Shown here: one piece after another, positions 1-64,000 of the stretch
Numbering within the stretch: position 1 is the stretch's first letter
Layout: every line of letters starts with the position of its first letter
Sequence record: NZ_CP041047.1
Origin: a plasmid
Length of the DNA stretch: 64,000 nt
Reading direction: 5' to 3' (one strand)
Program-made: the position numbers and the translations under genes
Notes under the pieces: generated by a model
Seen by the model: the letters and a program-made list of their open reading frames with translations, nothing else
Told to the model about the DNA's origin: nothing
Databases searched by the model: none

Positions 1-517
1 CCAGTGCCTCCACCATTTTCAACCCGATACCCCCAGACGACCGTGGCATGTGTTAGCCGATGTTAGTGGATATGCGCCAGAATGTTATTCATATCCGGCA
101 GCATACGCAGAGTAAAGACACCAGGGAAGTCAACGCCCTCCAGGGGAGGACGAATTGCATTTCGCTGAGCAGGAGTTTTTCATAGCTCTCGTGGCAAACC
201 TCCCCCGTCTGCTCATTCCTGATGTGGACCACTTTCTTGTTAGCCTCGATCTGCAACACCTGATGCTCAATACGGACATCAATGTTGAAACGTTAAATAA
301 AATCCTGCGGTGCTTTCAAAAGCAATTGCTGGCGTTCGGGGATCTCGCCTCCGATGTGATAAGGCAGACCACAGATGGCCAAAGATACATAGGCACCACG
401 CTCTAACAGAATAATCTCGAGCGTTTCCGATAAACGCCGGGCCCTCACTGTAGCCGAAGCTCCCCCAGCCACACCACCGACAATCACTAACATGATTTTA
501 CTCATGATCAACACCAT
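1..517 (-). pseudogene. Decayed paralog of CoA-disulfide reductase/rhodanese (pyridine nucleotide-disulfide oxidoreductase), continuing off the left edge
   Basis: 293..517 encodes MSKIMLVIVGGVAGGASA...CGLPYHIGGEIP (FAD-binding N-terminus) and then stops. Homologous residues (RFNIDVRIEH..., GVFTLRMLPDM..., VENGGG) continue downstream in shifted frames. Paralogous to the intact gene at 6810..8468. Confidence 0.6.
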
Positions 518-548
518 TCCATTTCAGCCAACTATAACCCCTGCTTGG

Positions 549-1409
549 TTACAGATGATTTAAAGGGATTTTTAAATAACAGACGCCATTATCTTCCGCT
601 GACGGGAATTCACCGGCCCGGATATTGATCTGAATCGACGGTAACAGAAGTGCCGGGGTGGCCAGAGTTTTATCCCGCGCCTGCCGAAGCGCCACAAAGG
701 CGGCCAGATCGTTCCCATCATGGAAATGAATATTGGTCTCCCGCTGTTCGGCTACGCTGCTCTGCCATTGGGGCTCCCTGTCTGCAGGGGGATAGTCATG
801 GCACACATATAAACGGGTCTGTGCCGGAAAACTGAGGATCTTACGGATGGAATGATAAAGCTGCTGCGCATCCCCACCCGGGAAATCACAACGCGCGGTG
901 CCCACATCAGGCATAAAAAGGGTATCGCCAAGGAAAATCGCATCAGCAATCTGGAAAGCCATATCTGCTGGCGTATGGCCAGGAACCTGCAACGCCTGCA
1001 CTGTCAAGCCCCCCAGTTAAAAGGTTTCACCGTCAGTCAGCAGATGGTCAAACTGTGATCCATCCAGTGCAAAGGTGTGCTCAAGGTTAAAAATGGGCTT
1101 GAATATCCGCTGAACTTCGACAATTTTTTCGCTGATGGCGATGTTGCCGCCGACCCTCTCGCGCAAATAATGGGCTGCCGAAAGATGATCGGCATGGGCG
1201 TGAGTTTCCAGTAACCAATTGACGGTCAGTTGCTGCTTTTTCACGAAATCTATCAGCCGATCGGCGGAGGTTGTCTGAGTCCGGCCGGATTTCGGATCAT
1301 AGTCCAGAACCGGATCAATAATGGCCGCAATCCCCCCAGTTCTATCGGCCAGCACGTAGCTGACAGTACTGGTAGCCGGATCGTAAAAACCCTCGATAAG
1401 TGGTGTCAT
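549..1409 (-). pseudogene. MBL-fold metallo-hydrolase (Blh/persulfide-dioxygenase-like), split by a 1-bp frameshift near 1008..1016
   Basis: N-terminal half (1017..1409) carries the HAHADH metal-binding motif. The C-terminal half (549..1007) continues the same family. The two halves are joined by ...GETF*/LGGLTVQAL across a ttttaa/tttaaa indel. Confidence 0.6.
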
Positions 1410-1464
1410 GGTGAACTCCTAATCTGGACGTTGCATGATGTATCTTCACACAGGCTCGCTTTGA

Positions 1465-1487
1465 TTATATAATATTATATTATATAA
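1465..1487. promoter_or_regulatory. Perfect 11-1-11 palindrome TTATATAATAT-T-ATATTATATAA in a divergent intergenic region; candidate operator for a BigR/ArsR-type repressor
   Basis: Read directly. The left half is the reverse complement of the right half. It sits between the MBL gene and the ArsR fragment. Confidence 0.5.
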
Positions 1488-1533
1488 GAATTAAAAGTGT
1501 TATCGCGAACGTGGATCAGAACAAAGAGAACTC

Positions 1534-1677
1534 ATGAGTAACGTGTTTATTGGCCATAAAAAAATGCGTGATACCGCCAGTGCAGCCACCGCCGTATTGC
1601 GTGCTTTGGCGAATGATGACCGGCTACTGCTGCTGTGCCACCTCAGTCAGAGACAAGCTTCTGTGGGGCACATATAA
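1534..1677 (+). pseudogene. Truncated ArsR/BigR-family regulator (N-terminal 47 codons only)
   Basis: MSNVFIGHKKMRDTASAATAVLRALANDDRLLLLCHLSQ.. aligns with the N-terminus of the intact regulator at 6299..6649 (LRGLANSDRLLLMCQLSQ). A premature stop follows. Confidence 0.5.
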
Positions 1678-1864
1678 AGTGCTATGGGGATTGGGCAACT
1701 GGCATTGTGACAGACGTTGGAAGTCATTCGACGCCTTCAACTCGTGGCAACGCGCCGTGAGGGAAAACAGTTTTTTTACCGAATTGATGAGCCGAATATG
1801 TTGATATTACTCATTACCCTCTATCAACTTTACTGTCAGGAAGATGACACAGAAGGTGTTAACC

Positions 1865-2293
1865 ATGACCATTAATCTGGTGCAATTCACTCCGTTACTG
1901 AGTTTCTTAGGGGGGGTATTGATCGGCTGTGCGGCCTGGATATTGCTCCTGTTCTGCGGACGTATTGCAGGGATCAGTGGCATAATCGGGGATGCGCTCT
2001 CAGCGGGTATCCGAGATCGTGGCTGGCGTCTGGCTTTTCTGATCGGCATTATCGTCTCGCCTCTTTTATATGGCCTCGTTCATCCGCTTCCTGTGATCGA
2101 GGTTTCTGCCTCCTGGCCTGTCCTGATGATCGCCGGGTTGCTGGTTGGGATCGGAACCCGCTACGGTTCGGGGTGTACCAGCGGCCATGGGGTTTGCGGT
2201 CTGTCGCGTTTATCCTCCCGTTCTCTGGTAGCTATGTTGACGTTTATGGGGGTTGCTTTTATCACCGTCTGGCTGATGGGATTGTGGATTTAG
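1865..2293 (+). CDS. YeeE/YedE family sulfur-compound transporter (half-size, first of a pair)
   Basis: Polytopic membrane protein with the conserved GxxxGxGTRYGSGCTSGHG motif typical of YeeE/YedE (thiosulfate uptake family). RBS AAGGTG upstream of the ATG at 1865. Confidence 0.75.
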   Translation: MTINLVQFTPLLSFLGGVLIGCAAWILLLFCGRIAGISGIIGDALSAGIRDRGWRLAFLIGIIVSPLLYGLVHPLPVIEVSASWPVLMIAGLLVGIGTRYGSGCTSGHGVCGLSRLSSRSLVAMLTFMGVAFITVWLMGLWI

Positions 2294-2333
2294 TCAAGCT
2301 TGCTCGCACAGTAAATCGCTCAAGGGGACATAT

Positions 2334-2765
2334 ATGAATCTGTTTTTTTCTCTGTTGGCAGGTGTGATATTCGGCGTTGGATTAATACTCAGCGGCATGG
2401 CAAACCCTGCAAAAGTGATTGGTTTTCTGGATATTACCCGCATCTGGGATCCTTCTCTGGCTTTTGTAATGGGTGGAGCCATCAGCGTGGGTTTCTTCGC
2501 TTTCCGGTCAGTGAAACGACGCACCCACTCGGTGTGCGGTGGCGCGATAAATCTGCCGACCAGCAAACAGATTGACAAGCGTTTGATTGGAGGGGCTATT
2601 CTGTTTGGCATTGGTTGGGGACTGGCGGGCATTTGCCCTGGTCCTGGACTGGTATTACTTGGTGCAGGGATGATCAAAGGTATGGGTTTTGTTGGTGCAA
2701 TGGTCGCTGGCATGCTGCTTTTTGAACAGCTTGAACGTAAACGAGCGAAGCGTCATGCATCGTAA
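2334..2765 (+). CDS. YeeE/YedE family protein (second half-size paralog)
   Basis: Membrane protein with a GWGLAGICPGPG motif. Adjacent to and co-oriented with the first YeeE-like gene. RBS AGGGGA. Confidence 0.75.
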   Translation: MNLFFSLLAGVIFGVGLILSGMANPAKVIGFLDITRIWDPSLAFVMGGAISVGFFAFRSVKRRTHSVCGGAINLPTSKQIDKRLIGGAILFGIGWGLAGICPGPGLVLLGAGMIKGMGFVGAMVAGMLLFEQLERKRAKRHAS

Positions 2766-2801
2766 TTCTGCCCCGAACGTTGTCAGCCATCAGTAACGCC
2801 T

Positions 2802-3599
2802 ATGGTCATTTCGTTACTGTCAGGTCTGCTCGTGGGAGCAGTGCTCGGTATCACAGGAGCGGGTGGTGGCATTTTTGCCATTCCCACCCTGGTGATGGGC
2901 ATGGGATGGGCACCACAACAGGCTGCTCCGGTGGCCCTGGTCGCCGTCGCCGGGAGTGCGGCTCTTGGAACCTTTGAGGCCTGGCGCAAGGGCCTGGTGC
3001 GCTATCGTGCCGCTATTGTGATAATACTGGCGGGCGTGCCCATGACGAGCGTTGGGTTATGGGTTGCCCACCGAACTTCCCCTGCGTTGCTGAGCCTGCT
3101 GTTTGCGGGGGTAATGCTAATCGTCGCGTGGCGATTGGTTCGGGCCCCCGAGATAGTTGCCAGGCATACTTATCCCGTCGAACTGGATGAACACACCGGA
3201 CGATTTATCTGGGCTGTAAACACATGGTTGCTGTTTCTCATGTTCGGGGCTGTTACCTGTTTTATGACCGGGCTATTAGCCGTGGGTGGAGGATTTATTA
3301 TCGTCCCGTTATTGCGGCAATTTACCCCCCTTCCTATTCACAGTTGCATCGCAACCTCGCTGATGATTGTCGCATTGGTAAGTATAGGCGGGATTGCAGT
3401 GGCAGTGATACAGGGTGCCACTCTGCCCTTGCCTTTCACTCTCTGGTTTGTGCTTAGTGCTGCGACAGGGATGTCGATTGGCCGAAGGCTAAGCCAGCAT
3501 TTACCTGAACATATTGTGCAGAAGGGGTTTTCCGGACTACTGATCGTCGTTGCCCTGGGGATGGTATTTAATGCCGTTATGATGAAGTTTAGTGGCTAA
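2802..3599 (+). CDS. TauE/SafE family sulfite exporter (DUF81)
   Basis: Two-repeat membrane protein with GxGGG motifs (GITGAGGGIFAIP and GLLAVGGGFIIVP), characteristic of TauE/SafE. Confidence 0.8.
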   Translation: MVISLLSGLLVGAVLGITGAGGGIFAIPTLVMGMGWAPQQAAPVALVAVAGSAALGTFEAWRKGLVRYRAAIVIILAGVPMTSVGLWVAHRTSPALLSLLFAGVMLIVAWRLVRAPEIVARHTYPVELDEHTGRFIWAVNTWLLFLMFGAVTCFMTGLLAVGGGFIIVPLLRQFTPLPIHSCIATSLMIVALVSIGGIAVAVIQGATLPLPFTLWFVLSAATGMSIGRRLSQHLPEHIVQKGFSGLLIVVALGMVFNAVMMKFSG

Positions 3600-4014
3600 G
3601 ATCAATATGATTGCCGACAGAGATATAAAAGCTCAAGGATAATGAATTCCTTGCTTTATTGTTTCGAACTTATCTGTCGCCTGCAATACCACGGGATTGC
3701 TATAACCAGCGACGAACCCGTTGCGTATAGCGTTTCCATTCCAACCCGAAACGTTTTCGAAGCTGTTCCTCTTCAATATCGATATGCAATCTGGCAACTA
3801 CATTGCAAGTTCAAACCTCATCGAGATAGGTTTTATTAATTAATAGCAGAATGAATCGTCACGGACAATCTTGACACTTCCGAGCCAACTATAAAGGTAT
3901 AAGGCAGAATCGCCTACCGGTTCAGAGTCATTCCATAGTTCCCTTTGGTATGCTGCACACTCCCAGACTCAAGAGGCAAAGCAAAAAATTCTCCACCGGT
4001 GAGCAGAGTATATT

Positions 4015-4053
4015 GCATATGCCAGTTTACGAGTGTATATATAGCATATGCCA
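4015..4053. promoter_or_regulatory. Two direct copies of GCATATGCCA (4015..4024 and 4044..4053) spaced 29 bp, immediately upstream of the DUF134 gene
   Basis: Read directly. Each copy contains the internal palindrome GCATATGC. Likely a regulator binding site. Confidence 0.4.
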
Positions 4054-4066
4054 ATAAGGAGCCTTC

Positions 4067-4387
4067 ATGCCAAGACCCAGAATTCCCCGTAACATCTGTG
4101 GCCGCCCTGCGGATACCTGTTTTAAGCCCAATGCGCGACCGATGAGCCAGCTTGAACATGTTCATTTAAAAGAAGATGAGTTTGAAGCGTTACGACTGGT
4201 CGATTTACTGGGCATGCAACAGCAGGAAGCGGCTGTTGCAATGAGGGTTTCAAGACAGACACTGGCCAATGTCCTGAAAGCAGCCCGTTTTAAGGTTGTG
4301 GACTGTCTCACTCAGGGCAAGGCCTTAATAATGCACTCTGAAAGGGAAGGAGTTACACAAGATGATCACAGCCATTCCAGTGAATGA
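4067..4387 (+). CDS. DUF134/UPF0251 family predicted DNA-binding protein
   Basis: Small HTH protein typically paired with NifB/NifX-like cofactor-binding proteins. RBS AAGGAG. Confidence 0.55.
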   Translation: MPRPRIPRNICGRPADTCFKPNARPMSQLEHVHLKEDEFEALRLVDLLGMQQQEAAVAMRVSRQTLANVLKAARFKVVDCLTQGKALIMHSEREGVTQDDHSHSSE

Positions 4388-4823
4388 CGACCGGGTAGCA
4401 AATCATTTTACCAAAGCGAGTCACCTTGTCCTAGTGGATGAGCGCGGTGTGGAGCTCAGCCGGACAGAAAATCCCGCGCTGGGCGCAGATTGTTCAGGTA
4501 AACGGAAGCTGGTTGACCTTCTGGTTCAACAGCAGGTCAGCCGCGTTGTGGTCCGTAACATCGGGGAACGGATGCTGGGTAAATTATTGGGGCATCAGAT
4601 CGCGGTGTACCAGACTGACTGTGGCCGTCGTTTGTTCACTGAACTGTGTGATCCGGATACCCGTGTTCTGACTGAACTGAATAAGCCGGAGCAGGGGCGC
4701 CAGTCCTTTAATCATGAGGCGAAAGGGAAAAAATGCTGTAACTCTGACGGGAACACAGCAGAAAATGCGTGCCAGGGTGGGCGTCAGCATCATCACGGAA
4801 ACGGGCGCTGTTGCCATTCATGA
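4362..4823 (+). CDS. NifB/NifX-like (dinitrogenase FeMo-cofactor-binding fold) protein with Cys/His-rich C-terminal tail
   Basis: MITAIPVNDDRVANHFTKASHLVLVD... matches the NifX/NafY-type fold. The tail CCNSDGNTAENACQGGRQHHHGNGRCCHS suggests metal binding. Overlaps the upstream gene (translational coupling). Confidence 0.55.
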   Translation: MITAIPVNDDRVANHFTKASHLVLVDERGVELSRTENPALGADCSGKRKLVDLLVQQQVSRVVVRNIGERMLGKLLGHQIAVYQTDCGRRLFTELCDPDTRVLTELNKPEQGRQSFNHEAKGKKCCNSDGNTAENACQGGRQHHHGNGRCCHS

Positions 4824-4968
4824 GTTTATTTCATCACGGGCGGTGATTTTTATCAGACCCGTACTGTGTATAAACCAGGAGCCGGAATGAATGATGCCGG
4901 GAAAGACACTCAGCTGACTGAATTCCTGATGCCTCCCGTCAGTACAACCGGACGCTGAACAGAAACAG

Positions 4969-5406
4969 ATGAATTGTTATCTTGATGCCAGAAATGCCCA
5001 TAACTGTTGTATGGTTTGTGGTTCCCTCGACAACAACCCTGATACGGTGAACTTAATGTTTTCAGAATACCCGGATGGATCTGTATGTGCTGACTACACG
5101 GCCGATCACAGACATCAGGGGTATACGGGTCTTTTACATGGCGGAATGACGAGTACCTTGCTGGATGCCGCAATGACTCACTGCTTGTTTATGCAGGGAG
5201 TGCAGGCCCTGACGGCTGAACTGACAGTCAGATTCATTTCACCCGTTTGTACCGGTGACAAGCTGATGGTCTGTGCCAGACTGCTTGGGCAACGCAGGGG
5301 GGTTTACCAGCTCGAAGCATGGCTGGCAAAGGGACAGCAGAAAGTAGCTCGTGCCACGGCGAAATTCATTGTCCCGTCGCAGGATATTGCTCTGGCGCAT
5401 GGCTAG
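4969..5406 (+). CDS. PaaI/4HBT-family hotdog-fold thioesterase (start uncertain)
   Basis: Conserved GLLHGG motif and hotdog-fold length. Confidence 0.55.
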   Translation: MNCYLDARNAHNCCMVCGSLDNNPDTVNLMFSEYPDGSVCADYTADHRHQGYTGLLHGGMTSTLLDAAMTHCLFMQGVQALTAELTVRFISPVCTGDKLMVCARLLGQRRGVYQLEAWLAKGQQKVARATAKFIVPSQDIALAHG

Positions 5407-5520
5407 TGTGGCAGACGCCAGGTGTAACTGGTTATTATAAAAATATGAAGCGTGTTTTGCTCAGACCGGAAAGAATAATGGCATATCGTATATCCCACTT
5501 AAACAGTGTAAGAGGTAGTT

Positions 5521-5997
5521 ATGAGTAAACAAATAATTGATATTGGTATTCCTGAATCATCCCGGGTGGAGATTGCAGACGGTCTGTCCCGGCTTCTTGC
5601 TGACACCTATACCCTGTATATAAAAACACATTACTATCACTGGAATGTAACTGGCCCCATGTTTAACAGCTTACATTTAATGTTTGAAAATCAATACAAT
5701 GAGCTGGCCACTGCTGTTGATGATATCGCTGAACGTATACGCTCGCTCGGATGCTTCGCGCCCGGCACATATCATGAATTTTCACGTTTAACCGCTGTTA
5801 ATGAAGACCAGGATATTCCAGCAGCAAAAAACATGATTGAGAATCTTGTCCAGGGCCAGGAGACTGTGGTTAAAACTGCGCGCTCCCTGTTCCCTGTTGT
5901 TAATAATGCGAATGATGAAGCCACAGCAGATCTGCTTACACAACGTATCCAGTTACATGAGAAAACTGCCTGGATGTTGCGCAGCCTGCTTGAATAA
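5521..5997 (+). CDS. dps: Dps-family DNA-binding ferritin-like protein
   Basis: 158 aa. Ferritin-like helical protein with Dps signature residues (HW..G..F..LH..FE). Good RBS AAGAGG. Confidence 0.85.
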
Positions 5998-6030
5998 TGT
6001 AAACCGGTGGCAGCAGAAAAAACGGTTTGT

Positions 6031-6088
6031 CAGCCACAGGCCATTGCTGTCAGTGCAGTACCATCCGTGCTGCCGTGGCTGTTTTTTC
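6031..6088 (+). terminator. Probable rho-independent terminator after dps
   Basis: CAGCCAC(A)GGC ... GCCGTGGCTG stem followed by TTTTTTC. Confidence 0.45.
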
Positions 6089-6298
6089 TGACCGTAATAG
6101 TATAAAAACCGATAAATCAATAAGTTAAACAGTGAACGCGTGAGCGATAAATACAGTCCGGACAGGCATTACCGATGGGTATATCCGGACCACTGTCGCT
6201 TTCCCGTTATAATATCGCAGATACCGGCCAGGCTCTTCACAACCTGACAGGGTTAATGCTGCAATGATAAAACGGTTTGCGTGGAAAGCAGGATCACA

Positions 6299-6649
6299 TT
6301 ATTCGTTGTTATGGCTTCCTTTACCTGTGCCTGCCTGCGGGCAGTAGAGATCATACAAGGTATTTAACAACGTCATGATACGGTTATCCTCAATACGGTA
6401 ATATACCATTTTACCTGCCCGTCGGGTCTCGACAAGCTTCAGGCGGCGCATTACACCCAGTTGCTGAGACAGGGTCGGCTGAGTGATACCGACTGCAGCT
6501 TCCAGCTCGGCCACATTCGCTTCCCCCTGGCTTAACTGGCACATCAACAGCAACCGGTCGCTGTTAGCCAGTCCCCGTAAGACATCTGCTGCCCCCAGGG
6601 CTGCATTTTTCATATCGGTCTGACGTTTTGTGTCTTCATTCATGGGCAT
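6299..6649 (-). CDS. ArsR-family repressor of the BigR/SqrR (persulfide-sensing) type
   Basis: wHTH ArsR fold with Cys in helix 2 (LLLMCQLSQ) and near the C-terminus (YCPQ), the Cys pair used by BigR-type sensors. Divergent from the CoADR-rhodanese gene. Confidence 0.75.
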   Translation of the reverse strand: MPMNEDTKRQTDMKNAALGAADVLRGLANSDRLLLMCQLSQGEANVAELEAAVGITQPTLSQQLGVMRRLKLVETRRAGKMVYYRIEDNRIMTLLNTLYDLYCPQAGTGKGSHNNE

Positions 6650-6809
6650 TGCTGGTTTCTCACATTATGTATTTTTATATAATGTTATTTAGTATACTGA
6701 TGGTGCCATAATTTTGCCACCGTGTTCGCCAGGTCTGCAGCGTCCAGCTGGCCCGGGTAACTAATTATATCTGGCAGACATTTTGCCCCGAGTGAACAGA
6801 GAGGATGTA

Positions 6810-8468
6810 ATGAAAATAGTGATTGTTGGTGGTGTTGCCGGCGGTGCGTCCGCTGCAGCCAGAGCTCGCCGGTTGTCAGAAGATGTCAGTATTGTTGTGT
6901 TTGAACGGGGAAGCGATGTCTCTTTCGCCAACTGTGGATTGCCTTATCATATAGGCGGAAAAATTCCGTTACGGCAGTCACTTATTCTTAAGACTCCGGA
7001 GGATTTTAAATCCCGCTTTAACATAGACGTCCGTACCTGCCATGAAGTGACGTCAGTGGATCCGGTTAATAAAACAGTGACAGTTAAAAATTTGACCTCA
7101 GGTGAGATCCATACCGAAGTATGGGATCGTCTACTCCTCAGTACCGGAGCCGCGCCGGTTGTCCCTCCTTTGCCCGGGCTACAGCAAGAGGGCGTCTTTA
7201 CGCTCCGAAATCTTACTGACATGGATGCTATCCTGGCGTGGATTGAGCAACATAACGTCGCTCACACCACGCTTGTCGGGGGGGGATTCATCGGACTTGA
7301 AGTGATGGAGGCTCTGAGCGAACGGGGGATCCGTGTTACCCTGCTGGAGATGGGGGAACAGGTTATGGCTCCGGTTGATCCTGAAATGGCATCAGCCCTG
7401 CATCAGGAAATCCGGAATCATGGCGTGGATCTGCGTCTCAGAACGGCACTCACCGAGGTGCTGCGGACAGAAACGGGATTCCGCGTTGCACTGTCTGACG
7501 GTGGCTTTGTGCAGACCGACATGGTTATTCTCGCCATCGGGGTAAAACCTGAGAACAGCCTTGCCACAGTAGCCGGGCTCGAAGTGGGTAAACGGGGAGG
7601 TATAAGCGTCAATGCCTGTATGCAGACCAGTATTCCTGACATCTACGCCGTGGGGGATGCAGTTGAAACACCTGACCTTGTCTTTCAGGAACCCGCTAAT
7701 ATTCCTCTGGCTGGGCCCGCCAACCGCCAGGGACGCATTGCTGCTGATAACATGCTTGATCACCACAGCCTTTACCATGGCAGTCAGGGGACATCCATTT
7801 GTAAGGTATTTTCGCTTAGTATTGGCAGCGTCGGTGCGAATGAAAAGCAACTGAAAGCCCATGGTACCCGATACGAGAAGGTTTACGTCCATGCTGCTGA
7901 TCATGCCGGTTACTACCCTGGGGCTACGATGATCAGTCTGAAACTGCTGTTCAGCCCCGATACCGGTAAAATTCTGGGGGCCCAGGCGTCAGGGAAAAAA
8001 GGGGTTGATAAACGCATCGATGTTCTGTCTGTCGCGCAGCGCGCGGGACTTACCGTCAACGATCTCGAGCATCTTGAGCTGACTTATGCCCCGCCTTTTA
8101 ACAGTGCAAGGGACGTTGTTAACCAGGCCGGTATGGTGGCGGCAAATGTCATCAGGGGAGATACGGCCATATGTCATGTCAGCGATGTTTTGCAACGGGA
8201 ACCGGACAGGTATTGTTTAGTTGATATTCGTTCTCCTGAAGAACTGAAACAATTTGGCGAATATCCTGATGCGCTATCCATCCCTCTGGATTCTCTGCGG
8301 GAGAATCTTGAAAAATTGCCTGTAGATAAAGAGATTTTTATCGGTTGTCAGAGTGGTCTGCGCGGGCATGTGGCATACCGTATTCTGCAGGCTCACGGCT
8401 TCCGGACATATAATCTGAGTGGTGGCTTTATAACCTGGCAGGCGGTTACGGAGTCAATGAGTAAATAA
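6810..8468 (+). CDS. CoA-disulfide reductase fused to a C-terminal rhodanese domain (pyridine nucleotide-disulfide oxidoreductase)
   Basis: N-terminal GGVAGGASAA FAD motif and CGLPYHIGG redox-Cys region. The C-terminus carries the rhodanese active-site loop CQSGLRG. RBS GAGGA. Confidence 0.85.
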   Translation: MKIVIVGGVAGGASAAARARRLSEDVSIVVFERGSDVSFANCGLPYHIGGKIPLRQSLILKTPEDFKSRFNIDVRTCHEVTSVDPVNKTVTVKNLTSGEIHTEVWDRLLLSTGAAPVVPPLPGLQQEGVFTLRNLTDMDAILAWIEQHNVAHTTLVGGGFIGLEVMEALSERGIRVTLLEMGEQVMAPVDPEMASALHQEIRNHGVDLRLRTALTEVLRTETGFRVALSDGGFVQTDMVILAIGVKPENSLATVAGLEVGKRGGISVNACMQTSIPDIYAVGDAVETPDLVFQEPANIPLAGPANRQGRIAADNMLDHHSLYHGSQGTSICKVFSLSIGSVGANEKQLKAHGTRYEKVYVHAADHAGYYPGATMISLKLLFSPDTGKILGAQASGKKGVDKRIDVLSVAQRAGLTVNDLEHLELTYAPPFNSARDVVNQAGMVAANVIRGDTAICHVSDVLQREPDRYCLVDIRSPEELKQFGEYPDALSIPLDSLRENLEKLPVDKEIFIGCQSGLRGHVAYRILQAHGFRTYNLSGGFITWQAVTESMSK

Positions 8469-8470
8469 GA

Positions 8471-8500
8471 GATGAGGTGCCATACACATGGCACCTCATC
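8471..8500 (+). terminator. Perfect hairpin GATGAGGTGCCAT-ACAC-ATGGCACCTCATC after the reductase gene, abutting the IS6-family left end
   Basis: Read directly. Confidence 0.45.
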
Positions 8501-8563
8501 TGGTTCTGACGCATTAAGACGTCGCCGGGTAACATACTGTTTTTTTTATAATGTTACCTGCCC

Positions 8564-8946
8564 ATGCTTCTGATACGAAAAGCTTTTAAGCGCCTGCACT
8601 ATCCCATTGATGTTATTGCTCAATGTGTTCGCTGGTATCTGACTTACGCCCTCAGCCTGCGCAATCTCGAAGATATGATGACGGAGCACGTCGTTATCGT
8701 TGACCATTCACTCTTCATCGCTGGGTTATGCGCCTGGCACCGTCGTTCCGCCAGTATAAGCGTAATGTAGGTCGGCGGTGGCGGATGGACGAAACTTACA
8801 TTAAAATCAAAGGCCAGTGGAAATATCTGTACCGGGAGGTTGATACCGCGGGGCAGACCGTCGACTTCCTGTTGACCGCCAGACGCGACGCTGCGGCTGC
8901 CTTACGCTTCTTTCGCAAGGCCATTCGCCACCACGGTGAGCCTGAG
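8564..8946 (+). pseudogene. IS6-family transposase, N-terminal part (1-bp frameshift near 8700, then cut by the IS2-like insertion)
   Basis: Two overlapping frames, 8564..8770 and 8728..8949. The C-terminal remainder is at 9999..10297. Confidence 0.65.
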
Positions 8947-9037
8947 TAGACTGGCTCCATGAATCTCCAGACAGTTGGTATCACTTAAATTAGTGATAGT
9001 CTTAATACTAGTTTTTAGACTAGTCGTTGGAGTCCGG

Positions 9038-9367
9038 ATGATTGATGTTTTAGGTCCGGAGAAGCGCAGACGGCGCAGCCTTCAGGAAAAAATCGCCATT
9101 GTTCAGCAGAGCTTTGAACCCGGTATGACCGTGTTGCTGGTTGCCCGTCAGCATAGTGTTGCTGCCAGTCAGCTGTTCCTGTGGCGTAAGCAGTACCAGG
9201 AAGGTAGTCTCACCGCCGTTGCTGTGGGTGAACAGGTTATACCCGCGTCGGAACAGGCATCTGCGATGAAGCAAATTAAAGAGCTACAGCGCCTGCTGGG
9301 CAAGAAAACCATGGAAAACGAGCTGCTGAAAGAAGCCGTTGAATATGGCCGACAAAAAAGTGGATAG
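9038..9367 (+). CDS. IS2-like OrfA (InsC-like HTH protein)
   Basis: [43 protein letters not shown] matches the IS2 InsC pattern. Confidence 0.7.
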
Positions 9368-9915
9368 CGCACGTGCCCTTGCTGCCGGAGGATGGCGAAT
9401 AAGCCTTGTCAGCTGTTGGCTACGGGTCTCACGTGCGCAACTGCATGCTATGGCTCGTCGGTCGAAGAACTGGCAGGAGCGTCGACGCAAGCGCAAGCCT
9501 GATGATATTGAAGCTCTGGATCGTATCCATACCGTTATCGGCGATCTGCCTACGTATGGTTATCGTCGGGTGTGGGCACTGCTGCGCAGACAATCAGAAA
9601 CGGACGACATGGCGGTGATCAATGCCAAACGCGTATACTGAATCATGCGTAAGAATGCGCTGTTTGCTTGAGCGTAAACCGGCAATACCGCCCTTGAAGC
9701 CGGCGCATACAGGGAAGGTAGGACTGGAGCCTAAACATACGGCGGTACGTAGCCCGGAAAGCAACGGGATGGCAGAGAGCTTCGTGAAAACGATGAAGCG
9801 GGATTACATCAGCATCATACCGAAGCCGGACGGGTTAACAGCGGTAAAGAACTTTGCAGAGGCCTTCGAACATTACAACGAATGGCATCCGCATAGTGCA
9901 CTGGGGTATCGTTAG
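9364..9915 (+). pseudogene. IS2-like OrfB (InsD-like transposase) with internal deletion of the catalytic core
   Basis: The N-terminal part ([29 protein letters not shown]...) and the C-terminal part ([16 protein letters not shown]...[11 protein letters not shown]) are present in different frames. The middle is missing. Confidence 0.65.
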
Positions 9916-9998
9916 CCACGGGAATATCTACGGCGGCGAACCAGTAATGGGTTAAGCGATAAAAAGTGTCTGGAAATATAGGGACTAATCTACTGAGG

Positions 9999-10297
9999 TT
10001 GTAACCATCGATAAAAGCGGTGCCAACATGGCGGCGCTGGCCACACTCAACGCCAGTAAACCTGAAGAAGAAACCATCACCATCAGGCAGAGTAAATACC
10101 TGAACAACCTGATTGAGCAGGACCATCGGAATATCAAACGCCGAATACGACAGATACTGGGGTTCAAATCATTTCGGCGAGCGCAGACGATAATGGAGGG
10201 CATTGAGTTAGTGCATATGATACGTAAAGGGCAATATCAGCATCCCGCTGAAGAGCCTTTATCACCGGCGGAACAATTTTACCTGTTGGTTGCCTAA
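9999..10297 (+). pseudogene. IS6-family transposase, C-terminal part downstream of the IS2-like insertion
   Basis: ...VVTIDKSGANMAALATLN...RQSKYLNNLIEQDHRNIKRRIRQILGFKSF... Confidence 0.65.
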
Positions 10298-10491
10298 AAT
10301 ATAGACAGCGCAATAATTACTGACTTGTCTACGCTAATGCGACAGAACCCAACGAGCTGGATTGCCAATCGGCGAAGACCTCTACGGCAGAAAATCCGAG
10401 CGTAACAACGAGCGGCCAATACAGCTTCGCTCCGGTTGAGTTGCCATGAATATGGCCATCGTGTGCTTACATGATTTTGATTCCGTTTATT

Positions 10492-11232
10492 TTACAAAAG
10501 CCCCCAGATGATCTTGACGGCGGTCCCTAACAGGACGAATCCAATGATGTATTTAAGCTGTTGCCCTTTGAGTTTTTCGCTCATTAACCACGCGCCAAAT
10601 GCAGCCCCTCCCGCCGATGCGATACCGGTGGCACCGACCAGCGAATAATCCATTCCCGAAAGCGTTGCGTGGGCAAAGAAACCGGTCAGAGAAGCAAACA
10701 CGACCACGAAAGAAGCGGTTGCTGACGCCCGTTTGGGTTCCAGCCCGGCCCCCACGAGTGCCGGGACGATGATGCTGCCACCTCCAACCCCTAACAGGCC
10801 ACCGACAAAACCCGCAACACCGCCAAGGGACAAACTACTCAACATCTGGCTTCGCGCACTACGCTGAATTCCAGAAGATTTTGGCGCGTACAACAACATC
10901 ATGAGGCTGGCAAAAATAAGAAAACCGGAGAACAGCCACAGTAGAAAATGGCGGTCTAACCTTTGGCTGACATGAACCCCGATTGGCGACAAAACCACGG
11001 CCACAATCAAAATGGGGAGTGCCAACCGCCATTCGACCAAACGCTTGCGAATGAATGTCGTTGTCGACACGCTCGTCGATATGGCATTCAGAAGCAAGGC
11101 GGTGGCCATCGCTGCATGAATTTCGACCCCTAGTGCCAAGAAGATCGGAACCAGAATAAAAGCGGCTCCGACTCCGGCCATGGCCATGATAGCGGTTAGA
11201 AAAAACGTTGCAACGGCAGCGATGGCAAGCAT
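10492..11232 (-). CDS. TauE/SafE family sulfite exporter
   Basis: DUF81 two-repeat membrane protein with GVGGGSIIVP/GVGAAFILVP motifs. Confidence 0.8.
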   Translation of the reverse strand: MLAIAAVATFFLTAIMAMAGVGAAFILVPIFLALGVEIHAAMATALLLNAISTSVSTTTFIRKRLVEWRLALPILIVAVVLSPIGVHVSQRLDRHFLLWLFSGFLIFASLMMLLYAPKSSGIQRSARSQMLSSLSLGGVAGFVGGLLGVGGGSIIVPALVGAGLEPKRASATASFVVVFASLTGFFAHATLSGMDYSLVGATGIASAGGAAFGAWLMSEKLKGQQLKYIIGFVLLGTAVKIIWGLL

Positions 11233-11241
11233 TTCAATTCC

Positions 11242-11865
11242 TTAGCAAAATGAGGATACAGTATGTCCAGCCAGTTTTTCCTGGCAAGGAATGCAAAGCC
11301 GTCCCGCTTCCGTGTCGATCAGTTTATCGACAAAGACACGTTCCCCACATTTGGCGCATAGTTCCGTGTCAAAGCAGCTTTTACCGCGTGGAAGTTCAAA
11401 CGGCTTCTTTAGCCCGATATCGAGAAACATTTCTTCCGGCATCGATATGACCTTGTTAACCAGGGGGTCAGTGACTTCGGCGGGAATATCCTGTGGCGCT
11501 ATGCCTTGTTTGCGTTGGGCAACAAAAGGCGAGTTGAGCATGTTGCCGAAAAACTCGTCCTTTAGCCGTACACGTACTGAGCGCCCGGTCTTCACGTCTA
11601 TCAGAGTGAAAGCCATCTTGTTGTAATAGCGCTTCTCGATGTTCGACTTGCCGTAGGTGCATCCCGTAGCCGACATTACGCCATCCAGAAAGCATCCCGC
11701 AGCATGGCCTTTCCCTGTTTCTGCTATGACATGCAGCTCCTTGTCTTCTGCCCGTTCCACACCGAGCGCTCTCATCGCTGCTTGCGCAGCACGGTAGCCT
11801 AAAGGCATTGCTGGACACTTATGGCCGTGAAAGACCATCGCCGCTTCGAATTCATCGTGTGTCAT
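11242..11865 (-). CDS. FmdE-domain protein with C-terminal zinc ribbon (start taken at MTHDEF; the ORF is open to 11910)
   Basis: FHGHKCP...GCTYGK motif region typical of the FmdE family. C-terminal CxxC...CxxC zinc ribbon. RBS GGAGA before the ATG at 11865. Confidence 0.6.
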
Positions 11866-12405
11866 TACTCTATCTCCTTCGTGAGTCGCGTAGCTTCCTG
11901 ATGAAGCCACTATCTTGAAGACGAATGAACTCGCAAAAGGATGCAGAAATTTTCTTCGAGATTGATTTCAGTAATCCTCACGCCGAGGTGCGTGGTAACA
12001 AGCCCGACCACTGTAGTCAAAGTGCACTTGGCAATTACGTATCAACACCTCGCGCAACCGCTGACGAATTCTCCGTAACCTAGACTTCACGACGGAAAGA
12101 CTTAACTCATGAGTATCGGCAAATTCTTGCTTACAAATGCTGTGCTGGGGGCAGTTTGGATATCGAATCTATGGTCACTCCCGTTTTTGCAACACTGATT
12201 TTCGACGATATCATTGGCTTGCTTAAATCTATCCAGCGTCAGAATCGCGCCACGATGAGTTCTGCGCCTGATGAACCTCAGAAAAATCATACGGCTTCAG
12301 ATGAGCCATTCCGATATACAGGTTCTTCAACAGGCCGGTCGGCCGTTTGTATCATCAATGATCAGCATTCGCAAACCAGATAGGTGATTGTTTAAAAATT
12401 TATTG

Positions 12406-12789
12406 TTAGAGACTTACGACGCGAACGTCTGTTGTCGCGTCGTAAGCACCCAGGCTATCCTGGCCAGCTTGTTTGCGAGTGCGCAGGTCACAACAAAGTT
12501 GCTTTTTCTGCACATTAATTCCCTGGCCCAGTTTGCCTTTCTGGTGTTCTAGTTTTTGTTTTTTGTATGAACACTCTGGGGCACTGGACCAGTAATATTC
12601 GGATCTTTTTGTTGCCTCGTTTGCTGATCCCCAACAGAGTTGTTCGACCACCGGTGCTGTACTCACGTGGAAGCAGCCCCGTTGCCGCTGCGAAGTCACG
12701 ACTACTGGCGTAGTGTTTCCCATCGCCAAGCTCAGTGGAAATAGTACTGACCGTGAGCGTTCCCACACAGGGAATGGTCAATAGACGTT
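12406..12789 (-). pseudogene. 3' fragment of a second IS110-family transposase (frameshifted) with a terminal hairpin
   Basis: ...ELGDGKHYASSRDFAAATGLLPREYSTGGRTTLLGISKRGNKKIRILLVQ... then, in a shifted frame, ...NFVVTCALANKLARIAWVL.... A palindrome lies at the 3' end (12412..12448). Confidence 0.55.
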
Positions 12790-13817
12790 GGCCACAACAG
12801 CCTGCCAGTACCTTCTGCGCTCAACCAACATACAAACCCAACGGCTGAATGAGTCATTCCTTTTCTCAGCGCCAATAAGCACTGAAAGATCCCCCTGTAC
12901 CAAGAGCGTTCGCAGATACGAATAACCGGCTTTTGTGATCCTGCCGAGCTTCGGCTTTCCGCCGCTGCTGTATTGTGATTGCGTCAGTCCCAGCCAGGCG
13001 GCCAGTTGACGTCCATTTTTAAAATCATGTGCATTACCGATACTGGCGACCAGCGCACAGGCAGTTGTGGGGCCAACGCCCTTTAGCTCCATCAGCCGCT
13101 GACTGCGATGATCTGTTTTGGCCATGCGGGACAAAATTCGGTCATATTCAGTGATGTTAGCTTCAATGTGTTCCAGCAAATCATCAACACATTGCTGAAC
13201 CTGAAGCGGTAAAGAGCTCTTCTGCACAGAAACTATGTGGCGCAGGGCATCAGTATTTTGTGGCGCGATGACACCGAATTCAGATATCAATCCTCGCAGA
13301 CGATTATACGTTGCTGTTTTCTCTTCTATGAAACCCTGACGGGTGCGGTGTAAGCATTGCATTGCATCGCCTGCTGGCTTTCGTCCTTCACGGGTACAAA
13401 TCGCATATGTGGGCGACGAACCGCTTCACAGATAGCCTGAGCATCAGCTGCATCATTCTTCCCTGATTTGCCGGCCATGCGGTAAGTAGACACAAATTTA
13501 GCGGCCATCAGACGTGGCTCATGACCATACTGCCGAAATAACCTTGCCAAGTAGTGAGCCCCAGAGCATGCTTCCATCCCGATAACACAGGGAGGCAAAC
13601 CTGCAATGGACTCAGGAAGAGCAGCACGCGAAACTTTAGGTTTAACCAGAACAGTTCTGCCATTCTGATCAACACCGTGAACAGCAAACACATTTTTAGC
13701 AAGATCGATACCGACAGTCGTGATAGTCATAACGAATTACTCCGGGACGATGTGTACCCCATGATTGCACAAGAGTTAATCAGGCGCATAATCAGGGAAA
13801 GTCCCTTCCATTCGTTA
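12790..13817 (-). mobile_element. IS110-family element copy (a), 3'-truncated, with a disrupted transposase
   Basis: Transposase split into 13326..13730 and 12778..13362, about 90% identical to the intact copy at 19247..20269. The 5' end sequence ..AACGAATGGAAGGGAC.. is shared with copy (b). Homology breaks at 12789/12790. Confidence 0.65.
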
Positions 13818-13867
13818 AGATGATTTTTTGTACGGTTATGGCCCGATCAAAGACCGAGCCGAATGGG

Positions 13868-14239
13868 TTAACTCTCACCGAAGATAATTTTCTCGAGATC
13901 CTGCAAGTCCTGCTGTGATTGCTCGTTAAGGTTGGCCTCTGTTTTGTCGTACCAGCTAAGTAACTTCTGGCCAAGTGGTGTCAAAACCGAGCCTCCACCT
14001 TTGCTGCCGCCTGTTGACGTGATGACCACGGGCTTACCTATCCCTTTGTTTAACGTATCAATCAGGAGCCACGCCCTTTTATAGGGTATACCCAAATCTT
14101 TTGCGGCGGCTGACAGGGAATGAAACCCATCTATAGCGCGCAATAGATCGATTTTACCCGGCCCCAGCGAGATGTTGTCATTAATGTAAATTCGGGGTCT
14201 GACCAAAATAAAATCAGATATAAGCGCTTTTTTATTCAT
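13868..14239 (-). CDS. ModE-N-terminal-like winged-HTH transcriptional regulator
   Basis: LGPGKIDLLRAIDGFHSLSAAAKDLGIPYKRAWLLIDTLN matches the ModE/LysR-type HTH. Sits upstream of the TauE gene. Confidence 0.6.
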   Translation of the reverse strand: MNKKALISDFILVRPRIYINDNISLGPGKIDLLRAIDGFHSLSAAAKDLGIPYKRAWLLIDTLNKGIGKPVVITSTGGSKGGGSVLTPLGQKLLSWYDKTEANLNEQSQQDLQDLEKIIFGES

Positions 14240-14258
14240 CCTGATACCTTTCTCGAAA

Positions 14259-15071
14259 TTATTTTTGCCGGGTGTGTTTGAACGTTTTGATGGCGGAGAT
14301 AAGAAGGATCACCCCAAGTAAAGTCATAAGTACTTTAACCGGGAACAGGCCGACCAGAAGTCCGCCAATTGCCGCACCAATCACAGATCCGATGACCATC
14401 CATACAAACAGCGGCCTTTCTTTTTTCAGAATCTGGAAAGCATCTGCATTTGTATAACGGGAAAAACCAACAATCATTGTGGGCAGGCTAATCATCAATG
14501 ACAGGCTTCCGGCCAGTTTGATATCAACCCCGAACAGGATAACGATTGTGGGGATCAGAAGCTCACCGCCTGCCACACCGAGCAATGCTGCGACTATCCC
14601 GATAAAGAACCCTGAAATCACACCTGCAATAATTGTGGCAATACCGGGTTGAAATAACCCGCCGGAAATACTGTGCAGTGGTAGCCATGCTTCTGAGAAC
14701 ATGACGAACGACAGTAAAACAAGGAGGAGCAGAATGATTCTGTCCAGCCAGATTCTGGACATCTTAATGGCGCGGCCTGCGGCCCACCATGCCCCAATAA
14801 GACTTCCTGCCAGTAAATTCATGACAATATCAAGATGCTCTACCAACTGATCGGTGGCTATCGATTTTGTGCGGAAAATTAGAGCGATAGCGACAACAGC
14901 GAGGCTCATTGCTTTGTTAAAGATGACGGCTTCCAGGGTGGGTATTTTGAAACTACCGATCAGGACGGGAAGGCGAAACTCAGCCCCACCGAGCCCAATC
15001 AGCCCTCCTAAAGCCCCAATTACCGCGCCTGAGAAAAAACCTTTTCCATTCCTTTTTGAAACTGATGACAT
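14259..15071 (-). CDS. TauE/SafE family sulfite exporter
   Basis: DUF81 membrane protein with GLGGAEFRLP and GVAGGELLIP repeats. Confidence 0.8.
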   Translation of the reverse strand: MSSVSKRNGKGFFSGAVIGALGGLIGLGGAEFRLPVLIGSFKIPTLEAVIFNKAMSLAVVAIALIFRTKSIATDQLVEHLDIVMNLLAGSLIGAWWAAGRAIKMSRIWLDRIILLLLVLLSFVMFSEAWLPLHSISGGLFQPGIATIIAGVISGFFIGIVAALLGVAGGELLIPTIVILFGVDIKLAGSLSLMISLPTMIVGFSRYTNADAFQILKKERPLFVWMVIGSVIGAAIGGLLVGLFPVKVLMTLLGVILLISAIKTFKHTRQK

Positions 15072-15185
15072 GCATTCCTCTCTGATTCGTTATGTCATTC
15101 TTGACATAACGATGAGCATAGCATTTCAGATGATAAGTTTGATAGTACGTTGTATAGGCGGGAATTGATCCAGCTTAAAGCTGAT

Positions 15186-15827
15186 TCAATCAGTACCGGT
15201 GATTTTATTAAGCGCCTGTATCCGACAAACCTGAGAAGAACTGTAGCCGGTTGCTTCTGCTGTCTCCCGTATACTGAGTTTCTTAACCTGTCGGTAGTAC
15301 AACACCTTCTGGTGTCGTTCACTGTCTGCCTGCTTGCCCCGGTATTTACCCAGGGAATGAGCACGCTCAATTCCCTGTTGCTGTCGCTGGCGACGACTCA
15401 GCCAGTCCTTATGCGACATTGCGGCCATCAGATCGATCAACATATTGTTGATCGCCGTGATAACTGCGCGGGTTATCGGGTCAGCCTGTGAAGGATCTTT
15501 ATCTGACAGAGCCTGCCATGAAGTTGGGACGTCAAGACTGACGATCCGCAGTTCATGTTGCTCAATCTGCTTTTTCAGCGTCATCCAGTCGCTGTTGCTC
15601 AGACGGGTCAGACGGTCTATCTGCTCGACAAGTAAAATATCATTGTGGTGACTGTCCATTAGCAGGCGTCCCAGCTCCGGGCGGTCGAGTTTTGTTCCGC
15701 TGATATTCTCCCGGTAGTAACTGGCTATTTTATACCCTCGTTCCTGAACGAACTGCTCCAGCATATCTTTTGCTCGATCGGCAAACTGATCTTCCGTCGA
15801 CGCTCTCAAATAAGCTCTGATGAACAT
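15186..15827 (-). CDS. Serine recombinase/resolvase (Tn3-family TnpR-like)
   Basis: N-terminal MFIRAYLRASTEDQ catalytic-Ser motif. C-terminal HTH. Lies 140 bp from a 38-bp Tn3-type IR. Confidence 0.8.
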   Translation of the reverse strand: MFIRAYLRASTEDQFADRAKDMLEQFVQERGYKIASYYRENISGTKLDRPELGRLLMDSHHNDILLVEQIDRLTRLSNSDWMTLKKQIEQHELRIVSLDVPTSWQALSDKDPSQADPITRAVITAINNMLIDLMAAMSHKDWLSRRQRQQQGIERAHSLGKYRGKQADSERHQKVLYYRQVKKLSIRETAEATGYSSSQVCRIQALNKITGTD

Positions 15828-15943
15828 TTTTTCACCGCATTATCGCTTTTAGGTTATTGCATTTATTCTATCGCATATAGGTTATGTCATTCATCGTGTA
15901 CCGTCACGTTTTTATTATGGCGTCAGGGTGTACCCTATTGCTA

Positions 15944-15972
15944 CAGGTAAGCCTGTTCAAAAAACAGGCTTA
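15944..15972. repeat. Perfect 11-bp-stem hairpin GGTAAGCCTGTT-CAAAAA-ACAGGCTTACC overlapping the inner end of the Tn3-type IR
   Basis: Read directly. Confidence 0.5.
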
Positions 15973-16006
15973 CCGTACAATAATTCTCTATATCCAAACT
16001 GACCCC
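15969..16006 (-). repeat. 38-bp Tn3-family-type terminal inverted repeat (reverse complement GGGGTCAGTTTGGATATAGAGAATTATTGTACGGTAAG)
   Basis: GGGG...TAAG, 38 bp. A near-identical copy lies at 21781..21818 in the same orientation. Confidence 0.6.
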
Positions 16007-16077
16007 TGTAACAGCCTTTCTGGCTGTTTGTATATAATTATGAAAAAATGGTGAGTAGAGTTTCAGGGTAACAGGGG

Positions 16078-17292
16078 ATGCTTATGTCGGTTTTCCACAA
16101 CTGGCTACTTGAGATCGCATGTGAGAATTACTTCGTCTACATCAAACGCCTTTCCGCCAACGATACCGGCGCAACAGGTGGTCACCAGGTAGGGCTTTAT
16201 ATCCCTTCAGGTATCGTTGAAAAACTCTTTCCGTCTATCAACCATACCCGTGAACTGAACCCTTCGGTTTTTCTCACCGCACATGTGTCATCGCATGATT
16301 GCCCTGACAGCGAAGCCCGGGCAATTTATTATAACAGCCGTCATTTTGGTAAAACCCGGAATGAAAAAAGGATTACCCGCTGGGGTAGAGGCAGCCCACT
16401 TCAGAATCCTGAAAATACAGGGGCTCTGACGCTCCTGGCTTTCAAGCTTGATGAGCAAGGGGGGGACTGTAAGGAAGTAAATATTTGGGTATGCGCCAGC
16501 ACTGATGAAGAGGACGTCATTGAGACCGCTATTGGTGAAGTTATACCCGGAGCGCTTATATCCGGCCCCGCAGGACAGATTCTAGGCGGACTATCTCTAC
16601 AGCAAGCGCCAGTAAATCATAAATATATTCTACCTGAAGACTGGCACCTGCGCTTTCCGTCGGGAAGTGAAATTATTCAGTATGCAGCCAGCCATTATGT
16701 GAAAAATTCCCTTGATCCGGATGAGCAACTTCTTGACCGCCGGCGCGTGGAGTACGACATATTTCTATTGGTTGAGGAACTGCATGTTCTGGATATCATC
16801 CGGAAAGGATTTGGCTCTGTGGATGAATTTATTGCGCTGGCCAATTCTGTCAGCAATCGCCGTAAATCCAGAGCCGGGAAGTCGCTGGAACTGCACCTGG
16901 AGCATCTATTCATTGAGCACGGCCTGCGACACTTTGCGACGCAGGCCATCACAGAAGGTAATAAAAAACCCGATTTCCTTTTCCCTTCCGCAGGGGCTTA
17001 CCACGATACTGAGTTTCCCGTAGAAAATCTGCGCATGCTGGCAGTCAAGACTACCTGTAAGGATCGCTGGCGTCAGATACTGAATGAGGCTGATAAAATT
17101 CATCAGGTGCATCTGTTTACACTCCAGGAGGGAGTTTCTCTGGCTCAATATCGGGAGATGCGGGAGTCGGGTGTCAGATTGGTCGTGCCATCATCTCTGC
17201 ACAAAAAATACCCGGAGGCGGTGAGAGCTGAGCTAATGACGCTAGGTGCGTTTATTGCTGAGCTGACAGGGCTTTACGCAGATATTCCATAG
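16078..17292 (+). CDS. ecoRIIR: Type IIE restriction endonuclease EcoRII
   Basis: Protein begins M(L)MSVFHNWLLEIACENYFVYIKRLSANDTGATGGHQVGLYIP, recognised as R.EcoRII (about 404 aa). Confidence 0.9.
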   Translation: MLMSVFHNWLLEIACENYFVYIKRLSANDTGATGGHQVGLYIPSGIVEKLFPSINHTRELNPSVFLTAHVSSHDCPDSEARAIYYNSRHFGKTRNEKRITRWGRGSPLQNPENTGALTLLAFKLDEQGGDCKEVNIWVCASTDEEDVIETAIGEVIPGALISGPAGQILGGLSLQQAPVNHKYILPEDWHLRFPSGSEIIQYAASHYVKNSLDPDEQLLDRRRVEYDIFLLVEELHVLDIIRKGFGSVDEFIALANSVSNRRKSRAGKSLELHLEHLFIEHGLRHFATQAITEGNKKPDFLFPSAGAYHDTEFPVENLRMLAVKTTCKDRWRQILNEADKIHQVHLFTLQEGVSLAQYREMRESGVRLVVPSSLHKKYPEAVRAELMTLGAFIAELTGLYADIP

Positions 17293-17325
17293 ATTATCTC
17301 CCGGCATAAATACCGGGAGGAGCGA

Positions 17326-18759
17326 TCAGATTCGTTCAACCTTGCACGAATCGGCATTAACCGCTTTCAGGATATAAGGTTCAAGCAGTTTGGCTACGGC
17401 TTCAAACACGGGCACCACTACGGAGTTACCGAACTGCCTGTACGACTGAGTGTCTGACACAGGAATGCGAAAAGGCCTGCCATCTACTTTTTCAAAACCC
17501 ATAAGGCGCGCGCACTCTCGTGGAGTCAGCCTGCGGGGCCGATGCGCCTGATTTTCTTCGTTCGCGAAGTCTGTTTCACCTGTGGCCATATCCCAGCCAC
17601 GGTCTATCAGAATTTCAGACCCGTCTTTGTGATAGCGAGCAGAAAGCGTACGGGCAATGCTTTCTTTATTTTCAGGATTAACGAGGCCAAAACCGAATCC
17701 GTTACCCTTAGCTGCGTGCTTTTTGGCGTAGTTATAGAGATACTCCCAGAGTTTCGACGTCAGTATATATTTGCTGTCAACCACGGGTTCCAGCAGTTCG
17801 CCAAATGACGGACGCTGTTCCGGATAAAAACGACTAATATCGCGCAGGGTAAAGCCCTGGTGAATGTTCAGATCACGACGGAAACCGACCAAAACGATAC
17901 GTTCTCGGTGCTGAGGTAAAAAGTGCTTTCCGTCGATAACTTTAGGATCGTTTTTGCCCATCTCAGCTGCATCCGCAACTTCATAGCCCAGTTCGTCGAG
18001 GGTATCCATGATGACTTTAAAGGTTTTACCCTTGTCATGGCTCTTCAGGTTTTTAACGTTTTCAAGAACAAAGATGGCAGGTTTTTTTGCGCGGATAATA
18101 CGCGCCACATCGAAGAAAAGCGTTCCCTGAGCCTCACATTCGAAACCATGCGCGCGCCCGAGCGAGTTTTTCTTGCTTACGCCCGCAAGGCTGAACGGTT
18201 GACAGGGGAAACCTGCTAGAAGTACATCATGATCCGGCACATGCTCATTAATGTAAGCATAGGCATCGTTTTCAGGTACTTCAGGTTTATCACTGAGCGT
18301 GACTTCCCGAATATCGAGATTGAAAGTGTGTTCCTGAGCATCGTTAAACCAGTTAGCTTTATATGTGCGCACAGCCTCTTTATTCCATTCACTGGTAAAA
18401 ACGCACTGGCCACCGATGGTTTCGAAGCCCTTCCGTATACCTCCAATCCCAGCAAACAGGTCAATAAACCGGAAGGCATAGTCAGGGTGATGTGCAGGCG
18501 CTTCCGGAAGCATTTTTCGTAGAAGTTCCTCTTCGGCTAACGTCAGCGCCTTAGGTGAGCACTTACCATTAATCCAGCGATTAAGAGTCTCGCGACTCCA
18601 CTCATTTTTACCAACTTTTCTAAGCAGTTCAGCCACGTACTTCTGGTCATAGATTTCCAGCACCTGCCCGAGCAGCTTTTTATCATTTTCCTGTCGCAGT
18701 TGTTCTTCCGCTTCTGCTTTCTCAAGCAGATCCTGCGCCAGTAATTCAAATTCAGACAT
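17326..18759 (-). CDS. ecoRIIM: DNA-cytosine C5 methyltransferase M.EcoRII (start at MSEFELLAQ; the ORF is open to 18801)
   Basis: [23 protein letters not shown]... recognised as M.EcoRII. C5-MTase motifs FAGIGG, PCQPFS, ENV. Convergent with the R gene. Confidence 0.9.
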
Positions 18760-18860
18760 ATTGCCTCCATTGGGTCTTATGGGTGAAACTGTATCACTCA
18801 TTTGACCCAGATTGAATGTTTTTATCTGGATATTTAAACAGGTTTATTGTTAGGTAACGC

Positions 18861-19090
18861 ACGTTGGCCACGCTGGAGCGTCTTCTGGGCCTGCTGTCGG
18901 CCTTTGAGGTCGTGGTATGGATGACGGATGGCTGGCCGCTGTATGAACCCCGCCTGAAGGGAAAGCTGCACGTTATCAGCAAGCGTTACACTCAGCGCAT
19001 TGAGTGACATAACCTGAATCTGAGACAACATCTGGCAAGGCTGGGACGGAAGTCACTGTCGTTCTCAAAATCGGTGGAGCTGCATGACAT
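18861..19090 (+). pseudogene. IS1-family fragment (3' part of an insB-like transposase gene, in-frame stop)
   Basis: ...[59 protein letters not shown] follows the IS1 InsB C-terminus. Flanking sequence is unrelated to IS1 ends. Confidence 0.6.
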
Positions 19091-19161
19091 GACTCTGAGG
19101 TGTCTGTTAAACCCGTGGCGATTCAAAGCGGACCGTCATACCTGCTTTAGTCACTGGCTTA

Positions 19162-20443
19162 GCGAATGGAAGGGACTTCCCCTGGATATGCGCCTGGTTA
19201 ACTTTCATGCAATCATGGGATAAACATTGACCCAGAGGGATTCGTTATGACCATCACCACTGTCGGTATCGATCTTGCTAAAAATGTGTTTGCTGTTCAC
19301 TGCGTTGACCAAAATGGTAAAGCAGTTCTGGTTAAACCCAAGGTGTCGCGTGCAGCACTTTCTGAACTCATCGCTGGTTTACCTCCCTGTGTCATTGGAA
19401 TGGAAGCCTGCTCGGGTGCCCACTATTGGGCAAGATTATTCAGGCAGTATGGCCATGATGTCCGGTTGATGGCACCGAAATTTGTCTCACCCTATCGCAT
19501 GGCGGGTAAGACCGGGAAAAATGATGCAGCTGATGCAATAGCTATTTGTGAGGCTGTGCAGCGGCCGCACATGCGCTTTGTACCCGTCAAAGACGAAAGC
19601 CAGCAGGCAATGCAATGCTTACATAGGACAAGACAGGGATTTATTCAGGAAAGAACAGCGACGTATAACCGTCTTCGGGGGTTGGTATCTGAATTCGGGG
19701 TTATTGCCCCACAAAGCACTGATGCTCTGCGTCATGCTGTTTCTGACCAGAAGGAAACTCTGCCAGTACAGGTCAGGCTGTGCATTGATGATCTATTAGC
19801 ACATGTCACTAATATTGAAGAGAAAATCGCCGAATATGACAGGGTGTTATCTCGTGTTGCCAAAACAGATCATCGCAGCCAGCAGTTAATGGAACTGAAA
19901 GGTATTGGGCCCACAACGGCGAGTGCGCTGGTCGCCAGTATTGGCAATGCCCATGATTTTAAGAACGGGCGCCAACTGGCAGCCTGGTTGGGGCTAACGC
20001 CATCACAATACAGTAGTGGCGGAAAATCAAAGCTTGGCAGGATAACAAAAGCGGGTGATGCCTACCTGCGAACCCTGCTGGTCCAGGGAGCCCGTTCTGT
20101 TATGGTAGGGGCAGAGAATAGAACGGACTCGTTTAGCCGTTGGGTCTGCTCGTTGATTGGTAGGCGGGGATACTGGCGTGCTGTCGTTGCAATCGCCGCC
20201 AAGAATGCGAGGTTGTGCTGGGCATCATTACATTACGGCGATGACTTCAGACTGTATTCAACAACGTGAAAAATTAAACTGAGTAGTAACTGAACTGTAA
20301 CTCGTTGATGGTAAAGGGTTAGACCCCCGTGAGAAGTATCTGCATATCCTACTGGATATCACTATCCGATTAACGAAGGAGGATCTCACGAGCGTCTTTC
20401 ATCAGGGTCCGAATCAATAGCGATTCAGCGTGACCGTTTATAG
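19162..20443 (+). mobile_element. IS110-family element copy (b), apparently intact, immediately abutted by IS26
   Basis: Shared 5' end AGCGAATGGAAGGGAC. 3' region ...GTGACCGTTTATA matches the end of fragment (c). Carries an intact 340-aa transposase. Confidence 0.65.
19247..20269 (+). CDS. IS110-family (DEDD) transposase
   Basis: MTITTVGIDLAKNVFAVH... N-terminal RuvC-like DEDD domain. C-terminal ...GIGPTTASALVASIGNAHDFKNGRQLAAWLGLTP... (Transposase_20 domain). Confidence 0.8.
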   Translation: MTITTVGIDLAKNVFAVHCVDQNGKAVLVKPKVSRAALSELIAGLPPCVIGMEACSGAHYWARLFRQYGHDVRLMAPKFVSPYRMAGKTGKNDAADAIAICEAVQRPHMRFVPVKDESQQAMQCLHRTRQGFIQERTATYNRLRGLVSEFGVIAPQSTDALRHAVSDQKETLPVQVRLCIDDLLAHVTNIEEKIAEYDRVLSRVAKTDHRSQQLMELKGIGPTTASALVASIGNAHDFKNGRQLAAWLGLTPSQYSSGGKSKLGRITKAGDAYLRTLLVQGARSVMVGAENRTDSFSRWVCSLIGRRGYWRAVVAIAAKNARLCWASLHYGDDFRLYSTT

Positions 20444-21263
20444 GGCACTGTTGCAAAGTTAGCGATGAGGCAGCCTTTTGTCTTATTCAAAGGCCTTACA
20501 TTTCAAAAACTCTGCTTACCAGGCGCATTTCGCCCAGGGGATCACCATAATAAAATGCTGAGGCCTGGCCTTTGCGTAGTGCACGCATCACCTCAATACC
20601 TTTGATGGTGGCGTAAGCCGTCTTCATGGATTTAAATCCCAGCGTGGCGCCGATTATCCGTTTCAGTTTGCCATGATCGCATTCAATCACGTTGTTCCGG
20701 TACTTAATCTGTCGGTGTTCAACGTCAGACGGGCACCGGCCTTCGCGTTTGAGCAGAGCAAGCGCGCGACCATAGGCGGGCGCTTTATCCGTGTTGATGA
20801 ATCGCGGGATCTGCCACTTCTTCACGTTGTTGAGGATTTTACCCAGAAACCGGTATGCAGCTTTGCTGTTACGACGGGAGGAGAGATAAAAATCGACAGT
20901 GCGGCCCCGGCTGTCGACGGCCCGGTACAGATACGCCCAGCGGCCATTGACCTTCACGTAGGTTTCATCCATGTGCCACGGGCAAAGATCGGAAGGGTTA
21001 CGCCAGTACCAGCGCAGCCGTTTTTCCATTTCAGGCGCATAACGCTGAACCCAGCGGTAAATCGTGGAGTGATCGACATTCACTCCGCGTTCAGCCAGCA
21101 TCTCCTGCAGCTCACGGTAACTGATGCCGTATTTGCAGTACCAGCGTACGGCCCACAGAATGATGTCACGCTGAAAATGCCGGCCTTTGAATGGGTTCAT
21201 GTGCAGCTCCATCAGCAAAAGGGGATGATAAGTTTATCACCACCGACTATTTGCAACAGTGCC
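20444..21263 (-). mobile_element. IS26 (820 bp)
   Basis: 14-bp terminal IRs GGCACTGTTGCAAA at 20444 and, as reverse complement, ending at 21263. Encodes Tnp26. Confidence 0.95.
20496..21200 (-). CDS. tnpA: IS26 transposase Tnp26
   Basis: MNPFKGRHFQRDIILWAVRWYCKYGISYRELQEM... 234 aa. Confidence 0.95.
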   Translation of the reverse strand: MNPFKGRHFQRDIILWAVRWYCKYGISYRELQEMLAERGVNVDHSTIYRWVQRYAPEMEKRLRWYWRNPSDLCPWHMDETYVKVNGRWAYLYRAVDSRGRTVDFYLSSRRNSKAAYRFLGKILNNVKKWQIPRFINTDKAPAYGRALALLKREGRCPSDVEHRQIKYRNNVIECDHGKLKRIIGATLGFKSMKTAYATIKGIEVMRALRKGQASAFYYGDPLGEMRLVSRVFEM

Positions 21264-21712
21264 CAATACAGCAGCGGGGGAAAGTCGAAACTCGGCAGGA
21301 TCACAAAAGCCGGTGATTCGTATCTGCGAACGCTTCTGGTTCAGGGGGCTCGTTCAGTGCTTATTGGCGCCGGGAAAAGGACTGACTCATTCAGCCGTTG
21401 GGTTTGTATGTTGGTTGAGCGCAGAGGGTACTGGCGGGCTGTTGTGGCCATCGCCGCCAAAAATGCGCGGCTGTGTTGGGCATCACTACATTACGGTGAT
21501 GATTTCCGGCTGTACTCAGTCAACTAAAGCTCGAAGCTGTATAACCATCTGACCTGCAATTCGTTGATGATAAAGGGTTAGACCCCGTGAGGCCTATCTG
21601 GCTATTGTACAGGATATACGTATCCGCTTAACGAACAAGAACCTCACGCGCGTCTTTCATCAGGGCCCGAATCGATGACGATTCATCATGGCCGTTTATA
21701 GTACCGCAGTCT
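21264..21712 (+). pseudogene. 3' remnant of IS110-family element copy (c): transposase C-terminus (21264..21527) plus the element's 3' end
   Basis: Begins abruptly at the IS26 boundary with ...SGGKSKLGRITKAGDSYLRTLLVQGARSV...HYGDDFRLYSVN. The 3' tail matches the tail of copy (b). Confidence 0.7.
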
Positions 21713-21780
21713 CTCCCCTTTATTTTTACTGAAGAGCAGACAGAAACCATAAATACCGGCTTTGACATGCCGGGGAAGTC

Positions 21781-21818
21781 CTTATAGTACAATAATTTTC
21801 GATATCCAAACTGACCCC
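21781..21818 (-). repeat. Second 38-bp Tn3-family-type IR (reverse complement GGGGTCAGTTTGGATATCGAAAATTATTGTACTATAAG)
   Basis: 33/38 identical to the IR at 15969..16006, same orientation. Confidence 0.6.
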
Positions 21819-21883
21819 AAGTAAGGACGGTCGCGCCTGTGGTGGTTTTATCTCCGTGGAGCGCCTGGCCCCGGCCATAATTG

Positions 21884-22387
21884 TTAGTTCGATACCCCAT
21901 GAGTCACGCCTCCGGGTATTGCCAGAAAGTCGGGGGCTTCAGCCATACCTTTGCGCGATAACAGCACTAATCTGTCCTGCGGGGTCGAGACAATTTCATC
22001 CCCGTTATCCAGTACGCTGCCCACCAGCGCGAGCCCTTTCTCGAAGTGTGTAGCTTTCTGGCCAGCGCTTGAAACAATCCGTGCAGATGAACCATCGGTA
22101 TAAGTGACTGCATCACCCTCCACTGCGATTTTGACCATTTGACCGTTGCCTAGATCCATAACCCTGGCGCTATCAACAGCGGTTACGACACCACCTCGCG
22201 CAGTCAGGCTTCCCTCGACCGCAACACGCCAGATTGCTGTTACCGGGTGTTGGCGATCCCTTTCAGCGTTCTGCTCAATAATTTGTCGAGCATCCACATC
22301 CATTGCGGCCAGATCAGCGTCAGAGAAAGGGGATTTGTCAAAGTCGGCCAGCATTTGTTGAGTTGCTTCATTTGTAAACTGCTTCAT
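21884..22387 (-). CDS. Hypothetical protein (167 aa), divergent from umuD
   Basis: Long ORF. No recognisable motif. Confidence 0.4.
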   Translation of the reverse strand: MKQFTNEATQQMLADFDKSPFSDADLAAMDVDARQIIEQNAERDRQHPVTAIWRVAVEGSLTARGGVVTAVDSARVMDLGNGQMVKIAVEGDAVTYTDGSSARIVSSAGQKATHFEKGLALVGSVLDNGDEIVSTPQDRLVLLSRKGMAEAPDFLAIPGGVTHGVSN

Positions 22388-22603
22388 CGTTATTACTCCT
22401 TATAAAATGTACGGATAAATTCCGAATTGTATACGAAGTAAGCACGAGTAAATTCTGAAAATGAACTGAGGAATCATATGGTTGCAATTTGTTATGTGCA
22501 GTTACCCACTTCTGGACAAGTGATAAGAAAAACCTGAAGAGTGATAGCGGAAAATAACTTTCGGAAAAGGAGGTGCGAAAATTCCTGGCTCCTGTCTATA
22601 ATA

Positions 22604-22619
22604 CTGTATGGATATACAG
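22604..22619. promoter_or_regulatory. LexA (SOS) box CTGTATGGATATACAG overlapping the umuD promoter (-10 TATAAT at 22597..22602)
   Basis: CTGT-N8-ACAG read directly, 22 bp upstream of the umuD ATG. Confidence 0.75.
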
Positions 22620-22640
22620 CACCACGAAGAGCAGAGCATT

Positions 22641-23057
22641 ATGAAACTTATCCCAGTGACACAACAATCACCAGGCCAATTCCCGTTGTTCGTTGAGCCT
22701 GTCAGCGCAGGTTTCCCTTCAGTCGCTTCCGATTATGTTGATGAATTTATTGATCTAAATACTCACCTCATCAAACATCCATCTGCAACCTACTTCTTAC
22801 GAGTAACAGGTTCATCGATGGTAGAGGCACGTATTCACGAAGGCGATCTGGTCATCGTGGATAGCTCACTTGAGGCGAAAGAGGGGGATATTGTGATTGC
22901 GACCGTTGATGGTGATTTCACCATTAAGCGGTTGCAGCTAAGCCCGGCTCCCGCGCTACTGCCAATGAATAGCCGGATGTCACCGATCTATCTGAAAGAA
23001 GGCGAAGAACTGGCCATTTTTGGCGTGGTGACCTTCATCGTGTACAAGGCCTTGTGA
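22641..23057 (+). CDS. umuD: UmuD/MucA-like translesion polymerase accessory protein (LexA-like S24 self-cleaving peptidase)
   Basis: 138 aa. The VTGSSM...K region carries the Ser/Lys dyad. Preceded by a LexA box. Its stop overlaps the umuC start. Confidence 0.85.
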
Positions 23058-24322
23058 TGTTCTGCCTGGTGGATTGCAACTCATTTTACGCCTCCTGCGA
23101 GAGAGTCTTTCGGCCCGATCTGGTGAACAAGCCAATTGTATGCCTTTCGAACAATGATGGCATGGTCGTGGCACGTTCAGCGGAAGCTAAAAAATTAGGT
23201 ATCCAGAATGGTGACGTGTACTTCCAGAAGAAAGCATTCTTTGAAGCTAACGGTGTACATGTTTTCAGTTCTAACTATGCCTTGTACGCGGAGATCTCCC
23301 GTAGGGTGTGTGAGACATTATTTAAATTCTCCAGTAATACTGAGGTCTACAGTATTGATGAAGTTTTCCTTTCGTTTGAAGGAATGCAGAAAAATTATAA
23401 TTTTGATGACTATGGAAGAGAAATAAAGAAAACCGTATTAAAGAGCACCCATATACCCGTGGGGGTGGGCATATCGACAACTAAAACTTTGGCAAAACTA
23501 GCAAATAAAGCTGCAAAAACATGGACTAAAACAGGCGGAGTGGTTGATCTCAGCAGTCCAGAAAGACAACGTAAATTATTGCCATATATTGACGTAAGCG
23601 ATGTCTGGGGGGTGGGCCGGAGATATGCCACCAGACTGAACAGCATGGGCATCAGGACTGCTCTCGATCTGGCCAATGCGCCAACATCGCTTATCCGTAA
23701 CACATTTGGAGTCGTACTGGAGCGAACGCAGCGCGAATTGAATGGCGAGTCCTGCATAGCCCTGGAAGAGGTGAGGAAGGTTAAGCAGCAGATCATCAGC
23801 TCGCGTTCATTCGGCCAGAAAATAGAGCACTACGAAGCAATGCACCAGGCGGTGTGTGAGTATGCCGAACGTGCAGGCGAGAAGCTGCGCGAAGAGAAGC
23901 AATACTGTCGCTGCATAACGGTTTTTATTGGCACAAGTTACTATTCGAAAACGGCCCCTTACAGTGGCCAGCAGACAGTCAAGCTGGAAAACCCCACCGC
24001 CGATACCCGGGAAATCATTGCGGCTGCGGTCGCAGGGCTCCGGCATATCTGGCAGGAGGGATACCGATACCATAAAGCCGGAGTGATGCTATCTGACTTT
24101 TATGATAGCGCCACCAGCCAGCTCGATTTGTTTGGTGAGAACCGACTCTTTGCCAATGGTGAAGCGTTGATGGGCGTGATGGATAGAATTAACCGGTCAG
24201 GTCGGGGGAAATTATGGTTTGCGGGCCAGGGCATCGACAAAGACTGGACGATGCGGCGGGAGTTATTGTCACCATCCTATCTCACTAACATTAATGAAAT
24301 CCCTCGCGTCAGGATTGGCTAA
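23054..24322 (+). CDS. umuC: UmuC/MucB-like Y-family DNA polymerase (Pol V catalytic subunit)
   Basis: 422 aa. N-terminal [22 protein letters not shown] matches the UmuC start. Confidence 0.85.
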
Positions 24323-24471
24323 TCAGCAGTGAAAACTTCATTCGTCATCGATAAAATTCGTCTGTAAACAAAACGAACTTGATATACTCGGTTTCGCTTG
24401 TTATGAGTATGTATGTACATACAGTCCTCCGTGCAGCGGAGGGAGTTTAGAGCCCTTTTTCGGGGATAGAA

Positions 24472-25362
24472 ATGAATATCTCAACAACTTTCCAGACGCT
24501 GGAGAGCGAGATCACACAACTTCGTGGAGTGCTGGGTTCCCGGCTTCCGCTCAAGGCGAGTGTCTGCGTCCTGCCAGCCGTTGCTGATGGCGAAGAAGAT
24601 ATGGCCATCGAACACATCATGCCTGAGCTGAAACAGGGACACGATGCTGTCCATGCTGCCTGCGCGGCATACGCTGACCTGCATATCAGGGATGGCTATT
24701 CGCAGAAGTCCGCTCGGCGCACTACCGGCGTATTATGGTACGACAATACAGATGCGGAATTCTCTCAGCTGGTTACCCGTTTGGTGACATCCATCAACCA
24801 GCATAAAGAGAGCATTCAACGCCACATCATCGAAAACTACGGTGGTGATCGCCGACCGGAATACATGCGCTTCAACGCGCTGCATAGCGCCTGCCCTGGT
24901 GTCATGACCCTGCATCTCTATCGGCAGCTGCGTATGTTTGATAATGCTAACGTCAATCTGGTCAGTTTCGGCTGGAGGCAAAAGACGCTTTTTAGCAGGG
25001 TTAACAAAATCGAGTTGCTCCAGAAGATGGGCAAGGACATCGAGGAAGATGAAGATAAATCAGTCAGACTCAACTCGTTGATTAAGGCTATTGCGCGTGT
25101 ACCGGAAGAAAAGCTTCGCTTACGCCGTCCGGTTAAAGTGCATCCAGCTGCAAACATCGCGATGGCTGATCCTGAACACCCCGACCAGATACTGCGTCTT
25201 TCTGCCGCTTCATCTATGCCGTTCATTATCATTCAGGATGAGCACGTGAAAATTCGGCCATTGCCAGAGTTCGTGGCCAATGAAGTAAAGCCGAGGAGTA
25301 ACCGCCTCAAGACAGATGTGATCGGTATATTCCACGGCGAAAGTATCGAAATGATTCTCTGA
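24472..25362 (+). CDS. tus: Plasmid-borne homolog of the replication terminus-binding protein Tus
   Basis: Collinear blocks match E. coli Tus: STTFQTLESE, GVLWYD, PGVMTLHLYRQL, VSFGWRQK, KLRLRRPVKVHP, MPFIIIQDEH. Confidence 0.7.
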   Translation: MNISTTFQTLESEITQLRGVLGSRLPLKASVCVLPAVADGEEDMAIEHIMPELKQGHDAVHAACAAYADLHIRDGYSQKSARRTTGVLWYDNTDAEFSQLVTRLVTSINQHKESIQRHIIENYGGDRRPEYMRFNALHSACPGVMTLHLYRQLRMFDNANVNLVSFGWRQKTLFSRVNKIELLQKMGKDIEEDEDKSVRLNSLIKAIARVPEEKLRLRRPVKVHPAANIAMADPEHPDQILRLSAASSMPFIIIQDEHVKIRPLPEFVANEVKPRSNRLKTDVIGIFHGESIEMIL

Positions 25363-25455
25363 CCACACCGGCCAAAGGACTGGCCGTATTCCCCCCTCAT
25401 AATTTCGTCACTCGCCGTCCATGCCATACCCTGAAACTAATATTGAAAATTCATT

Positions 25456-26055
25456 ATGTTCAGCAAGGAATGTGGCGTGAAATACTTTGAATGTGCGCTC
25501 AGGTTCAGAATCGCCCCAGGTGACGTGTATGGGATCCACCAGCAACTGGATAAGGTAGTCCAGGAACGTTCTGGGTCGCGACTCCCATACACCTTCTACT
25601 CTCGCAAACAAAGTGCCTCCGACACCCAGGTTGTTCTGAGAACGGCTGTTGCACTCGGGCTCCCTGGCGAAGTCATGAAGGAAATCATGTTTGTGTCTGG
25701 CCAGAAAATTCGAATCTGCGGCTCGCTGGCCACTATTCGACGCGAGGAAGCTGGAGGCCGGAAAAGAGAGATTTGTCCACCTGCCCATGAACTCCCGGAT
25801 TATATCCACTATCACCTGGAACGGGCCGGAGTGATCTGTGGACGGTTACGTATCGTTCGAAGCACCAAGTTCCATATTATTAAGCCCGGGAGCGTTGGCC
25901 GTACATCCCACAAGATCATTGTACCGATGAGCCAGTACGATGCTGAATGCGTGATTGAAGATGTCGGCGCACTTGAACAGGCATACGCTTTCGGGATCGG
26001 CAGAAAGCGGATATTCGGCTTTGGCTATATGAACAGCATCGAAGTGCTTTCCTGA
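25456..26055 (+). CDS. Hypothetical protein with a Cas6/RAMP-like glycine-rich C-terminal loop
   Basis: 199 aa. The C-terminal FGIGRKRIFGFGYM fits the GhGxxxxxGhG G-loop of Cas6-family endoribonucleases. No other cas genes or CRISPR repeats nearby. Confidence 0.35.
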   Translation: MFSKECGVKYFECALRFRIAPGDVYGIHQQLDKVVQERSGSRLPYTFYSRKQSASDTQVVLRTAVALGLPGEVMKEIMFVSGQKIRICGSLATIRREEAGGRKREICPPAHELPDYIHYHLERAGVICGRLRIVRSTKFHIIKPGSVGRTSHKIIVPMSQYDAECVIEDVGALEQAYAFGIGRKRIFGFGYMNSIEVLS

Positions 26056-26343
26056 ACAGGCCATTAAGCATAGTTATTATCTGAATTTCAAACCGACTCG
26101 CAAACTTACGGCATTAACACTTCTGATACACCCTTTAAATGCTGTAAACTGTTGTAGCCCTTACTAAATCGTAAGAGTGGGGATTTGCAGCCCCGACTAA
26201 TGACACGCCGTTCATGTACTTGAACGGTTCGCACTCGCTCGCCTGTTTTTTGTCAATGGTGGGTCGGGGCGTGGGAGCCTTACGGCTCGCCAGTCGTCAT
26301 TAGCTGGTACTGCAAACCATGTTCCGATTCACCACCAAAGGAA

Positions 26344-26601
26344 ATGGAGATGGAAAAACAGGACTGGCATAAGGCAGACATCATAGCTGCGCTACATAAG
26401 AAAGGTTTGTCACTTGCCTCACTGAGTAGGGCTAACGGTCTTTCAAGCAGCACTCTGGCAAATGCACTGACACGTGACTGGCCTAGAGGCGAGATCATCA
26501 TCGCTAATGCAATTGGTGAAGAACCTCAAGAAATATGGCCAACCCGATATTTTGATAAGGCAGGAATGCCGATCAAGAGAATCATAAGAAAACCGGTTTA
26601 A
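26344..26601 (+). CDS. Ner/Nlp-family HTH DNA-binding protein
   Basis: ...WHKADIIAALHKKGLSLASLSRANGLSSSTLANALTRDWPRGEIIIANAIG... is typical of Mu Ner/Nlp. Confidence 0.7.
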   Translation: MEMEKQDWHKADIIAALHKKGLSLASLSRANGLSSSTLANALTRDWPRGEIIIANAIGEEPQEIWPTRYFDKAGMPIKRIIRKPV

Positions 26602-26771
26602 ATGAAAAAGGCTGGCATTTTTGCTGGCCTTATATACCTCCTGGCTCTGCTACTGAAACCACTAACACCGATCAAATGGTCATCAGCGAAATACCCCGTT
26701 CATTTCTATTGACCTCTTTACCTCCATGTAATCAAATTGATGGAATAATAACGGTTACGAGAGACAAACTG

Positions 26772-27263
26772 ATGACGGTGTTATCTGCCCCTGAAATGCG
26801 CTTTGGAACCAAACAGGATGTTCCCTTTATCATAGCGGTGATTCGCGACGGTATGCGGGATGGGTATTTTAACTTTGATGATGATGACGGACTGTCTCAG
26901 TTCGAAAGTCAGATCTCAGAAGCCATTGCCAGGCGGGAACGGGGAGAGAATTGCGCCGATTTCTTGTTTGTCTTTGATGCTCAACATAATGGCGCAGCGA
27001 TAGGTTTTGCCCTACTGACGGGCAAAAATGGTGCAAATGGACTTGCTTCACATCTGGAAATCAGGATGTTTGGTGTTACCAGGAGTCAAAGACAAAAAGG
27101 ATTTGGGCGCTCCATGTTGCAAAGTATTCTGGATGCTACTCCCGGCCATAAAGTGGAGGCATCCTGTCTTCCTGCATCAGTTGTCATGGCCAGGATGCTG
27201 ACTAATGCGGGTTTTCACGTCAAAGAGATAAGCCCGTTTGGAAAGCGTACTTTCAGACGCTAA
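26772..27263 (+). CDS. GNAT-family N-acetyltransferase (start uncertain; the ORF is open from 26676)
   Basis: Acetyl-CoA motif A RQKGFGRSMLQSIL. Confidence 0.6.
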   Translation: MTVLSAPEMRFGTKQDVPFIIAVIRDGMRDGYFNFDDDDGLSQFESQISEAIARRERGENCADFLFVFDAQHNGAAIGFALLTGKNGANGLASHLEIRMFGVTRSQRQKGFGRSMLQSILDATPGHKVEASCLPASVVMARMLTNAGFHVKEISPFGKRTFRR

Positions 27264-27282
27264 TGTAAAATTCAGATAAAAA

Positions 27283-27312
27283 AACCGGCTGACGAATTCA
27301 GTCGGTTTAGTA
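27283..27312. terminator. Bidirectional hairpin terminator AAACCGGCTGACGAATTCAGTCGGTTT between convergent genes
   Basis: Read directly, flanked by A/T runs. Confidence 0.55.
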
Positions 27313-27348
27313 ATCCTGCAAAAGGATGCTGGACAGCGACGGACGACT

Positions 27349-28119
27349 TCAGAGCTGTGGCAATGGCCCCTGGTTATCTTCAGTCGCAGCCTGGTCTTTA
27401 TCCGGGGTGGCCGTTGCAGTCCGCGAGGCATCAAATGAGACCGTTGGGTCGCTGAGAGTCAGGATGCCAGTGTCTTCAACTTCTCGCGTTGTCAGCGTAA
27501 GCTCAGATTTACTGTCATCACACTTATTCGTTTTCTCCGCCAGTGCCTTGCACCAGATATAACGACCTCTCTGGGCATCAGAGACTGAAGGCTCTCCATA
27601 TTTCTCGATCGCCGACTTCAGTAAGAGATCAGGGTTGCTGAATGAAAAGCGGATTTTGTAAGCCACCGGCTCAATGGGGTCAACTGCCGTATCGGGGATA
27701 AAATAGACCACCGTCTCCTGGTGAGCATCTCCCCAGAAAATACTATTCAATGAGTTGTTACTGTAGCGCTTTTGAATTTCTTCACCAGCAGACTGGCCAA
27801 GTTTGTCAGTGATAGCAGTGATCGCTTCAGAAGCTGTCATCCGCAGGCTTACCGGCCCTATAGAAAAAGACATAACATCAAAGCTATTCAGGGGGGTAAT
27901 GGTGCTTTCTGGAGCGGTAGATGAATCGGGTACGTCATCACTGTACAGACTGTCATCCCCCGGAGAAGGCGTTACAGGTGCTGAATTTTGGATGTCAGGT
28001 GTGTAGCTGGGATCGGGAGCGTATAGGCCCATTGTATCATTCTGTACAGCAGAATATACCGAAGCGGTCGGCAGGACGGTAAGGAGCGCAAGGGCGCAGT
28101 ATCCAAGGTATCTGGTCAT
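27349..28119 (-). CDS. Secreted hypothetical protein (signal peptide, Ser/Thr/Pro-rich N-region)
   Basis: MTRYLGYCALALLTVLPTASVYSA signal. RBS GAGGTG. Confidence 0.5.
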   Translation of the reverse strand: MTRYLGYCALALLTVLPTASVYSAVQNDTMGLYAPDPSYTPDIQNSAPVTPSPGDDSLYSDDVPDSSTAPESTITPLNSFDVMSFSIGPVSLRMTASEAITAITDKLGQSAGEEIQKRYSNNSLNSIFWGDAHQETVVYFIPDTAVDPIEPVAYKIRFSFSNPDLLLKSAIEKYGEPSVSDAQRGRYIWCKALAEKTNKCDDSKSELTLTTREVEDTGILTLSDPTVSFDASRTATATPDKDQAATEDNQGPLPQL

Positions 28120-28388
28120 ATTCACCTCGTCAGTAGCAGTTGTCCTACTGTAACAGCGCGAGGTTTGAGAACATCATGGAAATGGGGTCAAAGCGGGGCG
28201 AAAAACAAGCCTGATTCACATGGCTTACGTAGCAGCATGGAGATCTCCTGAAGTCGGAGAAAATGAGTCAGATAACGCGAATATCGAAAATGGAACGAAG
28301 TACTTAATTACCTAACAGGAGGTACATGTTAACCTGACGAACATTGCTTACTGCCTATTTGTAGATTCAGGCTACAGGGAGAATCCAA

Positions 28389-28790
28389 GTGCCAAACTGC
28401 ATACCCCTTAATCCGGTATTACCTAAAAACTTCGACGATACACCTAATGAAAAGCGCTCAAAGTCTCAGCTTGATGCCTGGTGGGATCATCCATATGGCA
28501 TTACTTGCCCGGACGGGAAAATCACTGTTCGATGCCTGAATGGAGGAGCTTGGGATCGTTCGACAGTGCTGGGAGTAGCGGACAATTACGAAGAAGCCTG
28601 CGAGCTCGCAGAGCGCGAGCAATCAGCATGGGTCAAACGCCGTGCGGAGCCAATATTCTACTATAGCGGTGAAGCTCCATTCAGAGCGATAAGGGATGCA
28701 CAACGTCCTGATCAGGAGCAGACCTTTGTCGCGTCTTTTGACACGCAAGATGAGCTAATCAGCTGGCTTAATAGTCAGAAAACCAGTTAA
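28389..28790 (+). CDS. Hypothetical protein (133 aa)
   Basis: ORF at the head of the co-oriented low-GC gene block. Confidence 0.4.
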   Translation: MPNCIPLNPVLPKNFDDTPNEKRSKSQLDAWWDHPYGITCPDGKITVRCLNGGAWDRSTVLGVADNYEEACELAEREQSAWVKRRAEPIFYYSGEAPFRAIRDAQRPDQEQTFVASFDTQDELISWLNSQKTS

Positions 28791-28975
28791 TACCAAGTCT
28801 GGAAGTCTGCTTCTCAACAGACTTCCACATTTGATTATCAAGCTCCCCATAATTTGGGTTCAGTATAAACATTCCATTACGTTCTATTCCCCTCATTACA
28901 TTCATCTATCCGTAAATTTCGTTAGCCAGCACATCGGGGTGATACTGATGTCAGGTAAACAAAACGGATGCAAAA

Positions 28976-29266
28976 ATGCAGACATGTTCGGAAGTCCTGG
29001 CGGTTGAAATATTCAATCAAGTTGGACGTGAGGCAGCTATTGCTCAATATAACTTAATTTGTGAAATAGCCCAGCGACGTTACGAAGACAGCCTGGCCAA
29101 ATATGGTTCCGTGCCAGCTGGTTTCACCGCGCTCAATTTCCTCCATCCGGCAGAACTTCAGGAGCGTTACATCCTGGGGTTGGGAATTCAGCTTTGTATC
29201 GATGAGCAGCATGAAGCCAGGGAACGGGTTTTAGCTCGCTGCCTGGCAAGAAAAAGGGCCGCATAA
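28976..29266 (+). CDS. Hypothetical protein (96 aa)
   Basis: ORF only. Confidence 0.3.
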   Translation: MQTCSEVLAVEIFNQVGREAAIAQYNLICEIAQRRYEDSLAKYGSVPAGFTALNFLHPAELQERYILGLGIQLCIDEQHEARERVLARCLARKRAA

Positions 29267-29334
29267 ACAGGTGATAAAACAACTCAGCTATAGCTGAACA
29301 CGCACTAATTGGCTATGTTAACAAAACGAACAAG

Positions 29335-29580
29335 GTGGCGATTATGTACAGTGAATCTATCGATCGTGCTATCAGTATCCTCAAGGACGCGGGCGAAAAA
29401 ATCGGTATGGAACTGGGTAGTAATGTGACATCTCAGGAATCAGAACTGCTTGAGGATGCGCTGGTGGGCCTGACTAAAGTTAAAGGGCAACTCTGCGGTA
29501 ATCACTCCTTAACTGATGTAAAAGCGGACGTCGTGCCTTTTAGTCTCAGTTCGACGAAGAACGTCGATAGCCCGCATTAA
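29335..29580 (+). CDS. Hypothetical protein (81 aa)
   Basis: ORF only. Confidence 0.3.
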   Translation: MAIMYSESIDRAISILKDAGEKIGMELGSNVTSQESELLEDALVGLTKVKGQLCGNHSLTDVKADVVPFSLSSTKNVDSPH

Positions 29581-29609
29581 TTAACAACCACCAACTGGAC
29601 GGAAGGGAT

Positions 29610-30161
29610 ATGACTGAAGACAACGCCGGTAGTGTTTCTGGAAAAGCACAGAACGCCCCAAAAGCAAATGCCCACCTGGACAGGCTCTTTGATTTCATTG
29701 TGACAGAAATCAAAGAGCAGGGTGCAGCACCGTCTTACGAGCAGATCTGTTCTTCTCTGGGGTATTCAAAAGGGCTCGTTTCCCGGCGTATCCGGCAGTT
29801 GCATGACCAGGGACGAATCATTATCGATGGTGAAAGAAAGTCTATGACGCTGCGCGTAGCGAAAGGACAAGGTCATGATGACATTGCCGAACTCCCGGAC
29901 ATGACCAGTGACAGGAAAGCAATCATCACGTATGTCAAAAAATACATGAACAGAAATGGTGGCCGTGGGCCATCAGTTCACGCAATAGGGAAAGCGCTCG
30001 GCTTCTCGAATAACAAGGCGCGTAGACATGTGGACTATCTCGACGAAGTAGAGAGGGTACGTTACAGCCCTCATCTTAATGAAGTAATCGTTATCAATCA
30101 GGGTGATTACGTTAAAATTACCCAGGACAACGATGAACCACCGAGCCCGGCAGAAGGTTAG
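29610..30161 (+). CDS. Hypothetical DNA-binding protein with two LexA-N-terminal-like winged-HTH repeats
   Basis: Repeated motif EQICSSLGYSKGLVSRRIRQLHDQGRI / HAIGKALGFSNNKARRHVDYLDEV. Confidence 0.4.
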   Translation: MTEDNAGSVSGKAQNAPKANAHLDRLFDFIVTEIKEQGAAPSYEQICSSLGYSKGLVSRRIRQLHDQGRIIIDGERKSMTLRVAKGQGHDDIAELPDMTSDRKAIITYVKKYMNRNGGRGPSVHAIGKALGFSNNKARRHVDYLDEVERVRYSPHLNEVIVINQGDYVKITQDNDEPPSPAEG

Positions 30162-30163
30162 CC

Positions 30164-30379
30164 ATGATTCGCATATGGAGAGAAGTTGTAAACGTAAAGG
30201 TTCAGGACGGGAGCCGTAACGGACGAATCTGGTTTCTTGAACTTTCGTGTGGCCATCATGCTGTCAGACGTATACCTCGATTACGTCTGCATAATCTGAC
30301 GCAATTCGAACGACTTGAGCCACCAGCTAAATGTCACTGTGTATTGTGTGAAATAGATGCTATTGCAGGACAAAAATAG
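30164..30379 (+). CDS. Hypothetical small Cys-rich protein (71 aa)
   Basis: ORF immediately downstream (3-bp spacing). CxH...CHCVLC. Confidence 0.3.
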   Translation: MIRIWREVVNVKVQDGSRNGRIWFLELSCGHHAVRRIPRLRLHNLTQFERLEPPAKCHCVLCEIDAIAGQK

Positions 30380-30487
30380 CAATAAACACAACATAAAAGC
30401 CCTCAATTTGTCCCCATTGTTTTTAGCCTGACAGCATTGGTACTGATAGCCTAATCATATTTAAACGCATAACCCTATGGTGGACAT

Positions 30488-30892
30488 ATGAAAAAAGCTG
30501 TTTTTGGCCTTTTAGCACTATTGCCCTTCATAACCAGCGCAGAATCGATCGATCCGAACGATTTCTATGCTCAGCAGCCTTCTCAAAACTACCAACAACC
30601 TGCTGCCAGCGAGCAACAGGACGATGCTGACAATTCCAGTGACCAGACAGCTGCGATCGTATTGAACCTGGAAAGTTACAAACCGCTGGGGAATTTTGTA
30701 GTCCCCCAGGGAGTAGAACGCCCATTCATTGGTCTTATTAACAGCAAAATTTTCATACTGTCTGAGCAACCAGATAAACGCTTGGCTGGCCTATGGATAG
30801 GTCGTAGTCAGGATGGTCGTGAAGCACTTTGTGGTTACCTGAACAACAGTATGCAGGTCAGAAAATGTTATTACATCTTATATCGTGAGTAA
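30488..30892 (+). CDS. Hypothetical secreted protein (134 aa)
   Basis: N-terminal signal peptide MKKAVFGLLALLPFITSA. Confidence 0.45.
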   Translation: MKKAVFGLLALLPFITSAESIDPNDFYAQQPSQNYQQPAASEQQDDADNSSDQTAAIVLNLESYKPLGNFVVPQGVERPFIGLINSKIFILSEQPDKRLAGLWIGRSQDGREALCGYLNNSMQVRKCYYILYRE

Positions 30893-30918
30893 AAAATGGG
30901 GCCGTAGCCCCATTTATT

Positions 30919-31935
30919 TTAATGTTTGAATGAGGGTATAAAGGGTATTACTGGATTTGTTCCTAGCGAAGCTAATTCGTTAGGCGCAAGATAACGTCGC
31001 AGTTCAGTAATCAATATATCAACTGATTTATCCCAGCCATCTCTCACAATGTTTAGAATGTGCCGAGCTGGATAATGTGTTAGAAAAGGATGGTTGGGGC
31101 CAAATTTATTAAGGTGTTCAATAGTACCTATTGCATCGAGATAATCTGTAACAAGATGGTGTTCTGACTCAAAAATAGCGACAAATTTATAACCATCAGC
31201 AGCGTTTACCCACTGGCAAGTACAGTCATTAAGCTGAAATTGATTAGAACGTTTTTCCCCCTTGGGTTTAGGATTGACTCCAATACCAAAAGACAAATAC
31301 AAACCTTTCCTTCCCCAGAAGGCCGGTCTCTTCAAGTCCTGACCATTGTTTCCTTCGACCTCTCCAAGAATGCCAAACAAAGTAGCTGATTCTTGGTTAG
31401 GATTCGTTCTCATACGGAAAAGAATGCATAGATCTGCAAACTTTAAGCTATTATAAACTGAATTATAAAAGACATTCTCATGGCCAAGTAGATAAGGATT
31501 ATGCTCTACCGCAAAATTAGTGCCACTTCTAAAGTCACGGCAGCTAATGAATACACCAAACTGGCTCATATTAGCGAGGATATCGACATTGCGATAATCA
31601 GACAAATTAATAAGTATAGTATTTAAGACTTCTCTACCTTCATAACTCATCAGATAGTGGCAGAGCAAATTTTGTAGACCGAAGTTTCTGAACTGATCTT
31701 TAATTAAAGAAAAATATCCTTCACCAGCTAATGAAACTAGGTTTCTCATTGTTGGTGTATGTTTCCCCATGAGAGGGGAATTAAAACGTACCTTCATCCG
31801 GTTATTATCATAAAGGGTTTCAATAATTGAGCAAAAGTGCATCGCCCAATACGCGTTGTTATCACCAATTAAACCGGGTTTCACTACAGTAGTTTTAGAA
31901 AAATCCATTCTGTCTCCAAAGCAGTAATCAGTCAC
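30919..31935 (-). CDS. Hypothetical protein (338 aa), lone opposite-strand gene in a low-GC island
   Basis: Long ORF. No recognisable motif. Confidence 0.5.
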   Translation of the reverse strand: MTDYCFGDRMDFSKTTVVKPGLIGDNNAYWAMHFCSIIETLYDNNRMKVRFNSPLMGKHTPTMRNLVSLAGEGYFSLIKDQFRNFGLQNLLCHYLMSYEGREVLNTILINLSDYRNVDILANMSQFGVFISCRDFRSGTNFAVEHNPYLLGHENVFYNSVYNSLKFADLCILFRMRTNPNQESATLFGILGEVEGNNGQDLKRPAFWGRKGLYLSFGIGVNPKPKGEKRSNQFQLNDCTCQWVNAADGYKFVAIFESEHHLVTDYLDAIGTIEHLNKFGPNHPFLTHYPARHILNIVRDGWDKSVDILITELRRYLAPNELASLGTNPVIPFIPSFKH

Positions 31936-32030
31936 TCATAACACGATATTTGCAGTGAAAGTTATATCTGTAAGCAAATTTCGTCAGCTGTTAGCGTCGT
32001 ATTAGGCTTAGTAAAAAGCCGGAGGTAGAT

Positions 32031-32354
32031 ATGCCTAAAGACGATGTTGCAACAATCATAATCCAGAATGGGTTGACGCATAAAGTAAATGTGATCTGCA
32101 AATTCAGCGCACAAATCGACAATCAAATGTTCTCATTCATCATCCATCGCACATTAAGCGTATGTCGATATGCGCTTGTCTGTAAGGTAACAGGCCAAAG
32201 AATTGCAGTTCTTGATACCAGTCGAGTAAAGGCACTTGGTATGGAAGCAGCAGGTAAACTAGCGCTATCAGATCTGGCCTCATCATTAGGCGAGACTAGA
32301 CTTGCTGCGATTCTGACAAATTCACTTCAGAGCAGGAGCGCGGCAAGTGAGTGA
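32031..32354 (+). CDS. Hypothetical protein (107 aa), translationally coupled to the PAPS-reductase-like gene
   Basis: Its stop overlaps the downstream GTG start. Confidence 0.4.
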   Translation: MPKDDVATIIIQNGLTHKVNVICKFSAQIDNQMFSFIIHRTLSVCRYALVCKVTGQRIAVLDTSRVKALGMEAAGKLALSDLASSLGETRLAAILTNSLQSRSAASE

Positions 32355-33417
32355 TTTAATCGACGATAACTTTATTATTCCTGCACTGAGTAGCATAGCA
32401 GGCATCACCACGCCACTATCAGGACAAACGTACAGGAACGCTCCAGATATCGACATATCTTGCTATGACGTGATAATCATTTGCCTTAGCGGCGGAAAAG
32501 ACTCCATAGCCTGCCTTCTCCACTTAATTGACATCGGGGTCGATCTGTCCAGGGTGGAACTCTGGCATCACGATGTTGATGGCCGCGAGGGAAGTACTTT
32601 AATGGACTGGCCATTTATGGCCGACTACAACCGCAAAATAGCTTCAACATTTCAGATACCGTTGATGTTCTCCTGGCTTCAGGGAGGAATGGAAGGTGAG
32701 ATGCTGAAAGAGAATGGCTACAGTCGCCCGCAATGTATCGAAACCCCAGATGGATTAATAATCGCGGAACGTGATATCCAGCGAAGCACTCCCGCCACGC
32801 GACTTCGGTTCCCTCAGCAATCACCAAGCCTTAAAACACGTTGGTGCTCATCAGCACTAAAAATTGATGTTGGTCGGCGAGCACTCACAAATCAGAGACG
32901 CTTTGACGGAAAAAAGGTGCTTTTTATTACGGGGGAAAGGAGAGCGGAAAGCTCTAATAGATTCAATTACTTACAACTGGAGCCACATACCAGCAGTTGC
33001 AAAAAAAGACAAGTTGATGCCTGGAGGCCAGTACTTGAATGGTCTGAAGAACAAGTCTGGGAGATTTTAGCAAAACATCGTGTTACAGCCCCAGTACCGT
33101 ATCGTCTTGGATGGGGTCGCAGTTCATGCTTAACGTGTATATACAACAGTGCTCGCATATGGGCAACCATCAAACATTATTTCCCCGAGCGTATTCACGC
33201 AATGGCCAACTATGAAAACCGCTTTGGGGTCACTATCAGTCGTAAACGAATAAATGTTCTGGATCTAAGCCAGAATATTTCTCCTATTAATATCACGGAT
33301 GAGGAAGCGCTGCTGCAAGCGGTAAATCCGGTCTATACATTGCCCGTCATTAACATGTCAAAAGAATGGGTGCTACCTGGTGGGGCGTACAACCGGGAGA
33401 AATGCGGGTCAGACTAA
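32347..33417 (+). CDS. Phosphoadenosine-phosphosulfate-reductase-family PP-loop protein
   Basis: PP-loop motif SGGKDS at residues 48-53. GTG start with an AGGAG RBS. Confidence 0.6.
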   Translation: MSDLIDDNFIIPALSSIAGITTPLSGQTYRNAPDIDISCYDVIIICLSGGKDSIACLLHLIDIGVDLSRVELWHHDVDGREGSTLMDWPFMADYNRKIASTFQIPLMFSWLQGGMEGEMLKENGYSRPQCIETPDGLIIAERDIQRSTPATRLRFPQQSPSLKTRWCSSALKIDVGRRALTNQRRFDGKKVLFITGERRAESSNRFNYLQLEPHTSSCKKRQVDAWRPVLEWSEEQVWEILAKHRVTAPVPYRLGWGRSSCLTCIYNSARIWATIKHYFPERIHAMANYENRFGVTISRKRINVLDLSQNISPINITDEEALLQAVNPVYTLPVINMSKEWVLPGGAYNREKCGSD

Positions 33418-33526
33418 TTAGCCATCAGCGATTTATAGCTGAGATTTCGTCACCTGAATATTACGTGGAAAATAGATATCAAATAGCAACATTGATACAG
33501 GCTTAACCGCCTCTGAAGGAAATATT

Positions 33527-33844
33527 ATGACGATGGTAACGGCCAGAAATTGTACTGAAACACGGTTCAACCAGTTATGGGATGCTCTGCATGAAAAAAG
33601 CAGTGCGGAAAACGAATCCTTGTTTCAGCAAGAATTGCATCGCTGCCGCAGTAAACGTCAGCGAAGTAAACTGGCCGGGCGATTCGCCGGTGCCTGGCAA
33701 ACCTTATTCGATGCCTTCTGTGAAGGTCGGGTCTTCTGCTCACTTCTGGACTCGGTTATCCACCAGGAGAGTATCAGCGAATGGCAGGTTGAAGAGTTAA
33801 TCTCATTCACTTCTGCCCAGATGTCGACTCTATACAAAGGGTAG
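33527..33844 (+). CDS. Hypothetical protein (105 aa)
   Basis: ORF only. Confidence 0.3.
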   Translation: MTMVTARNCTETRFNQLWDALHEKSSAENESLFQQELHRCRSKRQRSKLAGRFAGAWQTLFDAFCEGRVFCSLLDSVIHQESISEWQVEELISFTSAQMSTLYKG

Positions 33845-33852
33845 AGGTAGAT

Positions 33853-34188
33853 ATGGGACAAAGAAAATGTGCAGCAGCGTTCCTGCTCGCTGAAGAAATG
33901 TACCAGATACCAGCGACCAAATCGGTGATACTTGCCCGGGACCTGGAAGAAAGAGGGTTGTATCTCCGCGCTGCCAGGCAATGGGGAGAGGTCATGTTTG
34001 AACATACCCAGTGTACTGAGTACATTGTTGAACAACGGGAACGTTGCATTCGGTTATCCAATTCTCGCCATGAAGACCGTATCAGACAGCATGAGCAGGC
34101 AAGTGATCTTCAATATATTCACAAGCATATTAATGATGTATACACACGGATGGGACTAAAAGACGATGGTGTCTTTAATACCGCCTGA
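33853..34188 (+). CDS. PerC-family transcriptional regulator-like protein
   Basis: LEERGLYLRAARQWGEVM...RERCIRL fits the PerC signature. Confidence 0.45.
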   Translation: MGQRKCAAAFLLAEEMYQIPATKSVILARDLEERGLYLRAARQWGEVMFEHTQCTEYIVEQRERCIRLSNSRHEDRIRQHEQASDLQYIHKHINDVYTRMGLKDDGVFNTA

Positions 34189-34571
34189 TTTGTCGACCTT
34201 TTCCGTTCATTAAAAAATGAAACTGAGGAGAATGAGCGCACTCTTGACTGATTTTGACGGAGGATTACGTAAGTGGTTAAACAAAGTTTATTTGACCTTA
34301 TAGGAGCTACCACGGGCCCAGAGCGAGATCTGTTGATCGTAAGCCTTCAGTCTCTACATCGTGAACGAGTAAGCTCATACAATGCATTGTGTACAGCCTG
34401 CTCAATCTCTGGAGATAAAGTCCCGCCAATGTCTTTATTCGGCATAGACGAGGTTACTGATGCACTACGCCGGTTAGGTGCATTACCGATCAGATAGTTC
34501 TTCAAGTAGTCAGGGTGAACAGGTTTGAATTGATACAAACGGCCTATGCTGAAGAGGAACAGAGATAACTG

Positions 34572-35033
34572 ATGAAAACAAACGAAAACCTGCTGAACAG
34601 CATTGGAAAAAGTATTCGAATGTGGCGAGATAACTGCTTCCCTCCATTTCAGCGAGCGTATGGAACATGGTTATTGGTTCTGGTTTCGGTTAATGCCGGG
34701 ATATGGTTTTACATAACCTCTGACTGGTCTGTACAGTTCGTCGGCAATATAGCAGGGCTCTTGGTTTTCCCAATGCTGGGTCGAAAGGTTTTTACAAAAC
34801 GCGCCAGATCTTGGCAAGAAGAACTGGATATTAAGCTGGCAAAATACAAACCGCATAACATAGCTGCATGGAGGGAGTTGCAGGCTTATGCCTTGGAATC
34901 CAATACGCTATCTTCACAAATTGTTGAACGGTGGTATTTCAAAGAGCGGGAATTTATCAAGACGGCCCAAAAAGGGAAGCCGGGTAGTTCTGAACTCAAA
35001 TTTCTCAAGAATAATACTGGATCAAAGCCTTAA
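34572..35033 (+). CDS. Hypothetical membrane protein (153 aa)
   Basis: Two predicted TM helices. Confidence 0.35.
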   Translation: MKTNENLLNSIGKSIRMWRDNCFPPFQRAYGTWLLVLVSVNAGIWFYITSDWSVQFVGNIAGLLVFPMLGRKVFTKRARSWQEELDIKLAKYKPHNIAAWRELQAYALESNTLSSQIVERWYFKEREFIKTAQKGKPGSSELKFLKNNTGSKP

Positions 35034-35114
35034 GGAATCTGAGAGCCGGTGCGTAATGCAGAACCCACAGCCGAAGGGTTTTGGGAGTTAAACTGATACA
35101 GCTTTTACCGTGAG

Positions 35115-35525
35115 GTGGGATTTATGTCGAATGTCTTGCAGAAAGAAAACATCATCATGTCTCTGCCTCATCGTGACTGGAGTTGTGAAGTCATCGAGTG
35201 CCGATTAAAAGTGTGCCCCGTACCTGACGAACTCGACAGGGGGAATAACATCTTTTTCATCGTGGAAGACCTTTACCAGCTACGCGAGAACAGTGAATCA
35301 CTTAACGTGCTTGGACAAATTCTGGCGAAACGTTTCCCACACATACCACCAAAAAGAATGCACCTTGTGCTGCACCGACGTGATGTGCAGAAAGCTCATG
35401 GAGTAGCCATCCACCTCTACCGCTTCATGCGTAGCGAGAAAGAAAATAACCGTAGTATTTTCATTGGTCGTAACCCTACTGAAGTTTCCCAGAAGACGGC
35501 ATACGCCTCGATGTGCATTTTCTGA
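35115..35525 (+). CDS. Hypothetical protein (136 aa)
   Basis: ORF only. Confidence 0.3.
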   Translation: MGFMSNVLQKENIIMSLPHRDWSCEVIECRLKVCPVPDELDRGNNIFFIVEDLYQLRENSESLNVLGQILAKRFPHIPPKRMHLVLHRRDVQKAHGVAIHLYRFMRSEKENNRSIFIGRNPTEVSQKTAYASMCIF

Positions 35526-35724
35526 CCACCAGCTGTTGAATCGTCACAATAGCCGACATAGTCGGCTATTTTTTTACGCTAAGAAAAACCATTTATGCCC
35601 ACAAATTGCGGTTGAAAAAGCTATTTATTTTTGGGTGCAAAACGTCCTCATTCTCACTGTAACAATAAATTTCAACATGTGATTATAGTGAGAGTCGAAG
35701 CTGAAACATGAATGGTGGCTACAT

Positions 35725-36609
35725 ATGCATGATCTCCAGAATTCGTTAACTAGCAAAAATACCAACATTATCCGTGCTGAATTTGAAAATATGCTTTCTG
35801 CGCGTGGAACATCTATCGTGCGTTTTGATACCAACGCAGGGGCGAACAGCGGCGAGTATATAGGAAAAGGAATTCAACGTGAGTGGGTTGGGTATTTGCT
35901 AAACCATACGAGTTCTGGCCATACGGTCAAGGCATTTGAACCGGTGTATTCTATTCCTTTAAAAATCAGGCCAGACCTTCAATCCAGAAATATTGCAGAC
36001 CACCAGACTAAAGTAAAAAAGTTATTTGAAAGTTATGATGAAGCGTATCTTACAGCCGCTATAGACTCAGAAGAGTATTGCAAGCCATTCTGGGTTTATC
36101 AGAATGCAGATGACGGTCATTACTCGATCAGTACTCGCGGTTTCAAAAATGCAAATGCACCTGCAAGCATTCCGAGCGATAATCGCATTGATATCGCTCA
36201 GATGAAAATGGGATATCCCATGCTCGATTATTGCCATAACATTATACCGTCCTCAGTCGTGCGATTAGGATTTAATGGGCGAGTGTTTACGCAAGGTAAG
36301 TATTATTACACCAATGAAGAGGTTTTCAGTTGGTTGTCCCGGAACCCGGATAGCGCAGTTTTCATTACGTTCCCAAAAGTTAACCAGACTGATAGATCTG
36401 AATTGATGTCAATTATGAAACGAGAATTCCTGAATTCGTGGGGTTTATTCTCATATTATCGCTGGCTGGGACGCAGCACCGCATTACTGGCATTGAGCCC
36501 GGTCAGTTCTAATGCTTCTGTTAAGTTAAGAAGTAGCAATGCACACTTCTTCAAAAATGCAATGCTGGCTGTTAACACGATCATTCCTAAAGGTAACGGA
36601 ATTTCGTAA
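35725..36609 (+). CDS. Hypothetical protein (294 aa)
   Basis: ORF only. Confidence 0.4.
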   Translation: MHDLQNSLTSKNTNIIRAEFENMLSARGTSIVRFDTNAGANSGEYIGKGIQREWVGYLLNHTSSGHTVKAFEPVYSIPLKIRPDLQSRNIADHQTKVKKLFESYDEAYLTAAIDSEEYCKPFWVYQNADDGHYSISTRGFKNANAPASIPSDNRIDIAQMKMGYPMLDYCHNIIPSSVVRLGFNGRVFTQGKYYYTNEEVFSWLSRNPDSAVFITFPKVNQTDRSELMSIMKREFLNSWGLFSYYRWLGRSTALLALSPVSSNASVKLRSSNAHFFKNAMLAVNTIIPKGNGIS

Positions 36610-36658
36610 TCGGAATAGTTACCGTTAGAGTGATTTAAAGATCGATTCATTCTGGAAA

Positions 36659-37216
36659 TTGAACGAAGAAAATTTAATGGGAGTAACTATGACTGCACTA
36701 CGCCGTATCTCAACAGAACCAAGCTGGACTCCAGTTGGCATCCGGGGCGAAGGGTTACCGACTAAAGCAGGTGTATACCGTTTTATTGTTCCCCGGGAAG
36801 CCGATAGCTCAGAACATATTGAGTTTCTGGCGTTAGTGCGCTGGCGTAAACACGGTGTTCATCAACTGTTATTTCCCACCTTTGAATACATCGTATGCGA
36901 CGAGAATATCGTGCTCCCAGAAGGCACATGCTGGCGTGAACGCGAACCGTGGGATCCAGATACGCTGGGGGAAACCGAGTTCATCATCGTTCCTGAAATG
37001 AGCGCGGGTGCTCAACGCTGTCCGTTCTGCAAAGAAGTTCCGCGCATCGTTGGTGATAAATACAACTTTGAGTATAAGGAAAACTACATCACGAAAATGC
37101 CTCACCGGTTTAACCGCCTGTGGTTCAGCTGCTGTAAATGGGTTGCTCCTGTGCCCACTTCTGGGATTCAGTCACTGATTACGGCCTGGAACAAAATGCT
37201 CGGGTCATCCCGGTAG
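36659..37216 (+). CDS. Hypothetical protein with CPFC...CC zinc-binding motif (Lar-like?)
   Basis: CPFCKEVPRI...FSCCKW. Confidence 0.35.
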   Translation: MNEENLMGVTMTALRRISTEPSWTPVGIRGEGLPTKAGVYRFIVPREADSSEHIEFLALVRWRKHGVHQLLFPTFEYIVCDENIVLPEGTCWREREPWDPDTLGETEFIIVPEMSAGAQRCPFCKEVPRIVGDKYNFEYKENYITKMPHRFNRLWFSCCKWVAPVPTSGIQSLITAWNKMLGSSR

Positions 37217-37221
37217 GAGTA

Positions 37222-37527
37222 ATGATGAAATGTGCGTACCTACGAAAGTTTCTGATCATTGCTTTCATAACCGGCATTAGCGGATGCCAGAGTCTCGGAA
37301 TAGGGTTAAGCCTGGATGAGCGCTACCAGAAGGCTTATCAGAAAGTACTGGCTGACCCTAATGACGATAACATTAAGACTTTCATGAAACTCAGCCAGGA
37401 AAAAGGCGAAAGAGACATGCAAGAGGCAAATTCAAAAGCCGCAGCCGACACTCGTGAAAGCGATAAGGGGTTTACTGAGTATTTTAAATCATATGGCAAC
37501 GATGGATTTAAGCGGGCCAGACAATAA
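37222..37527 (+). CDS. Putative lipoprotein
   Basis: MMKCAYLRKFLIIAFITGISGC lipobox. RBS AGGAG. Confidence 0.45.
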   Translation: MMKCAYLRKFLIIAFITGISGCQSLGIGLSLDERYQKAYQKVLADPNDDNIKTFMKLSQEKGERDMQEANSKAAADTRESDKGFTEYFKSYGNDGFKRARQ

Positions 37528-37539
37528 GAAAGAGGTCAT

Positions 37540-37992
37540 ATGTCATTACAGCAATCGCATGAAAATCTGGAGTTCCTGAAGGGGGCGGTCTGGTGCGCCG
37601 CAAAACTCGTTCAGGAAATTGGCGATTCAAAAGGTGCAGCTATTCTTATCACAAACTTGCCGGTTGGAATTTTCCCTCAATGTAGCGAAAGGGATTTATT
37701 TGTTCTGAGGCAATATGTCAGGAAAGATCTGCCACTTGGTATTGATGCCGAATATAGCGATATCAGGCCGGTCTTAATTGATTATCTGGGAGAGCCAGTA
37801 GACCTTCCTGAGTGTGAACTGGATAATTATGAACCGGCTCCTGGTGAAATGCTCCGCTGGGGAGTAACTGGAGATCTCAGTTCCGGGACACGATGTGTGC
37901 TGGTGGATAATCTTGCTTATCTCGCTGAAGCAATTGGTATCAGCAACGCACTAAGGCAACAGGCCGCAGAGTCAATCCAGCGCACCCTGTGA
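37540..37992 (+). CDS. Hypothetical protein (150 aa)
   Basis: ORF only. Confidence 0.3.
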   Translation: MSLQQSHENLEFLKGAVWCAAKLVQEIGDSKGAAILITNLPVGIFPQCSERDLFVLRQYVRKDLPLGIDAEYSDIRPVLIDYLGEPVDLPECELDNYEPAPGEMLRWGVTGDLSSGTRCVLVDNLAYLAEAIGISNALRQQAAESIQRTL

Positions 37993-38059
37993 TTAGTGAG
38001 TCGCCCCGAATTTCGTAAGCAGCATAAATGCCCTTAATCTTTATCCTACATATTTCAGG

Positions 38060-38605
38060 TTGTTGGGGTTTACCATGTACAAAGACCATTTTCCACAAGC
38101 GTGTCCTTCATCGATAAAAGAGGGCCAGTCATGCTGGCGGGTATTTATTGATATGGACGTAGACAACCCGTCGAAAATAAAAACCAGCGTCGAATTAATA
38201 GAAGTTGGCGTAAAAACAATTCGAATGAAAAAGAATGCGGCAGAAGGCAGTGAAAAAACTGTTTTTCTTGTGGATAAAATCCCTGGAATCACATTTATCA
38301 AAATTCGGCCTAGCGACAAAAAGCCAAGCGTCTGGAATACAAGCATCAGCAGTTTCTATAAACATGACGTGGAAATCGGGAAAACATTCCCCGTTGGTAT
38401 CAGAACGACTAAAAGCGCTGCGTTTCGTACAGCAACAAAAAAAGTTGAACAGAGTATGCAAGAATACACTGATACTATAGCTAAGCTTGAAAACGACTAT
38501 GTTAAGAATGAGACGGAGATTGCTGAGTACAAAAATGAACTCGCTGCTTACCAAACAATACTCCAAACCCTAAAACGTATGGCAAAAAGGCATCTCAAGC
38601 AATAA
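38060..38605 (+). CDS. Hypothetical coiled-coil protein (181 aa)
   Basis: ORF only. Confidence 0.3.
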   Translation: MLGFTMYKDHFPQACPSSIKEGQSCWRVFIDMDVDNPSKIKTSVELIEVGVKTIRMKKNAAEGSEKTVFLVDKIPGITFIKIRPSDKKPSVWNTSISSFYKHDVEIGKTFPVGIRTTKSAAFRTATKKVEQSMQEYTDTIAKLENDYVKNETEIAEYKNELAAYQTILQTLKRMAKRHLKQ

Positions 38606-38927
38606 TACATTTCGTCTCTTTTCAGGTAAACAAAATGGAAACACAATGTATTTTCATTGCAGGTTTCAAAAATTGTTTCACTCTGGGCCATACATGTTTA
38701 GTATGGGGACATAACAAAGAGAACGCTGGCGAGTACGCTGGCATAAAGATCACCTTTCCCGGCCTGGCCGGGATTTTTTTTGTCTGATGTGCCGTCCTTC
38801 TCACCACAAACTTAATATCCTGACTATTTTTATGGATGTGCAGTGCAATTATTTAACGAATTACCATTCGTCACCAGACCGGACAGGCTGATAATAATGT
38901 CATCCGATACAGAGCTGGGGAGGGTGT

Positions 38928-39485
38928 ATGACTAATCGTGGCTATAGCAAAGTAATTATCGAAGGTACTGTAGGCCGTGAGCCTGAAATCCGACAACACC
39001 CTACCCACGGCATCTACGCAAAGATTTATGTAACAACATCTGAGTCCTCAATGGAGGATAAATCTGGTCTGGAGAAAATTACGGAAGAACACTATCAGAT
39101 CATTTTGCTTGGTCAATTTGCTGATGTGGCCCGCAATCATCTTCATGTCGGGACAGGAGTGTACCTGGAGGCCCAATTGCGTACCCGCCTAATCAAGGAG
39201 GATGGTAAAGAACGCTTCTTTATGGACGTACTTGTCAACCCCGTGAAGGGGCATGTTCTTCGCAAAGTCAATGTAGGCGGTAATAAACTGGTGAGTCGTC
39301 ACCTCCAGCAGAACCGTGGGCAGGATCACCGGCAGAATACCAGTTATAGCCGCAGGCCACAAAACACGAACGCGAGGCCAGCAACACCACGCAACTCGCC
39401 CCCAACAATGGAAAATTATTATTTGGGAAATCAGGATGAAGTTCCAGGAAGCACTGGTGCTTATGGAACTGAGATAGCCTTTTAA
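38928..39485 (+). CDS. Divergent single-stranded-DNA-binding (SSB/OB-fold)-like protein
   Basis: N-terminal SKVIIEGTVGREPEIRQ resembles the SSB start. Gly/Gln/Asn-rich tail ends in ...EIAF. Confidence 0.45.
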   Translation: MTNRGYSKVIIEGTVGREPEIRQHPTHGIYAKIYVTTSESSMEDKSGLEKITEEHYQIILLGQFADVARNHLHVGTGVYLEAQLRTRLIKEDGKERFFMDVLVNPVKGHVLRKVNVGGNKLVSRHLQQNRGQDHRQNTSYSRRPQNTNARPATPRNSPPTMENYYLGNQDEVPGSTGAYGTEIAF

Positions 39486-39540
39486 TGATTAGCAGCATAT
39501 CTGTTTTAATTTGTATCATAACTAATGGGGAATTATTGCC

Positions 39541-39894
39541 GTGAATGAATTCAATAACGCACTCCAGACGATACTGGAAAATGGGTCTATGTCATATGGC
39601 CAGGCTGCTATTTATGCCGGTGGTGCAATTTGCGTTGCGGCCCTTTTTTCGGCGATACTCAGAAGTGGACTACTGGTAATTTTGGGAATTGTCTCAGGCT
39701 TTTATCTGTTCAGTCTCAACACTCCAGACAGTACACTGGCGTATACTGCTGCTGCCTCAGACCGTCTCATCGAGCAGGTTAAAGCTGTCGGTGGATGCGC
39801 CACTAGACACATTGAGGATGCGCAAACTCTGGGTATCATCATAAAAAATGGCGATGTTATCGAGATAGCAAAGCAGTGCGGTATTATAAAATAA
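39541..39894 (+). CDS. Hypothetical small membrane protein
   Basis: Two TM segments. Confidence 0.3.
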   Translation: MNEFNNALQTILENGSMSYGQAAIYAGGAICVAALFSAILRSGLLVILGIVSGFYLFSLNTPDSTLAYTAAASDRLIEQVKAVGGCATRHIEDAQTLGIIIKNGDVIEIAKQCGIIK

Positions 39895-40171
39895 TAACCG
39901 TAGCATATTATGATTGATGAATGCCTGAATGGTAATCTGCTCGCGGATTACCATTATTTTTTGAGATGTCTTATAGAACTTATCTAAAATTACATACGAC
40001 TGTCATGACAGTATAAGGTCTTTATGAAAAACGTCGTCAAAACTTTACTACCCTCAGTGAACACTGGTGATCAAGACGAAAGCGTAAAATCGGATACGCT
40101 GACTGGCACTACTAAACCCTGCGACCACGGACTGGTTCATAATCATCTTTTAGGGCAGGAGGCCTGTTACT

Positions 40172-40852
40172 ATGCCAAACACTAACGACTCGCTGACAGG
40201 ACTCAACGTCGAGCTCGTTGGTGCATCGAAACAAGAGTTTACTCTCCTCACTGAAAACCATCTGATGCGCCGCATCATAGTGGCTTTATCTGAGTTAATG
40301 CGTAACGCGGAAGGCGTGATGATTGATTCTCATGTTTACCCGTGGGATCAAGTTCTCCCTGCTGCGATGGACATTCCATCATCCAACGCTTCTGATGAAG
40401 AGATACAGAACTGGATGATCAGTGCCTGTAAGGAGTGGCAGTGCGAATACAATCGCCGGGTTCAGTCGTTTACCGCATCAGAAGTAAAAAGCAAAAGCGA
40501 CACCGAGAACGATAACCTATTCCTGCTGAATATCACCAACCTAGCCCATATGCTGATTGACCGGTTACTGCCGTTTGTCAGTATCGAGGAGATTAATCAT
40601 GAGGATCCAGATTTACTCCCCCAAGTTATTGATATCGTGAATTATATGGTTGGTGTTATAAATGGTACAACCAGCACACAACAAGTCAGACAAGAATTGT
40701 TTACTGCCGGTGCTGATGACGCAGTATTTGCACTCAAACTAAAGCACAAAGAGCTAACCAGCCGGGGTGAAGATGCTGGATGGCTTGAAGAGGCAATGAA
40801 GATAATCGAAGAAAACAAACGCCAATCCATCGACTTTATGCAGCGCAGCTAA
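40172..40852 (+). CDS. Hypothetical protein (226 aa)
   Basis: ORF only. Confidence 0.35.
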   Translation: MPNTNDSLTGLNVELVGASKQEFTLLTENHLMRRIIVALSELMRNAEGVMIDSHVYPWDQVLPAAMDIPSSNASDEEIQNWMISACKEWQCEYNRRVQSFTASEVKSKSDTENDNLFLLNITNLAHMLIDRLLPFVSIEEINHEDPDLLPQVIDIVNYMVGVINGTTSTQQVRQELFTAGADDAVFALKLKHKELTSRGEDAGWLEEAMKIIEENKRQSIDFMQRS

Positions 40853-40879
40853 TCGTTCCCATAATAAAAGGGTAATGCT

Positions 40880-41194
40880 ATGAGTAAACATCTGTACTGT
40901 ATTAAGGGTGTTTTAAAACCCAGGAAATTTTCTGTAAGTCTGATAAGAAATAAACTTAGCTCATTTGGTTTAAGGGGAAGTACTCTTCGTAGCGAAACCG
41001 CTCGCATTCTTGCCGGGCCAATAGATGGTATTAAGGGTACGTATCCCTTCGGCTGGTCAGAAGAACATTTTGACCGCAGGATGAAACGCATATTCATTCG
41101 CGCCGGTAATGCTTCCAGACTTTCTGATAATCGTCCATTTGCATTAAAACGACGCAGCGCTTTAACTATCAGTAAAAAGTATCTTTCTGTGTAA
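40880..41194 (+). CDS. Hypothetical protein (104 aa)
   Basis: ORF only. Confidence 0.3.
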   Translation: MSKHLYCIKGVLKPRKFSVSLIRNKLSSFGLRGSTLRSETARILAGPIDGIKGTYPFGWSEEHFDRRMKRIFIRAGNASRLSDNRPFALKRRSALTISKKYLSV

Positions 41195-41211
41195 CCACCA
41201 GCAGACGAGTT

Positions 41212-41574
41212 TTACTCGTCTGCCTGGCCCCATGCCTCTAATCTTCGCACCCGAAATGAAGTTGCCTGGAGTTCTCCTGATGAAGTTAACTCAAATGAAA
41301 CTGTAAGATCGTTTTTGTTCCGGTACTTCCATACATAGCCATTTTGCTGCAATGTTTTGAGTGACTTACGTAGGTTGGGCTCAGCTACATCCTGGCTGTC
41401 TGGAACAGAGTTAATAAACCCCAGCAACCTGGTGAATGGCACTATCGCAGTGCCTTTTTCTTTGCACAAAAGAAGAAGTACCAACGCATCCTTCTGAATA
41501 CGGGAAAAGCGCTCCAGGCGATGTTCAGTACCATCTCCCTGCATATTGGCATTGTTCATAATCAACCTAATCAT
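41212..41574 (-). CDS. Hypothetical protein, possible wHTH (120 aa)
   Basis: Opposite-strand ORF. Confidence 0.35.
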   Translation of the reverse strand: MIRLIMNNANMQGDGTEHRLERFSRIQKDALVLLLLCKEKGTAIVPFTRLLGFINSVPDSQDVAEPNLRKSLKTLQQNGYVWKYRNKNDLTVSFELTSSGELQATSFRVRRLEAWGQADE

Positions 41575-41692
41575 ATGGGATATGATTAAGGTTAAAAAAC
41601 ACCCCCCGTTTTGTCACCCTTTTTTTTTCTTACTCACCACTTAAAGCAGTAAGCTCAGTTCGATAAATCTGAATTAAATAAGGCGAGGTTAT

Positions 41693-42106
41693 ATGAAAAC
41701 GAAATTATTGCTGGCGCTAATTGCGGGATCGACTTTCTGCATCAATATTGCTGAAGCCAATATTCCTCTTAGAGCAGATGGAAGTCCGGCAGCGGGGCAG
41801 ACACCAACTCAGTTCATTCAGCTTAAAAATGAATGTCCTGAATGCGTCATGGTCGCAACTGATGTAGTAAAGATGCGTAGCGATAGCTGTAAACAGCAGG
41901 CATCCATCGATTCTACAATCCTACAGGATCCTGTTTACGCATATCTCAACAGTATCCGTCTGGTAGTTGCCGGGAATGGTGGTTATGCAAGTCCAATCTA
42001 TACATCCGCCCGTCAGGTCGTAGCGTCAAACATCAATTGCAGTGATGCAAACGACTGGGTAGCGAGAAGTAAAACGGTAATGGATAACACCTTCAAAACG
42101 CCGTAA
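41693..42106 (+). CDS. Hypothetical secreted protein (137 aa)
   Basis: Signal peptide MKTKLLLALIAGSTFCINIAEA. Confidence 0.4.
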   Translation: MKTKLLLALIAGSTFCINIAEANIPLRADGSPAAGQTPTQFIQLKNECPECVMVATDVVKMRSDSCKQQASIDSTILQDPVYAYLNSIRLVVAGNGGYASPIYTSARQVVASNINCSDANDWVARSKTVMDNTFKTP

Positions 42107-42210
42107 ACAATCCCTGAATATTTCGTTGCAGTAATGCTATCCCGTAGTATGACGTTAAAGGCGGAGCTTTGAATCGGGAAAAAATAACTACTGCACTTAG
42201 AGGTATTTAT

Positions 42211-42495
42211 ATGGGTCGTCACTTTACTGGTCTGATTGATAGTTCGCAGCAAAATTTTACAATGCCAATCCGTCCGTATGGACGGAGCCGCATGGCTGCA
42301 AAATTAAAAGGAATCTCCCGATTGAAAAAATCTGAAAAGCATGACGATGAATATCCTGATGAACTCTGGAAATTTATGAGTCCTTCAGAGAAAGCTAAAT
42401 TTCTGGTCGCGGATGTATTTTCACGCAGTAGTAAAGACTCTTCCGCCATTCAACCGGGAGAACATAAGCAAAAGGAGCATGATAATGAGCACTGA
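42211..42495 (+). CDS. Hypothetical protein
   Basis: ORF with an AGAGGT RBS. Confidence 0.3.
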   Translation: MGRHFTGLIDSSQQNFTMPIRPYGRSRMAAKLKGISRLKKSEKHDDEYPDELWKFMSPSEKAKFLVADVFSRSSKDSSAIQPGEHKQKEHDNEH

Positions 42496-42829
42496 TAATT
42501 TACTAGCAGAACTCACTTCAAAAACAGGCCTGACAGAAACGGAACTTAATCGGCAGGCATTGATTATCGGTTTGATGGCATTGTGCCACCCGGATGCTAT
42601 TGCCGGTGATTTGGTGAGCGCGGCACTTACGGGGTCATACTCAGATAGTACTGATAAACTACTTACCCGTGGTGATAACGCATCAGACAGTGTGTTGATG
42701 TCCATGCGTATCTTACTTCACCGGTTGAGTAAGTATGAAGGGTCTGATGGCAAAGTAGGTCAGATCAATAAAATGATGCACCGACTCGGCTACTTTAAGG
42801 CATCCGATGTGTTACGCGAGGCTCAATAA
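42485..42829 (+). CDS. Hypothetical protein
   Basis: ORF. AAGGAG RBS 7 nt upstream. Confidence 0.3.
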   Translation: MSTDNLLAELTSKTGLTETELNRQALIIGLMALCHPDAIAGDLVSAALTGSYSDSTDKLLTRGDNASDSVLMSMRILLHRLSKYEGSDGKVGQINKMMHRLGYFKASDVLREAQ

Positions 42830-42841
42830 AGAGGCTCAATT

Positions 42842-43142
42842 TATGTTCACCATGACGAATTTCGCGTCCAATATTCTTGACATGGTTTTTCTATCAGAAA
42901 TGGAAGGGGAACTCATTTATATAAAAGCGCTTAGCGGCGTTACTGGTTACGTTCCTCAGATCCATCTTTTCCGCCTCCAGCTTATCGCATTTGATATAGG
43001 TTGGTACTACGAGTACAGATTGAATTCAGGCAACCTCATTATAAAGGAAATTGTTGAGGCCATCACATCTCTTGGATGTGCTTTAAATGAATACCAATGG
43101 CAGTTCGCGTTTGAATTAGGTTATCGCCGTCACCACAAATAA
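42842..43142 (+). CDS. Hypothetical protein
   Basis: ORF. AAGAGG RBS. Confidence 0.3.
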
Positions 43143-43229
43143 ACTTCATTTTTTCATAATTTGCTATTCGTCACTTGATTGACCGGGGGTACGATTAATT
43201 TAACACGGATAATTATGGGAGACAGTAAA

Positions 43230-44498
43230 ATGACAGACGCATCTACAATAGACGCAGTTCAACCAAAGGCAAGACGCTTATCATTTAAAGAGCTTCCAGG
43301 GTTTGATATTTCTGCTGAAGCACTTCTCAAAATTATCGAAATGCCGTGTATGGTTATTCGCCGGTCTCCTGCAATGAAAGTACTGGAGATGATCACGCTG
43401 CGGTTACGTGGGGATTGTCTTTCTGCCCTTGGCATTGACTTAAACTCTGCCCAAATTACCAGTAAAGGGACGGTATCGGGGGGCAATGGTGATATGGACG
43501 TATCAGTACCTGCAACACAACTCTTTTCTTTAATCCGCAACATGCGCGGCGAAGATGAAATTAACGTCCGCTTCCATGCGGCAAAAAACCATCTTGTCAT
43601 TCGCACCGACAAAAACTCCTATAACATCCCGGTTTGCTTAGACCATATACCCGAAATTCAGGCTGAGACGCTGGAACATAATTACAGCGTTTACTTTCCA
43701 ACGCAGATGCTGAGTCAGATTATCAAGCGTGTCAGCCACGCTGCGGCTCAGAACGATGTCCGCTTTTATATGAATGGGGTCTACCTCGGTATCGATAATG
43801 GCCAATTTATTGCTGTAGCCACTGATGGACATCGTATGGCCGTCAGTTCTCATGATATCGACTTCAGCGATGACGTGGGCGATGAGATTCAATCTCCGAC
43901 AGCTCCTACCTCTATCAGTAACACGAATGCAGGTGTGATTTTACCCAACGGGGTTTTCCCCGTGCTCCATAAAATCCTGAGCGGTAGCCAGGGTCAATTC
44001 AAAATTGACTACAGCAACCGTAACCTGACATTTACGCTCGGAAGCCATACAGTCATTTCAAATCTTGTCGATGGCCGTTACCCGGACTGGAAGCGCGTGG
44101 CCAGCACGGTAGCCAAAAATACTGAACTGTTTAAGGTTGATCCTTCTGAACTCACCACCGCACTAAAACGCGCAACCCCATTGCTTAAAGAGGGCTCGCC
44201 AAACAACACCAGTGTTTGTGTGATGTCATTCAAAGACAACGCCCTACAGCTTAAGTCGCCCGGCTCAAATGCAATCAGTTGCAAAGAGGTGATGGACATT
44301 GCGAAAGAGGCAGGCGAGCCCGAAACAATTGTTGATATCGGTATGAATGCCGATTACCTCCTGGAATCACTGGCAAGCCTGGGGGCGTGTTCGGAAGAAG
44401 GAGAAGCCGCACAGATTGCTTTGCGTGATACAACGACCGGCATATTGATTTCAGTAAACAAAAACAATTACGACATCATCATGCCTGTCCGTGTCTGA
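43230..44498 (+). CDS. DNA polymerase III beta-subunit (sliding clamp, DnaN)-like protein
   Basis: Three-domain length (about 420 aa). FYMNGVYLGIDNGQFIAVATDGHRMAV, GRYPDWKRV, IGMNADYLLESL and the C-terminal ...IIMPVRV align with conserved DnaN blocks. Confidence 0.6.
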   Translation: MTDASTIDAVQPKARRLSFKELPGFDISAEALLKIIEMPCMVIRRSPAMKVLEMITLRLRGDCLSALGIDLNSAQITSKGTVSGGNGDMDVSVPATQLFSLIRNMRGEDEINVRFHAAKNHLVIRTDKNSYNIPVCLDHIPEIQAETLEHNYSVYFPTQMLSQIIKRVSHAAAQNDVRFYMNGVYLGIDNGQFIAVATDGHRMAVSSHDIDFSDDVGDEIQSPTAPTSISNTNAGVILPNGVFPVLHKILSGSQGQFKIDYSNRNLTFTLGSHTVISNLVDGRYPDWKRVASTVAKNTELFKVDPSELTTALKRATPLLKEGSPNNTSVCVMSFKDNALQLKSPGSNAISCKEVMDIAKEAGEPETIVDIGMNADYLLESLASLGACSEEGEAAQIALRDTTTGILISVNKNNYDIIMPVRV

Positions 44499-44648
44499 CA
44501 AAACGCTCTCGTTTTGTCGGCCTTTTCGAAATAGCCAATTTCATGGGCGTGATAACGTTAAAACAAGCTTCCTGACGGGATGGCTATATGCCATCTCGCT
44601 CCCATTGGTCGCGATCACTGCGTCCTAATATTCTGGAGCCAGAATGAA

Positions 44649-45470
44649 ATGAAAAGCGTTCTGAAGTGGGTAGGAGCCAAACACAACATTATGGCAAGTC
44701 TTAAGCATGTACTACCGAAAGGTGGTCGGCTTATTGAGCCCTTTGGCGGTTCAGGCGCTGTAATGATGAATACGAATTACCCAGAATACATTTTGGCCGA
44801 TATTAATAGCGACCTGATCGATACATACCAGAGTATTTTTAAGTCGCCTGAAAAGGTACTTTCTGAGCTTAAACGCCTTTACTGTCTCGGGCGTTCTGAG
44901 GACGCCTATTATGAGCTGCGAAGCCAGTTCAATAATCATGATAGTGCAAGTGACACTCAAGCTGCTCTGTTTATCTATCTGAATAGGTTTGGCCATCGCG
45001 GACTATGCCGATACAACCGGAAAGGCATCTTTAACGTCCCCTGGGGTTATTACGCCAACCCCTATCTCCCAGAGACAGAGTTATACGCAATGGCTGAGAA
45101 AATGTCCTCAGCAACTTTACTTTGCGCCAGCTTCCAGACCACGCTATCAATGGCCCGCCCGGGTGATGTGGTGTATTGCGACCCACCATATGTTAATCCC
45201 GGCAGATTCACGGCTTACCATGCCAGCGGTTTTACACCCGCTATGCAGATTGAGCTTACCAAACTGCTCCAGTTGCTGCCTGAACGCGGGGTTCATGTCA
45301 TCGCATCATGCCACGATGCGCCTGATATTCGTGAGCTTTATCAAGCCTTCGCTATTCATGGTGTGACTGCCCGGAGAAGCATATTTAAAGGCAGCGGGGA
45401 TGGGAAAAAAGCTTCAGAAATCTTCGCGGTCAAATTAGCGGATAACTCGAAAAAGGGAGCTGCGGCATGA
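44649..45470 (+). CDS. Dam-family N6-adenine DNA methyltransferase (orphan; no cognate endonuclease seen)
   Basis: LKWVGAK, FGGSGAV (motif I) and DPPY (motif IV) in alpha-class order. Confidence 0.75.
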   Translation: MKSVLKWVGAKHNIMASLKHVLPKGGRLIEPFGGSGAVMMNTNYPEYILADINSDLIDTYQSIFKSPEKVLSELKRLYCLGRSEDAYYELRSQFNNHDSASDTQAALFIYLNRFGHRGLCRYNRKGIFNVPWGYYANPYLPETELYAMAEKMSSATLLCASFQTTLSMARPGDVVYCDPPYVNPGRFTAYHASGFTPAMQIELTKLLQLLPERGVHVIASCHDAPDIRELYQAFAIHGVTARRSIFKGSGDGKKASEIFAVKLADNSKKGAAA

Positions 45471-45697
45471 AACGCTTCCATTGTTCTGAAAAGCTGCATA
45501 ACCCAGAGACTGAGAAATTTTGTCAGGATATCGCCGAACAATATCGGACAGCACCTGATATTGCCGTGGCGCAGTTTAAACAAGTGCTGAGCTCTAAGCC
45601 TCTAACTTACTGGGAGTGTGTCGTGATCCGCGAGCGTGTCTCTGACCTTATTAAAATTAATCAAGCAACAGCTGAGGGCCACGATGAGCCAATTTAA
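45467..45697 (+). CDS. Hypothetical protein (76 aa)
   Basis: Overlaps the Dam stop. Confidence 0.3.
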   Translation: MKRFHCSEKLHNPETEKFCQDIAEQYRTAPDIAVAQFKQVLSSKPLTYWECVVIRERVSDLIKINQATAEGHDEPI

Positions 45698-46667
45698 ACC
45701 CAAAAGCCTTGTAGTCTACCGCATCCAAAAAGCTCTGGAATTAGACAAGCTGGATGAACAGTTAAGTGAGTTGAAATACACTCCCTGCGGGCCTAATGAT
45801 ATGGCACGGTCAGGATGGATCCCGCCATTGGGTGAAGATGTCGAGCTGTTAAAGCATGAGTCGAATAATCTCATTCTTCTGACTGTTAAGCACGAATCGA
45901 AAATACTTCCTCCCGCGACCATCAAAGAAATTGTGCGAACCCGGGTTCAGAAACTGGAGAAAGAGCAAAACCGCAGGCTAAAGAAAATGGAGATCCAGGC
46001 CGTCAACGATGCCGTGCTCGCTGAGCTCATACCAAAGGCTTTCAGCAAATACAGCACTACAAACATTTGGGTGGATACTAAATCACGTCTACTGCTTGTT
46101 GAGACCACCAGCCATAAAAAAGCAGATGATGTAACAGCTTTGCTACGTAAAACTATTGGCTCACTTCCAATTATCCCATTCACGCTGGAAACGCCGGTAG
46201 AACTGACGTTAACAGAGTGGGTCAAAACAGGAAGTCTGCCGCCTGGCCTAGCTTTATGCGACGAAGCCACGCTCAAAGATGTGCTCGAAAACGGGGGGGT
46301 CGTTACAACAAAACGCCAGGATTTGATATGTGATGAGATCGCTCATCACATCGAGGCCGGAAAGCTTGTGACAAAGGTTGCACTGGGCTGGATGAACCAG
46401 ATGTTTTTCATCCTGAATGACAATTTCATCTTTTCACGACTGACCTTTACGGAAGAACTTATTGAACAGAACGATGACATTTCGCCAGAAGATCACGCCC
46501 AAAGATTTGATGCCGATTTCGTTTTGTTTACCTCTGTTGTTATGGAGGTTCTGGACACAATGATAAAAGCCCTCGGGGGTGAAAGCCCAGGACTCATCAC
46601 AACGCCGTCAGACGAACAACAAGGTGTCGCGGCAGAAGCCAAACAACCAGAAAAAACCTTCCATTAA
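45684..46667 (+). CDS. rdgC: Recombination-associated protein RdgC homolog
   Basis: Collinear with E. coli RdgC: ...YTPCGPNDMARSGWIPP..., KKMEIQAVNDAVLAELIPKAFSKYSTTNIWVD, LTLTEWVKTGSLP, RFDADFVLFT. Confidence 0.75.
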   Translation: MSQFKPKSLVVYRIQKALELDKLDEQLSELKYTPCGPNDMARSGWIPPLGEDVELLKHESNNLILLTVKHESKILPPATIKEIVRTRVQKLEKEQNRRLKKMEIQAVNDAVLAELIPKAFSKYSTTNIWVDTKSRLLLVETTSHKKADDVTALLRKTIGSLPIIPFTLETPVELTLTEWVKTGSLPPGLALCDEATLKDVLENGGVVTTKRQDLICDEIAHHIEAGKLVTKVALGWMNQMFFILNDNFIFSRLTFTEELIEQNDDISPEDHAQRFDADFVLFTSVVMEVLDTMIKALGGESPGLITTPSDEQQGVAAEAKQPEKTFH

Positions 46668-46678
46668 AGGGCTGAGAG

Positions 46679-47557
46679 ATGATTACAGCTACAGAACTCC
46701 AAGAGTTATCACGCCAGGTTGAAAATGCTAACATTGCCCGAGCCCTGGCAGTTAAAGAGTTGGTTAAAGAGACAAGAGATCGTCAGTTTTCATTGTGGGC
46801 GCTATTTATTGGTCTCTTCAGAGAGACACCGGCGCGAAAAAAGCTGAACGAATGTGAATTGCATCTTAACCTGCTGCTGCCAAAATGCAGGAGCATCTTT
46901 CTTCAATACGTAGTTATGTCCTCGTTGGAAGAAATTTCGAAATCACCAGATTGTGAGATTTATCAGCATCTAGTCAACTGCTGGAAAGAAGCTCAGATAA
47001 AATATAACGAGTCAGGCAGACGACTCAAACTTGCAGAAAATGCCCGTGAACTATTAAAAACAGCAAAGGATGAATGTAATAGTGCTTCCACAACTGAATT
47101 TCTGGATATGGTTACTACCAGTAAAGCAATATCCATACTTTCAGCAATAGACACATCCTCTGCGAGTAGTTCGTTAAAGAGAGCTATGGGTGCGCTTAAG
47201 CGATTAGCAGATGAAATGCCTGCCCGGCAATCACCTATTGATTCAAATTTACCAGATGACACGCTTGATCTGTTTGTCGATCTGACTATAAATCCTGTTA
47301 TCGATATTCTCTCCTGGTTAAATATTGAAAAGCTGGATAATGCCGAAGTGCAGTGCAGCAAAGCCTTAAAGAAACTTCAGACGTTATTAGGACAACTGGG
47401 TGCTGAGCATGATTTGAGAACTAAGGATTATCAATCTCAATTAGATACGCTTAAGAGAATTGAACAACCATACATCAAAAAGGTGATGCGGCATATACCC
47501 GAAAATATGAAGTTCAAGGAGCCTGAGTATCTCCAGACTATAGGAATGAACCCATGA
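46679..47557 (+). CDS. Hypothetical alpha-helical protein (292 aa), first gene of a 3-gene operon
   Basis: Its stop overlaps the next gene's start. Confidence 0.4.
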   Translation: MITATELQELSRQVENANIARALAVKELVKETRDRQFSLWALFIGLFRETPARKKLNECELHLNLLLPKCRSIFLQYVVMSSLEEISKSPDCEIYQHLVNCWKEAQIKYNESGRRLKLAENARELLKTAKDECNSASTTEFLDMVTTSKAISILSAIDTSSASSSLKRAMGALKRLADEMPARQSPIDSNLPDDTLDLFVDLTINPVIDILSWLNIEKLDNAEVQCSKALKKLQTLLGQLGAEHDLRTKDYQSQLDTLKRIEQPYIKKVMRHIPENMKFKEPEYLQTIGMNP

Positions 47558-48156
47558 CTCTAAAATATATAATCGCTCTCGCAATATTTCTGACATTTGT
47601 GTGCTTTGCAGCTTTCATACTTATCTACGCGAGTCGAACAAAACGAGAACAACAACAAACTCAGCAACCTTTGGACGAGCATGATCAGCAGGCAGATATT
47701 AATGCCGATGCCGACGAGAACGCCGCACTTGATGGGTTGAGCGAGTACTTCATCAAAAAAAATTCGATATTGCCAAAAGTCCTGATGGATCTTTATGTGC
47801 GCTTGAGTGCGGTGTTCAATGGTCAGTACATTATCGCACCCCAGGTGCTTGCCCGGGACTTAGTAGAGCTGGAGCTCGAAGATGAACCGGTTGCCCCGGT
47901 TGACGTACTTCAGGCGCAACAGTACGCAGATGAATTCGTGTTCGATTTTGTTCTCTCCGATGCGCATACCGGGGAACTAGTGCTAGCAATGATCAATGAA
48001 GATGCTATCAGCGCTCAGCCTGAAGGAGAGTTCATTATTGCCCTTTTTAAAAGAACTCACATTCCTGTCTTTCGCTATGAAACGTTGTCAGGCTTGGACG
48101 ATAACGCCCTGGCAGTCAACATCGCTGAATCAATAGACGATGGCCGATTCTCTTAG
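47554..48156 (+). CDS. Membrane-anchored DUF2726 (NERD-like) domain protein
   Basis: N-terminal TM helix, acidic linker, then FDFVLSD..LVLAMINED..HIPVFRYE matching the DUF2726 pattern. Confidence 0.5.
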   Translation: MTLKYIIALAIFLTFVCFAAFILIYASRTKREQQQTQQPLDEHDQQADINADADENAALDGLSEYFIKKNSILPKVLMDLYVRLSAVFNGQYIIAPQVLARDLVELELEDEPVAPVDVLQAQQYADEFVFDFVLSDAHTGELVLAMINEDAISAQPEGEFIIALFKRTHIPVFRYETLSGLDDNALAVNIAESIDDGRFS

Positions 48157-48174
48157 TTCCACAAGGAATTTATT

Positions 48175-48603
48175 ATGTCTCTGTCAAAAAAACAAAGAAT
48201 AGTACTGAGGGCTAAATTTGGTGGTCGATGTGCATATTGTGGCGAGGTACTGAAAGAAAAAGGTTGGCACGCTGATCACGTAGAACCTGTGCTAAGGAAA
48301 TCCGTACAGGATATGCAAGCTGCGGCCAGAGGGAAATTTAAGCTTAAGGCTACCGGTGAAGTGTTTAATGAAAGTGCCAACTGCTTAGAAAATCTTTTCC
48401 CAGCCTGTGCGCCCTGCAATCTGCTCAAAACAACATATTCACTGGAAATGTTCCGCAAACAAATAAGTTTACAGGTTGAAAGGGCACGGAAGAGTAGTAT
48501 GAATTTCAGAACGGCAGAAAGATTCGGCCAGATAAGCATTGTAGAGAAACCCATTGTTTTCTGGTTTGAACAGTATTCAGAGAAAAATGGTGCTATCAAA
48601 TAA
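48175..48603 (+). CDS. HNH endonuclease
   Basis: CAYCG...HADHVEP...CAPCN zinc/HNH motif. Confidence 0.65.
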   Translation: MSLSKKQRIVLRAKFGGRCAYCGEVLKEKGWHADHVEPVLRKSVQDMQAAARGKFKLKATGEVFNESANCLENLFPACAPCNLLKTTYSLEMFRKQISLQVERARKSSMNFRTAERFGQISIVEKPIVFWFEQYSEKNGAIK

Positions 48604-48700
48604 ACGACTAATTTAACATTATCATGGCGCGTATCGCGCACTGCTTCGTCAAATATTCAGCCGTGATAATATTGTTTAGTAGGCCCATTACGGAGCGTAT

Positions 48701-49183
48701 ATGACTAATCATACAAACTGGACTGGAGACCTGACCGAAGGCGCAACTATATTTGTAGCCACACCAGATGGCCAGCTCAGCAAATGTAGAGTCGAGTCCG
48801 TTCGAGACCGACATTTCTCGGTCGAGGGTATTGAACGTGAATTCGATAAGTTGAATGCCTGCTCAGTTGATGGGTTACTACACTCTTACCCCGACGATTT
48901 CGAGTCGAGGGAGTTATTTGGTCTGTGCCAGCAAAAAAACAGGCTCAAGTCTCTGCAAATTGATTCATTATCGTTACAGCAAGTCCAGTACATGCTGGCT
49001 GGCCTGGAACTTGCCAGGAAGAGATATGGATACCAGTACCGAGGCAGCAAAGCCGTAGATACCAATCAGAAGGGTAGACTGGCCATGAGCATTGATGATT
49101 CGCTTCACCCAATTCAGATCGCTTATATACTGGCAGGTTTAAAATTATCTCTCCTTCAAACAGAGGTGAACCATGACTGCTAA
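48701..49183 (+). CDS. Hypothetical protein (160 aa)
   Basis: ORF only. Confidence 0.3.
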   Translation: MTNHTNWTGDLTEGATIFVATPDGQLSKCRVESVRDRHFSVEGIEREFDKLNACSVDGLLHSYPDDFESRELFGLCQQKNRLKSLQIDSLSLQQVQYMLAGLELARKRYGYQYRGSKAVDTNQKGRLAMSIDDSLHPIQIAYILAGLKLSLLQTEVNHDC

Positions 49184-49613
49184 CCAACGTAAACGTCCTT
49201 CGCGTAACAATCGAGCTGTCCAGTTAACGTCCGAGCAGCTGGTAGAAGCGAAGACGCTTGACCTGAAAGCCCACCATTCGTTTAAAAACCTTATGGGTCT
49301 TGCTGCAATCAGTGTCGTGGTGTTTGTCTGTCTTGGCTCCTTGATCCATAAACAACGCTCAGTAATGAACGAATGGGACCTGGGTGAAGTGATCAGAGGC
49401 GTTGATTTGAAAGCCGGAACCCTCGCAAAAAACAACTTTTTCATCACCAACAAAGGGCAGTTTGAAGCAAGTGGCGTTACAGTGTCACTTACGGGTACAA
49501 AACTGAAATTACAGCAGCATCAGGACGGAAAATATTACGTTTGTAATTCTGCAACAGGTGATTGTGTTCTGGTATCCGATGTACAAGCTGAAAAAATTCG
49601 TGACCAGCTGTAG
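49173..49613 (+). CDS. Hypothetical membrane protein (146 aa)
   Basis: One TM helix. Confidence 0.3.
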   Translation: MTANQRKRPSRNNRAVQLTSEQLVEAKTLDLKAHHSFKNLMGLAAISVVVFVCLGSLIHKQRSVMNEWDLGEVIRGVDLKAGTLAKNNFFITNKGQFEASGVTVSLTGTKLKLQQHQDGKYYVCNSATGDCVLVSDVQAEKIRDQL

Positions 49614-49664
49614 CGAGGGGAAAATATCGGTTACTGTCACCGGTAACCGAAGGAACCTTCGTAT

Positions 49665-50249
49665 ATGTCACGACAAGAAGCCGCAACGCAGTTATTTATG
49701 TCTGCACCACCAGCAAGTATTGATGTCGTTATTGAGCAGCTGGAAAGGGACGCTCAAGCAGCCGGTATCGATATCCATACAATCTCTGTAATGGCCAGCC
49801 TGTTACGTGATCGAATAGAAGCATACAGTGACGTGCTTAAAATCGAGCCTGAGCGGGTGATACACGCACTTGAGGTACTGCGAGGTACGGAAGTGCCGTG
49901 GGCTTTTTACACTCCGTCCAGGCTACCTGAGCTTGAAGATGTTCATTGCTGGGAAACTCCTCACGATTTTGACCAAGACCTAGGTGAACACCAGCTGCGG
50001 CGCTATATTTGCCCTAAATGCGAGCATGAATCAACCGACCCAATGCGCTGCACGGCTGGCCATGCTCCTGGAGTTAACCAGTATCCTGAAAGCTGTGATG
50101 CCACTATCTGGAATTCGCCCGATTCTTGGGATAGTATTAACCCTATAATAAAATTAATTATCAAATCTACGTTCCTGGCTGACCTGACTGTTCATACAAT
50201 CTTCTATCCAAAAGGGTTGAAGCTTCCTGAAATTCAGGACGTTGAGTAG
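49665..50249 (+). CDS. Hypothetical protein (194 aa) with Cys/His cluster
   Basis: CPKCEHESTDPMRCTAGH. Confidence 0.3.
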   Translation: MSRQEAATQLFMSAPPASIDVVIEQLERDAQAAGIDIHTISVMASLLRDRIEAYSDVLKIEPERVIHALEVLRGTEVPWAFYTPSRLPELEDVHCWETPHDFDQDLGEHQLRRYICPKCEHESTDPMRCTAGHAPGVNQYPESCDATIWNSPDSWDSINPIIKLIIKSTFLADLTVHTIFYPKGLKLPEIQDVE

Positions 50250-50440
50250 TCTGCTTCGGGCTCTGTGATCTGATAGTTATATATACCTCATTTAAGACCC
50301 CTTACTGGGGTCTCTTTTTTTGGACTTCCGCCGTGCTATGTACTTCACGGTATCCCCAAATATCCCGGCTTATGTAGTTCGTCGATTTGCTTCGTCACCT
50401 GCCATACCTGTCTCATAATTTCTCTATTTGGAGAAATCTG

Positions 50441-52150
50441 ATGAACCTACCGACAGCTGTATTAGCGAATAACGATGAAAATGAATCAGACGTCCTCAGC
50501 CTTTATGCTAATCCCGTAGACAGTCAAAGTGGCCTCATTGAACATGACGGCTTTCAAAAACTAAATGCCATGCGCGATCTGCTGGTGGAATACAACACAA
50601 CACTGAAGCACATGCAGGCCATGTATGATGCAGTGATGCGGAACCGGCATGATGAAGCATGGCGCATGTTCTGTGATTCTTGTGACAATTCCATCAAATA
50701 TACGCTGGCTGTAGAAAATTTGTTCTGTATAGAACGGGCCCGCTGTGCTCTCGATGAAAAGTACTGGCAAAAGCTGCTCGATCTGACCGGCGTAAAACCA
50801 TTTATGCCCACCGAAAGATACGATGACTGGAACGAAGGATTAAGGGCATGGCGAAAATCATCAGAATCAAATTTTGAGAAGCTTAAGCCTGTACCCTTCA
50901 ACGAAGAAAGTATCTTTTCTACCGCATTCGCATTGAATGAAGAGAAAAAAGACTACTTCGCCCAGATGGTTCATGGTGTGTTTGAAAAGCTCTCCGCTCT
51001 GCATAAGACTAACCGTGCCCAGGGCTTCAGCAACAAACTCATCATAGCCAGCTGCTTACCAAGTAGAGATAACCGCAGATCCTATGACTATCTCAACTAT
51101 TTTAATGACCTTCGTAAGGTTATTGGACTGATGTATGGACGAAGCGGTGCTGAGGATGTGAATTCGGCTGCGGTCAAAGAGTACATGATGAGTAACCCTG
51201 GCGAATGGGTAAGTATTGATAACGATAGTCTTAAAGTGAAGGGGTTTATTAACGGCAATGTGCATATCCTGATTGAGGAGGAAACTTGTGACAATCTCAA
51301 TCTGGTACTATCCCATTTAATGCCAGGCTGCATTCCTCTCGATCGCCGATACACCACCGGCCATAACTCCGCAAGAACTGTAAAAACCAATGAATATCGG
51401 TCGCAGTTGATATCATTCTCTGCTGTTAACTCCTTAATATCATATGCCACTGACCATTTGAACGCGGGCAAACACCTGTCACCGGGGCCGCACACTTTTA
51501 TCCTGCGGGACAACCAGTCTGTTAGTGAGAAAAAAGAACTGGTGAACATATGGGAGTCATTGGGTGCTGTCAGAAGATATAGAGAAGTATATGACTTTGA
51601 CTTTAGCCCCGTTGAAGCATTCAAACTTCTGGCATTACATGGTTCTATACCTGACCGCTATACGCACCAGTTCTATGCAACGGTCGGAGAACTCCAGAAA
51701 CGAGCAATTGATGAATGTATGGTGGCTTCAGGTATGCGTTTGCTGGAACCGAATATCGGTCTTGGTGCGCTACTGAAAGGGTTACCAGAGGGGGTGGATG
51801 TTACTGGTTTTGATATACACCCCGCAGCTGTTGCAATTACTGGCCTGCGCTGGAACGTCACCCTTAATGATTTTCTATTGGTCAAGCCTGAAAATACCGG
51901 CTTGTTTGAAAGAATTCTGATGAATCCTCCATTTAGTGACTCACGCTGGATTGCACATTTTCAACATGCGATGAGATTCCTGAAACCGGGAGGACGCTTG
52001 ATAGCAATACTGCCAGGGAGCGCAAAGGAGCATCTTTTAACCCGAGAAGCTGGGCCCGGTTACGACATCAATATTCTGGGTTGCTATGACAACGCCTTTG
52101 AAGGAACCGCAGAATCCATAAAACTTTTCTCCGTTGATGCCCATGAATAG
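50441..52150 (+). CDS. Large two-domain methyltransferase (uncharacterised N-terminal domain + C-terminal class-I SAM-dependent N6-adenine MTase module)
   Basis: C-terminal LEPNIGLGALL (motif I) and NPPF (motif IV). RBS GGAGA. Confidence 0.6.
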   Translation: MNLPTAVLANNDENESDVLSLYANPVDSQSGLIEHDGFQKLNAMRDLLVEYNTTLKHMQAMYDAVMRNRHDEAWRMFCDSCDNSIKYTLAVENLFCIERARCALDEKYWQKLLDLTGVKPFMPTERYDDWNEGLRAWRKSSESNFEKLKPVPFNEESIFSTAFALNEEKKDYFAQMVHGVFEKLSALHKTNRAQGFSNKLIIASCLPSRDNRRSYDYLNYFNDLRKVIGLMYGRSGAEDVNSAAVKEYMMSNPGEWVSIDNDSLKVKGFINGNVHILIEEETCDNLNLVLSHLMPGCIPLDRRYTTGHNSARTVKTNEYRSQLISFSAVNSLISYATDHLNAGKHLSPGPHTFILRDNQSVSEKKELVNIWESLGAVRRYREVYDFDFSPVEAFKLLALHGSIPDRYTHQFYATVGELQKRAIDECMVASGMRLLEPNIGLGALLKGLPEGVDVTGFDIHPAAVAITGLRWNVTLNDFLLVKPENTGLFERILMNPPFSDSRWIAHFQHAMRFLKPGGRLIAILPGSAKEHLLTREAGPGYDINILGCYDNAFEGTAESIKLFSVDAHE

Positions 52151-52303
52151 TGGGGAAAGGAAGAGCTGGTCGAGTTAATTTCGTCACCCGTAACTGAACA
52201 GAAAAAATGAGATAGAGAAAAAGCCGTCAGTTTGTCGATGTTAAATGCTATTCAAATTTTTCAACATGCGACAATTGAGCCAACTACATGAAGAGGAAAC
52301 ACA

Positions 52304-53059
52304 ATGTCAGCATTTCTCATCAATAAATTATCTTTCGAAGATACCAAACAAATAATGTTGTCCTCCATGAAAACAATGGCATCTCTTCATGGTATTTTGG
52401 CAATATTCTTGCCGATAATTGCTGGTGGTGGACTCCTGACACTCATCATGAAAAATGTGACAATGGAGGGGCTTGCATTTTTTATCTTACAGCCAGTTGT
52501 ACTCACCCTCTACCTTACGGCTATCTTATGCCGATATCAAAGCTCAGAGCTAAGATTGAATATCTGGGAAGAACTACGCAACTTTATCGTTGTGTTAGTT
52601 TATGCATTATTCCTGACCGTACTAATGATCGTAATATTGTGGTTAGTCAAATTTATGATTGCTTCAGCGGTTGCGGGTGAAACCAACCATGTTGAATATA
52701 AACAACCAACATTAACAAGCATTAGTCTGGCTTACTCCAACCTAATAGTGTATTTCAATATGTACGCCCTTGCCACTTTGAGCGTATTTATCGCTACGCC
52801 AATGCTCGTTTTATTCATACCAACAGTTACGCGGTGTAAAGGTTCTCTGCTGAAAAGTATACCAGTCATTTGTAAAAGTACTTTTATGAATATTGGGCCG
52901 TTGTTCGCATTTTCAGCTATCTCTGGTGTTGTTTTACTTTCGTGGTCATACTTTTCGCTCAGGTATGAATGGTTAATCCCGGCAGCAACTATACCTCTGG
53001 CCTACTTATCAATATTGAATTACCAGCTGTCTGAAGCAGCATTGCCTCGTAACCAATAA
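52304..53059 (+). CDS. Hypothetical polytopic membrane protein (251 aa)
   Basis: About 6 TM helices. Low GC. Confidence 0.4.
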   Translation: MSAFLINKLSFEDTKQIMLSSMKTMASLHGILAIFLPIIAGGGLLTLIMKNVTMEGLAFFILQPVVLTLYLTAILCRYQSSELRLNIWEELRNFIVVLVYALFLTVLMIVILWLVKFMIASAVAGETNHVEYKQPTLTSISLAYSNLIVYFNMYALATLSVFIATPMLVLFIPTVTRCKGSLLKSIPVICKSTFMNIGPLFAFSAISGVVLLSWSYFSLRYEWLIPAATIPLAYLSILNYQLSEAALPRNQ

Positions 53060-53070
53060 AAAGGAAACCT

Positions 53071-53496
53071 GTGATGAGAAAAATAATATTAAATGCGGTT
53101 GTTTGTTTATTTGCAATTAATGCATCAAGTTTCGCAATATCAGCGGAAAGCTCTCCATCTCGTGACGAACTGAATGACGTGATGAAAGTTCATGCTTCCG
53201 AGATTGCTGCTGTTATCGCATGTAAAGACTACCTCGAAAATGGCGAGGAACGTTTGACTGAAGCGAAATCAAAAGCTGGCCGTGTACTGGGTAAGATGGT
53301 AGGCAATCAAGCCAAGGGTAGCGAGTATGCTAGTCGGATTCTGGTAACTGTTAACGAAGCTAAGCCAGATGAGCAACTGAAGGCTGAATTCGACAAGGTC
53401 AACCTTGACCACTCAGTCCGCGTTGCAAAATGCGCTCAGCTAGTAGCTGGTAATGCCGCACGTGCGGACGATGCTGATATCAATTATCTGAATTAA
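53071..53496 (+). CDS. Hypothetical secreted protein (141 aa)
   Basis: Signal peptide. Confidence 0.4.
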   Translation: MMRKIILNAVVCLFAINASSFAISAESSPSRDELNDVMKVHASEIAAVIACKDYLENGEERLTEAKSKAGRVLGKMVGNQAKGSEYASRILVTVNEAKPDEQLKAEFDKVNLDHSVRVAKCAQLVAGNAARADDADINYLN

Positions 53497-53506
53497 GAGG
53501 CTAGCA

Positions 53507-54112
53507 ATGGCGAAGATCAGGATCACTCATCGTTATGACATCAATAAAGACATGTTCTATGGCGTAGAAACTAACCAGCCATATGAAAAGGTTGTTCAGA
53601 GGTTAGCTTATCTCCAATTGATTCATTCCACGTTGCCTGATTTTCCCTACATGGCTAATTGCCTGGAACAGGCCGATGCAGTAGAACTCTATTGTCGAAT
53701 CTTTGGTGGTATTCCTTTAAACACAAATCAACATTATACCGCAGAGATTGATTTATATAGGAACTGGGAAATAGATACACGCGAACTCGTTAATGACATT
53801 AATTGCCAAAATTCAATTGCCATTTCCGGCTGCGTAGAAAAAATATTTAAATACATTGTTGAAAACTCTGTTCAGATCTATCAGCTCACAAAAGAAGCTT
53901 ATAAATTAGGGCAGGGCATGACTAATAATGAAAAAGAAGAAATGGCTCTTTTACTGATTTATATGGATTGGCAACTTCAAAGGATGGATCGTGTTTTAAT
54001 GGGTGAGAATATTCAAAAAGAGTGGGATTGGCGGGATTTTGAGGGAAGGTTAATTTCAGATATTTCGTATTCACCGACCGAGCAACCTGACCTATACATC
54101 CACAAAGATTAA
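53507..54112 (+). CDS. Hypothetical protein (201 aa)
   Basis: ORF. AAGAGG RBS. Confidence 0.35.
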   Translation: MAKIRITHRYDINKDMFYGVETNQPYEKVVQRLAYLQLIHSTLPDFPYMANCLEQADAVELYCRIFGGIPLNTNQHYTAEIDLYRNWEIDTRELVNDINCQNSIAISGCVEKIFKYIVENSVQIYQLTKEAYKLGQGMTNNEKEEMALLLIYMDWQLQRMDRVLMGENIQKEWDWRDFEGRLISDISYSPTEQPDLYIHKD

Positions 54113-54520
54113 TGTTATTGACGCACAAGTAGAAAATATTAAGACCTGGCACAAATAGGAGGCAAACACATTAGAAAAAATTAACCATGTATTTATGATG
54201 GGTTCTGTTAAGCCTAAAATCGGGGTAGTAATAGATCTGTTATTGAAAATGCCAGACATGCTGATAGAGTTGAACGAATGATAAACGTTTCACCTTCTCT
54301 GCTCTGGCGGATGCCAGTTTATGGATGTGCATACTGGAACTATTTGAAATATTTGGGTAGAGGGATCTACTTAATATGTAATGTGATTAAAAACATTCTG
54401 TTTTCTATGTGGTCAAAAAGTTCAGTATGAGTGATATATGATTGATGATTACAAAAGCTTCCTCAAAAACCCCGGAAATTTACCGGAACTAATTAGTTAC
54501 TCTCCGTCAGGCAGACCTAG

Positions 54521-55716
<1,196 letters not shown>

Positions 55717-56380
55717 CTAGCTTAACGAGACGAGTTGAAGATCGCCTTAAATGCGCACTTATCCTCGGCTACCTCAAGCCCGGTGATAAGGTGGTAACAA
55801 AAAACATCGCCGATGCTATGAAAATGAGCGTCACGCCCGTCCGTGAAAGCCTGATACGTTTGTCTGCCAGTAGTGCTCTTGCTTTGACCCCATCACATGC
55901 CTTTTTCGTGCCCGTCATCACCAGTGAGCAGTTCAACGAATACATGAGAATGAGGCGATTGATTGAGCCAGAACTGGCAGAAAAGGCCGTACTGAATATG
56001 GATGACAAGAGCTTTGAAGAATGCCTATCTATGTGCCAAAAGCTGCGTTCAGCATATGATCGAAGGGATGTTTATCTGGCACACCAGCTCAACCTCACTC
56101 TACGGCTGAAGCTTTACATACACGCCGATCTGCCTGAATTTTTCAAAATCGTCACCCAACTTTGGATTAACCTGGGGCCAACTCTGAGTTACACGTTCGA
56201 ATCTGACTCGGAGGAGAAATGGCCAATATTTTTCTCGTCGCTTGAACTCGCACTTTCAAACAGGGATGCAGGGGCAGCAGCAGATGCCATTAGAGAGTCA
56301 CTGGATAAGGGGTTGCGGATCTACCTGAGCCTGTTAACCGAGCAAGGTGAGTAAACCGGCTACTAGTAGCCGGTTCTGAT

Positions 56381-56767
56381 TCAACGTTTGAGGTTTTGCA
56401 TCATCAGGGAGGGTTTAGGAATTTGTTCTTTCTGCTCAGCAGGCTTATCCGAATCAATGGTGGTTGCTGCTCGGATACCTGTGGCCTGGGTTTCCACTGA
56501 TGAAGAATTCCGTTCAACGGCTATGCCCAGCGTTTGCGACAGGATGTTGCTCAGCGTTTCGGCATTAAACGATGTCGTAGTTTGCGCTGCCAGCAAATTA
56601 ATTAACCGAGGGTCGAGCTCATGCAAGGCAGAGGCTATTACCAGTGCCTTACGGTAAAATTCCCCCCGGGAGCGTCGGGGTAAGCGCTCCATAATATCAA
56701 GAGCTTTACCGTCTTCTGGATTATTGCCGGGCCGGAGCCAGACGAGTAAACGTTTATCTTCTTCCAT
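56381..56767 (-). CDS. parR: ParR/StbB-like partition adaptor (start at MEEDK; ATG or the GTG one codon upstream)
   Basis: ...RSRGEFYRKALVIASALHELDPRLINLL... resembles StbB. RBS GAGGT. Downstream of parM. Confidence 0.6.
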   Translation of the reverse strand: MEEDKRLLVWLRPGNNPEDGKALDIMERLPRRSRGEFYRKALVIASALHELDPRLINLLAAQTTTSFNAETLSNILSQTLGIAVERNSSSVETQATGIRAATTIDSDKPAEQKEQIPKPSLMMQNLKR

Positions 56768-56780
56768 CACATGACCTCGT

Positions 56781-57743
56781 TTAGACGCTTGCCATAGCTT
56801 TGACGAGCGCGAGCTGCGCGTCAGGCGCTTTGATGACATCCAGCTTAGGGAATAGCTCGACAATATGAGAATGGATGAGCTCAGCACCGCCACCGGCCAG
56901 GATGATTTTGTGGACGCTATTCTGACGACGGATATCAGCTGCAACAGCTTCGGCCAGATTTTTCGACTCAGAATCGATAACAGCAATGATGGCATCGATT
57001 TTAGAGTGATCATTGACCGCAGAAGCAATCAGATCTCTATCATGACGGTTTTTAATGATGATATCTGCAATGGCATAACTGCTTGGAGACTGGGCATCCT
57101 GGAGCGCTGCCATAACAGCTTTCGTCACTCGTGAAACGCCAACATCGCTGTTGCCAAAGATATCGGATATGCCCTCCATTGCCCCCTGAATGATGGCCAG
57201 GTCTAGGGTTGTCCCCCCCAGATCGACAACCAGGGTTCGTGTAAGCTGCGTGGTTGTTTTAGGGTCAATCAGATATTCAGCCGCAGGTACTGATTCAGGC
57301 ATTACGTTAACTTTTACAACATGAAAAGTTTCGCCGTTATTCAGGCTTATTGGGCCCATGACGTTGGCCTTTTTCTTTTCAATGTTAGCTTCGTTCAACT
57401 GTGCATCGCTCGTGAAGAACATGGCCACCGGTAGAGTCACTGTAAGTTCAACGTCCTGTGGCTCAAGCCCGGACGTCAAAAGAGCATGATGAATTGCTAC
57501 ACGACTAACAGCGTCGAACTGGAAAGAGGTATGGGTTGTTGTAATTGCAGATGTTGAGCCAATGTCGTGGGTAAATTTCCGCCCATCAATAAGATAGTTG
57601 TGGATAGTTTTACCACCAAATGCAAGGGGAGTTGCCCAGCCTTCGCGGAAGGCATTCTGCGAAACATGGGTTTTGATTTCACCATTCTCAACCCAAGCAA
57701 GTTTTACGTTCGTTGAGCCGTCATCACAAGCGATGTTCATCAT
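56781..57743 (-). CDS. parM: ParM/StbA actin-like partition ATPase
   Basis: MMNIACDDGSTNVKLAW (phosphate-1 DDGSTN), VDLGGTTLD, ILAGGGAEL are collinear with R1 ParM. RBS GAGGT. Confidence 0.8.
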   Translation of the reverse strand: MMNIACDDGSTNVKLAWVENGEIKTHVSQNAFREGWATPLAFGGKTIHNYLIDGRKFTHDIGSTSAITTTHTSFQFDAVSRVAIHHALLTSGLEPQDVELTVTLPVAMFFTSDAQLNEANIEKKKANVMGPISLNNGETFHVVKVNVMPESVPAAEYLIDPKTTTQLTRTLVVDLGGTTLDLAIIQGAMEGISDIFGNSDVGVSRVTKAVMAALQDAQSPSSYAIADIIIKNRHDRDLIASAVNDHSKIDAIIAVIDSESKNLAEAVAADIRRQNSVHKIILAGGGAELIHSHIVELFPKLDVIKAPDAQLALVKAMASV

Positions 57744-58479
57744 GGTATATACCTCATTAAAATGTTCAAAAGTATCGAAAATCCCAGTCATTTTAGATAG
57801 TAAGCTATCATGAAGCAAGGAATGCGCACCTGTAGCGCACATTTAATGTCCGCGAAATGACTATAAAAAGTGAATTACGAGTGTGTTAAACAGGAACGAT
57901 TCTAGCGGATTGAAATCTGGAGGGTAAACGAGCAAGAGAGATGTAAACGTAATATGCAGAGGTCGGTAGCCCTGGAACATCAACGGTAAAAGTAACAAAC
58001 CACCCGAAAAATGAACCAGAGCCACCAGATTAAATTGTGACGGTGGATGGCCAATACTGCAAGGGCTTACAAGATAAAGGCACATACAATGTAAGTCCAC
58101 ATGATAGCGTGTATTGGAAAGAAGAGTCACCAAACTGATAGATTTGACCCGGGCCAAAACTGTAGTCAGCAAACTTCGTAACTTATTGAACGGATTGTAG
58201 TAGACAAGACAGCTTCTGTGTCGCAATTATCTGAGGCCAATTGGAGCTCATACCAAGCCAAAACCCAGTGCGCACAATGAATGATTAAAACACAAATGCC
58301 TTTAAATTCAAGTACATATAACAAAGATTATGTTAAATAACCTCCATAGGTCTATTACTTCATGGTTCACTCATGCGGTCACAGAAATCAGCATGTTGTG
58401 AATTTTGAGATACCTCCCTTTTCTCACATTAGGTCTGTCGTACATTTACTTCACCGCATGCTGATTGTTGGGTATTTCT

Positions 58480-59853
58480 ATGTACTCACTTACCCAGATT
58501 GTAAGTTCAAACGGCCGAAGGCACTGGATTCTGATGGATGTAAAAATCTGTCTGCCAGCACTTTATCCGCTTAGGTATCTAGTTGACCATCTTGAGTATC
58601 GCTCGCTTTCAACTCAATCAGCTTCTCTCCAGGCGATTAAGTTTTTTTATGAGTTCTGGTACATGAAGCATAGAGCCACATTCTGCTATAGCTTTTACTG
58701 CTCGGGACATGACCCTGCAATCGCTATTCAGGAGATGACAGATTTTTTTCAATACTTAGAAAATGGTCGCATGGTCAGCTTCGCACCACGATTACTGCCA
58801 TTTAAACATTCTAGCGGCATGACAAATGCTTCTAGAGTACGTGCAGTGATTAGATTCATAGGCTACCTGATTGCTACCTATGTATCTCCGTACTATCGAA
58901 ATGAAACGCCCAAAGAATTGTCTCGTCATGCATCCCGTCTCAACACTCGATTGCTGATATGTAAAGACGACTTTAAAACTCTGGAAAGAAGCAATCAGCG
59001 GTATTATTCTCGAGTCACTCAAGGATTTCAGAGCATGACTGGTGATATGGTTGAAAATGTATATCGCATAGTCGTACCGAGTTCAAAACATAAAAATAAC
59101 CTTCTAAACCCCTTCCCTTCAGGATTTATTCAATTTCGCAATTATTTAATTATACGGTTAATGCTCAACTATGGGTTGCGTGTTGGTGAGTTGTTATTGT
59201 TAGAGTGCTCATCGGTTAAAGCTAGTATCAGTGGAGATAAATTTAGCTTAATCATTAGTATGCCTCAAAATATGACCGATCCAAGAACACATGCACCATC
59301 ATTAAAAAATGAGTACTCACATCGAGTTTTGGAACTAGATAAAGCAGATTATGAATTTCTTATTATTTACATGCAGAAAATTAGGAGAAAATCAATAACT
59401 CACAACTTCATATTTGCATCAAGACAAAATCCTGAAAGCCCTTTATCCTATAATGCAGTACATTTGATTTTCTCTGAGATAGATAAGGTTTTTTCACTTA
59501 ACTATCCTGAATGTAAATCAGCAGAGCGCTTTGATGCTCTAATGAAATTTACACCTCATGTTACACGGCATACATGGGCTTACTTAACTATAAAGAAACT
59601 ATATAATTTACAAAATAAAAGATTTAATGGCGCTGGTAATGATTTTGTCAAAAACTCACTTTCAATAGGGGTGATGGATGAGGCAAAAGAGACTCTCCGT
59701 TTGCTGGGCGGTTGGAGTATAAAAAGTCAAATGCCTGAACTTTATGCAAAAAGATTTTTATCTGAGCAAGCCAATGCTGAAAATATCCATCGATTATTAC
59801 AACATGATTCTGAGCTCGATTACTTGATGAAGGAGTTGTTTGATGGATATTAA
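58480..59853 (+). CDS. Tyrosine recombinase 1 of 3 (start uncertain; the ORF is open from 58465)
   Basis: Box I NYGLRVGELLLL (Arg). Box II HVTRHTWAY. Downstream Tyr LYAKRF. Low-GC. Confidence 0.65.
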   Translation: MYSLTQIVSSNGRRHWILMDVKICLPALYPLRYLVDHLEYRSLSTQSASLQAIKFFYEFWYMKHRATFCYSFYCSGHDPAIAIQEMTDFFQYLENGRMVSFAPRLLPFKHSSGMTNASRVRAVIRFIGYLIATYVSPYYRNETPKELSRHASRLNTRLLICKDDFKTLERSNQRYYSRVTQGFQSMTGDMVENVYRIVVPSSKHKNNLLNPFPSGFIQFRNYLIIRLMLNYGLRVGELLLLECSSVKASISGDKFSLIISMPQNMTDPRTHAPSLKNEYSHRVLELDKADYEFLIIYMQKIRRKSITHNFIFASRQNPESPLSYNAVHLIFSEIDKVFSLNYPECKSAERFDALMKFTPHVTRHTWAYLTIKKLYNLQNKRFNGAGNDFVKNSLSIGVMDEAKETLRLLGGWSIKSQMPELYAKRFLSEQANAENIHRLLQHDSELDYLMKELFDGY

Positions 59854-61393
59854 ATATAATAAACAGTCTCTATCAGACTCTAGAATGTTTGATCGAAATC
59901 TATCTTCAAAACTAGAATGTTTAGTCATTCCTAAAGATGTTTTTTTGAAATCTAGCAGCGATTTTGATGATAAGCATATTCACAACGGGGAAAATAAATG
60001 GGTTTTTTATTATTCAGGAAGCAAGCGATATGTTTACTTCAAGCTTGATAAGTTAACCAATACTCTATTGAAGTACTTTTGTTTCAAATATGCATCCACG
60101 ATGTTCCCAACTTTCTTACCAGTACTGTCATATCAGTGGACACAAGCATTCAATTACTGTAGTGAAAATGGCGGTTTTAGATTGAACACTTTGCGACAGT
60201 ATATTGAAAACGATGACCTAGATGCCAGGGGCTTCTATTCTATATTATTCGGACTGAAGATCCTTTGCTCTGAAGAGTTTCCTGGATTTACTTTGGAAGA
60301 CTATGAGGATCTTGAGTTTATACCCAGACCAAATGCGTTTAACTGGGATATTTATCAGGATATTGACAATCTCCTCGATCCTTTTGAAAAAAACATGATA
60401 AGTAAAGGATTATTTGAAATGGCAGCGGCGTTGGCTAGGGGAAAATATTATGACATCAGAGAACTCAAACATGCCGCAATACTCGGATTAAGTTATGTTA
60501 CTGGGGCACGTCCTGTGCAGTTGGCAAAATTAGCTGTTAAAGACTTGCGTCTTGATACCTGTGATAATAGCACCGGACTATTTCGATACAGTATTCTGCT
60601 ACCTTACGTCAAACAACGACGCCTTACGACCGACCGTTTACTGCTGGCTATTCCACCGGAAATTGGTGCGATAATTAAGCAATATGTGGAGCGAACCCAG
60701 TTATTACCTGATGATAAAATGTTCGACATGGGAGTGTCCGCCCCTGCTTTTGCCTCTAAGTCTATAAGCCAAGCAATTCTAAACTTCAGCCCACCTGATT
60801 ATCAAACTGCCGTTGCTTGCGGCGAGGCAGCCCTACCAACAATCACATCAACCGATTTACGCCACAACGTTGGTCACTCACTAGCTATGCAAGGAGCCAG
60901 TGCGGAGGAGATTGCTCACATTCTTGGCCATTCATCTCTAGTTGTAGCAAAGCACTACATCCTGGCGACACCAGCCTTGGCATTGATCCGCGCTAAAGCT
61001 CTTGGTTCTAACCCCGTCTGGCAAAACATGGTGGCTATGATGTTGACTGGGAAATTGGTCACTTCAAAAGAATGGCAAGGTCGACGTGTGGTTGGAATTG
61101 TTGGGGACCGGCTGCACTACGAGATCGGCGGTTGTTCTAGAGCCGATGACGAATGCCCTTTCTGTGAAGTCCGTTGCTGTTATGGTTGCTTATATTACCG
61201 CCCTTTCCTCGATGGTCATCACCAGGACGTATTAGAAAGCGTCTCTAAAGAAGTCGATGAGCTAATAGCTGTTTCTGATTGCGTCGGGAATGCTCACAAT
61301 CCACTAATTTCTATCCACGAAACAACGCAGATCGAAGTCAAGTCAGTAATAGCCCGTTGTCATTTGCATCACGTCAAAGGTTGTGAACAATGA
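59840..61393 (+). CDS. Tyrosine recombinase 2 of 3 with a C-terminal Cys/His-rich extension
   Basis: Box I TGARPVQLAKL. Box II LRHNVGHSLA..HILGHSSLVVAKHY. Tail CSRADDECPFCEVRCCYGCLYY...HH. Overlaps recombinase 1 by 14 nt. Confidence 0.65.
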   Translation: MMDIKYNKQSLSDSRMFDRNLSSKLECLVIPKDVFLKSSSDFDDKHIHNGENKWVFYYSGSKRYVYFKLDKLTNTLLKYFCFKYASTMFPTFLPVLSYQWTQAFNYCSENGGFRLNTLRQYIENDDLDARGFYSILFGLKILCSEEFPGFTLEDYEDLEFIPRPNAFNWDIYQDIDNLLDPFEKNMISKGLFEMAAALARGKYYDIRELKHAAILGLSYVTGARPVQLAKLAVKDLRLDTCDNSTGLFRYSILLPYVKQRRLTTDRLLLAIPPEIGAIIKQYVERTQLLPDDKMFDMGVSAPAFASKSISQAILNFSPPDYQTAVACGEAALPTITSTDLRHNVGHSLAMQGASAEEIAHILGHSSLVVAKHYILATPALALIRAKALGSNPVWQNMVAMMLTGKLVTSKEWQGRRVVGIVGDRLHYEIGGCSRADDECPFCEVRCCYGCLYYRPFLDGHHQDVLESVSKEVDELIAVSDCVGNAHNPLISIHETTQIEVKSVIARCHLHHVKGCEQ

Positions 61394-63753
61394 AAAAAAA
61401 TATTGAGAACTTTGACACTTTTATTACGGAACAAAAAGCCTGGTTCGGTGAGAATCTGGCAGCAGATTTTGCAGAGTCATGGGATAGCCGTACATGGGTG
61501 TGTGGGCGCAAAGGCTCCGGCTGGTTACGTGGCAATGGTGATAGTGTATTGCGTTTCGATGAAATTAATCGGCTCAAAGGGATCGACGAGCACCATACTT
61601 TATCCGAGCCTTATCAGCTGTTCATGAAAGCCATGTTGGTACTCGTCTACCGAGCTAGAAATCGCAGTATTTCCCCTGCGGTTGCTGTTGCAACGCTGGT
61701 TATTTTGAAACGCTGGTACTGCGCTCTCTTCAAGTTAACCGGGCAAACGCATCCCATCTATCTGACTACAGATGTCGTACGTAGCGCAATGGATACTCTG
61801 AGTGCTGCATCCCGGCCAGGTGATCCCAACGTTGCCAATTACAAGGGGCGTTGCGTTAAGATTCAAAAATTAGTAAACCATCACGCCTTCACATTAGTAA
61901 CACTGCAATATGTATCCGATGATCGTTATACCAATCAGACTAATTTGACCCGAAAAGCCCGGGAAACAATCGCTCTAAAACAAAAAGACAAGCTGGATGA
62001 TACGGCCACTGATGGTGAAGATGCTCTGATTACAATTAGAGGGTTCCTCAATATAGTGTCATTAATCCAGCGAGTCGAAAGCAGCACTGAAAAGATTGCT
62101 CTCAATTGCCTTCTGTTACTGATCGTCACCGGATTTCGTTCTGTCGAAGCATTCAATCTCAGGCAGGATGCGTTAGTCAAACGACAAATAGATAGCCAAA
62201 ATATTAGTAGGCACCTGAAAGATAAGGGGTTACCGGATTATTTTCTTGGCATCCGTTATATTGGTGTTAAGGGAGCAGGTGAACGAACACATTGGGTCGA
62301 GCCCTTAGCGGTCCCTTTGGTTGAGAGCATATTCAGCTCGGTTAAGTCGCTAACAGTTGAGTTACGAAAGCATCTCGCAAATTTACGCTCAAAAGAATTT
62401 GCTGATTATTTACCTGAGGCAATCTGTGAATTTGAGGGTGAACTCGTTGAACTCGATGATATTGTAGAACACATAGCCCAGTCCTCATCAGAGCTTCGTG
62501 GTCGTGCAGGATTACGTGATAAAGTGTCGAAAGCGTTATCAAAACGAGGCTGTATCCCGACTCAAGTCATTCTTGGAACACGTAATCAGAAAGGAAAATA
62601 TTACTCAAAATCAGACCTTAGCCTTTTTCTTAAAAATGAATTTGGTGATAACAGCGAAAATACTCCCTGTACTCACGCATGGATAGAAAATGGCAAAAGA
62701 TATGAGGTTATGTATGAGGATTTATTGTTCCTTTTCCCTAAAGGATCTCTGACTTTAAAAAGAGGGTTGGAGCTGAAAACAACACCACAGCCACTTAGTA
62801 ATGCTGGACTAAACAAATTTCTCGGTAACGTTGACGGTCATTCTTCGGTCTTCAGTAAATATAGGCTGCTCGAAGATGATGGCCGCCCCACCCAGCTCCG
62901 TACTCATATTCCTCGTCACAATATAAACACTTTTCTCGCTATTGCTGAGATTTCAGACCACTTACAAGCGATGCTGATGGGGCGTGTTGATATCACTCAA
63001 AATCAGCATTATCAGCACCTGGCTCTCAAGGAACGGCGAAAAGCAGCTTCTCTAACCCCTTTAGTTCCAACCGTACCGGAGCAGTCAGCATCTAGTGCTG
63101 TTGACGTTGATTCACCTCTCGATGCGGTAAAGAAAAGTGGTTTAATGACGTTTAATCGCGTCCAGAGCCTGGAAATAAATATAAAGGCAAACCTACATAC
63201 CTTCGATGACCGTAACGATGTTGCAGGCTTCATTGAAGCGTCCTTAGGTGATGGATTATTCGAAGACATTGCCGCTGCGTTTGAAGAAATCAGTAAAAAC
63301 GAAGGGCCATCGCAAGCATCTGAAATGGTGCAAAGGCACGCTGTACTGCATCCATTGAAATTGGGTTCTTGCATGAGAGACGTTAACTTGTGGGGATGCC
63401 CTTATCGAATGAAGTGTCAGGCATTGAAGCCCTGTGAGCATTTCACGTTGACCGGGCGTGTTGATGAATACTCCGCTGTTGTATTCAAAGGTAGGGCATT
63501 AAACGAGGCCAAACTTGCTTTTGAACAGTATACCGCAGCCCTTTCTGACAACCAGCTAGTGCAAGGCAATATTGACGATAGTCTTGCACAGCTAGATGCA
63601 CTAAGTGAGCAATTACGCAGACGCTCAAACTCGTTGGAAGCAATTACCTCACAGGCACTTCTGTCAGGAGAAATAAAGGTGGAAGGTGAAATTCGTACAC
63701 TGGCTCAATTATTTGCTATCGAGTACCAAAAAATCAAACAAGGAGAAGACTGA
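61390..63753 (+). CDS. Tyrosine recombinase 3 of 3 (787 aa, long C-terminal extension)
   Basis: Box I TGFRSVEAFNL. Box II RTHIPRHNINTFLA...LMGR...HYQHL. Overlaps recombinase 2 by 4 nt. Confidence 0.6.
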   Translation: MKKNIENFDTFITEQKAWFGENLAADFAESWDSRTWVCGRKGSGWLRGNGDSVLRFDEINRLKGIDEHHTLSEPYQLFMKAMLVLVYRARNRSISPAVAVATLVILKRWYCALFKLTGQTHPIYLTTDVVRSAMDTLSAASRPGDPNVANYKGRCVKIQKLVNHHAFTLVTLQYVSDDRYTNQTNLTRKARETIALKQKDKLDDTATDGEDALITIRGFLNIVSLIQRVESSTEKIALNCLLLLIVTGFRSVEAFNLRQDALVKRQIDSQNISRHLKDKGLPDYFLGIRYIGVKGAGERTHWVEPLAVPLVESIFSSVKSLTVELRKHLANLRSKEFADYLPEAICEFEGELVELDDIVEHIAQSSSELRGRAGLRDKVSKALSKRGCIPTQVILGTRNQKGKYYSKSDLSLFLKNEFGDNSENTPCTHAWIENGKRYEVMYEDLLFLFPKGSLTLKRGLELKTTPQPLSNAGLNKFLGNVDGHSSVFSKYRLLEDDGRPTQLRTHIPRHNINTFLAIAEISDHLQAMLMGRVDITQNQHYQHLALKERRKAASLTPLVPTVPEQSASSAVDVDSPLDAVKKSGLMTFNRVQSLEINIKANLHTFDDRNDVAGFIEASLGDGLFEDIAAAFEEISKNEGPSQASEMVQRHAVLHPLKLGSCMRDVNLWGCPYRMKCQALKPCEHFTLTGRVDEYSAVVFKGRALNEAKLAFEQYTAALSDNQLVQGNIDDSLAQLDALSEQLRRRSNSLEAITSQALLSGEIKVEGEIRTLAQLFAIEYQKIKQGED

Positions 63754-63890
63754 TGCGTGGTAAAGAACTGGATACTCAGATCGAGCATGAGCTCCAACTG
63801 ATGCTGATTGAAGGGTTTGATAAATCGCCTATTTCGGCTAAAAGCTTGCATGCCAGACTTAAATCAAATGCATCATCAATGGCGGCTTAA
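63753..63890 (+). CDS. Small ORF (45 aa) overlapping the stop of recombinase 3 (TGATG)
   Basis: MRGKELDTQIEHELQLMLIEGFDKSPISAKSLHARLKSNASSMAA. Position analogous to a small accessory gene after recombinase pairs/trios. Confidence 0.3.
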   Translation: MRGKELDTQIEHELQLMLIEGFDKSPISAKSLHARLKSNASSMAA

Positions 63891-64000
63891 GTACATTAAG
63901 TAACATTGAACGAAAACGTCTTATTGCAGCCTATGTCGATCAACAATTATCCCCTCTAAATCTTCGTCCCAAAGAAAAGCAGCAGTATGTGAATCGTAAG

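Follow-up and report, generated by a model that had tools for sequence, protein, structure and literature searches.

A tus-linked solo cas6 gene and a C4-family antisense RNA on a large enterobacterial plasmid

Overview of the locus

The window, meaning the whole stretch of plasmid DNA that was analyzed (64 kb), carries at the locus described here a tus gene, a solo cas6 gene, a C4-family antisense RNA gene, and a gene for a Ner/SfsB-like regulator, together with several putative control elements (Table 1). When the window was re-examined, every sequence feature listed in the first-pass annotation was located where it had been reported. Most of this content is ordinary: large plasmids often carry tus, RefSeq already annotates the Cas6, and the RNA encoded in the spacer is a member of a curated family. 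The noteworthy part is the Cas6 protein, which, judged from its sequence, appears to be intact and catalytically equipped and to have been kept beside tus through deep divergence, on plasmids without any other CRISPR component. The neighboring genes of cas6 in the window include ssb, umuDC, dam, rdgC, and dnaN.

Table 1. Features of the tus-cas6 locus and the adjoining C4 module (positions in the window)
Feature	Coordinates	Strand	Basis
Putative tus promoter, TTGATA, 17 nt, TATGAG	24379..24407	+	Read from sequence; inferred
Near-LexA-box palindrome aTGTATGTACATACAG	24409..24424	+	Differs from CTGT-N8-ACAG by one base
Leader hairpin 1, CCTCCG-TGCAG-CGGAGG, extendable to 8 bp	24425..24443	+	Predicted in all four lineages
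Conserved CCCTTTTTCGGGGA element, small hairpin overlapping the likely tus Shine-Dalgarno sequence	24453..24466	+	Comparison of lineages
tus, DNA replication terminus site-binding protein homolog, 296 aa	24472..25362	+	Pfam PF05472 profile
Hairpin CGGCCA-AAGGAC-TGGCCG, just 3' of the tus stop codon	25369..25386	+	Read from sequence; conserved in L002
Motif AATTTCGTCAC upstream of cas6	25401..25411	+	Recurrent plasmid promoter or operator motif
Solo cas6, type IV-A3/Cas6e-like endoribonuclease, 192 aa	25477..26055	+	PADLOC, AlphaFold, Foldseek
Box TTTGCAG-N6-CTAATGAC, complementary to both C4 antisense segments	26184..26204	+	Reverse complement
C4-family antisense RNA gene	26252..26339	+	Rfam RF01695 covariance-model match
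Ner/SfsB-like winged-helix regulator (HTH_35)	26350..26601	+	Pfam PF13693, E 7e-33

The Tus protein and the search for Ter sites

The description of the 296-aa ORF as a Tus homolog is borne out. The protein matches the Pfam Ter family (PF05472) with an E value of 5.5e-45 over profile positions 2 to 281 of 296 and, in a phmmer search, E. coli Tus (1ECR) with an E value of 1.8e-15, and its score against the NCBIfam equivalog NF002810 (297.8 bits) falls just under the cutoff of 323. Residues I79, F140, H144, and G149 of E. coli Tus, which form the C(6) locking pocket of that protein, are identical in the plasmid Tus in the phmmer alignment with 1ECR. The dN/dS of tus is 0.04 in comparison with the related locus L002. 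On this sequence evidence, the protein is a genuine member of the Tus family. The accompanying view that Tus is uncommon on plasmids proved wrong, as homologs are found in 1,325 PLSDB plasmid records, including IncC and IncA plasmids. The hairpin that follows the tus stop codon has no T-run and is thus a weak terminator at most; it was not called by the terminator scan.

Ter-like fork-arrest sites had been expected on the replicon, and this expectation was not supported for sites of the E. coli type. A position weight matrix (PWM) and a core search found none in the 64-kb window and none on the complete 178.8-kb sister plasmid NZ_CP056246.1. Across both sequences, the best score with the PWM, which represents E. 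coli Ter and may not fit this Tus clade, was 10.8 bits, versus 21 to 29 bits for genuine sites. The core GTTGTAAC occurs twice, which equals the chance expectation, and both occurrences lack G6.

The tus promoter and its palindrome

The putative tus promoter is weak by consensus and was not called by the consensus promoter scan, and the promoter and terminator scan of the locus gave no decisive result. Its position and -35 element are conserved in Providencia and Moellerella plasmids. The near-LexA-box palindrome that had been noted upstream of tus was recovered as aTGTATGTACATACAG. It reads ATGT-N8-ACAG, with the conserved C of the LexA consensus replaced, it is present in a single copy on the plasmid, and its position is held by related sequences in four lineages. 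The only exact LexA pattern in the window is the umuD box CTGTATGGATATACAG (positions 22604 to 22619), and the related plasmid L007 carries a canonical LexA box, CTGTATAAACCAACAG, upstream of its own tus gene. The palindrome is probably an operator at the tus transcription start, so placed that tus would be expressed from a promoter whose start region bears a LexA-box-like operator.

It is also conceivable, if unlikely, that the palindrome is not a LexA site and serves instead as an operator of Tus itself, in the form of a diverged Ter-like site, or of some other plasmid repressor. Such a role would fit the occurrence of AGTATG, which we take to be Ter positions 5 to 10 including G6, before the palindrome in three diverged lineages, all of which lack the conserved C of the LexA half-site, and it would parallel E. 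coli, where tus is autoregulated via TerB in the tus promoter. However, the palindrome lacks the core GTTGTAAC and scores low with the E. coli Ter PWM, its single copy cannot form a fork trap, tus follows umuDC, and a perfect LexA box occupies the same place before the related tus gene of L007.

Identity of the solo Cas6

The mechanical ORF downstream of tus encodes 199 aa (ATG at 25456; 25456 to 26055, + strand) and ends in FGIGRKRIFGFGYMNSIEVLS. The likely start is GTG at 25477, giving 192 aa, because an 80%-identical ortholog lacks the upstream ATG. The product had been considered Cas6-like on account of its glycine-rich loop, and this assignment gains support from profile and fold. The protein matches the PADLOC profile Cas6_0_IVA3 over its full length (E value of 1.1e-38), and its scores against Pfam PF08798 (23.2 bits) and TIGR01907 (14.2 bits) lie under the respective thresholds of 25 (gathering score) and 45.2. 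The AlphaFold (AF2) model (pLDDT 95.5, pTM 0.87) has a double RRM (ferredoxin-like) fold, and the top 50 PDB matches in Foldseek are all Cas6/Cse3/CasE proteins, led by Cse3/CasE with TM scores of 0.72 to 0.76. The catalytic residues Y18 and H21 align with Y23 and H26 of Thermus thermophilus Cse3; among 28 homologs, H21 is invariant and Y18 nearly invariant, and in the loop GIGRKRIFGFG (GhGxxxxxGhG) G173, G181, and G183 are invariant and G175 is nearly so. The predicted fold is therefore that of Cas6 rather than of a non-RAMP domain, and the conserved catalytic His and Tyr are present. Profile matches and the structural model identify the protein as a Cas6/RAMP endoribonuclease of the type IV-A3/Cas6e kind, in agreement with the RefSeq annotation of the gene as Cas6/Cse3/CasE. 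There is no solved structure of a IV-A3 Cas6, and this subunit could not be modeled in a cryo-EM map (PMC11519345).

In all four lineages that carry solo cas6, the motif AATTTCGTCAC is found 59 to 76 nt upstream of the start of the gene, and other backbone genes are preceded by further copies on the gene strand; ATTTCGTCAC occurs three times in the window versus 0.15 expected. Because cas6 is preceded by its own conserved motif and a hairpin separates the two genes, cotranscription of tus and cas6 is uncertain. A possible half-repeat relic, GTATTCCCCCC, was rejected, as it is not conserved in L002 and is not significant given the many possible subwords.

Solo status, relatives, and selection

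The statement that no cas genes or repeats are nearby withstood a wider search. A direct-repeat search and a k-mer scan found no CRISPR array or direct-repeat family in the 64-kb window, and the sister plasmid NZ_CP056246.1 contains no CRISPR array. In tblastn searches with two IV-A3 protein sets, cas8, cas7, cas5, and dinG had no match in the window or in the complete 178.8-kb sister plasmid, and cas6 was the only match. Cas6 homologs were found on 78 Citrobacter, 22 Providencia, 8 Moellerella, and 4 Proteus plasmids, and Cas7 homologs, among the PLSDB matches listed, were confined to 3 Citrobacter plasmids, the Providencia, Moellerella, and Proteus groups having none.

The tus-linked solo cas6 gene is present in four plasmid lineages, and the proteins of the others are 80, 45, and 41% identical to that of the window. 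In a neighbor-joining tree, the solo Cas6 proteins grouped together as a sister to Cas6 of complete IV-A3 systems, with a bootstrap value of only 62% for a single solo clade. The dN/dS of cas6 is 0.094 at a dS of 1.2, at which synonymous sites are near saturation. Inactivated copies have arisen repeatedly, through a 13-bp deletion, frameshifts, and truncation by Tn3, which indicates that cas6 is dispensable. Searches for more diverged solo-cas6 loci yielded nothing in a scan of GTDB genome contigs and near-identical copies only in a metagenome scan; two word-index protein searches for diverged Cas6 returned few proteins, and an exhaustive protein search for the family returned only 42 cluster representatives. 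A literature search for stand-alone or orphan Cas6 proteins of the tus-linked kind found nothing relevant.

Conserved elements in the tus leader

Leader hairpin 1 lies at the same place in all four solo-cas6 lineages, 30 nt upstream of tus. Seven of its pairs are kept in every lineage in a manual register, and two compensatory changes (U-A to or from C-G and G-C to or from A-U) are seen in a comparison that comprises four lineages only and in which the automatic alignment breaks two pairs that a one-base register shift restores. The G-U pairs of the stem are valid only in the sense (+ strand) RNA. The hairpin is absent from the tus leader of L007, where Cas6 accompanies a real array, and from an IncC tus leader. 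The tus leader is 93 to 95% conserved between the window and L002, versus about 80% for coding DNA. With a C-rich/G-rich stem of 6 to 7 bp and a loop of 4 to 5 nt, the hairpin is of the same class as the stem of the IV-A3 repeat (GUAUUCCCCCCGCAUGCGGGGGUUAUCGG), and the Moellerella leader stem CCCCUG/CGGGGG is identical to the repeat stem of L007.

A covariance model (R1) of 14 genuine IV-A3 repeats did not report the leader hairpin at an E value of 10 or less in the window or in any solo-cas6 locus, and at the same cutoff it found no other credible repeat in these sequences. The leader hairpin was accordingly rejected as a recognizable IV-A3 repeat, and what the two share is the class of stem only. 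The model also looks for the flanks of the repeat, to which Cas5 and Cas7 bind, and both of these proteins are absent here. The window has 12 single GC-rich hairpins of this type versus 4.6 expected, so they are not rare, and the folding of the leader does not stand out from that of shuffled sequence (z-scores not significant); a hairpin close to the 5' end could also merely stabilize the mRNA. Leader hairpin 1 is the best candidate for a substrate or RNA ligand of the solo Cas6.

The CCCTTTTTCGGGGA element, which overlaps the likely tus Shine-Dalgarno sequence, has the consensus CCCTTYYT(Y)CGGGGAT, which is near-invariant across lineages whose Tus proteins share only about 46% identity. No second copy of this element was found in the loci or on the plasmid, and a search of the plasmid for further copies of the leader elements likewise found none.

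The C4 antisense RNA and the downstream regulator

The 288-bp spacer that follows cas6 (26056 to 26343) had been suspected of encoding a structured RNA, and it does contain a gene for a C4-family antisense RNA, which scores 62.9 bits against RF01695 (gathering score of 45) over model positions 1 to 87 of 87; the L002 counterpart scores 62.4 bits. The hairpins CTTAC/GTAAG (26160 to 26175) and CCGTTCA/TGAACGG (26208 to 26227) were found as described, and so was the long imperfect inverted repeat with arms at 26184 to 26204 and 26296 to 26316. This repeat consists of the two C4 antisense segments and an upstream complementary box, whose halves (26184 to 26190 and 26197 to 26204) are exact complements of positions 26310 to 26316 and 26296 to 26303, respectively. 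The box lies 47 nt upstream of the C4 gene, has no second copy in the window or elsewhere on the plasmid, and pairs with the C4 antisense segments in the minimum-free-energy fold. The spacer folds better than all 200 shuffled versions (z-score of -3.3). The block from 26139 to 26350 is 97 to 99% identical to L002, and the neighboring genes are about 80% identical.

The genes downstream of C4 encode the HTH_35 regulator and a GNAT acetyltransferase. The regulator scores 106 bits against NCBIfam SfsB, below the cutoff, and its likely start is ATG 26350 rather than 26344, the start called for the L002 ortholog being the second ATG. The 3' end of C4 directly borders the ribosome-binding site of the regulator gene, and the C4 RNA would most likely control expression of this gene. 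The C4 module belongs with the Ner-like gene and is unconnected to Cas6: in other tus-cas6 lineages, TetR or Xre-RES genes follow in place of the C4 module, and it is for this reason that we treat it as separate from tus-cas6.

Possible roles of the solo Cas6

The best explanation of the region, to which we assign a probability of about 0.4 jointly with the proposed action of Cas6 on the leader, is that two unrelated modules, a tus/solo-cas6 unit and a C4-RNA/regulator unit, lie side by side on the backbone of a large MOBH-type enterobacterial plasmid. On the tus(-cas6) transcript, the solo Cas6 would bind the C-rich/G-rich stem-loop that is conserved in the 5' leader and would probably cleave it at the 3' base of the stem, which could lead to processing or autoregulation of this mRNA; the CCCTTTTTCGGGGA element, overlapping the tus ribosome-binding site, may take part. 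More generally, and tentatively, the tus-linked solo Cas6 may be a domesticated CRISPR nuclease, retained by several MOBH plasmid lineages that lack a CRISPR system and engaged either in RNA processing or autoregulation through a repeat-derived hairpin in its own operon leader or in counterdefense, hijacking the repeat hairpins of rival IV-A3 or host type I-E systems when the plasmid establishes itself.

The enzyme might instead work in trans on CRISPR transcripts, from host type I-E or coresident IV-A3 arrays, with the leader hairpin being incidental; it could then be a helper, or a counterdefense factor that sequesters repeat hairpins and generates crRNAs unable to form a working effector. 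We regard this as doubtful. The active site and RNA-binding fold appear intact in sequence and model, the closest relatives are the Cas6 proteins of IV-A3 systems, and such systems take part in plasmid-plasmid conflict (bioRxiv 10.1101/2023.06.23.546257). The neighbors ssb, umuDC, dam, rdgC, and dnaN resemble, in our judgment, an establishment or leading-region gene set, and a further point in favor is that orphan cas loci are frequent on plasmids, where they are unexplained (PMC9071438). Between two IV-A3 variants, moreover, identity is 80% for Cas7 but only 38% for Cas6, which suggests that Cas6 is an exchangeable module. However, none of the spacers from two IV-A3 arrays matched the plasmid (a small sample of 10 spacers), and the four lineages live in hosts with different CRISPR types, which makes a single cognate repeat unlikely. 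The repeated loss of cas6 argues against a strong benefit, and activity in trans leaves the cis-conserved leader hairpin unexplained.

It is improbable, more so than action in trans, that cas6 is a functionless, decaying remnant of a IV-A3 locus that once lay beside tus, where pKP-2683-1-type plasmids still have it, the leader hairpins being its eroded terminal repeats. Such an origin is suggested by L007, in which a complete IV-A3 locus and array lie directly upstream of tus and the last array repeats decay to forms like TCCCCTTTTTTGGGG, resembling the leader CCCTTTTTCGGGG element, and also by the independent inactivations of cas6 and by the occurrence between tus and cas6 of GTATTCCCCCC, which equals positions 1 to 11 of the canonical repeat. 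Yet a remnant is hard to reconcile with a dN/dS of 0.094 with synonymous sites near saturation and with the intact ORF, catalytic residues, and G-rich loop in lineages only 41 to 45% identical to the window protein. In addition, the solo lineages have diverged as deeply as complete systems have from each other, and the complete locus does not share the order of tus followed by cas6.

The case is compact, as it involves one protein and one conserved candidate hairpin. The hosts (Citrobacter, Klebsiella, and Providencia) are clinically relevant and encounter type IV-A3 plasmids as well. Should Cas6 prove to regulate its own operon or to interfere with competing CRISPR systems, it would represent a natural non-CRISPR use of a CRISPR nuclease.

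Comparison with known systems

The plasmid Tus belongs by profile to the same family as the Tus of the E. coli Tus-Ter fork trap, is collinear with it, and has the same lock-pocket residues. However, the alignment reaches residues 3 to 230 only, neither the window nor the complete sister plasmid has a GTTGTAAC-type Ter with G6, and the protein falls in a plasmid Tus clade represented in 1,325 PLSDB records.

The plasmid C4 RNA resembles the c4 antisense RNA of the immI operon in phages P1 and P7 (RF01695) in its full-length covariance-model match above threshold, its tRNA-like closing stem with the ACCA-like end CACCACCA, and its pair of antisense segments, to which a two-part box nearby is complementary. 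It differs in that only the upstream box, the counterpart of a1/b1, is present, a downstream a2/b2 copy not having been found; in addition, it is followed by a Ner/SfsB-like regulator rather than by the icd/ant antirepressor operon, and it resides on a conjugative-type plasmid backbone.

Among solved structures, Cas6e (Cse3/CasE) of type I-E Cascade is closest to the solo Cas6 (3qrp, 2y8w, and 4tvx_M; TM scores of 0.72 to 0.76), and the active-site Tyr/His and GxGxxxxxGxG loop align. Unlike Cas6e, however, the solo protein is under the Pfam and NCBIfam family thresholds and has no Cascade partners, and the structural alignments show an identity of only 12 to 19%. Among CRISPR types, the complete type IV-A3 system provides the best profile match (full length, E value of 1.1e-38); Cas6 proteins of two complete loci are 33 to 36% identical to the solo protein, form a joint clade with it at 89% bootstrap, and have the same length, catalytic His, and G-rich loop. 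The host plasmids are also of the same kind (MOBH megaplasmids), and one IV-A3 variant even lies beside tus. In contrast to these systems, the solo-cas6 plasmid lacks Cas8 (csf1), Cas7 (csf2), Cas5 (csf3), DinG, and a CRISPR array, no IV-A3 29-nt repeat is detectable, and the gene follows tus and has a conserved motif of its own upstream.

Finally, the leader hairpin can be compared with Racr and other solitary repeat units (PMC10651486). It differs from them in failing a sequence-plus-structure model of related repeats, in lying within an mRNA leader rather than in a separate small RNA gene, and in being accompanied by its own Cas6, but it shares with them a single GC-rich stem-loop of the repeat class, a location on a mobile element, and an adjacent cas gene.

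Genomic context of tus and cas6

At least 99% identity to the window was found in 104 large PLSDB plasmids (about 180 to 450 kb) from Citrobacter, Klebsiella, Enterobacter, and relatives, with a MOBH relaxase wherever typed. All features of the first-pass annotation were found exactly where it had placed them. The gene order is umuD-umuC, preceded by a perfect LexA box, followed by tus, cas6, a 288-bp spacer, a Ner/SfsB-like HTH_35 gene, and a GNAT acetyltransferase gene. A 167-amino-acid ORF upstream of umuD, which shows a weak, below-threshold match to the PAAR motif (E value, 0.007), is kept in the L019 plasmid and in the complete sister plasmid NZ_CP056246.1. A Tn3-flanked insert encoding two TIR-domain proteins and a TRAFs-binding-domain protein may be a defense island. 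The plasmid's own ssb, dnaN (beta clamp), dam methylase, rdgC, and two PAPS-reductase-family genes form, together with umuDC and tus, a large DNA metabolism or establishment region. Several backbone genes, among them the cas6 of each of the four lineages described below, have the motif AATTTCGTCAC(C) on the gene strand, 50 to 120 nt upstream; it resembles a promoter or operator element of a plasmid regulon. The window has 3 copies of ATTTCGTCAC, where 0.15 would be expected. In the sister plasmid, 7 copies of one 11-mer, spaced 45 to 95 bp apart just upstream of ParA/ParB genes, were rejected as a CRISPR array and are probably a partition site.

Positions of features in the window and in related plasmid loci (L numbers)
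Feature	Window	Related loci
Genes for TIR and TRAFs-binding proteins	about 12390-14690	L001 8070-10362
167-amino-acid ORF (-)	21884-22387	
Perfect LexA box before umuD-umuC	22604-22619	
Palindrome	24409-24424	
Leader hairpin	24425-24443	
tus (+)	24472-25362	
GTATTCCCCCC	25385-25395	
AATTTCGTCAC(C) motif	25401-25411, 33443-33453, 52177-52187, 31977 (one mismatch)	L002 19105; L006 934, 6922; L008 5923
cas6 (+)	25456/25477-26055	
RefSeq CDS WP_127649377.1	25675-26055	
Segment shared with L002	26139-26350	
Box complementary to C4	26184-26204	
C4 RNA	26252-26339	
C4 loop	26296-26303	
C4 single-stranded segment	26310-26316	
ssb to PAPS-reductase block	about 38900-46700	L001 34606-42345
11-mer repeats		L013 (NZ_CP056246.1 132109-132600)
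cas6 with 13-bp deletion		L019 4001-4563
cas6 with frameshifts		L020 3928-4525
cas6 cut by Tn3 (Providencia)		L004 8001-8423
Complete IV-A3 locus and array		L007 (NZ_CP122576.1 6201-13210)

An orphan Cas6 of type IV-A3

The protein encoded downstream of tus matches the PADLOC type IV-A3 Cas6 profile over its full length (E value, 1.1e-38), and its glycine-rich C-terminal loop had been read correctly as that of a Cas6. Its Pfam Cse3/CasE score is just under the threshold, and RefSeq labels a shortened version "type I-E Cas6/Cse3/CasE"; that CDS covers just the 126-amino-acid C-terminal part. The AlphaFold model, built on 28 homologs, is very confident (pLDDT, 95.5) and has a Cas6 fold, with Cas6e proteins as the only best PDB matches (Thermus thermophilus Cse3, TM score of 0.76; Escherichia coli CasE, 0.73). 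The catalytic pair of Cse3, His26 and Tyr23, aligns with His21, which is invariant, and Tyr18, which is nearly invariant; of the loop glycines, G173, G181, and G183 never vary and G175 hardly does. The IV-A3 Cas6 subunit could not be modeled in the cryo-EM map, and thus has no solved structure (PMC11519345). The gene likely starts at GTG 25477 and encodes 192 amino acids, because the 80%-identical ortholog in the diverged relative L002 does not have the upstream ATG; its start is a GTG after an AAGGAA ribosome-binding site, and the 192-codon frame is intact.

This cas6 is a true orphan. The window holds no repeat array. In the 178.8-kb sister plasmid, pieced together from four parts, tblastn with Cas8, Cas6, DinG, Cas5, and Cas7 of two complete IV-A3 loci matched cas6 only, and no array was found. 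Cas6 homologs occur in PLSDB plasmids of Citrobacter (78), Providencia (22), Moellerella (8), and Proteus (4); among the organisms listed, 3 Citrobacter plasmids have a Cas7 homolog, and no plasmid from the other three genera does. Between tus and cas6 lies GTATTCCCCCC, which matches the opening 11 nt of the canonical IV-A3 repeat exactly, probably by chance; L002 has not preserved it.

A tus-linked Cas6 lineage

A solo cas6 lies just downstream of tus in four lineages, and any function of this stand-alone, tus-linked Cas6 should be easy to test. The solo proteins differ as deeply as do the Cas6 proteins from a pair of complete IV-A3 systems, which share 38% identity. In a neighbor-joining tree they cluster (62% bootstrap) as a sister group to the complete-system Cas6 proteins, inside the IV-A3 clade (89% support).

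Solo cas6 lineages, gene order, Cas6 identity to the window protein, and tus leader hairpin
Lineage	Gene order	Identity	Leader hairpin
Window type	umuDC-tus-cas6-C4-HTH		CCUCCG-UGCAG-CGGAGG
L002	umuDC-tus-cas6-C4-HTH, as in window	80%	CCUUCG-UUCAG-CGGGGG
Providencia plasmids	tus-DUF6710-cas6	41%	CCCCCAC-CACG-GUGGGGG
Moellerella plasmids	tus-small ORF-cas6	45%	CCCCUGU-UUCG-GCGGGGG

In L007, a Klebsiella/Serratia plasmid type, tus is immediately preceded by a complete IV-A3 locus with a degenerating array, which suggests that type IV-A3 CRISPR has long resided near tus. Between L007 and a second IV-A3 variant, L003, Cas7 is about 80% and Cas6 38% identical, and the repeats differ at few positions; Cas6 thus seems either to diverge far more rapidly or to be swapped as a module.

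Tus and its upstream palindrome

The 296-amino-acid Tus matches Pfam Ter (E value, 5.5e-45) and residues 3 to 230 of E. coli Tus (1ECR; E value, 1.8e-15). The cytosine-locking pocket of E. coli Tus comprises I79, F140, H144, and G149, all of which have identical counterparts in the plasmid protein, an ordinary member of a known family. The identities proposed for Tus, Cas6, and a structured RNA stand; the view that plasmid Tus is uncommon is refuted by homologs in 1,325 PLSDB plasmids (tblastn), including the IncC and IncA families, and the predicted Ter-like sites are unsupported. No E. coli-type Ter site was found in the window or the complete sister plasmid: GTTGTAAC occurs twice in the window, equal to chance expectation, with the flanking G6 in neither copy, and a matrix of the ten E. 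coli Ter sites, whose consensus may not be that of this Tus clade, reached at most 10.8 bits in both sequences, against 21 to 29 for genuine sites.

The palindrome before tus (ATGT-N8-ACAG) is single copy on the plasmid and lacks the conserved C of the LexA half-site; those of Providencia and Moellerella lack two LexA positions. SOS control of plasmid tus is plausible from the conserved position at the putative transcription start, the location of tus after umuDC, and the perfect LexA box (CTGTATAAACCAACAG) at the L007 tus. That box lies within a palindrome of a 14-bp stem (fold z-score, -5.4). Alternatively, the palindrome could be an autoregulatory Tus operator, as AGTATG, which corresponds to Ter positions 5 to 10, precedes it in three lineages.

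The tus leader hairpin as a candidate Cas6 ligand

In all four lineages the tus leader runs from a weak putative promoter through a palindrome with ACAG at its end and a C-rich/G-rich hairpin to CCCTTYYT(Y)CGGGGAT, which immediately precedes the start codon. With the register set by hand, 7 hairpin pairs are kept in all four, 2 by two-sided changes and several through G-U pairs valid only in the sense RNA; the automatic alignment set two lineages one base off register and hence reported two broken pairs. The stem belongs to the class of the IV-A3 repeat stem (CCCCCG-CAUG-CGGGGG), and its arms in Moellerella are identical to those of the L007 repeat. The tus leader of one IncC plasmid has no such hairpin, nor does that of L007, whose Cas6 comes with a genuine array.

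Solo Cas6 may bind or cut the leader of its own putative operon, a reading to which we give a probability of only about 0.4, because a covariance model of 14 genuine IV-A3 repeats reported neither the hairpin nor any other credible match in the window or solo loci, GC-rich hairpins of this type are not rare in the window, and the stability of the leader does not exceed that of shuffled sequence. The failure of the model weakens the idea of a hairpin ligand without excluding it, because the flanks that it expects are crRNA handles bound by Cas5/Cas7, which are absent here. Action of solo Cas6 in trans on foreign CRISPR transcripts is an unlikely alternative, and a functionless remnant is more improbable still. 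The gene has been lost repeatedly and independently: L019, a plasmid with no other difference from the window, has a 13-bp deletion in it, the 76%-identical lineage L020 has frameshifts, and in many Providencia plasmids it is truncated by Tn3. Between the window and L002, the dN/dS of cas6 is 0.094 at a dS of 1.2, similar to that of umuD.

A C4 antisense RNA in the spacer

The structured RNA suspected in the spacer is a C4 antisense RNA, matched at full length by Rfam (62.9 bits; gathering score, 45) here and also matched in L002, and an ordinary member of a known family. Its loop GUCAUUAG and single-stranded CUGCAAA are exact complements of CUAAUGAC and UUUGCAG in an upstream box, the sole such site on the whole plasmid, and the long inverted repeat noted earlier consists of the C4 segments paired with this box. 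The shared segment is 97 to 99% identical between the window and L002, against about 80% for the flanking genes, which could reflect strong constraint or recent exchange. The C4 module is separate from cas6, because TetR or Xre-RES genes follow cas6 in other lineages. The ribosome-binding site of the Ner-like gene directly adjoins C4 at its 3' end. Citron and Schuster reportedly described in 1990 a'/b' segments with complementary boxes in the P1 immI operon, an arrangement that the C4 segments and box of the window mirror; unlike P1, however, the window has the upstream box only, and a gene for a Ner-like regulator comes next.

Follow-up and report, generated by a model that had tools for sequence, protein, structure and literature searches.

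A putative DNA-transaction and establishment module in the conserved backbone of IncA/C-like megaplasmids of Enterobacterales

The window analysed here comprises 64,000 nucleotides of the plasmid record NZ_CP041047.1 and represents the backbone of a Citrobacter megaplasmid. Between positions 28389 and 54112 it contains a run of approximately 26 kb of small genes, in which 41 of 43 open reading frames (ORFs) are encoded on the plus strand (two-sided binomial p = 2e-10). The one-directional architecture noted in a preliminary description is real, and 30919..31935 and 41212..41574 are, as claimed there, the only genes on the opposite strand. Coding sequence fills 90% of the block. Neighbouring genes are mostly separated by less than 100 bp and overlap at 11 junctions, and the median protein length is 142 amino acids. 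The block is AT-rich relative to the upstream cargo (44.4% GC versus 49.4% in positions 1-28388) but not as a trait of its own, since the downstream sequence has a GC content of 44.3%. The boundaries of the block are arbitrary: the co-oriented run actually spans from umuD (approximately 22.6 kb) to a GntR gene (56.35 kb), including one more minus-strand gene (27349-28125), and on three other segments of the plasmid backbone 46 of 51, 36 of 38 and 48 of 53 genes lie on the strand that the block uses. The strand bias is plasmid-wide and no special property of the block. The following genes are referred to below:

28389..54112, plus strand: the block, 43 ORFs in approximately eight transcription units, a conserved IncA/C-like megaplasmid backbone module
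30919..33844, both strands: lineage-specific insert g07-g10 inside the module (compared with two relatives)
30919..31935, minus strand: g07, a 338-aa protein of a rare uncharacterised family
32347..33417, plus strand: g09, PP-loop/PAPS-reductase-like protein of phage type (Pfam E 2.7e-6; phrog_424 E 5.7e-33)
38928..39485, plus strand: g20, SSB paralogue with OB fold (Pfam SSB E 2.4e-12)
43179..44498, plus strand: g30, plasmid-borne DNA polymerase III beta-clamp paralogue (all three DnaN Pfam domains)
44580..45470, plus strand: g31, orphan Dam, a D12 class N6-adenine methyltransferase (Pfam E 2.3e-54; DPPY)
45636..46667, plus strand: g33, RdgC, a DNA-binding RecA antagonist (Pfam RdgC E 5.8e-93, full length)
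47554..48603, plus strand: g35 and g36, a DUF2726 protein followed by an HNH endonuclease
49665..50249, plus strand: g39, an acidic (net charge -16) helical protein with a CPxC...C...C zinc ribbon
50387..52150, plus strand: g40, second orphan amino-methyltransferase (N-terminal DUF4942, Pfam E 2e-20)

The SSB, DnaN, orphan Dam, RdgC, HNH, PerC, PAPS-reductase-like and second amino-methyltransferase genes named in the preliminary description were each verified by family or profile matches. The C-terminal tip of the SSB paralogue, TEIAF, is divergent and the canonical acidic tip is absent, so that its partner interactions may differ. The clamp has orthologues of 51% identity in Providencia and 36.5% in K. 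oxytoca, and RdgC is 65% identical to its Providencia counterpart. The best PADLOC match of the Dam protein is "orphan MTase" (E 3e-86), and no nuclease partner lies adjacent to its gene. The second methyltransferase matches the DNA methyltransferase family phrog_6263 over its full length (E 2.5e-96), with a C-terminal class-I methyltransferase domain containing the motifs LLEPNIGLG and NPPF. The DUF2726 protein is membrane-anchored, very acidic and of a nuclease-related fold, and the adjoining HNH endonuclease (48175-48603) is of phage type (phrog_2118, E 4e-53). No family could be assigned to 32 of the 43 ORFs, and the label of a toolkit for DNA transactions therefore rests on a minority of the genes.

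The block is not a single operon and consists of approximately eight ordinary terminator-bounded transcription units, for which these signals and regulators are relevant:

28800..28827, plus strand: predicted intrinsic-terminator-like hairpin at the end of unit 1
29610..30161, plus strand: g04, LexA-type winged-helix DNA-binding protein (Pfam LexA_DNA_bind E 1.6e-9; HTH_36)
30894..30915, unstranded: predicted bidirectional terminator hairpin where g06 and g07 converge
33853..34188, plus strand: g11, PerC-family transcriptional activator (Pfam PerC E 2.5e-10)
35548..35570, plus strand: predicted terminator-like hairpin
38757..38773, plus strand: strong terminator hairpin (6 GC pairs and T8) within the gap of 322 bp upstream of ssb
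39928..39955, plus strand: predicted terminator-like hairpin 3' of the ssb unit
41212..41574, minus strand: g25, small winged-helix protein (weak SarA/Rot match)
41570..41586, unstranded: perfect 7-3-7 palindrome ATCATATGGGATATGAT, read from the sequence, overlapping the g25 start codon
50295..50313, plus strand: terminator-like hairpin closing the long 41693-50249 unit, 5' of the methyltransferase gene

The ssb gene shares a short operon with a gene for a transmembrane protein (39541-39894), flanked by the terminators at 38757 and 39928. The LexA-type protein has no peptidase domain, is 56% identical in Providencia and is probably a local regulator; the PerC gene is kept in both relatives considered here (Providencia and K. 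oxytoca). The gene g25 is inverted in all three lineages (Citrobacter group, Providencia, K. oxytoca) and has homologues of 28-38% identity in Providencia, K. oxytoca and pVCR94dX (38% in IncC). It probably encodes a repressor of both its own gene and the downstream dnaN-dam-rdgC unit, and the palindrome at its start codon is a candidate operator.

Approximately 30 small proteins of the block are lineage-restricted and several of these are envelope-targeted. Of the "several secreted or lipoproteins" described before, the secreted part stands, with signal-peptide-like N-termini in three proteins (30488, 41693, 53071), while a simple lipobox pattern identified no lipoprotein among the block proteins; about five contain transmembrane segments. 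The insert g07-g10 has no tblastn matches in the Providencia module, and in the K. oxytoca module g07, g09 and g10 were not found, g08 having a 34% match there. Searches of Pfam, NCBIfam, PHROG, PADLOC and PDB returned no match for g07, the family of which has 79 representatives in 1.84 billion. Given its invariant D/E residues (N84, D134, D168, E192, E194 and G195 are invariant in the family), g07 is probably an enzyme. Its slot is inverted and kept in position but variable in sequence, the Providencia slot-mate being unrelated. The protein g09 is distantly related to DndC/SspD/BrxP (weak PADLOC matches), and a gene of the IncC pVCR94 backbone is 61.6% identical to it. The zinc-ribbon protein g39 is limited to these plasmid lineages (16 clusters in 5.8 billion).

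The block is plasmid-borne, neither prophage nor chromosomal: it is carried by 109 PLSDB plasmids, 103 of them at ≥99% identity, and has no nucleotide match among 50,697 phage records. The plasmid family is conjugative. The full map of pNFYY361-1 contains mobI(A/C), a MobH relaxase, TraD, DUF4400/TraJ and an F-type type IV secretion system (T4SS) besides AcaB, an FlhC-like gene and ssb-recT-exo. The host plasmid is IncA/C-like in its MOBH relaxase, MobI(A/C), AcaB/FlhC-type regulators and F-type T4SS; ACL plasmids are defined in PMC11493245. In Providencia pCHS4.1-3 27 of the 43 ORFs are collinear (23-65% identity), as are 27 of 43 in K. oxytoca pKOX-ea2b, with the core order ssb, inverted winged-helix gene, dnaN, dam, rdgC, DUF2726 and DUF4942 common to both. 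Judging by this comparison, the block is an old conserved backbone module. The genes umuDC and tus lie just upstream, and the backbone elsewhere encodes dnaB, dinG, parB-like genes and a second PAPS-reductase gene, so the DNA-metabolism theme spans the whole plasmid.

The preliminary description had read this architecture as an early-transferred leading region. In the classical form of this reading, such DNA enters the recipient ahead of the rest and is transcribed while single-stranded from Frpo/ssi hairpin promoters. Unidirectional small genes, SSB, orphan methyltransferases and AT-richness speak for this reading, and the block does have functions of the establishment-region type: it encodes an SSB, RdgC as an antagonist of RecA, and a pair of orphan methyltransferases. 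The position argues against it. By analogy with IncC and SXT, oriT is predicted between mobI and an stbA-like gene that diverges from it, a locus also present in pVCR94dX; this mobI-proximal gap does not resemble the IncC oriT at the nucleotide level, and a second oriT may lie closer to the block. Across nine plasmids of the family, the distance from mobI downstream to the start of the block is 110-316 kb (53-71% of the plasmid), which places the block more than 100 genes from the predicted oriT. Even if the reverse polarity is assumed it is at least ~73 kb away, whereas leading-region enrichment ends after about 30 ORFs (PMC11541004). The polarity of MobI-type oriT was determined experimentally (PMC7449626), and by homology with IncC/MGIVchHai6 the transferred strand would be the coding strand of the block genes and therefore provide no template for their early transcription; F leading genes, in contrast, point toward oriT. 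Hairpin folding in the block gaps is in no case F-like: none folds more stably than -0.126 kcal/mol/nt or has a z below -3.9, compared with z values from -5 to -8 and energies near -0.25 kcal/mol/nt in F control gaps, and the block gaps have no sequence similarity to F Frpo elements. Family searches of the block identified no ArdA, ArdB/KlcA, ArdC, PsiA/B or Ocr, SSB being the sole block protein common to the F leading region, and the strand bias is plasmid-wide. The classical leading region was rejected on position, with the predicted oriT >100 kb from the block, and we regard it as very improbable.

An origin from a phage, whether the plasmid took up a prophage remnant or a phage-plasmid module, appears even more remote: PHROG matches of the PAPS-reductase-like, HNH and DUF4942 methyltransferase genes and a P1/P7-type C4 antisense RNA with an HTH_35 cassette just upstream of the block would fit it, but in addition to the missing phage matches the block has no structural, lysis or integrase genes, flanking att-like repeats were not found and the module is collinear across three plasmid lineages. 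Somewhat less improbable, if still hardly to be expected, is an island of anti-phage or anti-plasmid defence rather than anti-defence, suggested by the HNH and DUF2726 nuclease-like proteins, the distant likeness of the PP-loop protein to BrxP/SspD/DndC, the catalytic-looking D/E constellation of g07 and a type IV CRISPR-Cas cluster adjoining the module in pKOX-ea2b. However, PADLOC detected neither the whole nor a part of any known system, its matches being limited to methyltransferases and weak single domains, and g07 homologues elsewhere are unlinked to other block genes. More weight, although it remains doubtful in our judgement, is due to a distal establishment and counter-defence island with the main selected role of neutralising recipient defences and the SOS response. 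Here a burst of zygotic induction would follow once the strand is double-stranded in a cell without the block repressors, the methyltransferases would act against restriction, RdgC and SSB would serve as PsiB-like anti-RecA factors, and the acidic small proteins g23, g39 and g35 would be DNA mimics or inhibitors. The two orphan methyltransferases, SSB and RdgC, the net charges of -16 to -20 of g23, g39 and g35, the narrow, quickly evolving families and the variable inverted g07 slot are in line with this; three small regulators, including the inverted winged-helix gene with its palindromic candidate operator, fit a repressor-controlled overshoot, and the proven IncC anti-defence operon is also distant from oriT (PMC7498323, PMC11602122). 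Against it, no known anti-defence family was found, the structure models of g23 (pLDDT 53) and g39 (AF2, mean pLDDT 57.9) have no fold match and are too poor to support mimicry, anti-CRISPR function falls sharply outside the T-strand leading region (Samuel et al., PMC11541004), and the stable core of 27 of 43 collinear genes in three deep lineages resembles housekeeping more than arms-race turnover.

We favor, with a probability of roughly 0.6, a multi-operon DNA-transaction and establishment module that is expressed from double-stranded DNA and vertically inherited in the IncA/C-like megaplasmid backbone of a distinct clade of Enterobacterales plasmids (MOBH1 relaxase, MobI, F-type T4SS, AcaB/FlhCD-type control). 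Its toolkit would comprise SSB, the beta-clamp paralogue, RdgC, the orphan Dam and second orphan amino-methyltransferase, HNH and the DUF2726 nuclease-like protein, under its own small regulators (LexA-type winged-helix protein, PerC, and the inverted winged-helix gene with its candidate operator). Because of the polarity (PMC7449626), the gene orientation and folding unlike that of the F control, the genes are most likely expressed from the double-stranded plasmid, once the complementary strand has been made in a new host and also while the plasmid is maintained vegetatively. We infer these roles: the methyltransferases would modify plasmid DNA, which would shield it from restriction and regulate processes that depend on Dam; SSB and RdgC may limit RecA loading at plasmid ssDNA and gaps; and the clamp paralogue may help to recruit polymerases to a very large replicon of low copy number, both those of the host and UmuDC, for which the plasmid itself has the genes just upstream. 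Orphan methyltransferases, RdgC and several very acidic small proteins would also be expected of a counter-defence island. An anti-defence role beyond self-methylation is possible.

Among known systems, the closest are the orthologous backbone segments of IncpCHS4.1-3 (Providencia/Proteus/Moellerella; PMC12184191) and pKOX-ea2b-type K. oxytoca plasmids, which share the MOBH relaxase, MobI(A/C) (60% and 38% identity, respectively) and the common core order, here preceded by PerC. They differ in that amino acid identity to the block is just 23-65%, and in lineage-specific insertions: Providencia carries SPFH, a RelE/ParE pair, an NTP pyrophosphohydrolase and an AbaSI-like endonuclease, whereas K. 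oxytoca carries DinG. The genes g07, g09, g10 and HNH occur only in the Citrobacter group. The published description of IncpCHS4.1-3 is confined to the resistance cargo and assigns no function to the module (PMC12184191). In the IncC/IncA "unk" modules (pVCR94dX; PMC4542580), mobI is likewise followed by a long co-oriented run of small uncharacterised genes, among which par, methylase and PAPS-reductase-like genes are scattered. IncC has homologues of two block genes, g09 (61.6%; inverted and 3-4.5 kb from oriT) and g25 (38%), but lacks dnaN, rdgC and DUF4942 genes and the module as such. The leading regions of F/ColIb-P9 type (Samuel et al., 2024; PMC11541004) are similar in their small co-oriented and mostly uncharacterised ORFs, SSB and orphan DNA methyltransferases. 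However, they form the first ~30 ORFs, whereas the block lies >100 kb and >100 ORFs from the predicted oriT, in the opposite orientation to the T-strand compared with F, has no Frpo/ssi, ArdA, KlcA, PsiB or PsiA, and shares SSB as sole homologue. The IncC operon vcrx089-093, which includes an SSB, is experimentally proven to act in anti-restriction and anti-CRISPR (PMC7498323, PMC11602122). Its counterpart here (MoxR-type ATPase, DUF3150, VWA, ssb, recT, exo) is located outside the block, at 254-263 kb of the record inside the tra region, and has no paralogues among the block genes. The operon shows that anti-defence genes in this plasmid superfamily need not be oriT-proximal.

The block (window 28389–54112; ORFs g01–g43) is unidirectional, as had been claimed, with 41 of its 43 ORFs on the plus strand (two-sided binomial p = 2e-10), and the two minus-strand genes are exactly those named in the preliminary description. 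This count comprises 40 ORFs annotated in RefSeq relatives and three short ones, two of which are kept in a distant relative. The coding density amounts to 90%, the median protein has 142 aa and the junctions are short or overlapping, and the co-oriented run is wider than the block, extending from umuD (~22.6 kb) to a GntR gene (56.35 kb). The reported AT-richness holds against the upstream 28 kb (GC 44.4% vs. 49.4%) but not against the downstream sequence, which is equal at 44.3%. At the downstream edge of the block ISKpn26 is inserted, abutting the GntR/FCD regulator gene (window 54668–55648 and 55647–56354); in Providencia, too, a GntR gene comes after the module, and it may belong to the conserved array.

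Domain or family matches bear out all functions that had been named, i.e., SSB (g20), DnaN (g30), Dam (g31), RdgC (g33), HNH (g36), PerC (g11), the PAPS-reductase-like PP-loop protein (g09) and a second methyltransferase (MTase; g40). Three domains are present in DnaN, RdgC is matched over its full length (E 6e-93), and the second MTase, a DUF4942 protein, matches the phage DNA-methyltransferase family phrog_6263 over its full length (E 2.5e-96) and carries the motifs LLEPNIGLG and NPPF. Dam is an orphan Dam-type methyltransferase: its D12-class Pfam domain is complete (1–253/253, E 2e-54) with DPPY at residue 201, its top PADLOC model is an orphan MTase, and its neighbors are dnaN, a 76-aa ORF and rdgC, with no cognate endonuclease adjacent. 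GATC is mildly under-represented in the block despite the Dam gene encoded there (2.76 per kb vs. 3.79 expected from composition), and it is not under-represented in the rest of the window (3.87 vs. 3.89). The secreted proteins that had been proposed were recovered as signal peptides in three proteins, but a simple lipobox pattern found no lipoprotein; about five block proteins contain TM helices. Overall, Pfam assigns 11 of the 43 ORFs. Three small regulators are encoded, namely a LexA-type wHTH protein (g04), PerC and the inverted wHTH protein (g25), whose family is also found in Providencia, K. oxytoca and IncC plasmids and whose start codon is overlapped by a perfect 7-3-7 palindrome. Terminator hairpins on the plus strand at 28800, 30894 (bidirectional), 35548, 38757, 39928 and 50295 delimit some eight units in the block, the longest of which (41693–50249) contains dnaN, dam, rdgC and the genes for DUF2726 (g35) and HNH.

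The neighborhood of the block contains further elements. Upstream and outside of it, window 26252–26601 has a match to the Rfam C4 antisense RNA (RF01695, 62.9 bits, E 5e-10), which immediately precedes a winged-helix gene with HTH_35 (Pfam E 7e-33); by these matches the pair is predicted to be an immunity cassette of the P1/P7 C4/antirepressor style, carried by the backbone of a conjugative plasmid. A solo Cas6e/CasE-like fragment at window 25456–26052 (PF08798 E 8.8e-5, below the cut-off; a 381-nt Cas6e gene in RefSeq) adjoins tus (~24.5–25.4 kb). In pKOX-ea2b a type IV-like CRISPR-Cas cluster (Csf2, helicase, Cas6e-like) lies at the same place beside tus, so the fragment is probably a decayed remnant; no CRISPR repeat array was found at 24–28.4 kb. 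Downstream, window ~58500–63750 (23191–28410 in pNFYY361-1) is very AT-rich (GC 0.38) and contains, on one strand, a pair of neighboring tyrosine-type “site-specific integrase” genes and, after them, a hypothetical gene of 2.36 kb; the arrangement looks like a recombinase-trio-type insert next to parM/parR.

The block matches 109 PLSDB plasmids, 103 of them at ≥99% identity, which have sizes of 180–450 kb and come mostly from Citrobacter, with some from Klebsiella, Enterobacter and others. The window is collinear with the minus strand of C. freundii pNFYY361-1 (NZ_CP154588.1) at ~22.9–86.9 kb, and the complete record of this plasmid, which MOB-suite types as MOBH, carries the following transfer loci (record coordinates):

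236301–236732: mobI(A/C), divergent from a ParM/StbA-like gene at 237918 across a 1.2-kb gap
280.7–285.4 kb: MobH relaxase with DUF4400 (TraJ) and TraD
237–296 kb (annotation): tra and regulatory genes, i.e., an SLT gene, an FlhC-type activator, traN/G/H/F, AcaB and traU/W/C/V/B/K/E/L
within 237–296 kb (annotation): MoxR-DUF3150-VWA plus an ssb-recT-exo cluster

Judged by gene content, the backbone is that of an ACL MOBH1 plasmid, with mobI(A/C) divergent from the stbA/parM-like gene across the predicted oriT gap and with a MOBH relaxase, TraD, DUF4400/TraJ, an F-type T4SS, AcaB and FlhCD-type activators and ssb-bet-exo. The mobI/stbA locus of pVCR94dX (IncC) is laid out as in pNFYY361-1 and leads, likewise, into an extended series of small genes sharing one orientation. 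MobI is 31% identical to IncC-type MobI (tblastn), and the 300 bp upstream of mobI gave no convincing alignment to the mapped IncC oriT of pVCR94dX; such oriT dissimilarity is to be expected between plasmids that have diverged this far, so this one is a remote relative and neither IncC nor IncA. Untyped relatives of this sort are termed IncA/C-like (ACL) plasmids (PMC11493245), and self-transmissibility was shown for the Providencia relative pPROV252-NDM (PMC12184191). The MOB-suite mobility calls differ among block-bearing plasmids, being either conjugative or mobilizable.

The preliminary description had read the block as a plasmid leading region or anti-defense island, and its position and polarity contradict the former. 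In SXT/R391 and IncA/C elements oriT lies directly upstream of mobI (PMC4542580, PMC3915882), and its position here was predicted from mobI/stbA synteny. In nine plasmids, the combined block and mobI coordinates place the start of the block 110, 123, 134, 136, 140, 146, 174, 178, and 316 kb downstream of mobI (110 kb in pCAV1857-208 and 178 kb in pNFYY361-1), and in every case the block is co-oriented with mobI. This corresponds to 53–71% of the plasmid length and to more than 100 annotated genes from the predicted oriT, and measured in the opposite direction the distance still amounts to at least ~73 kb; leading-region enrichment is limited to roughly the first 30 ORFs (Samuel et al., 2024; PMC11541004). 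Marker mobilization with a MobI-type oriT and the IncC relaxase revealed that transfer goes downstream of mobI, so that far-side genes enter last (Rivard, 2020; PMC7449626), a polarity which we adopt for this clade by homology. The block genes point away from the predicted oriT and thus run with DNA entry, so that the transferred 5′-to-3′ strand would be their coding strand and could not template them. The F plasmid is opposite to the block, its leading genes (methylase, antirestriction, ssb, parB-like, psiB, and hok) all being directed toward oriT, and the orientation of leading genes is functionally important (Samuel et al., 2024; PMC11541004). The same-strand bias itself is plasmid-wide, with 46/51 genes in the mobI-proximal 29 kb, 36/38 at 160–191 kb, 48/53 in the tra region and 41/43 in the block. 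In the oriT-proximal, first-transferred stretch (record 207.6–236.7 kb), a restriction-alleviation gene of the Lar family, dinG, ccdAB and a RES-Xre pair occur along with some 40 small hypothetical genes, and it is there that an entry-linked anti-defense set of this plasmid would be expected.

Single-strand promoters were looked for by DNA-parameter folding of both strands of the 12 gaps that measure at least 84 bp. The Frpo/ssi-type hairpins expected of a leading region did not appear: block gaps reach at most −0.126 kcal/mol/nt (z = −3.9), the most stable being terminator-bearing, vs. −0.23 to −0.27 kcal/mol/nt (z = −5 to −8) for the F-plasmid control gaps upstream of ssb and the antirestriction gene. 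The F Frpo regions produced chance matches only to the window (blastn), the longest inverted repeats in the block have 20 nt, and Rfam has no match inside it. A candidate activator box, TTTGCNGTSSTTYT, derived from four tra-operon upstream regions, occurs with one mismatch once upstream of the block's ssb, where a 12-mer is in common with the traN site. Its copy numbers are those expected by chance or close to them (1 vs. 0.79 expected; 20 vs. 11.2 with two mismatches), and the box, itself an imperfect inverted repeat, was not retained. An imperfect inverted repeat resembling AGAAAAGCACC-N9-GGTGCTTTTCT recurs upstream of the trx-traL, dsbC-traC, traN and 292-kb operons; on two pieces of the pNFYY361-1 record (L007, L006) and in the window it is located as follows:

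L007 29665–29708, 22485–22528 and 42536–42579: copies of the repeat
L006 44869–44912: copy of the repeat
window 38788–38801: half-site upstream of ssb, left arm missing, 12 nt in common with the traN copy

This element may be an activator box, a terminator or an inter-operon attenuator, and its statistics are weak.

Known anti-defense families were not recovered: a Pfam search of all 43 ORFs found no ArdA, ArdB/KlcA, ArdC, PsiA/B, Ocr or Acr. Overlap with this category is restricted to the orphan MTases and SSB, the latter being the sole block homolog in the F leading region. PADLOC, applied to the ten largest or most suspicious block proteins, returned no complete system, only the MTase and weak single-domain matches. 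The acidic proteins g23 and g39 were considered as DNA mimics, which was not supported. PDB sequence matches were absent, both proteins belong to tiny families (3 clusters for g23 and 16 for g39 among 5.8 billion proteins), g39 has an invariant CPxC…C…C zinc ribbon, and the AF2 models (mean pLDDT 53 and 58 for g23 and g39) gave no fold match in the PDB (Foldseek, best E > 3). Phage records did not match the block, neither structural, lysis nor integrase genes were found in it, flanking direct repeats were not found, and paralogs of block genes elsewhere on the plasmid are essentially lacking.

A search with the DnaN paralog of the block led to two deeper lineages, the IncpCHS4.1-3 plasmids of Providencia/Proteus/Moellerella, whose MobI is 60% identical to that of this plasmid, and K. 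oxytoca pKOX-ea2b. Each of them has 27 of the 43 ORFs in collinear order, at 23–65% identity; the common core order is PerC, ssb, inverted wHTH, dnaN, dam, rdgC, DUF2726 and DUF4942, and the insertions are lineage-specific. The pKOX-ea2b module, too, comes after tus and lies >50 kb from any mobI. The genes g07–g10 (30.9–33.85 kb) are such a lineage-specific insert. At the position of g07, an inverted gene is present in both plasmid types:

window 30919–31935, minus strand: g07, 338 aa
Providencia segment (L010) 1965–2981: inverted-slot gene, 338 aa

Homology of the two was rejected (BLASTP E 0.24, hhalign probability 0.1%). The g07 family is rare (79 representatives in 1.84 billion), with homologs in Thiolinea, Nitrosomonas, Allochromatium, Thiomargarita and a Bacteroidales MAG, and its invariant residues D134, D168, E192, E194 and G195, a D/D/E-x-E-G constellation, suggest an enzyme. 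A 40-sequence profile found no relation in Pfam and PDB, and in six other genomes neither a conserved neighborhood with g08–g10 nor a link to other block genes was found. The PAPS-reductase-like g09 (window 32347–33417) is 61.6% identical to an IncC backbone gene (pVCR94dX 3406–4521), far above the backbone divergence (MobI ~31%). Different from g09, the IncC homolog lies 3–4.5 kb from mobI/oriT on the opposite strand and points toward oriT; being among the few IncC genes templatable by the incoming strand, it is a candidate true early gene of IncC.

We favor, with a probability of roughly 60%, that the block is a conserved, multi-operon backbone module expressed from double-stranded DNA, which combines DNA-transaction functions with many lineage-restricted small proteins. 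The DNA-transaction set would comprise SSB, clamp, RdgC, two orphan MTases and nucleases, with putative roles in self-methylation, RecA restraint and polymerase recruitment. Such a module fits this plasmid, on which UmuDC, Tus, DnaB, DinG and RecT/Exo are also encoded elsewhere. Other readings of the same gene content have to be weighed. A classical leading region, for which the unidirectional small genes and SSB speak, is very improbable, contradicted as it is by the distance, polarity and hairpin tests. A defense island, to which the HNH and DUF2726 nuclease-like proteins, the PP-loop protein and g07 could point, is contradicted by the PADLOC result and appears quite improbable, and a phage remnant, despite the match of the DUF4942 protein to a phage family, is contradicted by the prophage check and extremely improbable.

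The main rival, possible though rather unlikely, is that the same module serves mainly as a distal establishment or counter-defense island firing by zygotic induction. Generalized to ACL MOBH1 plasmids, and here rather doubtful, this would mean that nearly all genes lie on the transferred strand, so that Frpo-type early expression from single-stranded DNA would be impossible, and that a distal repressor-controlled establishment module, the block, fires once the DNA is double-stranded. If this were true, RdgC, SSB and the private beta-clamp would stand in place of PsiB-type SOS suppression and the two orphan MTases in place of Ard-type anti-restriction, and some of the ~30 lineage-restricted small proteins (g23, g39, the likewise acidic g35 and the variable g07 slot) would be new anti-defense effectors.

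The favored backbone module is of practical relevance: in Citrobacter, Klebsiella and Enterobacter of hospital and wastewater origin, the 180–450 kb plasmids bear cargo for carbapenemases and for resistance to heavy metals, and about three quarters of the 26-kb core module are functionally blank. Pipelines that call a leading region from unidirectional small genes plus SSB and methylase would misassign the block, and early expression of its genes should not be presumed. Plasmid sequences and annotation are publicly available, the Providencia relatives were published for their resistance cargo, and long co-oriented arrays of backbone genes without known function are familiar from IncA/C-like plasmids; this module itself is uncharacterized. 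Of use are the correction of the leading-region assignment and the definition of the 27-gene conserved core, and leads for future studies are a possible PsiB-like action of RdgC, clamp and SSB, the oriT-near PAPS-reductase-like gene of IncC, g07 and the strand logic. In pNFYY361-1, ~90–95% of the backbone genes, tra included, are on one strand, which by the published polarity is the transferred strand. The relation in NZ_CP154588.1 is the inverse of that in F, whose leading and tra genes alike are templated by the T-strand; a strand logic of the MobI/MOBH1 superfamily opposite to that of F-like plasmids is a difference in the establishment of large resistance plasmids that can be tested.

Follow-up and report, generated by a model that had tools for sequence, protein, structure and literature searches.

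Among the closest described counterparts of the plasmid genes analyzed here are the accessory genes of phage P1, which comprise ssb, humD, hot and the adjacent hrdC (RdgC family) and dmt (GATC adenine methylase). P1 is likewise a plasmid-like replicon with paralogues of host SSB, UmuD, RdgC and Dam, but it is a phage-plasmid and not a conjugative plasmid, it has neither a clamp nor Tus, the order of its two adjacent genes is reversed (hrdC, then dmt) and its Dmt is a large fused enzyme. The leading regions of conjugative plasmids, F-like ones among them, offer a second comparison: their establishment genes include ssb, psiB, ardA and orphan methylases, and they share with the array described below its one-directional layout, its ssb and orphan methylases, and umuDC at one boundary. 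Such leading regions typically encode SSBs and orphan methyltransferases, and umuDC is often found at the edge of these islands (Samuel et al. 2024, PMC11541004), a study in which ‘clamp’, ‘dnaN’ and ‘rdgC’ are unmentioned. Element-borne dnaN homologues have precedent in phages and in Pseudomonas or Vibrio megaplasmids, with annotated genes on Pseudomonas pBT2436-type megaplasmids, Vibrio pW6G and the phages Ralstonia GP4 and Rhizobium 16-3. A second DnaN-type clamp beside the essential one is also encoded by dnaN2 of Bacillus anthracis and by griR of Streptomyces (griselimycin self-resistance), which are chromosomal or biosynthetic-cluster genes.

The DNA analyzed here (the window, 64,000 nucleotides of record NZ_CP041047.1) comes from a large conjugative resistance plasmid of Citrobacter and relatives. 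Its ORF list contains dnaN, dam and rdgC, all intact and all on the plus strand, within an array of ~30 kb that runs nearly all in one direction in the order umuDC, tus, many small unknown ORFs, ssb, dnaN, dam, rdgC, DUF2726, HNH and a DUF4942 methylase. Since RefSeq already carries the labels dnaN, Dam and rdgC on >100 records and the pairing of RdgC and Dam is known from P1 hrdC-dmt, the locus is less new than an earlier note on this sequence implied.

A divergent sliding clamp

The earlier note described a three-domain DnaN homologue, and its description of the protein holds. The gene at 43230..44498 (plus strand) encodes a divergent, non-truncated beta sliding-clamp paralogue of 422 aa. 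Its DNA_pol3_beta domains score 36.5 (N-terminal), 83.1 (central) and 35.0 (C-terminal) bits, all above the Pfam gathering thresholds, its TIGR00663 score is 142.5 (cut-off 137.65), and it aligns end to end with the solved clamps of P. aeruginosa (4tsz, E 1.4e-27) and E. coli (1mmi, E 1.1e-20), ending in IMPVRV. The position reported for the gene needs adjustment, as 43179 is the TTG that opens the maximal ORF; translation probably begins with the ATG at 43230, where RefSeq also starts the gene and where a GGGAGA ribosome-binding site lies 7 nt upstream. A further in-frame ATG lies at 43215.

The AF2 model of the protein (pLDDT 93.1) has the E. coli clamp as its best Foldseek match (target TM 0.90, E 6e-34), and the ring-subunit fold of the clamp is predicted to be retained. 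The partner-binding cleft has retained nearly all of its residues (equivalents of E. coli R152, Y154, T172, G174, H175, R176, P242, R246, V247, N320, Y323, M362, P363 and R365), and the changes found there are all conservative (L155M, L177M and M364V). Chromosomal E. coli DnaN (P0A988; PDB 1mmi, 2pol) thus has the fold and cleft residues in common with the plasmid clamp, in addition to the MPxR C-terminal motif and the hydrophobic positions of the dimer interface, which remain Y, I, L and L. However, the two proteins are only 23% identical. Ionic interface residues (R105S, E300I, E303K) and basic residues of the inner ring (R73, R197, K198) have been lost from the plasmid clamp, and its channel helices have a net charge of +2 vs +4 in E. 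coli, a value within the range of other clamps. Clade-specific additions are an N-terminal extension of ~24 aa and a confidently modelled 16-aa insertion in domain II, and the gene is carried by a conjugative plasmid and is not near dnaA or recF. Because of the low identity and the loss of several ionic interface and inner-ring basic residues, loading by the host clamp loader and sliding on DNA are not guaranteed.

The clamps of the other mobile elements are no closer to this protein than chromosomal clamps are (20-26% identity); neither the extension nor the insertion is present in them, and their genes do not adjoin dam or rdgC. The products of dnaN2 and griR are much closer to their resident clamps than the plasmid clamp is, and since the cleft of the latter is almost unchanged, a clamp-resistance role is not indicated. 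Only 3 full-length representatives at 50% identity were found among 1.84 billion, and the clade is tiny, isolated and located on Enterobacterales plasmids, which are MOBH megaplasmids wherever the replicon is typable. The clamp is the unusual member of the gene set.

Dam, RdgC and the surrounding array

Between dnaN and dam, a spacer of 150 nt (44499..44648, plus strand) begins directly 3' of the dnaN stop codon with a small hairpin (44499-44516, CAAAACG-CTCT-CGTTTTG). Folded as single-stranded DNA, the spacer is more structured than shuffled sequences (z -3.55), with several short hairpins and not one long Frpo-like stem. The dam gene (44649..45470, plus strand, most likely starting at 44649) encodes a Dam-family (D12, alpha-class) N6-adenine DNA methyltransferase of 273 aa, with EPFGGSG and DPPY motifs visible in the translation and matches to MethyltransfD12 (PF02086, E 2.3e-54) and E. 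coli Dam (2g1p, E 1.3e-65). As had been proposed, the enzyme is an orphan: no cognate endonuclease adjoins it, and among PADLOC models it fits ‘orphan methyltransferase’ best (7e-86). The NCBIfam cut-off for the Dam subfamily was passed and that for the E. coli Dam equivalog was not. Equivalents of E. coli Dam K9, L122, R124 and P134 are conserved and two DNA-intercalating residues are changed (Y119H, N120R); judging from the sequence, the target is probably GATC.

RdgC does not follow Dam directly: a conserved ORF of 76 aa (45467..45697, plus strand, also annotated in RefSeq) intervenes, overlapping the stop codon of dam as well as the start of rdgC and matching the phage family phrog_5072 (E 1.1e-14). 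The RdgC paralogue itself (45684..46667, plus strand, start most likely at 45684) has 327 aa and is indeed full length, with a C-terminal tail of ~25 aa. The Pfam RdgC match has an E value of 5.8e-93 and the match to E. coli RdgC (2owl), which spans residues 7-301, one of 2.2e-94; the protein scores 385.8 against the NCBIfam equivalog NF001462 (cut-off 330) and is ~45% identical to P1-type HrdC. Three further plus-strand genes, with gaps of <=11 nt or overlapping, follow at 46679..48603 and encode an unknown 292-aa protein, a DUF2726 protein (Pfam, E 2e-4) and a small HNH/EndoVII-like nuclease (Pfam HNH, E 2e-4; phrog_2118 HNH, 3.7e-53). The conserved array ends downstream with a second orphan DNA methyltransferase-like gene (50441..52150, plus strand; Pfam DUF4942 2.3e-20; phrog_6263 ‘DNA methyltransferase’ 2.5e-96), which is syntenic in Proteus/Providencia relatives.

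Pol V, Tus and SSB were also correctly assigned to this replicon, and they belong to the same backbone. At the upstream end, a LexA box (22604-22619, the single exact match to CTGT-N8-ACAG in the window) precedes umuD (~22641-23057) and umuC (23057-24322), both on the plus strand and annotated in RefSeq. UmuC shares 56% identity with its E. coli counterpart. Pol V requires a clamp, and the plasmid UmuC carries a canonical clamp-binding motif of the kind that the earlier note had thought worth looking for, QLDLF, aligned with QLNLF of E. coli UmuC (residues 357-361). The Tus (replication terminus-binding protein) homologue follows at 24472..25362 (plus strand; Pfam Ter E 5.5e-45, RefSeq). The plasmid ssb (38928..39485, plus strand; Pfam SSB E 2.4e-12, NCBIfam ssb) is an upstream member of the one-directional array and is syntenic in Proteus/Providencia relatives and E. 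coli pECTOK-001_1.

Gene order in related plasmids and proposed role

The stretch from dnaN to rdgC is 100% identical on 99 (~100) public plasmids of 190-450 kb with a MOBH relaxase. The family consists of conjugative MOBH / F-type-pilus plasmids of Citrobacter, Klebsiella and Enterobacter, named in the literature as the ‘untypable’ pS39-1 / pTEM-2262 / pKPC-CAV1321-244-like group, and conjugative transfer has been reported for some of its members (PMC7893115). Beyond this family, the order ssb...dnaN...dam...rdgC...DUF2726 is also found in Proteus/Providencia plasmids and E. coli pECTOK-001_1, despite relaxase identity down to ~49% and DnaN identity down to 36%, and rdgC is followed by DUF2726 in 3/3 plasmid families examined. 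Between the window and pPM54, for example, identity is 51% for DnaN, 49% for MobH, 55% for UmuC and 57% for Dam. Because the clamp diverged in step with the relaxase between plasmid families, the genes are part of the plasmid backbone, which bears out the earlier view that they are not captured housekeeping genes. All four genes from dnaN to rdgC are under purifying selection (dN/dS 0.095 for dnaN, 0.11 for dam, 0.13 for the 76-aa ORF and 0.05 for rdgC). The best overall explanation, to which we assign a probability of roughly 0.55, is that this conserved backbone supplies the plasmid’s own versions of host DNA-transaction accessory factors. Counting against it, to our knowledge Dam, RdgC and DnaN are already present in all enterobacterial hosts; the divergence of the clamp and its lost residues, the two altered Dam residues, and, as described below, the loose linkage of the three genes, their distance from mobH and the missing Frpo-like hairpins in the spacers folded weigh in the same direction.

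The three genes had been presented as a co-located toolkit. Their order does recur on relatives, but they do not form a closed block there: MazG-type pyrophosphohydrolase, DinG helicase or hypothetical genes are inserted among dnaN, dam and rdgC, and in one lineage, on Salmonella diarizonae contigs, dnaN occurs with neither Dam nor RdgC nearby. The arrangement is therefore a backbone neighbourhood and not a three-gene system; dnaN, dam and rdgC are neighbours by descent in a larger module and not an obligatory three-component machine. The genes might even lack any joint function, each having its own, possibly minor or host-specific, role, with the clamp perhaps a dispensable paralogue like the second dnaN copies of some chromosomes. 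Consistent with this, besides the insertions and the solitary Salmonella clamp, the hairpin and the 150-nt gap set dnaN apart from dam, while the genes of dam-orf76-rdgC-orf292-DUF2726 are packed so closely that they overlap or almost touch; of the 1228 plasmids found to carry RdgC, most lack this clamp; and neither hrdC nor dmt is required for the lytic growth of P1. The persistence of the order at such relaxase and DnaN divergence and the strong selection on all genes speak against such independence, which we consider doubtful, and which is in any case compatible with, and partly contained in, the explanation preferred here.

Leading-region genes are transcribed toward oriT, and the array is likewise co-oriented with mobH, which lies ~32 kb downstream in pCCRI24236-1 (an uninterrupted family member) and ~45 kb downstream in pPM54. 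The earlier note had suggested an establishment or anti-defence toolkit. In an anti-defence reading, Dam would block GATC-specific restriction, RdgC would block RecA-triggered or SOS-linked defences, and the clamp would be a decoy or resistant substitute for host clamps hit by toxins, phage-type inhibitors or clamp-sensing defences. The orientation toward mobH, the orphan methylases, including that with DUF4942, the ssb, the bounding umuDC and a BrxP/DndC-like PAPS-reductase protein in the array would fit this reading (compare Samuel et al. 2024, PMC11541004), and the altered ionic interface could make the clamp independent of the host clamp. However, dozens of ORFs separate the block from mobH, so that it is not among the first genes; ArdA, PsiB, KlcA and Acr families were not found among the neighbours scanned with Pfam and PADLOC, where ssb was the only known establishment or anti-defence gene; no PADLOC model matched the clamp or RdgC; and the three spacers folded contained no Frpo-like single-strand promoter hairpins. 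Furthermore, the cleft is almost unchanged, and cleft-directed inhibitors should therefore still bind the plasmid clamp. A main role against recipient immunity thus appears unlikely.

Less likely by a clear step is a clamp that manipulates the host, the ‘replication hijacking’ of the earlier note, by competing for the loader, Pol III, Hda or MutL or by forming mixed rings with the host clamp, so that host initiation (RIDA), mismatch repair or the cell cycle would be retuned for the plasmid. An extra Dam and an extra clamp each touch mismatch repair and initiation control, the conserved cleft would permit binding of all host clamp partners, and the modelled extension and insertion could carry a new activity; yet many genera stably maintain these plasmids, and the sequence does not distinguish such a clamp from a plain accessory one. 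Finally, a decaying or chimeric remnant was rejected as next to impossible: despite the low identity to host DnaN, the narrow TIGR00663 pass and the modest scores of the two terminal domains, the order of the three domains is correct, they align over their whole length with solved clamps, the structure model is confident, dN/dS is 0.095 and the frame is intact in every plasmid family examined.

Under the preferred explanation of a plasmid-supplied accessory set, the clamp would form a DnaN-type ring, be loaded by the host clamp loader through its conserved hydrophobic cleft and tether cleft-binding partners, namely host Pol III and plasmid Pol V (through UmuC QLDLF), on plasmid DNA. Such tethering would assist synthesis of the complementary strand, the filling of gaps and lesion bypass on a low-copy replicon of 200-450 kb. 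Dam, probably by methylating GATC, would mark plasmid DNA as ‘self/old strand’ and, where a host has little Dam or none, may shield it from restriction enzymes that cut at GATC. In vitro, RdgC is an inhibitor of RecA strand exchange and of LexA cleavage; by coating DNA and restraining RecA filament activity, the plasmid protein could dampen both recombination and the induction of SOS at gaps and incoming single strands, and so fill the role held by PsiB in F-like leading regions. As far as the sequences can indicate, the gene set would most likely provide this plasmid family with replication, repair and establishment accessories of its own, comparable to those of phage P1.

Gene content and integrity of the block

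Three large ORFs and one small ORF occupy the plus strand between positions 43179 and 46667. The first, dnaN (43230-44498, +), encodes a homolog of the sliding clamp and likely starts at ATG 43230, where a GGGAGA ribosome-binding site lies 7 nt upstream and where the RefSeq annotation also begins. It is followed by dam (44649-45470, +), encoding a D12-class adenine methyltransferase, and by a full-length rdgC (45684-46667, +), with a conserved ORF of 76 amino acids, here referred to as orf76 (45467-45697, +), overlapping both the 3' end of dam and the 5' end of rdgC. The gap between dnaN and dam is 150 nt long and contains a small hairpin; dam, orf76, rdgC and the two genes downstream, orf292 and a DUF2726 gene, overlap or nearly abut. 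An earlier note, made from the sequence alone, had recognized a clamp, a Dam and an RdgC here. All three are present, and their Pfam and PDB matches confirm that observation, although the starts had to be corrected and orf76 was found wedged between dam and rdgC. The product of orf76 matched phrog_5072 (E = 1.1e-14), a family of phage proteins with no assigned function.

Ratios of non-synonymous to synonymous substitution were computed between the window and a block allele of 93.5-94.8% DNA identity on the Klebsiella michiganensis plasmid pKOCBH-A. The resulting dN/dS values of 0.095 for dnaN, 0.11 for dam, 0.13 for orf76 and 0.05 for rdgC indicate that purifying selection acts on all four genes. 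With its domains complete and its sequence constrained, the clamp ORF is neither truncated nor chimeric, the weakness that the earlier note had itself singled out, and a decaying dnaN gene was excluded. Between the same two plasmids ssb (38928-39485) was 100% identical, compared to 93.5-94.8% (dS approximately 0.2) for dnaN-dam-orf76-rdgC, and the block therefore exists in at least two alleles, which recombination has swapped within a backbone that is nearly identical elsewhere.

The clamp, Dam and RdgC proteins

The DnaN protein contained the N-terminal (PF00712, 36.5 bits), central (PF02767, 83.1 bits) and C-terminal (PF02768, 35.0 bits) clamp domains in order, spanning residues 42-437 of the maximal ORF and all scoring above their gathering thresholds. 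It also exceeded the cut-off of TIGR00663 (142.5 vs. 137.65), and its residues 25-421 aligned end to end with solved clamps from Pseudomonas aeruginosa (4tsz, E = 1.4e-27) and E. coli (1mmi, E = 1.1e-20), bearing out the proposal of an intact three-domain clamp homolog. Identity to E. coli DnaN was only 23%, unlike that of the plasmid Dam and RdgC, each of which is approximately half identical to its E. coli counterpart. Compared to chromosomal clamps, the clade to which the plasmid clamp belongs carries an extra N-terminal extension of approximately 24 amino acids and a 16-amino-acid insertion in domain II. An AlphaFold2 model built from a 65-sequence alignment (pLDDT 93.1, pTM 0.87) nevertheless predicted a clamp-protomer fold. 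The best 50 Foldseek matches of this model in the PDB were all beta clamps, with E-values down to 6e-34 and target TM-scores of 0.88-0.92 except for two longer fusion constructs (0.71 and 0.75); the closest were the E. coli and P. aeruginosa clamps (E approximately 6e-34).

Functional residues of the E. coli clamp were mapped onto the plasmid protein by alignment. The hydrophobic partner-binding cleft (subsites 1 and 2) was essentially intact, with 14 positions identical (R152, Y154, T172, G174, H175, R176, P242, R246, V247, N320, Y323, M362, P363 and R365) and three conservatively changed (L155M, L177M and M364V). The C-terminal MPxR motif was also present, and the cleft positions are conserved across the whole plasmid clade. 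At the dimer interface, hydrophobic positions were retained (F106Y, L108I, I272L and L273L) and ionic residues were altered (R105S, E300I and E303K). The basic residues R73, R197 and K198 of the inner ring were replaced, and the net charge of the six channel helices was +2 compared to +4 in E. coli, a crude sequence count that lies within the range of other clamps. Because the mapping shows an essentially intact cleft, the plasmid clamp should bind canonical clamp-binding motifs.

A candidate partner is encoded on the same stretch. UmuC (23057-24322) shares 56% identity with its E. coli counterpart and carries QLDLF exactly at the site of the E. coli motif QLNLF (residues 357-361), a positive outcome of the test for a matching clamp-binding motif that the earlier note had proposed. 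Among the window proteins no other convincing motif was found, and none was found in RepB of plasmid p705SK3_1; QLRMF inside Tus and a similar match in a restriction enzyme are probably due to chance.

Dam matched the full PF02086 profile (E = 2.3e-54), contained FGGSG and DPPY motifs in its translation, and had E. coli Dam as its nearest solved relative (2g1p, E = 1.3e-65). In the structure of E. coli Dam with DNA, we take K9, L122, R124 and P134 to read GATC and Y119 and N120 to intercalate. The plasmid enzyme, aligned to 2g1p, keeps the four reading residues and has an altered intercalating pair (Y119H, N120R). It scored above the TIGR00571 subfamily cut-off but below the equivalog cut-off for E. 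coli Dam (250 vs. 441), and GATC specificity is for this reason no more than probable. GATC was mildly under-represented in the backbone (observed/expected 0.72), which is uninformative because CATG and TATA behaved similarly, and no GATC clusters occurred downstream of repB or within or close to the block. The gene is flanked by dnaN, orf76 and rdgC, and an HNH gene 2.7 kb downstream is EndoVII/HNH-like. These neighbors, together with a best PADLOC match to the orphan methyltransferase model, agree with the initial view of Dam as an orphan that has no partner endonuclease.

RdgC likewise proved full length, covering positions 4-298 of the 298 in PF04381 (E = 5.8e-93) and matching E. coli RdgC (2owl) with E = 2.2e-94. 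It scored above the NF001462 equivalog cut-off and bears an extra C-terminal tail of approximately 25 amino acids. From its approximately 55% similarity to E. coli RdgC we infer only that it may form a ring-shaped, DNA-binding dimer that inhibits RecA.

A conserved neighborhood and its plasmids

The complete 3.5-kb block was found at 100% identity on 99 PLSDB plasmids and at 90-95% on six more, from Citrobacter (76 records), Klebsiella, Enterobacter, E. coli, Salmonella, Kosakonia and Raoultella. These plasmids are 190-450 kb in size, with a MOBH relaxase where typed, and RefSeq already names the genes as dnaN, a Dam-family methyltransferase and rdgC. Over its whole length, the window is close to collinear with C. 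freundii pNFYY361-1. Members of this plasmid family (pS39-1, pTEM-2262 [MG387191], pCCRI24236-1 and pKPC-CAV1321-244) share a conserved backbone of approximately 203 kb with two unclassified replicons, have been reported to transfer by conjugation, and are termed untypable or a novel incompatibility group (PMC7893115, PMC8614947). The same papers list repA, repB, par, stb, ccd, umuC and tra; the clamp, Dam and RdgC are absent there. An assignment to IncHI4/pNDM-CIT was dropped, KY270851 having matched the accessory region only.

The gene order ssb, dnaN, dam, rdgC and DUF2726 recurs in two further plasmid families. In MOBH plasmids of Proteus, Providencia and Moellerella, DnaN is 51% identical, dnaN and dam are separated by a MazG-type gene, and in the Proteus/Providencia plasmids the array runs on to the DUF4942 methylase; in E. 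coli pECTOK-001_1, identity of the clamp falls to 36% and the insertions include a DinG helicase gene among others. A metagenomic relative with a 45% identical clamp has dnaN, several genes, a DinG-like helicase and then a D12 methylase. Salmonella diarizonae contigs encode a 56% identical clamp among unrelated neighbors, with neither dam nor rdgC within 10 kb. The order of the three genes is thus conserved on related plasmids, a point that the earlier note had suggested checking, but intervening genes and a clamp-only lineage argue against an obligatory triad, and we conclude that the genes are loosely linked members of a conserved neighborhood within a larger module. Between the window and the Proteus plasmid, identities were 51% for DnaN, 57% for Dam, 66% for RdgC, 55% for UmuC, 47% for DUF4942 and 49% for the MobH relaxase. 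The closeness of the DnaN and MobH values indicates that the clamp is an old backbone gene that diverged with the relaxase rather than a recent capture.

The clamp itself is a member of a small, sharply isolated and uncharacterized DnaN clade on Enterobacterales plasmids. An exhaustive HMMER scan of 1.84 billion representatives clustered at 50% identity returned only three relatives of full length, at 57, 53 and 38% identity; beyond these the E-value jumped from 1e-88 to 3e-27, the level at which ordinary chromosomal clamps start, and a word-indexed search gave the same picture. All close relatives with known context were on Enterobacterales plasmids or plasmid-like contigs, and the replicons were MOBH megaplasmids wherever typing was possible. 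Annotated DnaN homologs of Pseudomonas pBT2436-type and Vibrio megaplasmids and of several phages were no closer than 20-26% to the window clamp and, unlike it, had no dam or rdgC neighbors. In the literature on plasmid dnaN, IncP-2 dnaN and leading-region rdgC, we found no functional study of such plasmid-borne clamps.

Phage P1 offers a parallel for the other two genes, since its RdgC-family hrdC adjoins the Dam-family dmt. Further P1 genes of this kind are ssb, humD and hot. The last of these is a paralog of the Pol III theta subunit, and a theta-subunit homolog is also encoded between umuDC and the relaxase region of the Proteus mirabilis plasmid pPM54-NDM_252k (pPM54; locus L012, 30580-30825), extending the replisome-accessory paralogs of this lineage. 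RdgC homologs were present on 1228 PLSDB plasmids, approximately 600 of them E. coli plasmids that are mostly non-mobilizable and roughly 90-115 kb in size; the one inspected was P1-like, with rdgC (P1 hrdC) directly beside dmt. A CRISPRi study lists both P1 genes among those not essential for lytic growth (PMC10695390).

Several other genes of the window and its relatives were of note. Directly after tus, a solitary gene at 25456-26055 (+) matched the Cas6 model of type IV-A3 CRISPR systems (PADLOC PDLC01711, E = 1.1e-38; Pfam CRISPR_assoc weak). There were no other csf or cas genes nearby and no CRISPR-like array in a repeat search of 22-54 kb, and this gene could be a leftover of such a system or else act by itself, either in crRNA processing or as an interfering factor. 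A protein with a PAPS-reductase domain (32347-33417, +) in the same one-directional array resembles BrxP, SspD and DndC (PADLOC E = 5e-13 to 5e-8), and mobile elements often carry such proteins. The DUF4942 protein (50441-52150, +), encoded at the array's downstream end, matched the phage 'DNA methyltransferase' family phrog_6263 over its full length (E = 2.5e-96; PADLOC mad2 weak), which makes it another candidate orphan methylase encoded on that strand; the gene is kept in the Proteus/Providencia relatives. A complete type II restriction-modification pair in the upstream accessory region (16078-18801; restriction enzyme +, C5-cytosine methyltransferase -), flanked by a recombinase and IS5708/IS26, is unrelated to the orphan Dam. 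Downstream of parMR, two tyrosine-recombinase-like integrases (462 and 517 amino acids) and an unknown protein of 787 amino acids are co-directional (58465-63753, +) and look like a small integrative island; none reached NCBIfam cut-offs, including those of the gamma-mobile-trio models that annotate a p705SK3_1 gene elsewhere. Just past the position corresponding to the right end of the window, pNFYY361-1 encodes an ATP-binding protein followed by a UvrD-helicase-domain protein (locus L004, 26428-29567), resembling a Gabija-type defense pair.

Position on the plasmid and possible roles

Leading-region genes of conjugative plasmids are transcribed toward oriT because the transferred strand serves as the template. 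In pCCRI24236-1, the least interrupted family member, nearly all of the array lies on one strand and points toward mobH-traD-traL/E/K, with ssb and two methylases inside it. The end of rdgC lies upstream of mobH, located by tblastn, at a distance of approximately 31.7 kb or approximately 38 annotated genes; pPM54 has the same layout with a distance of approximately 45 kb. No relaxase was found in scans of the non-mobilizable family member OW969905 and part of p705SK3_1. The strand bias of leading regions has been described previously (PMC11541004), and the array shares this bias, ssb and orphan methylases with leading-region anti-defense islands (Samuel et al., 2024). In those islands, however, the first genes to enter lie beside oriT. 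The orientation of the array fits early-entering DNA, but its distance from mobH does not fit a definition as the first genes in.

Three spacers folded on the template strand gave short hairpins only and no Frpo-like single-strand promoters, promoter and terminator counts between 42 and 48.7 kb were not above those of shuffled sequence, and repeats across the 32-kb array were short and at chance level. The one exact LexA box in the window precedes umuD, and SOS control of the block was rejected since no such box lies near dnaN, dam or rdgC. Like the short hairpins, this speaks against a leading-region island.

The roles of the three genes we infer from their established identities. The most likely, with a probability of roughly 0.55, is that they form a plasmid-supplied accessory set for DNA transactions, by which a very large, low-copy, conjugative replicon would bring its own factors. 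The conserved cleft would serve to load the clamp, which would then hold host Pol III and the plasmid Pol V on the DNA; Dam would keep GATC sites on the plasmid methylated; and RdgC would limit RecA where incoming DNA is single-stranded or gapped, much like PsiB in F-like plasmids. This reading overlaps with a second, in which the three genes have no joint function, as their loose linkage would allow; given their recurrent order, we consider it rather unlikely.

The earlier note favored an establishment and anti-defense or replication-hijacking toolkit, an interpretation that the analysis supports in part. Co-orientation, ssb and the orphan methylases are in line with the first part of this proposal. 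An anti-defense or decoy role is, however, opposed by the conserved cleft of the clamp, by the distance of the block from mobH, and by the lack of ArdA, PsiB, KlcA, Acr or other known anti-defense families among the neighbors scanned, which made up part of the array; Frpo-like hairpins were likewise missing from the three spacers folded, and no PADLOC model matched the clamp, RdgC or the downstream unknown genes. We regard such a role as unlikely. Somewhat more speculative still is an orthogonal, 'private' ring, whose rewired interface would bar mixing with the host clamp and whose clade-specific N-terminal tail and domain II insertion would either attract plasmid-encoded partners, namely Pol V and perhaps also RdgC, Dam or uncharacterized products of the array, or protect it against host toxins or defenses aimed at clamps. 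MOBH megaplasmids would in this way have a replication and repair platform of their own that decides establishment in new hosts. Manipulation of the host by the clamp seems improbable.

The analysis mainly provides a correct annotation of publicly labeled genes and the recognition of an ancient, conserved backbone neighborhood; the three genes are of ordinary kinds, more than 100 public records label them already, and only the isolated clamp clade might be noteworthy to specialists. As a natural experiment, a clamp that keeps its cleft at 23% identity is useful for telling the essentials of clamps from their host-specific features. The plasmid family is a vehicle for resistance genes, among them carbapenemase genes and fosA3, which it spreads among Citrobacter, Klebsiella, Enterobacter and E. 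coli both in the hospital setting and in wastewater. If the clamp, Dam and RdgC aid the conversion, protection and stabilization of DNA after transfer, they would represent plasmid-specific targets, and the block would go some way toward explaining the establishment of very large plasmids in hosts new to them.
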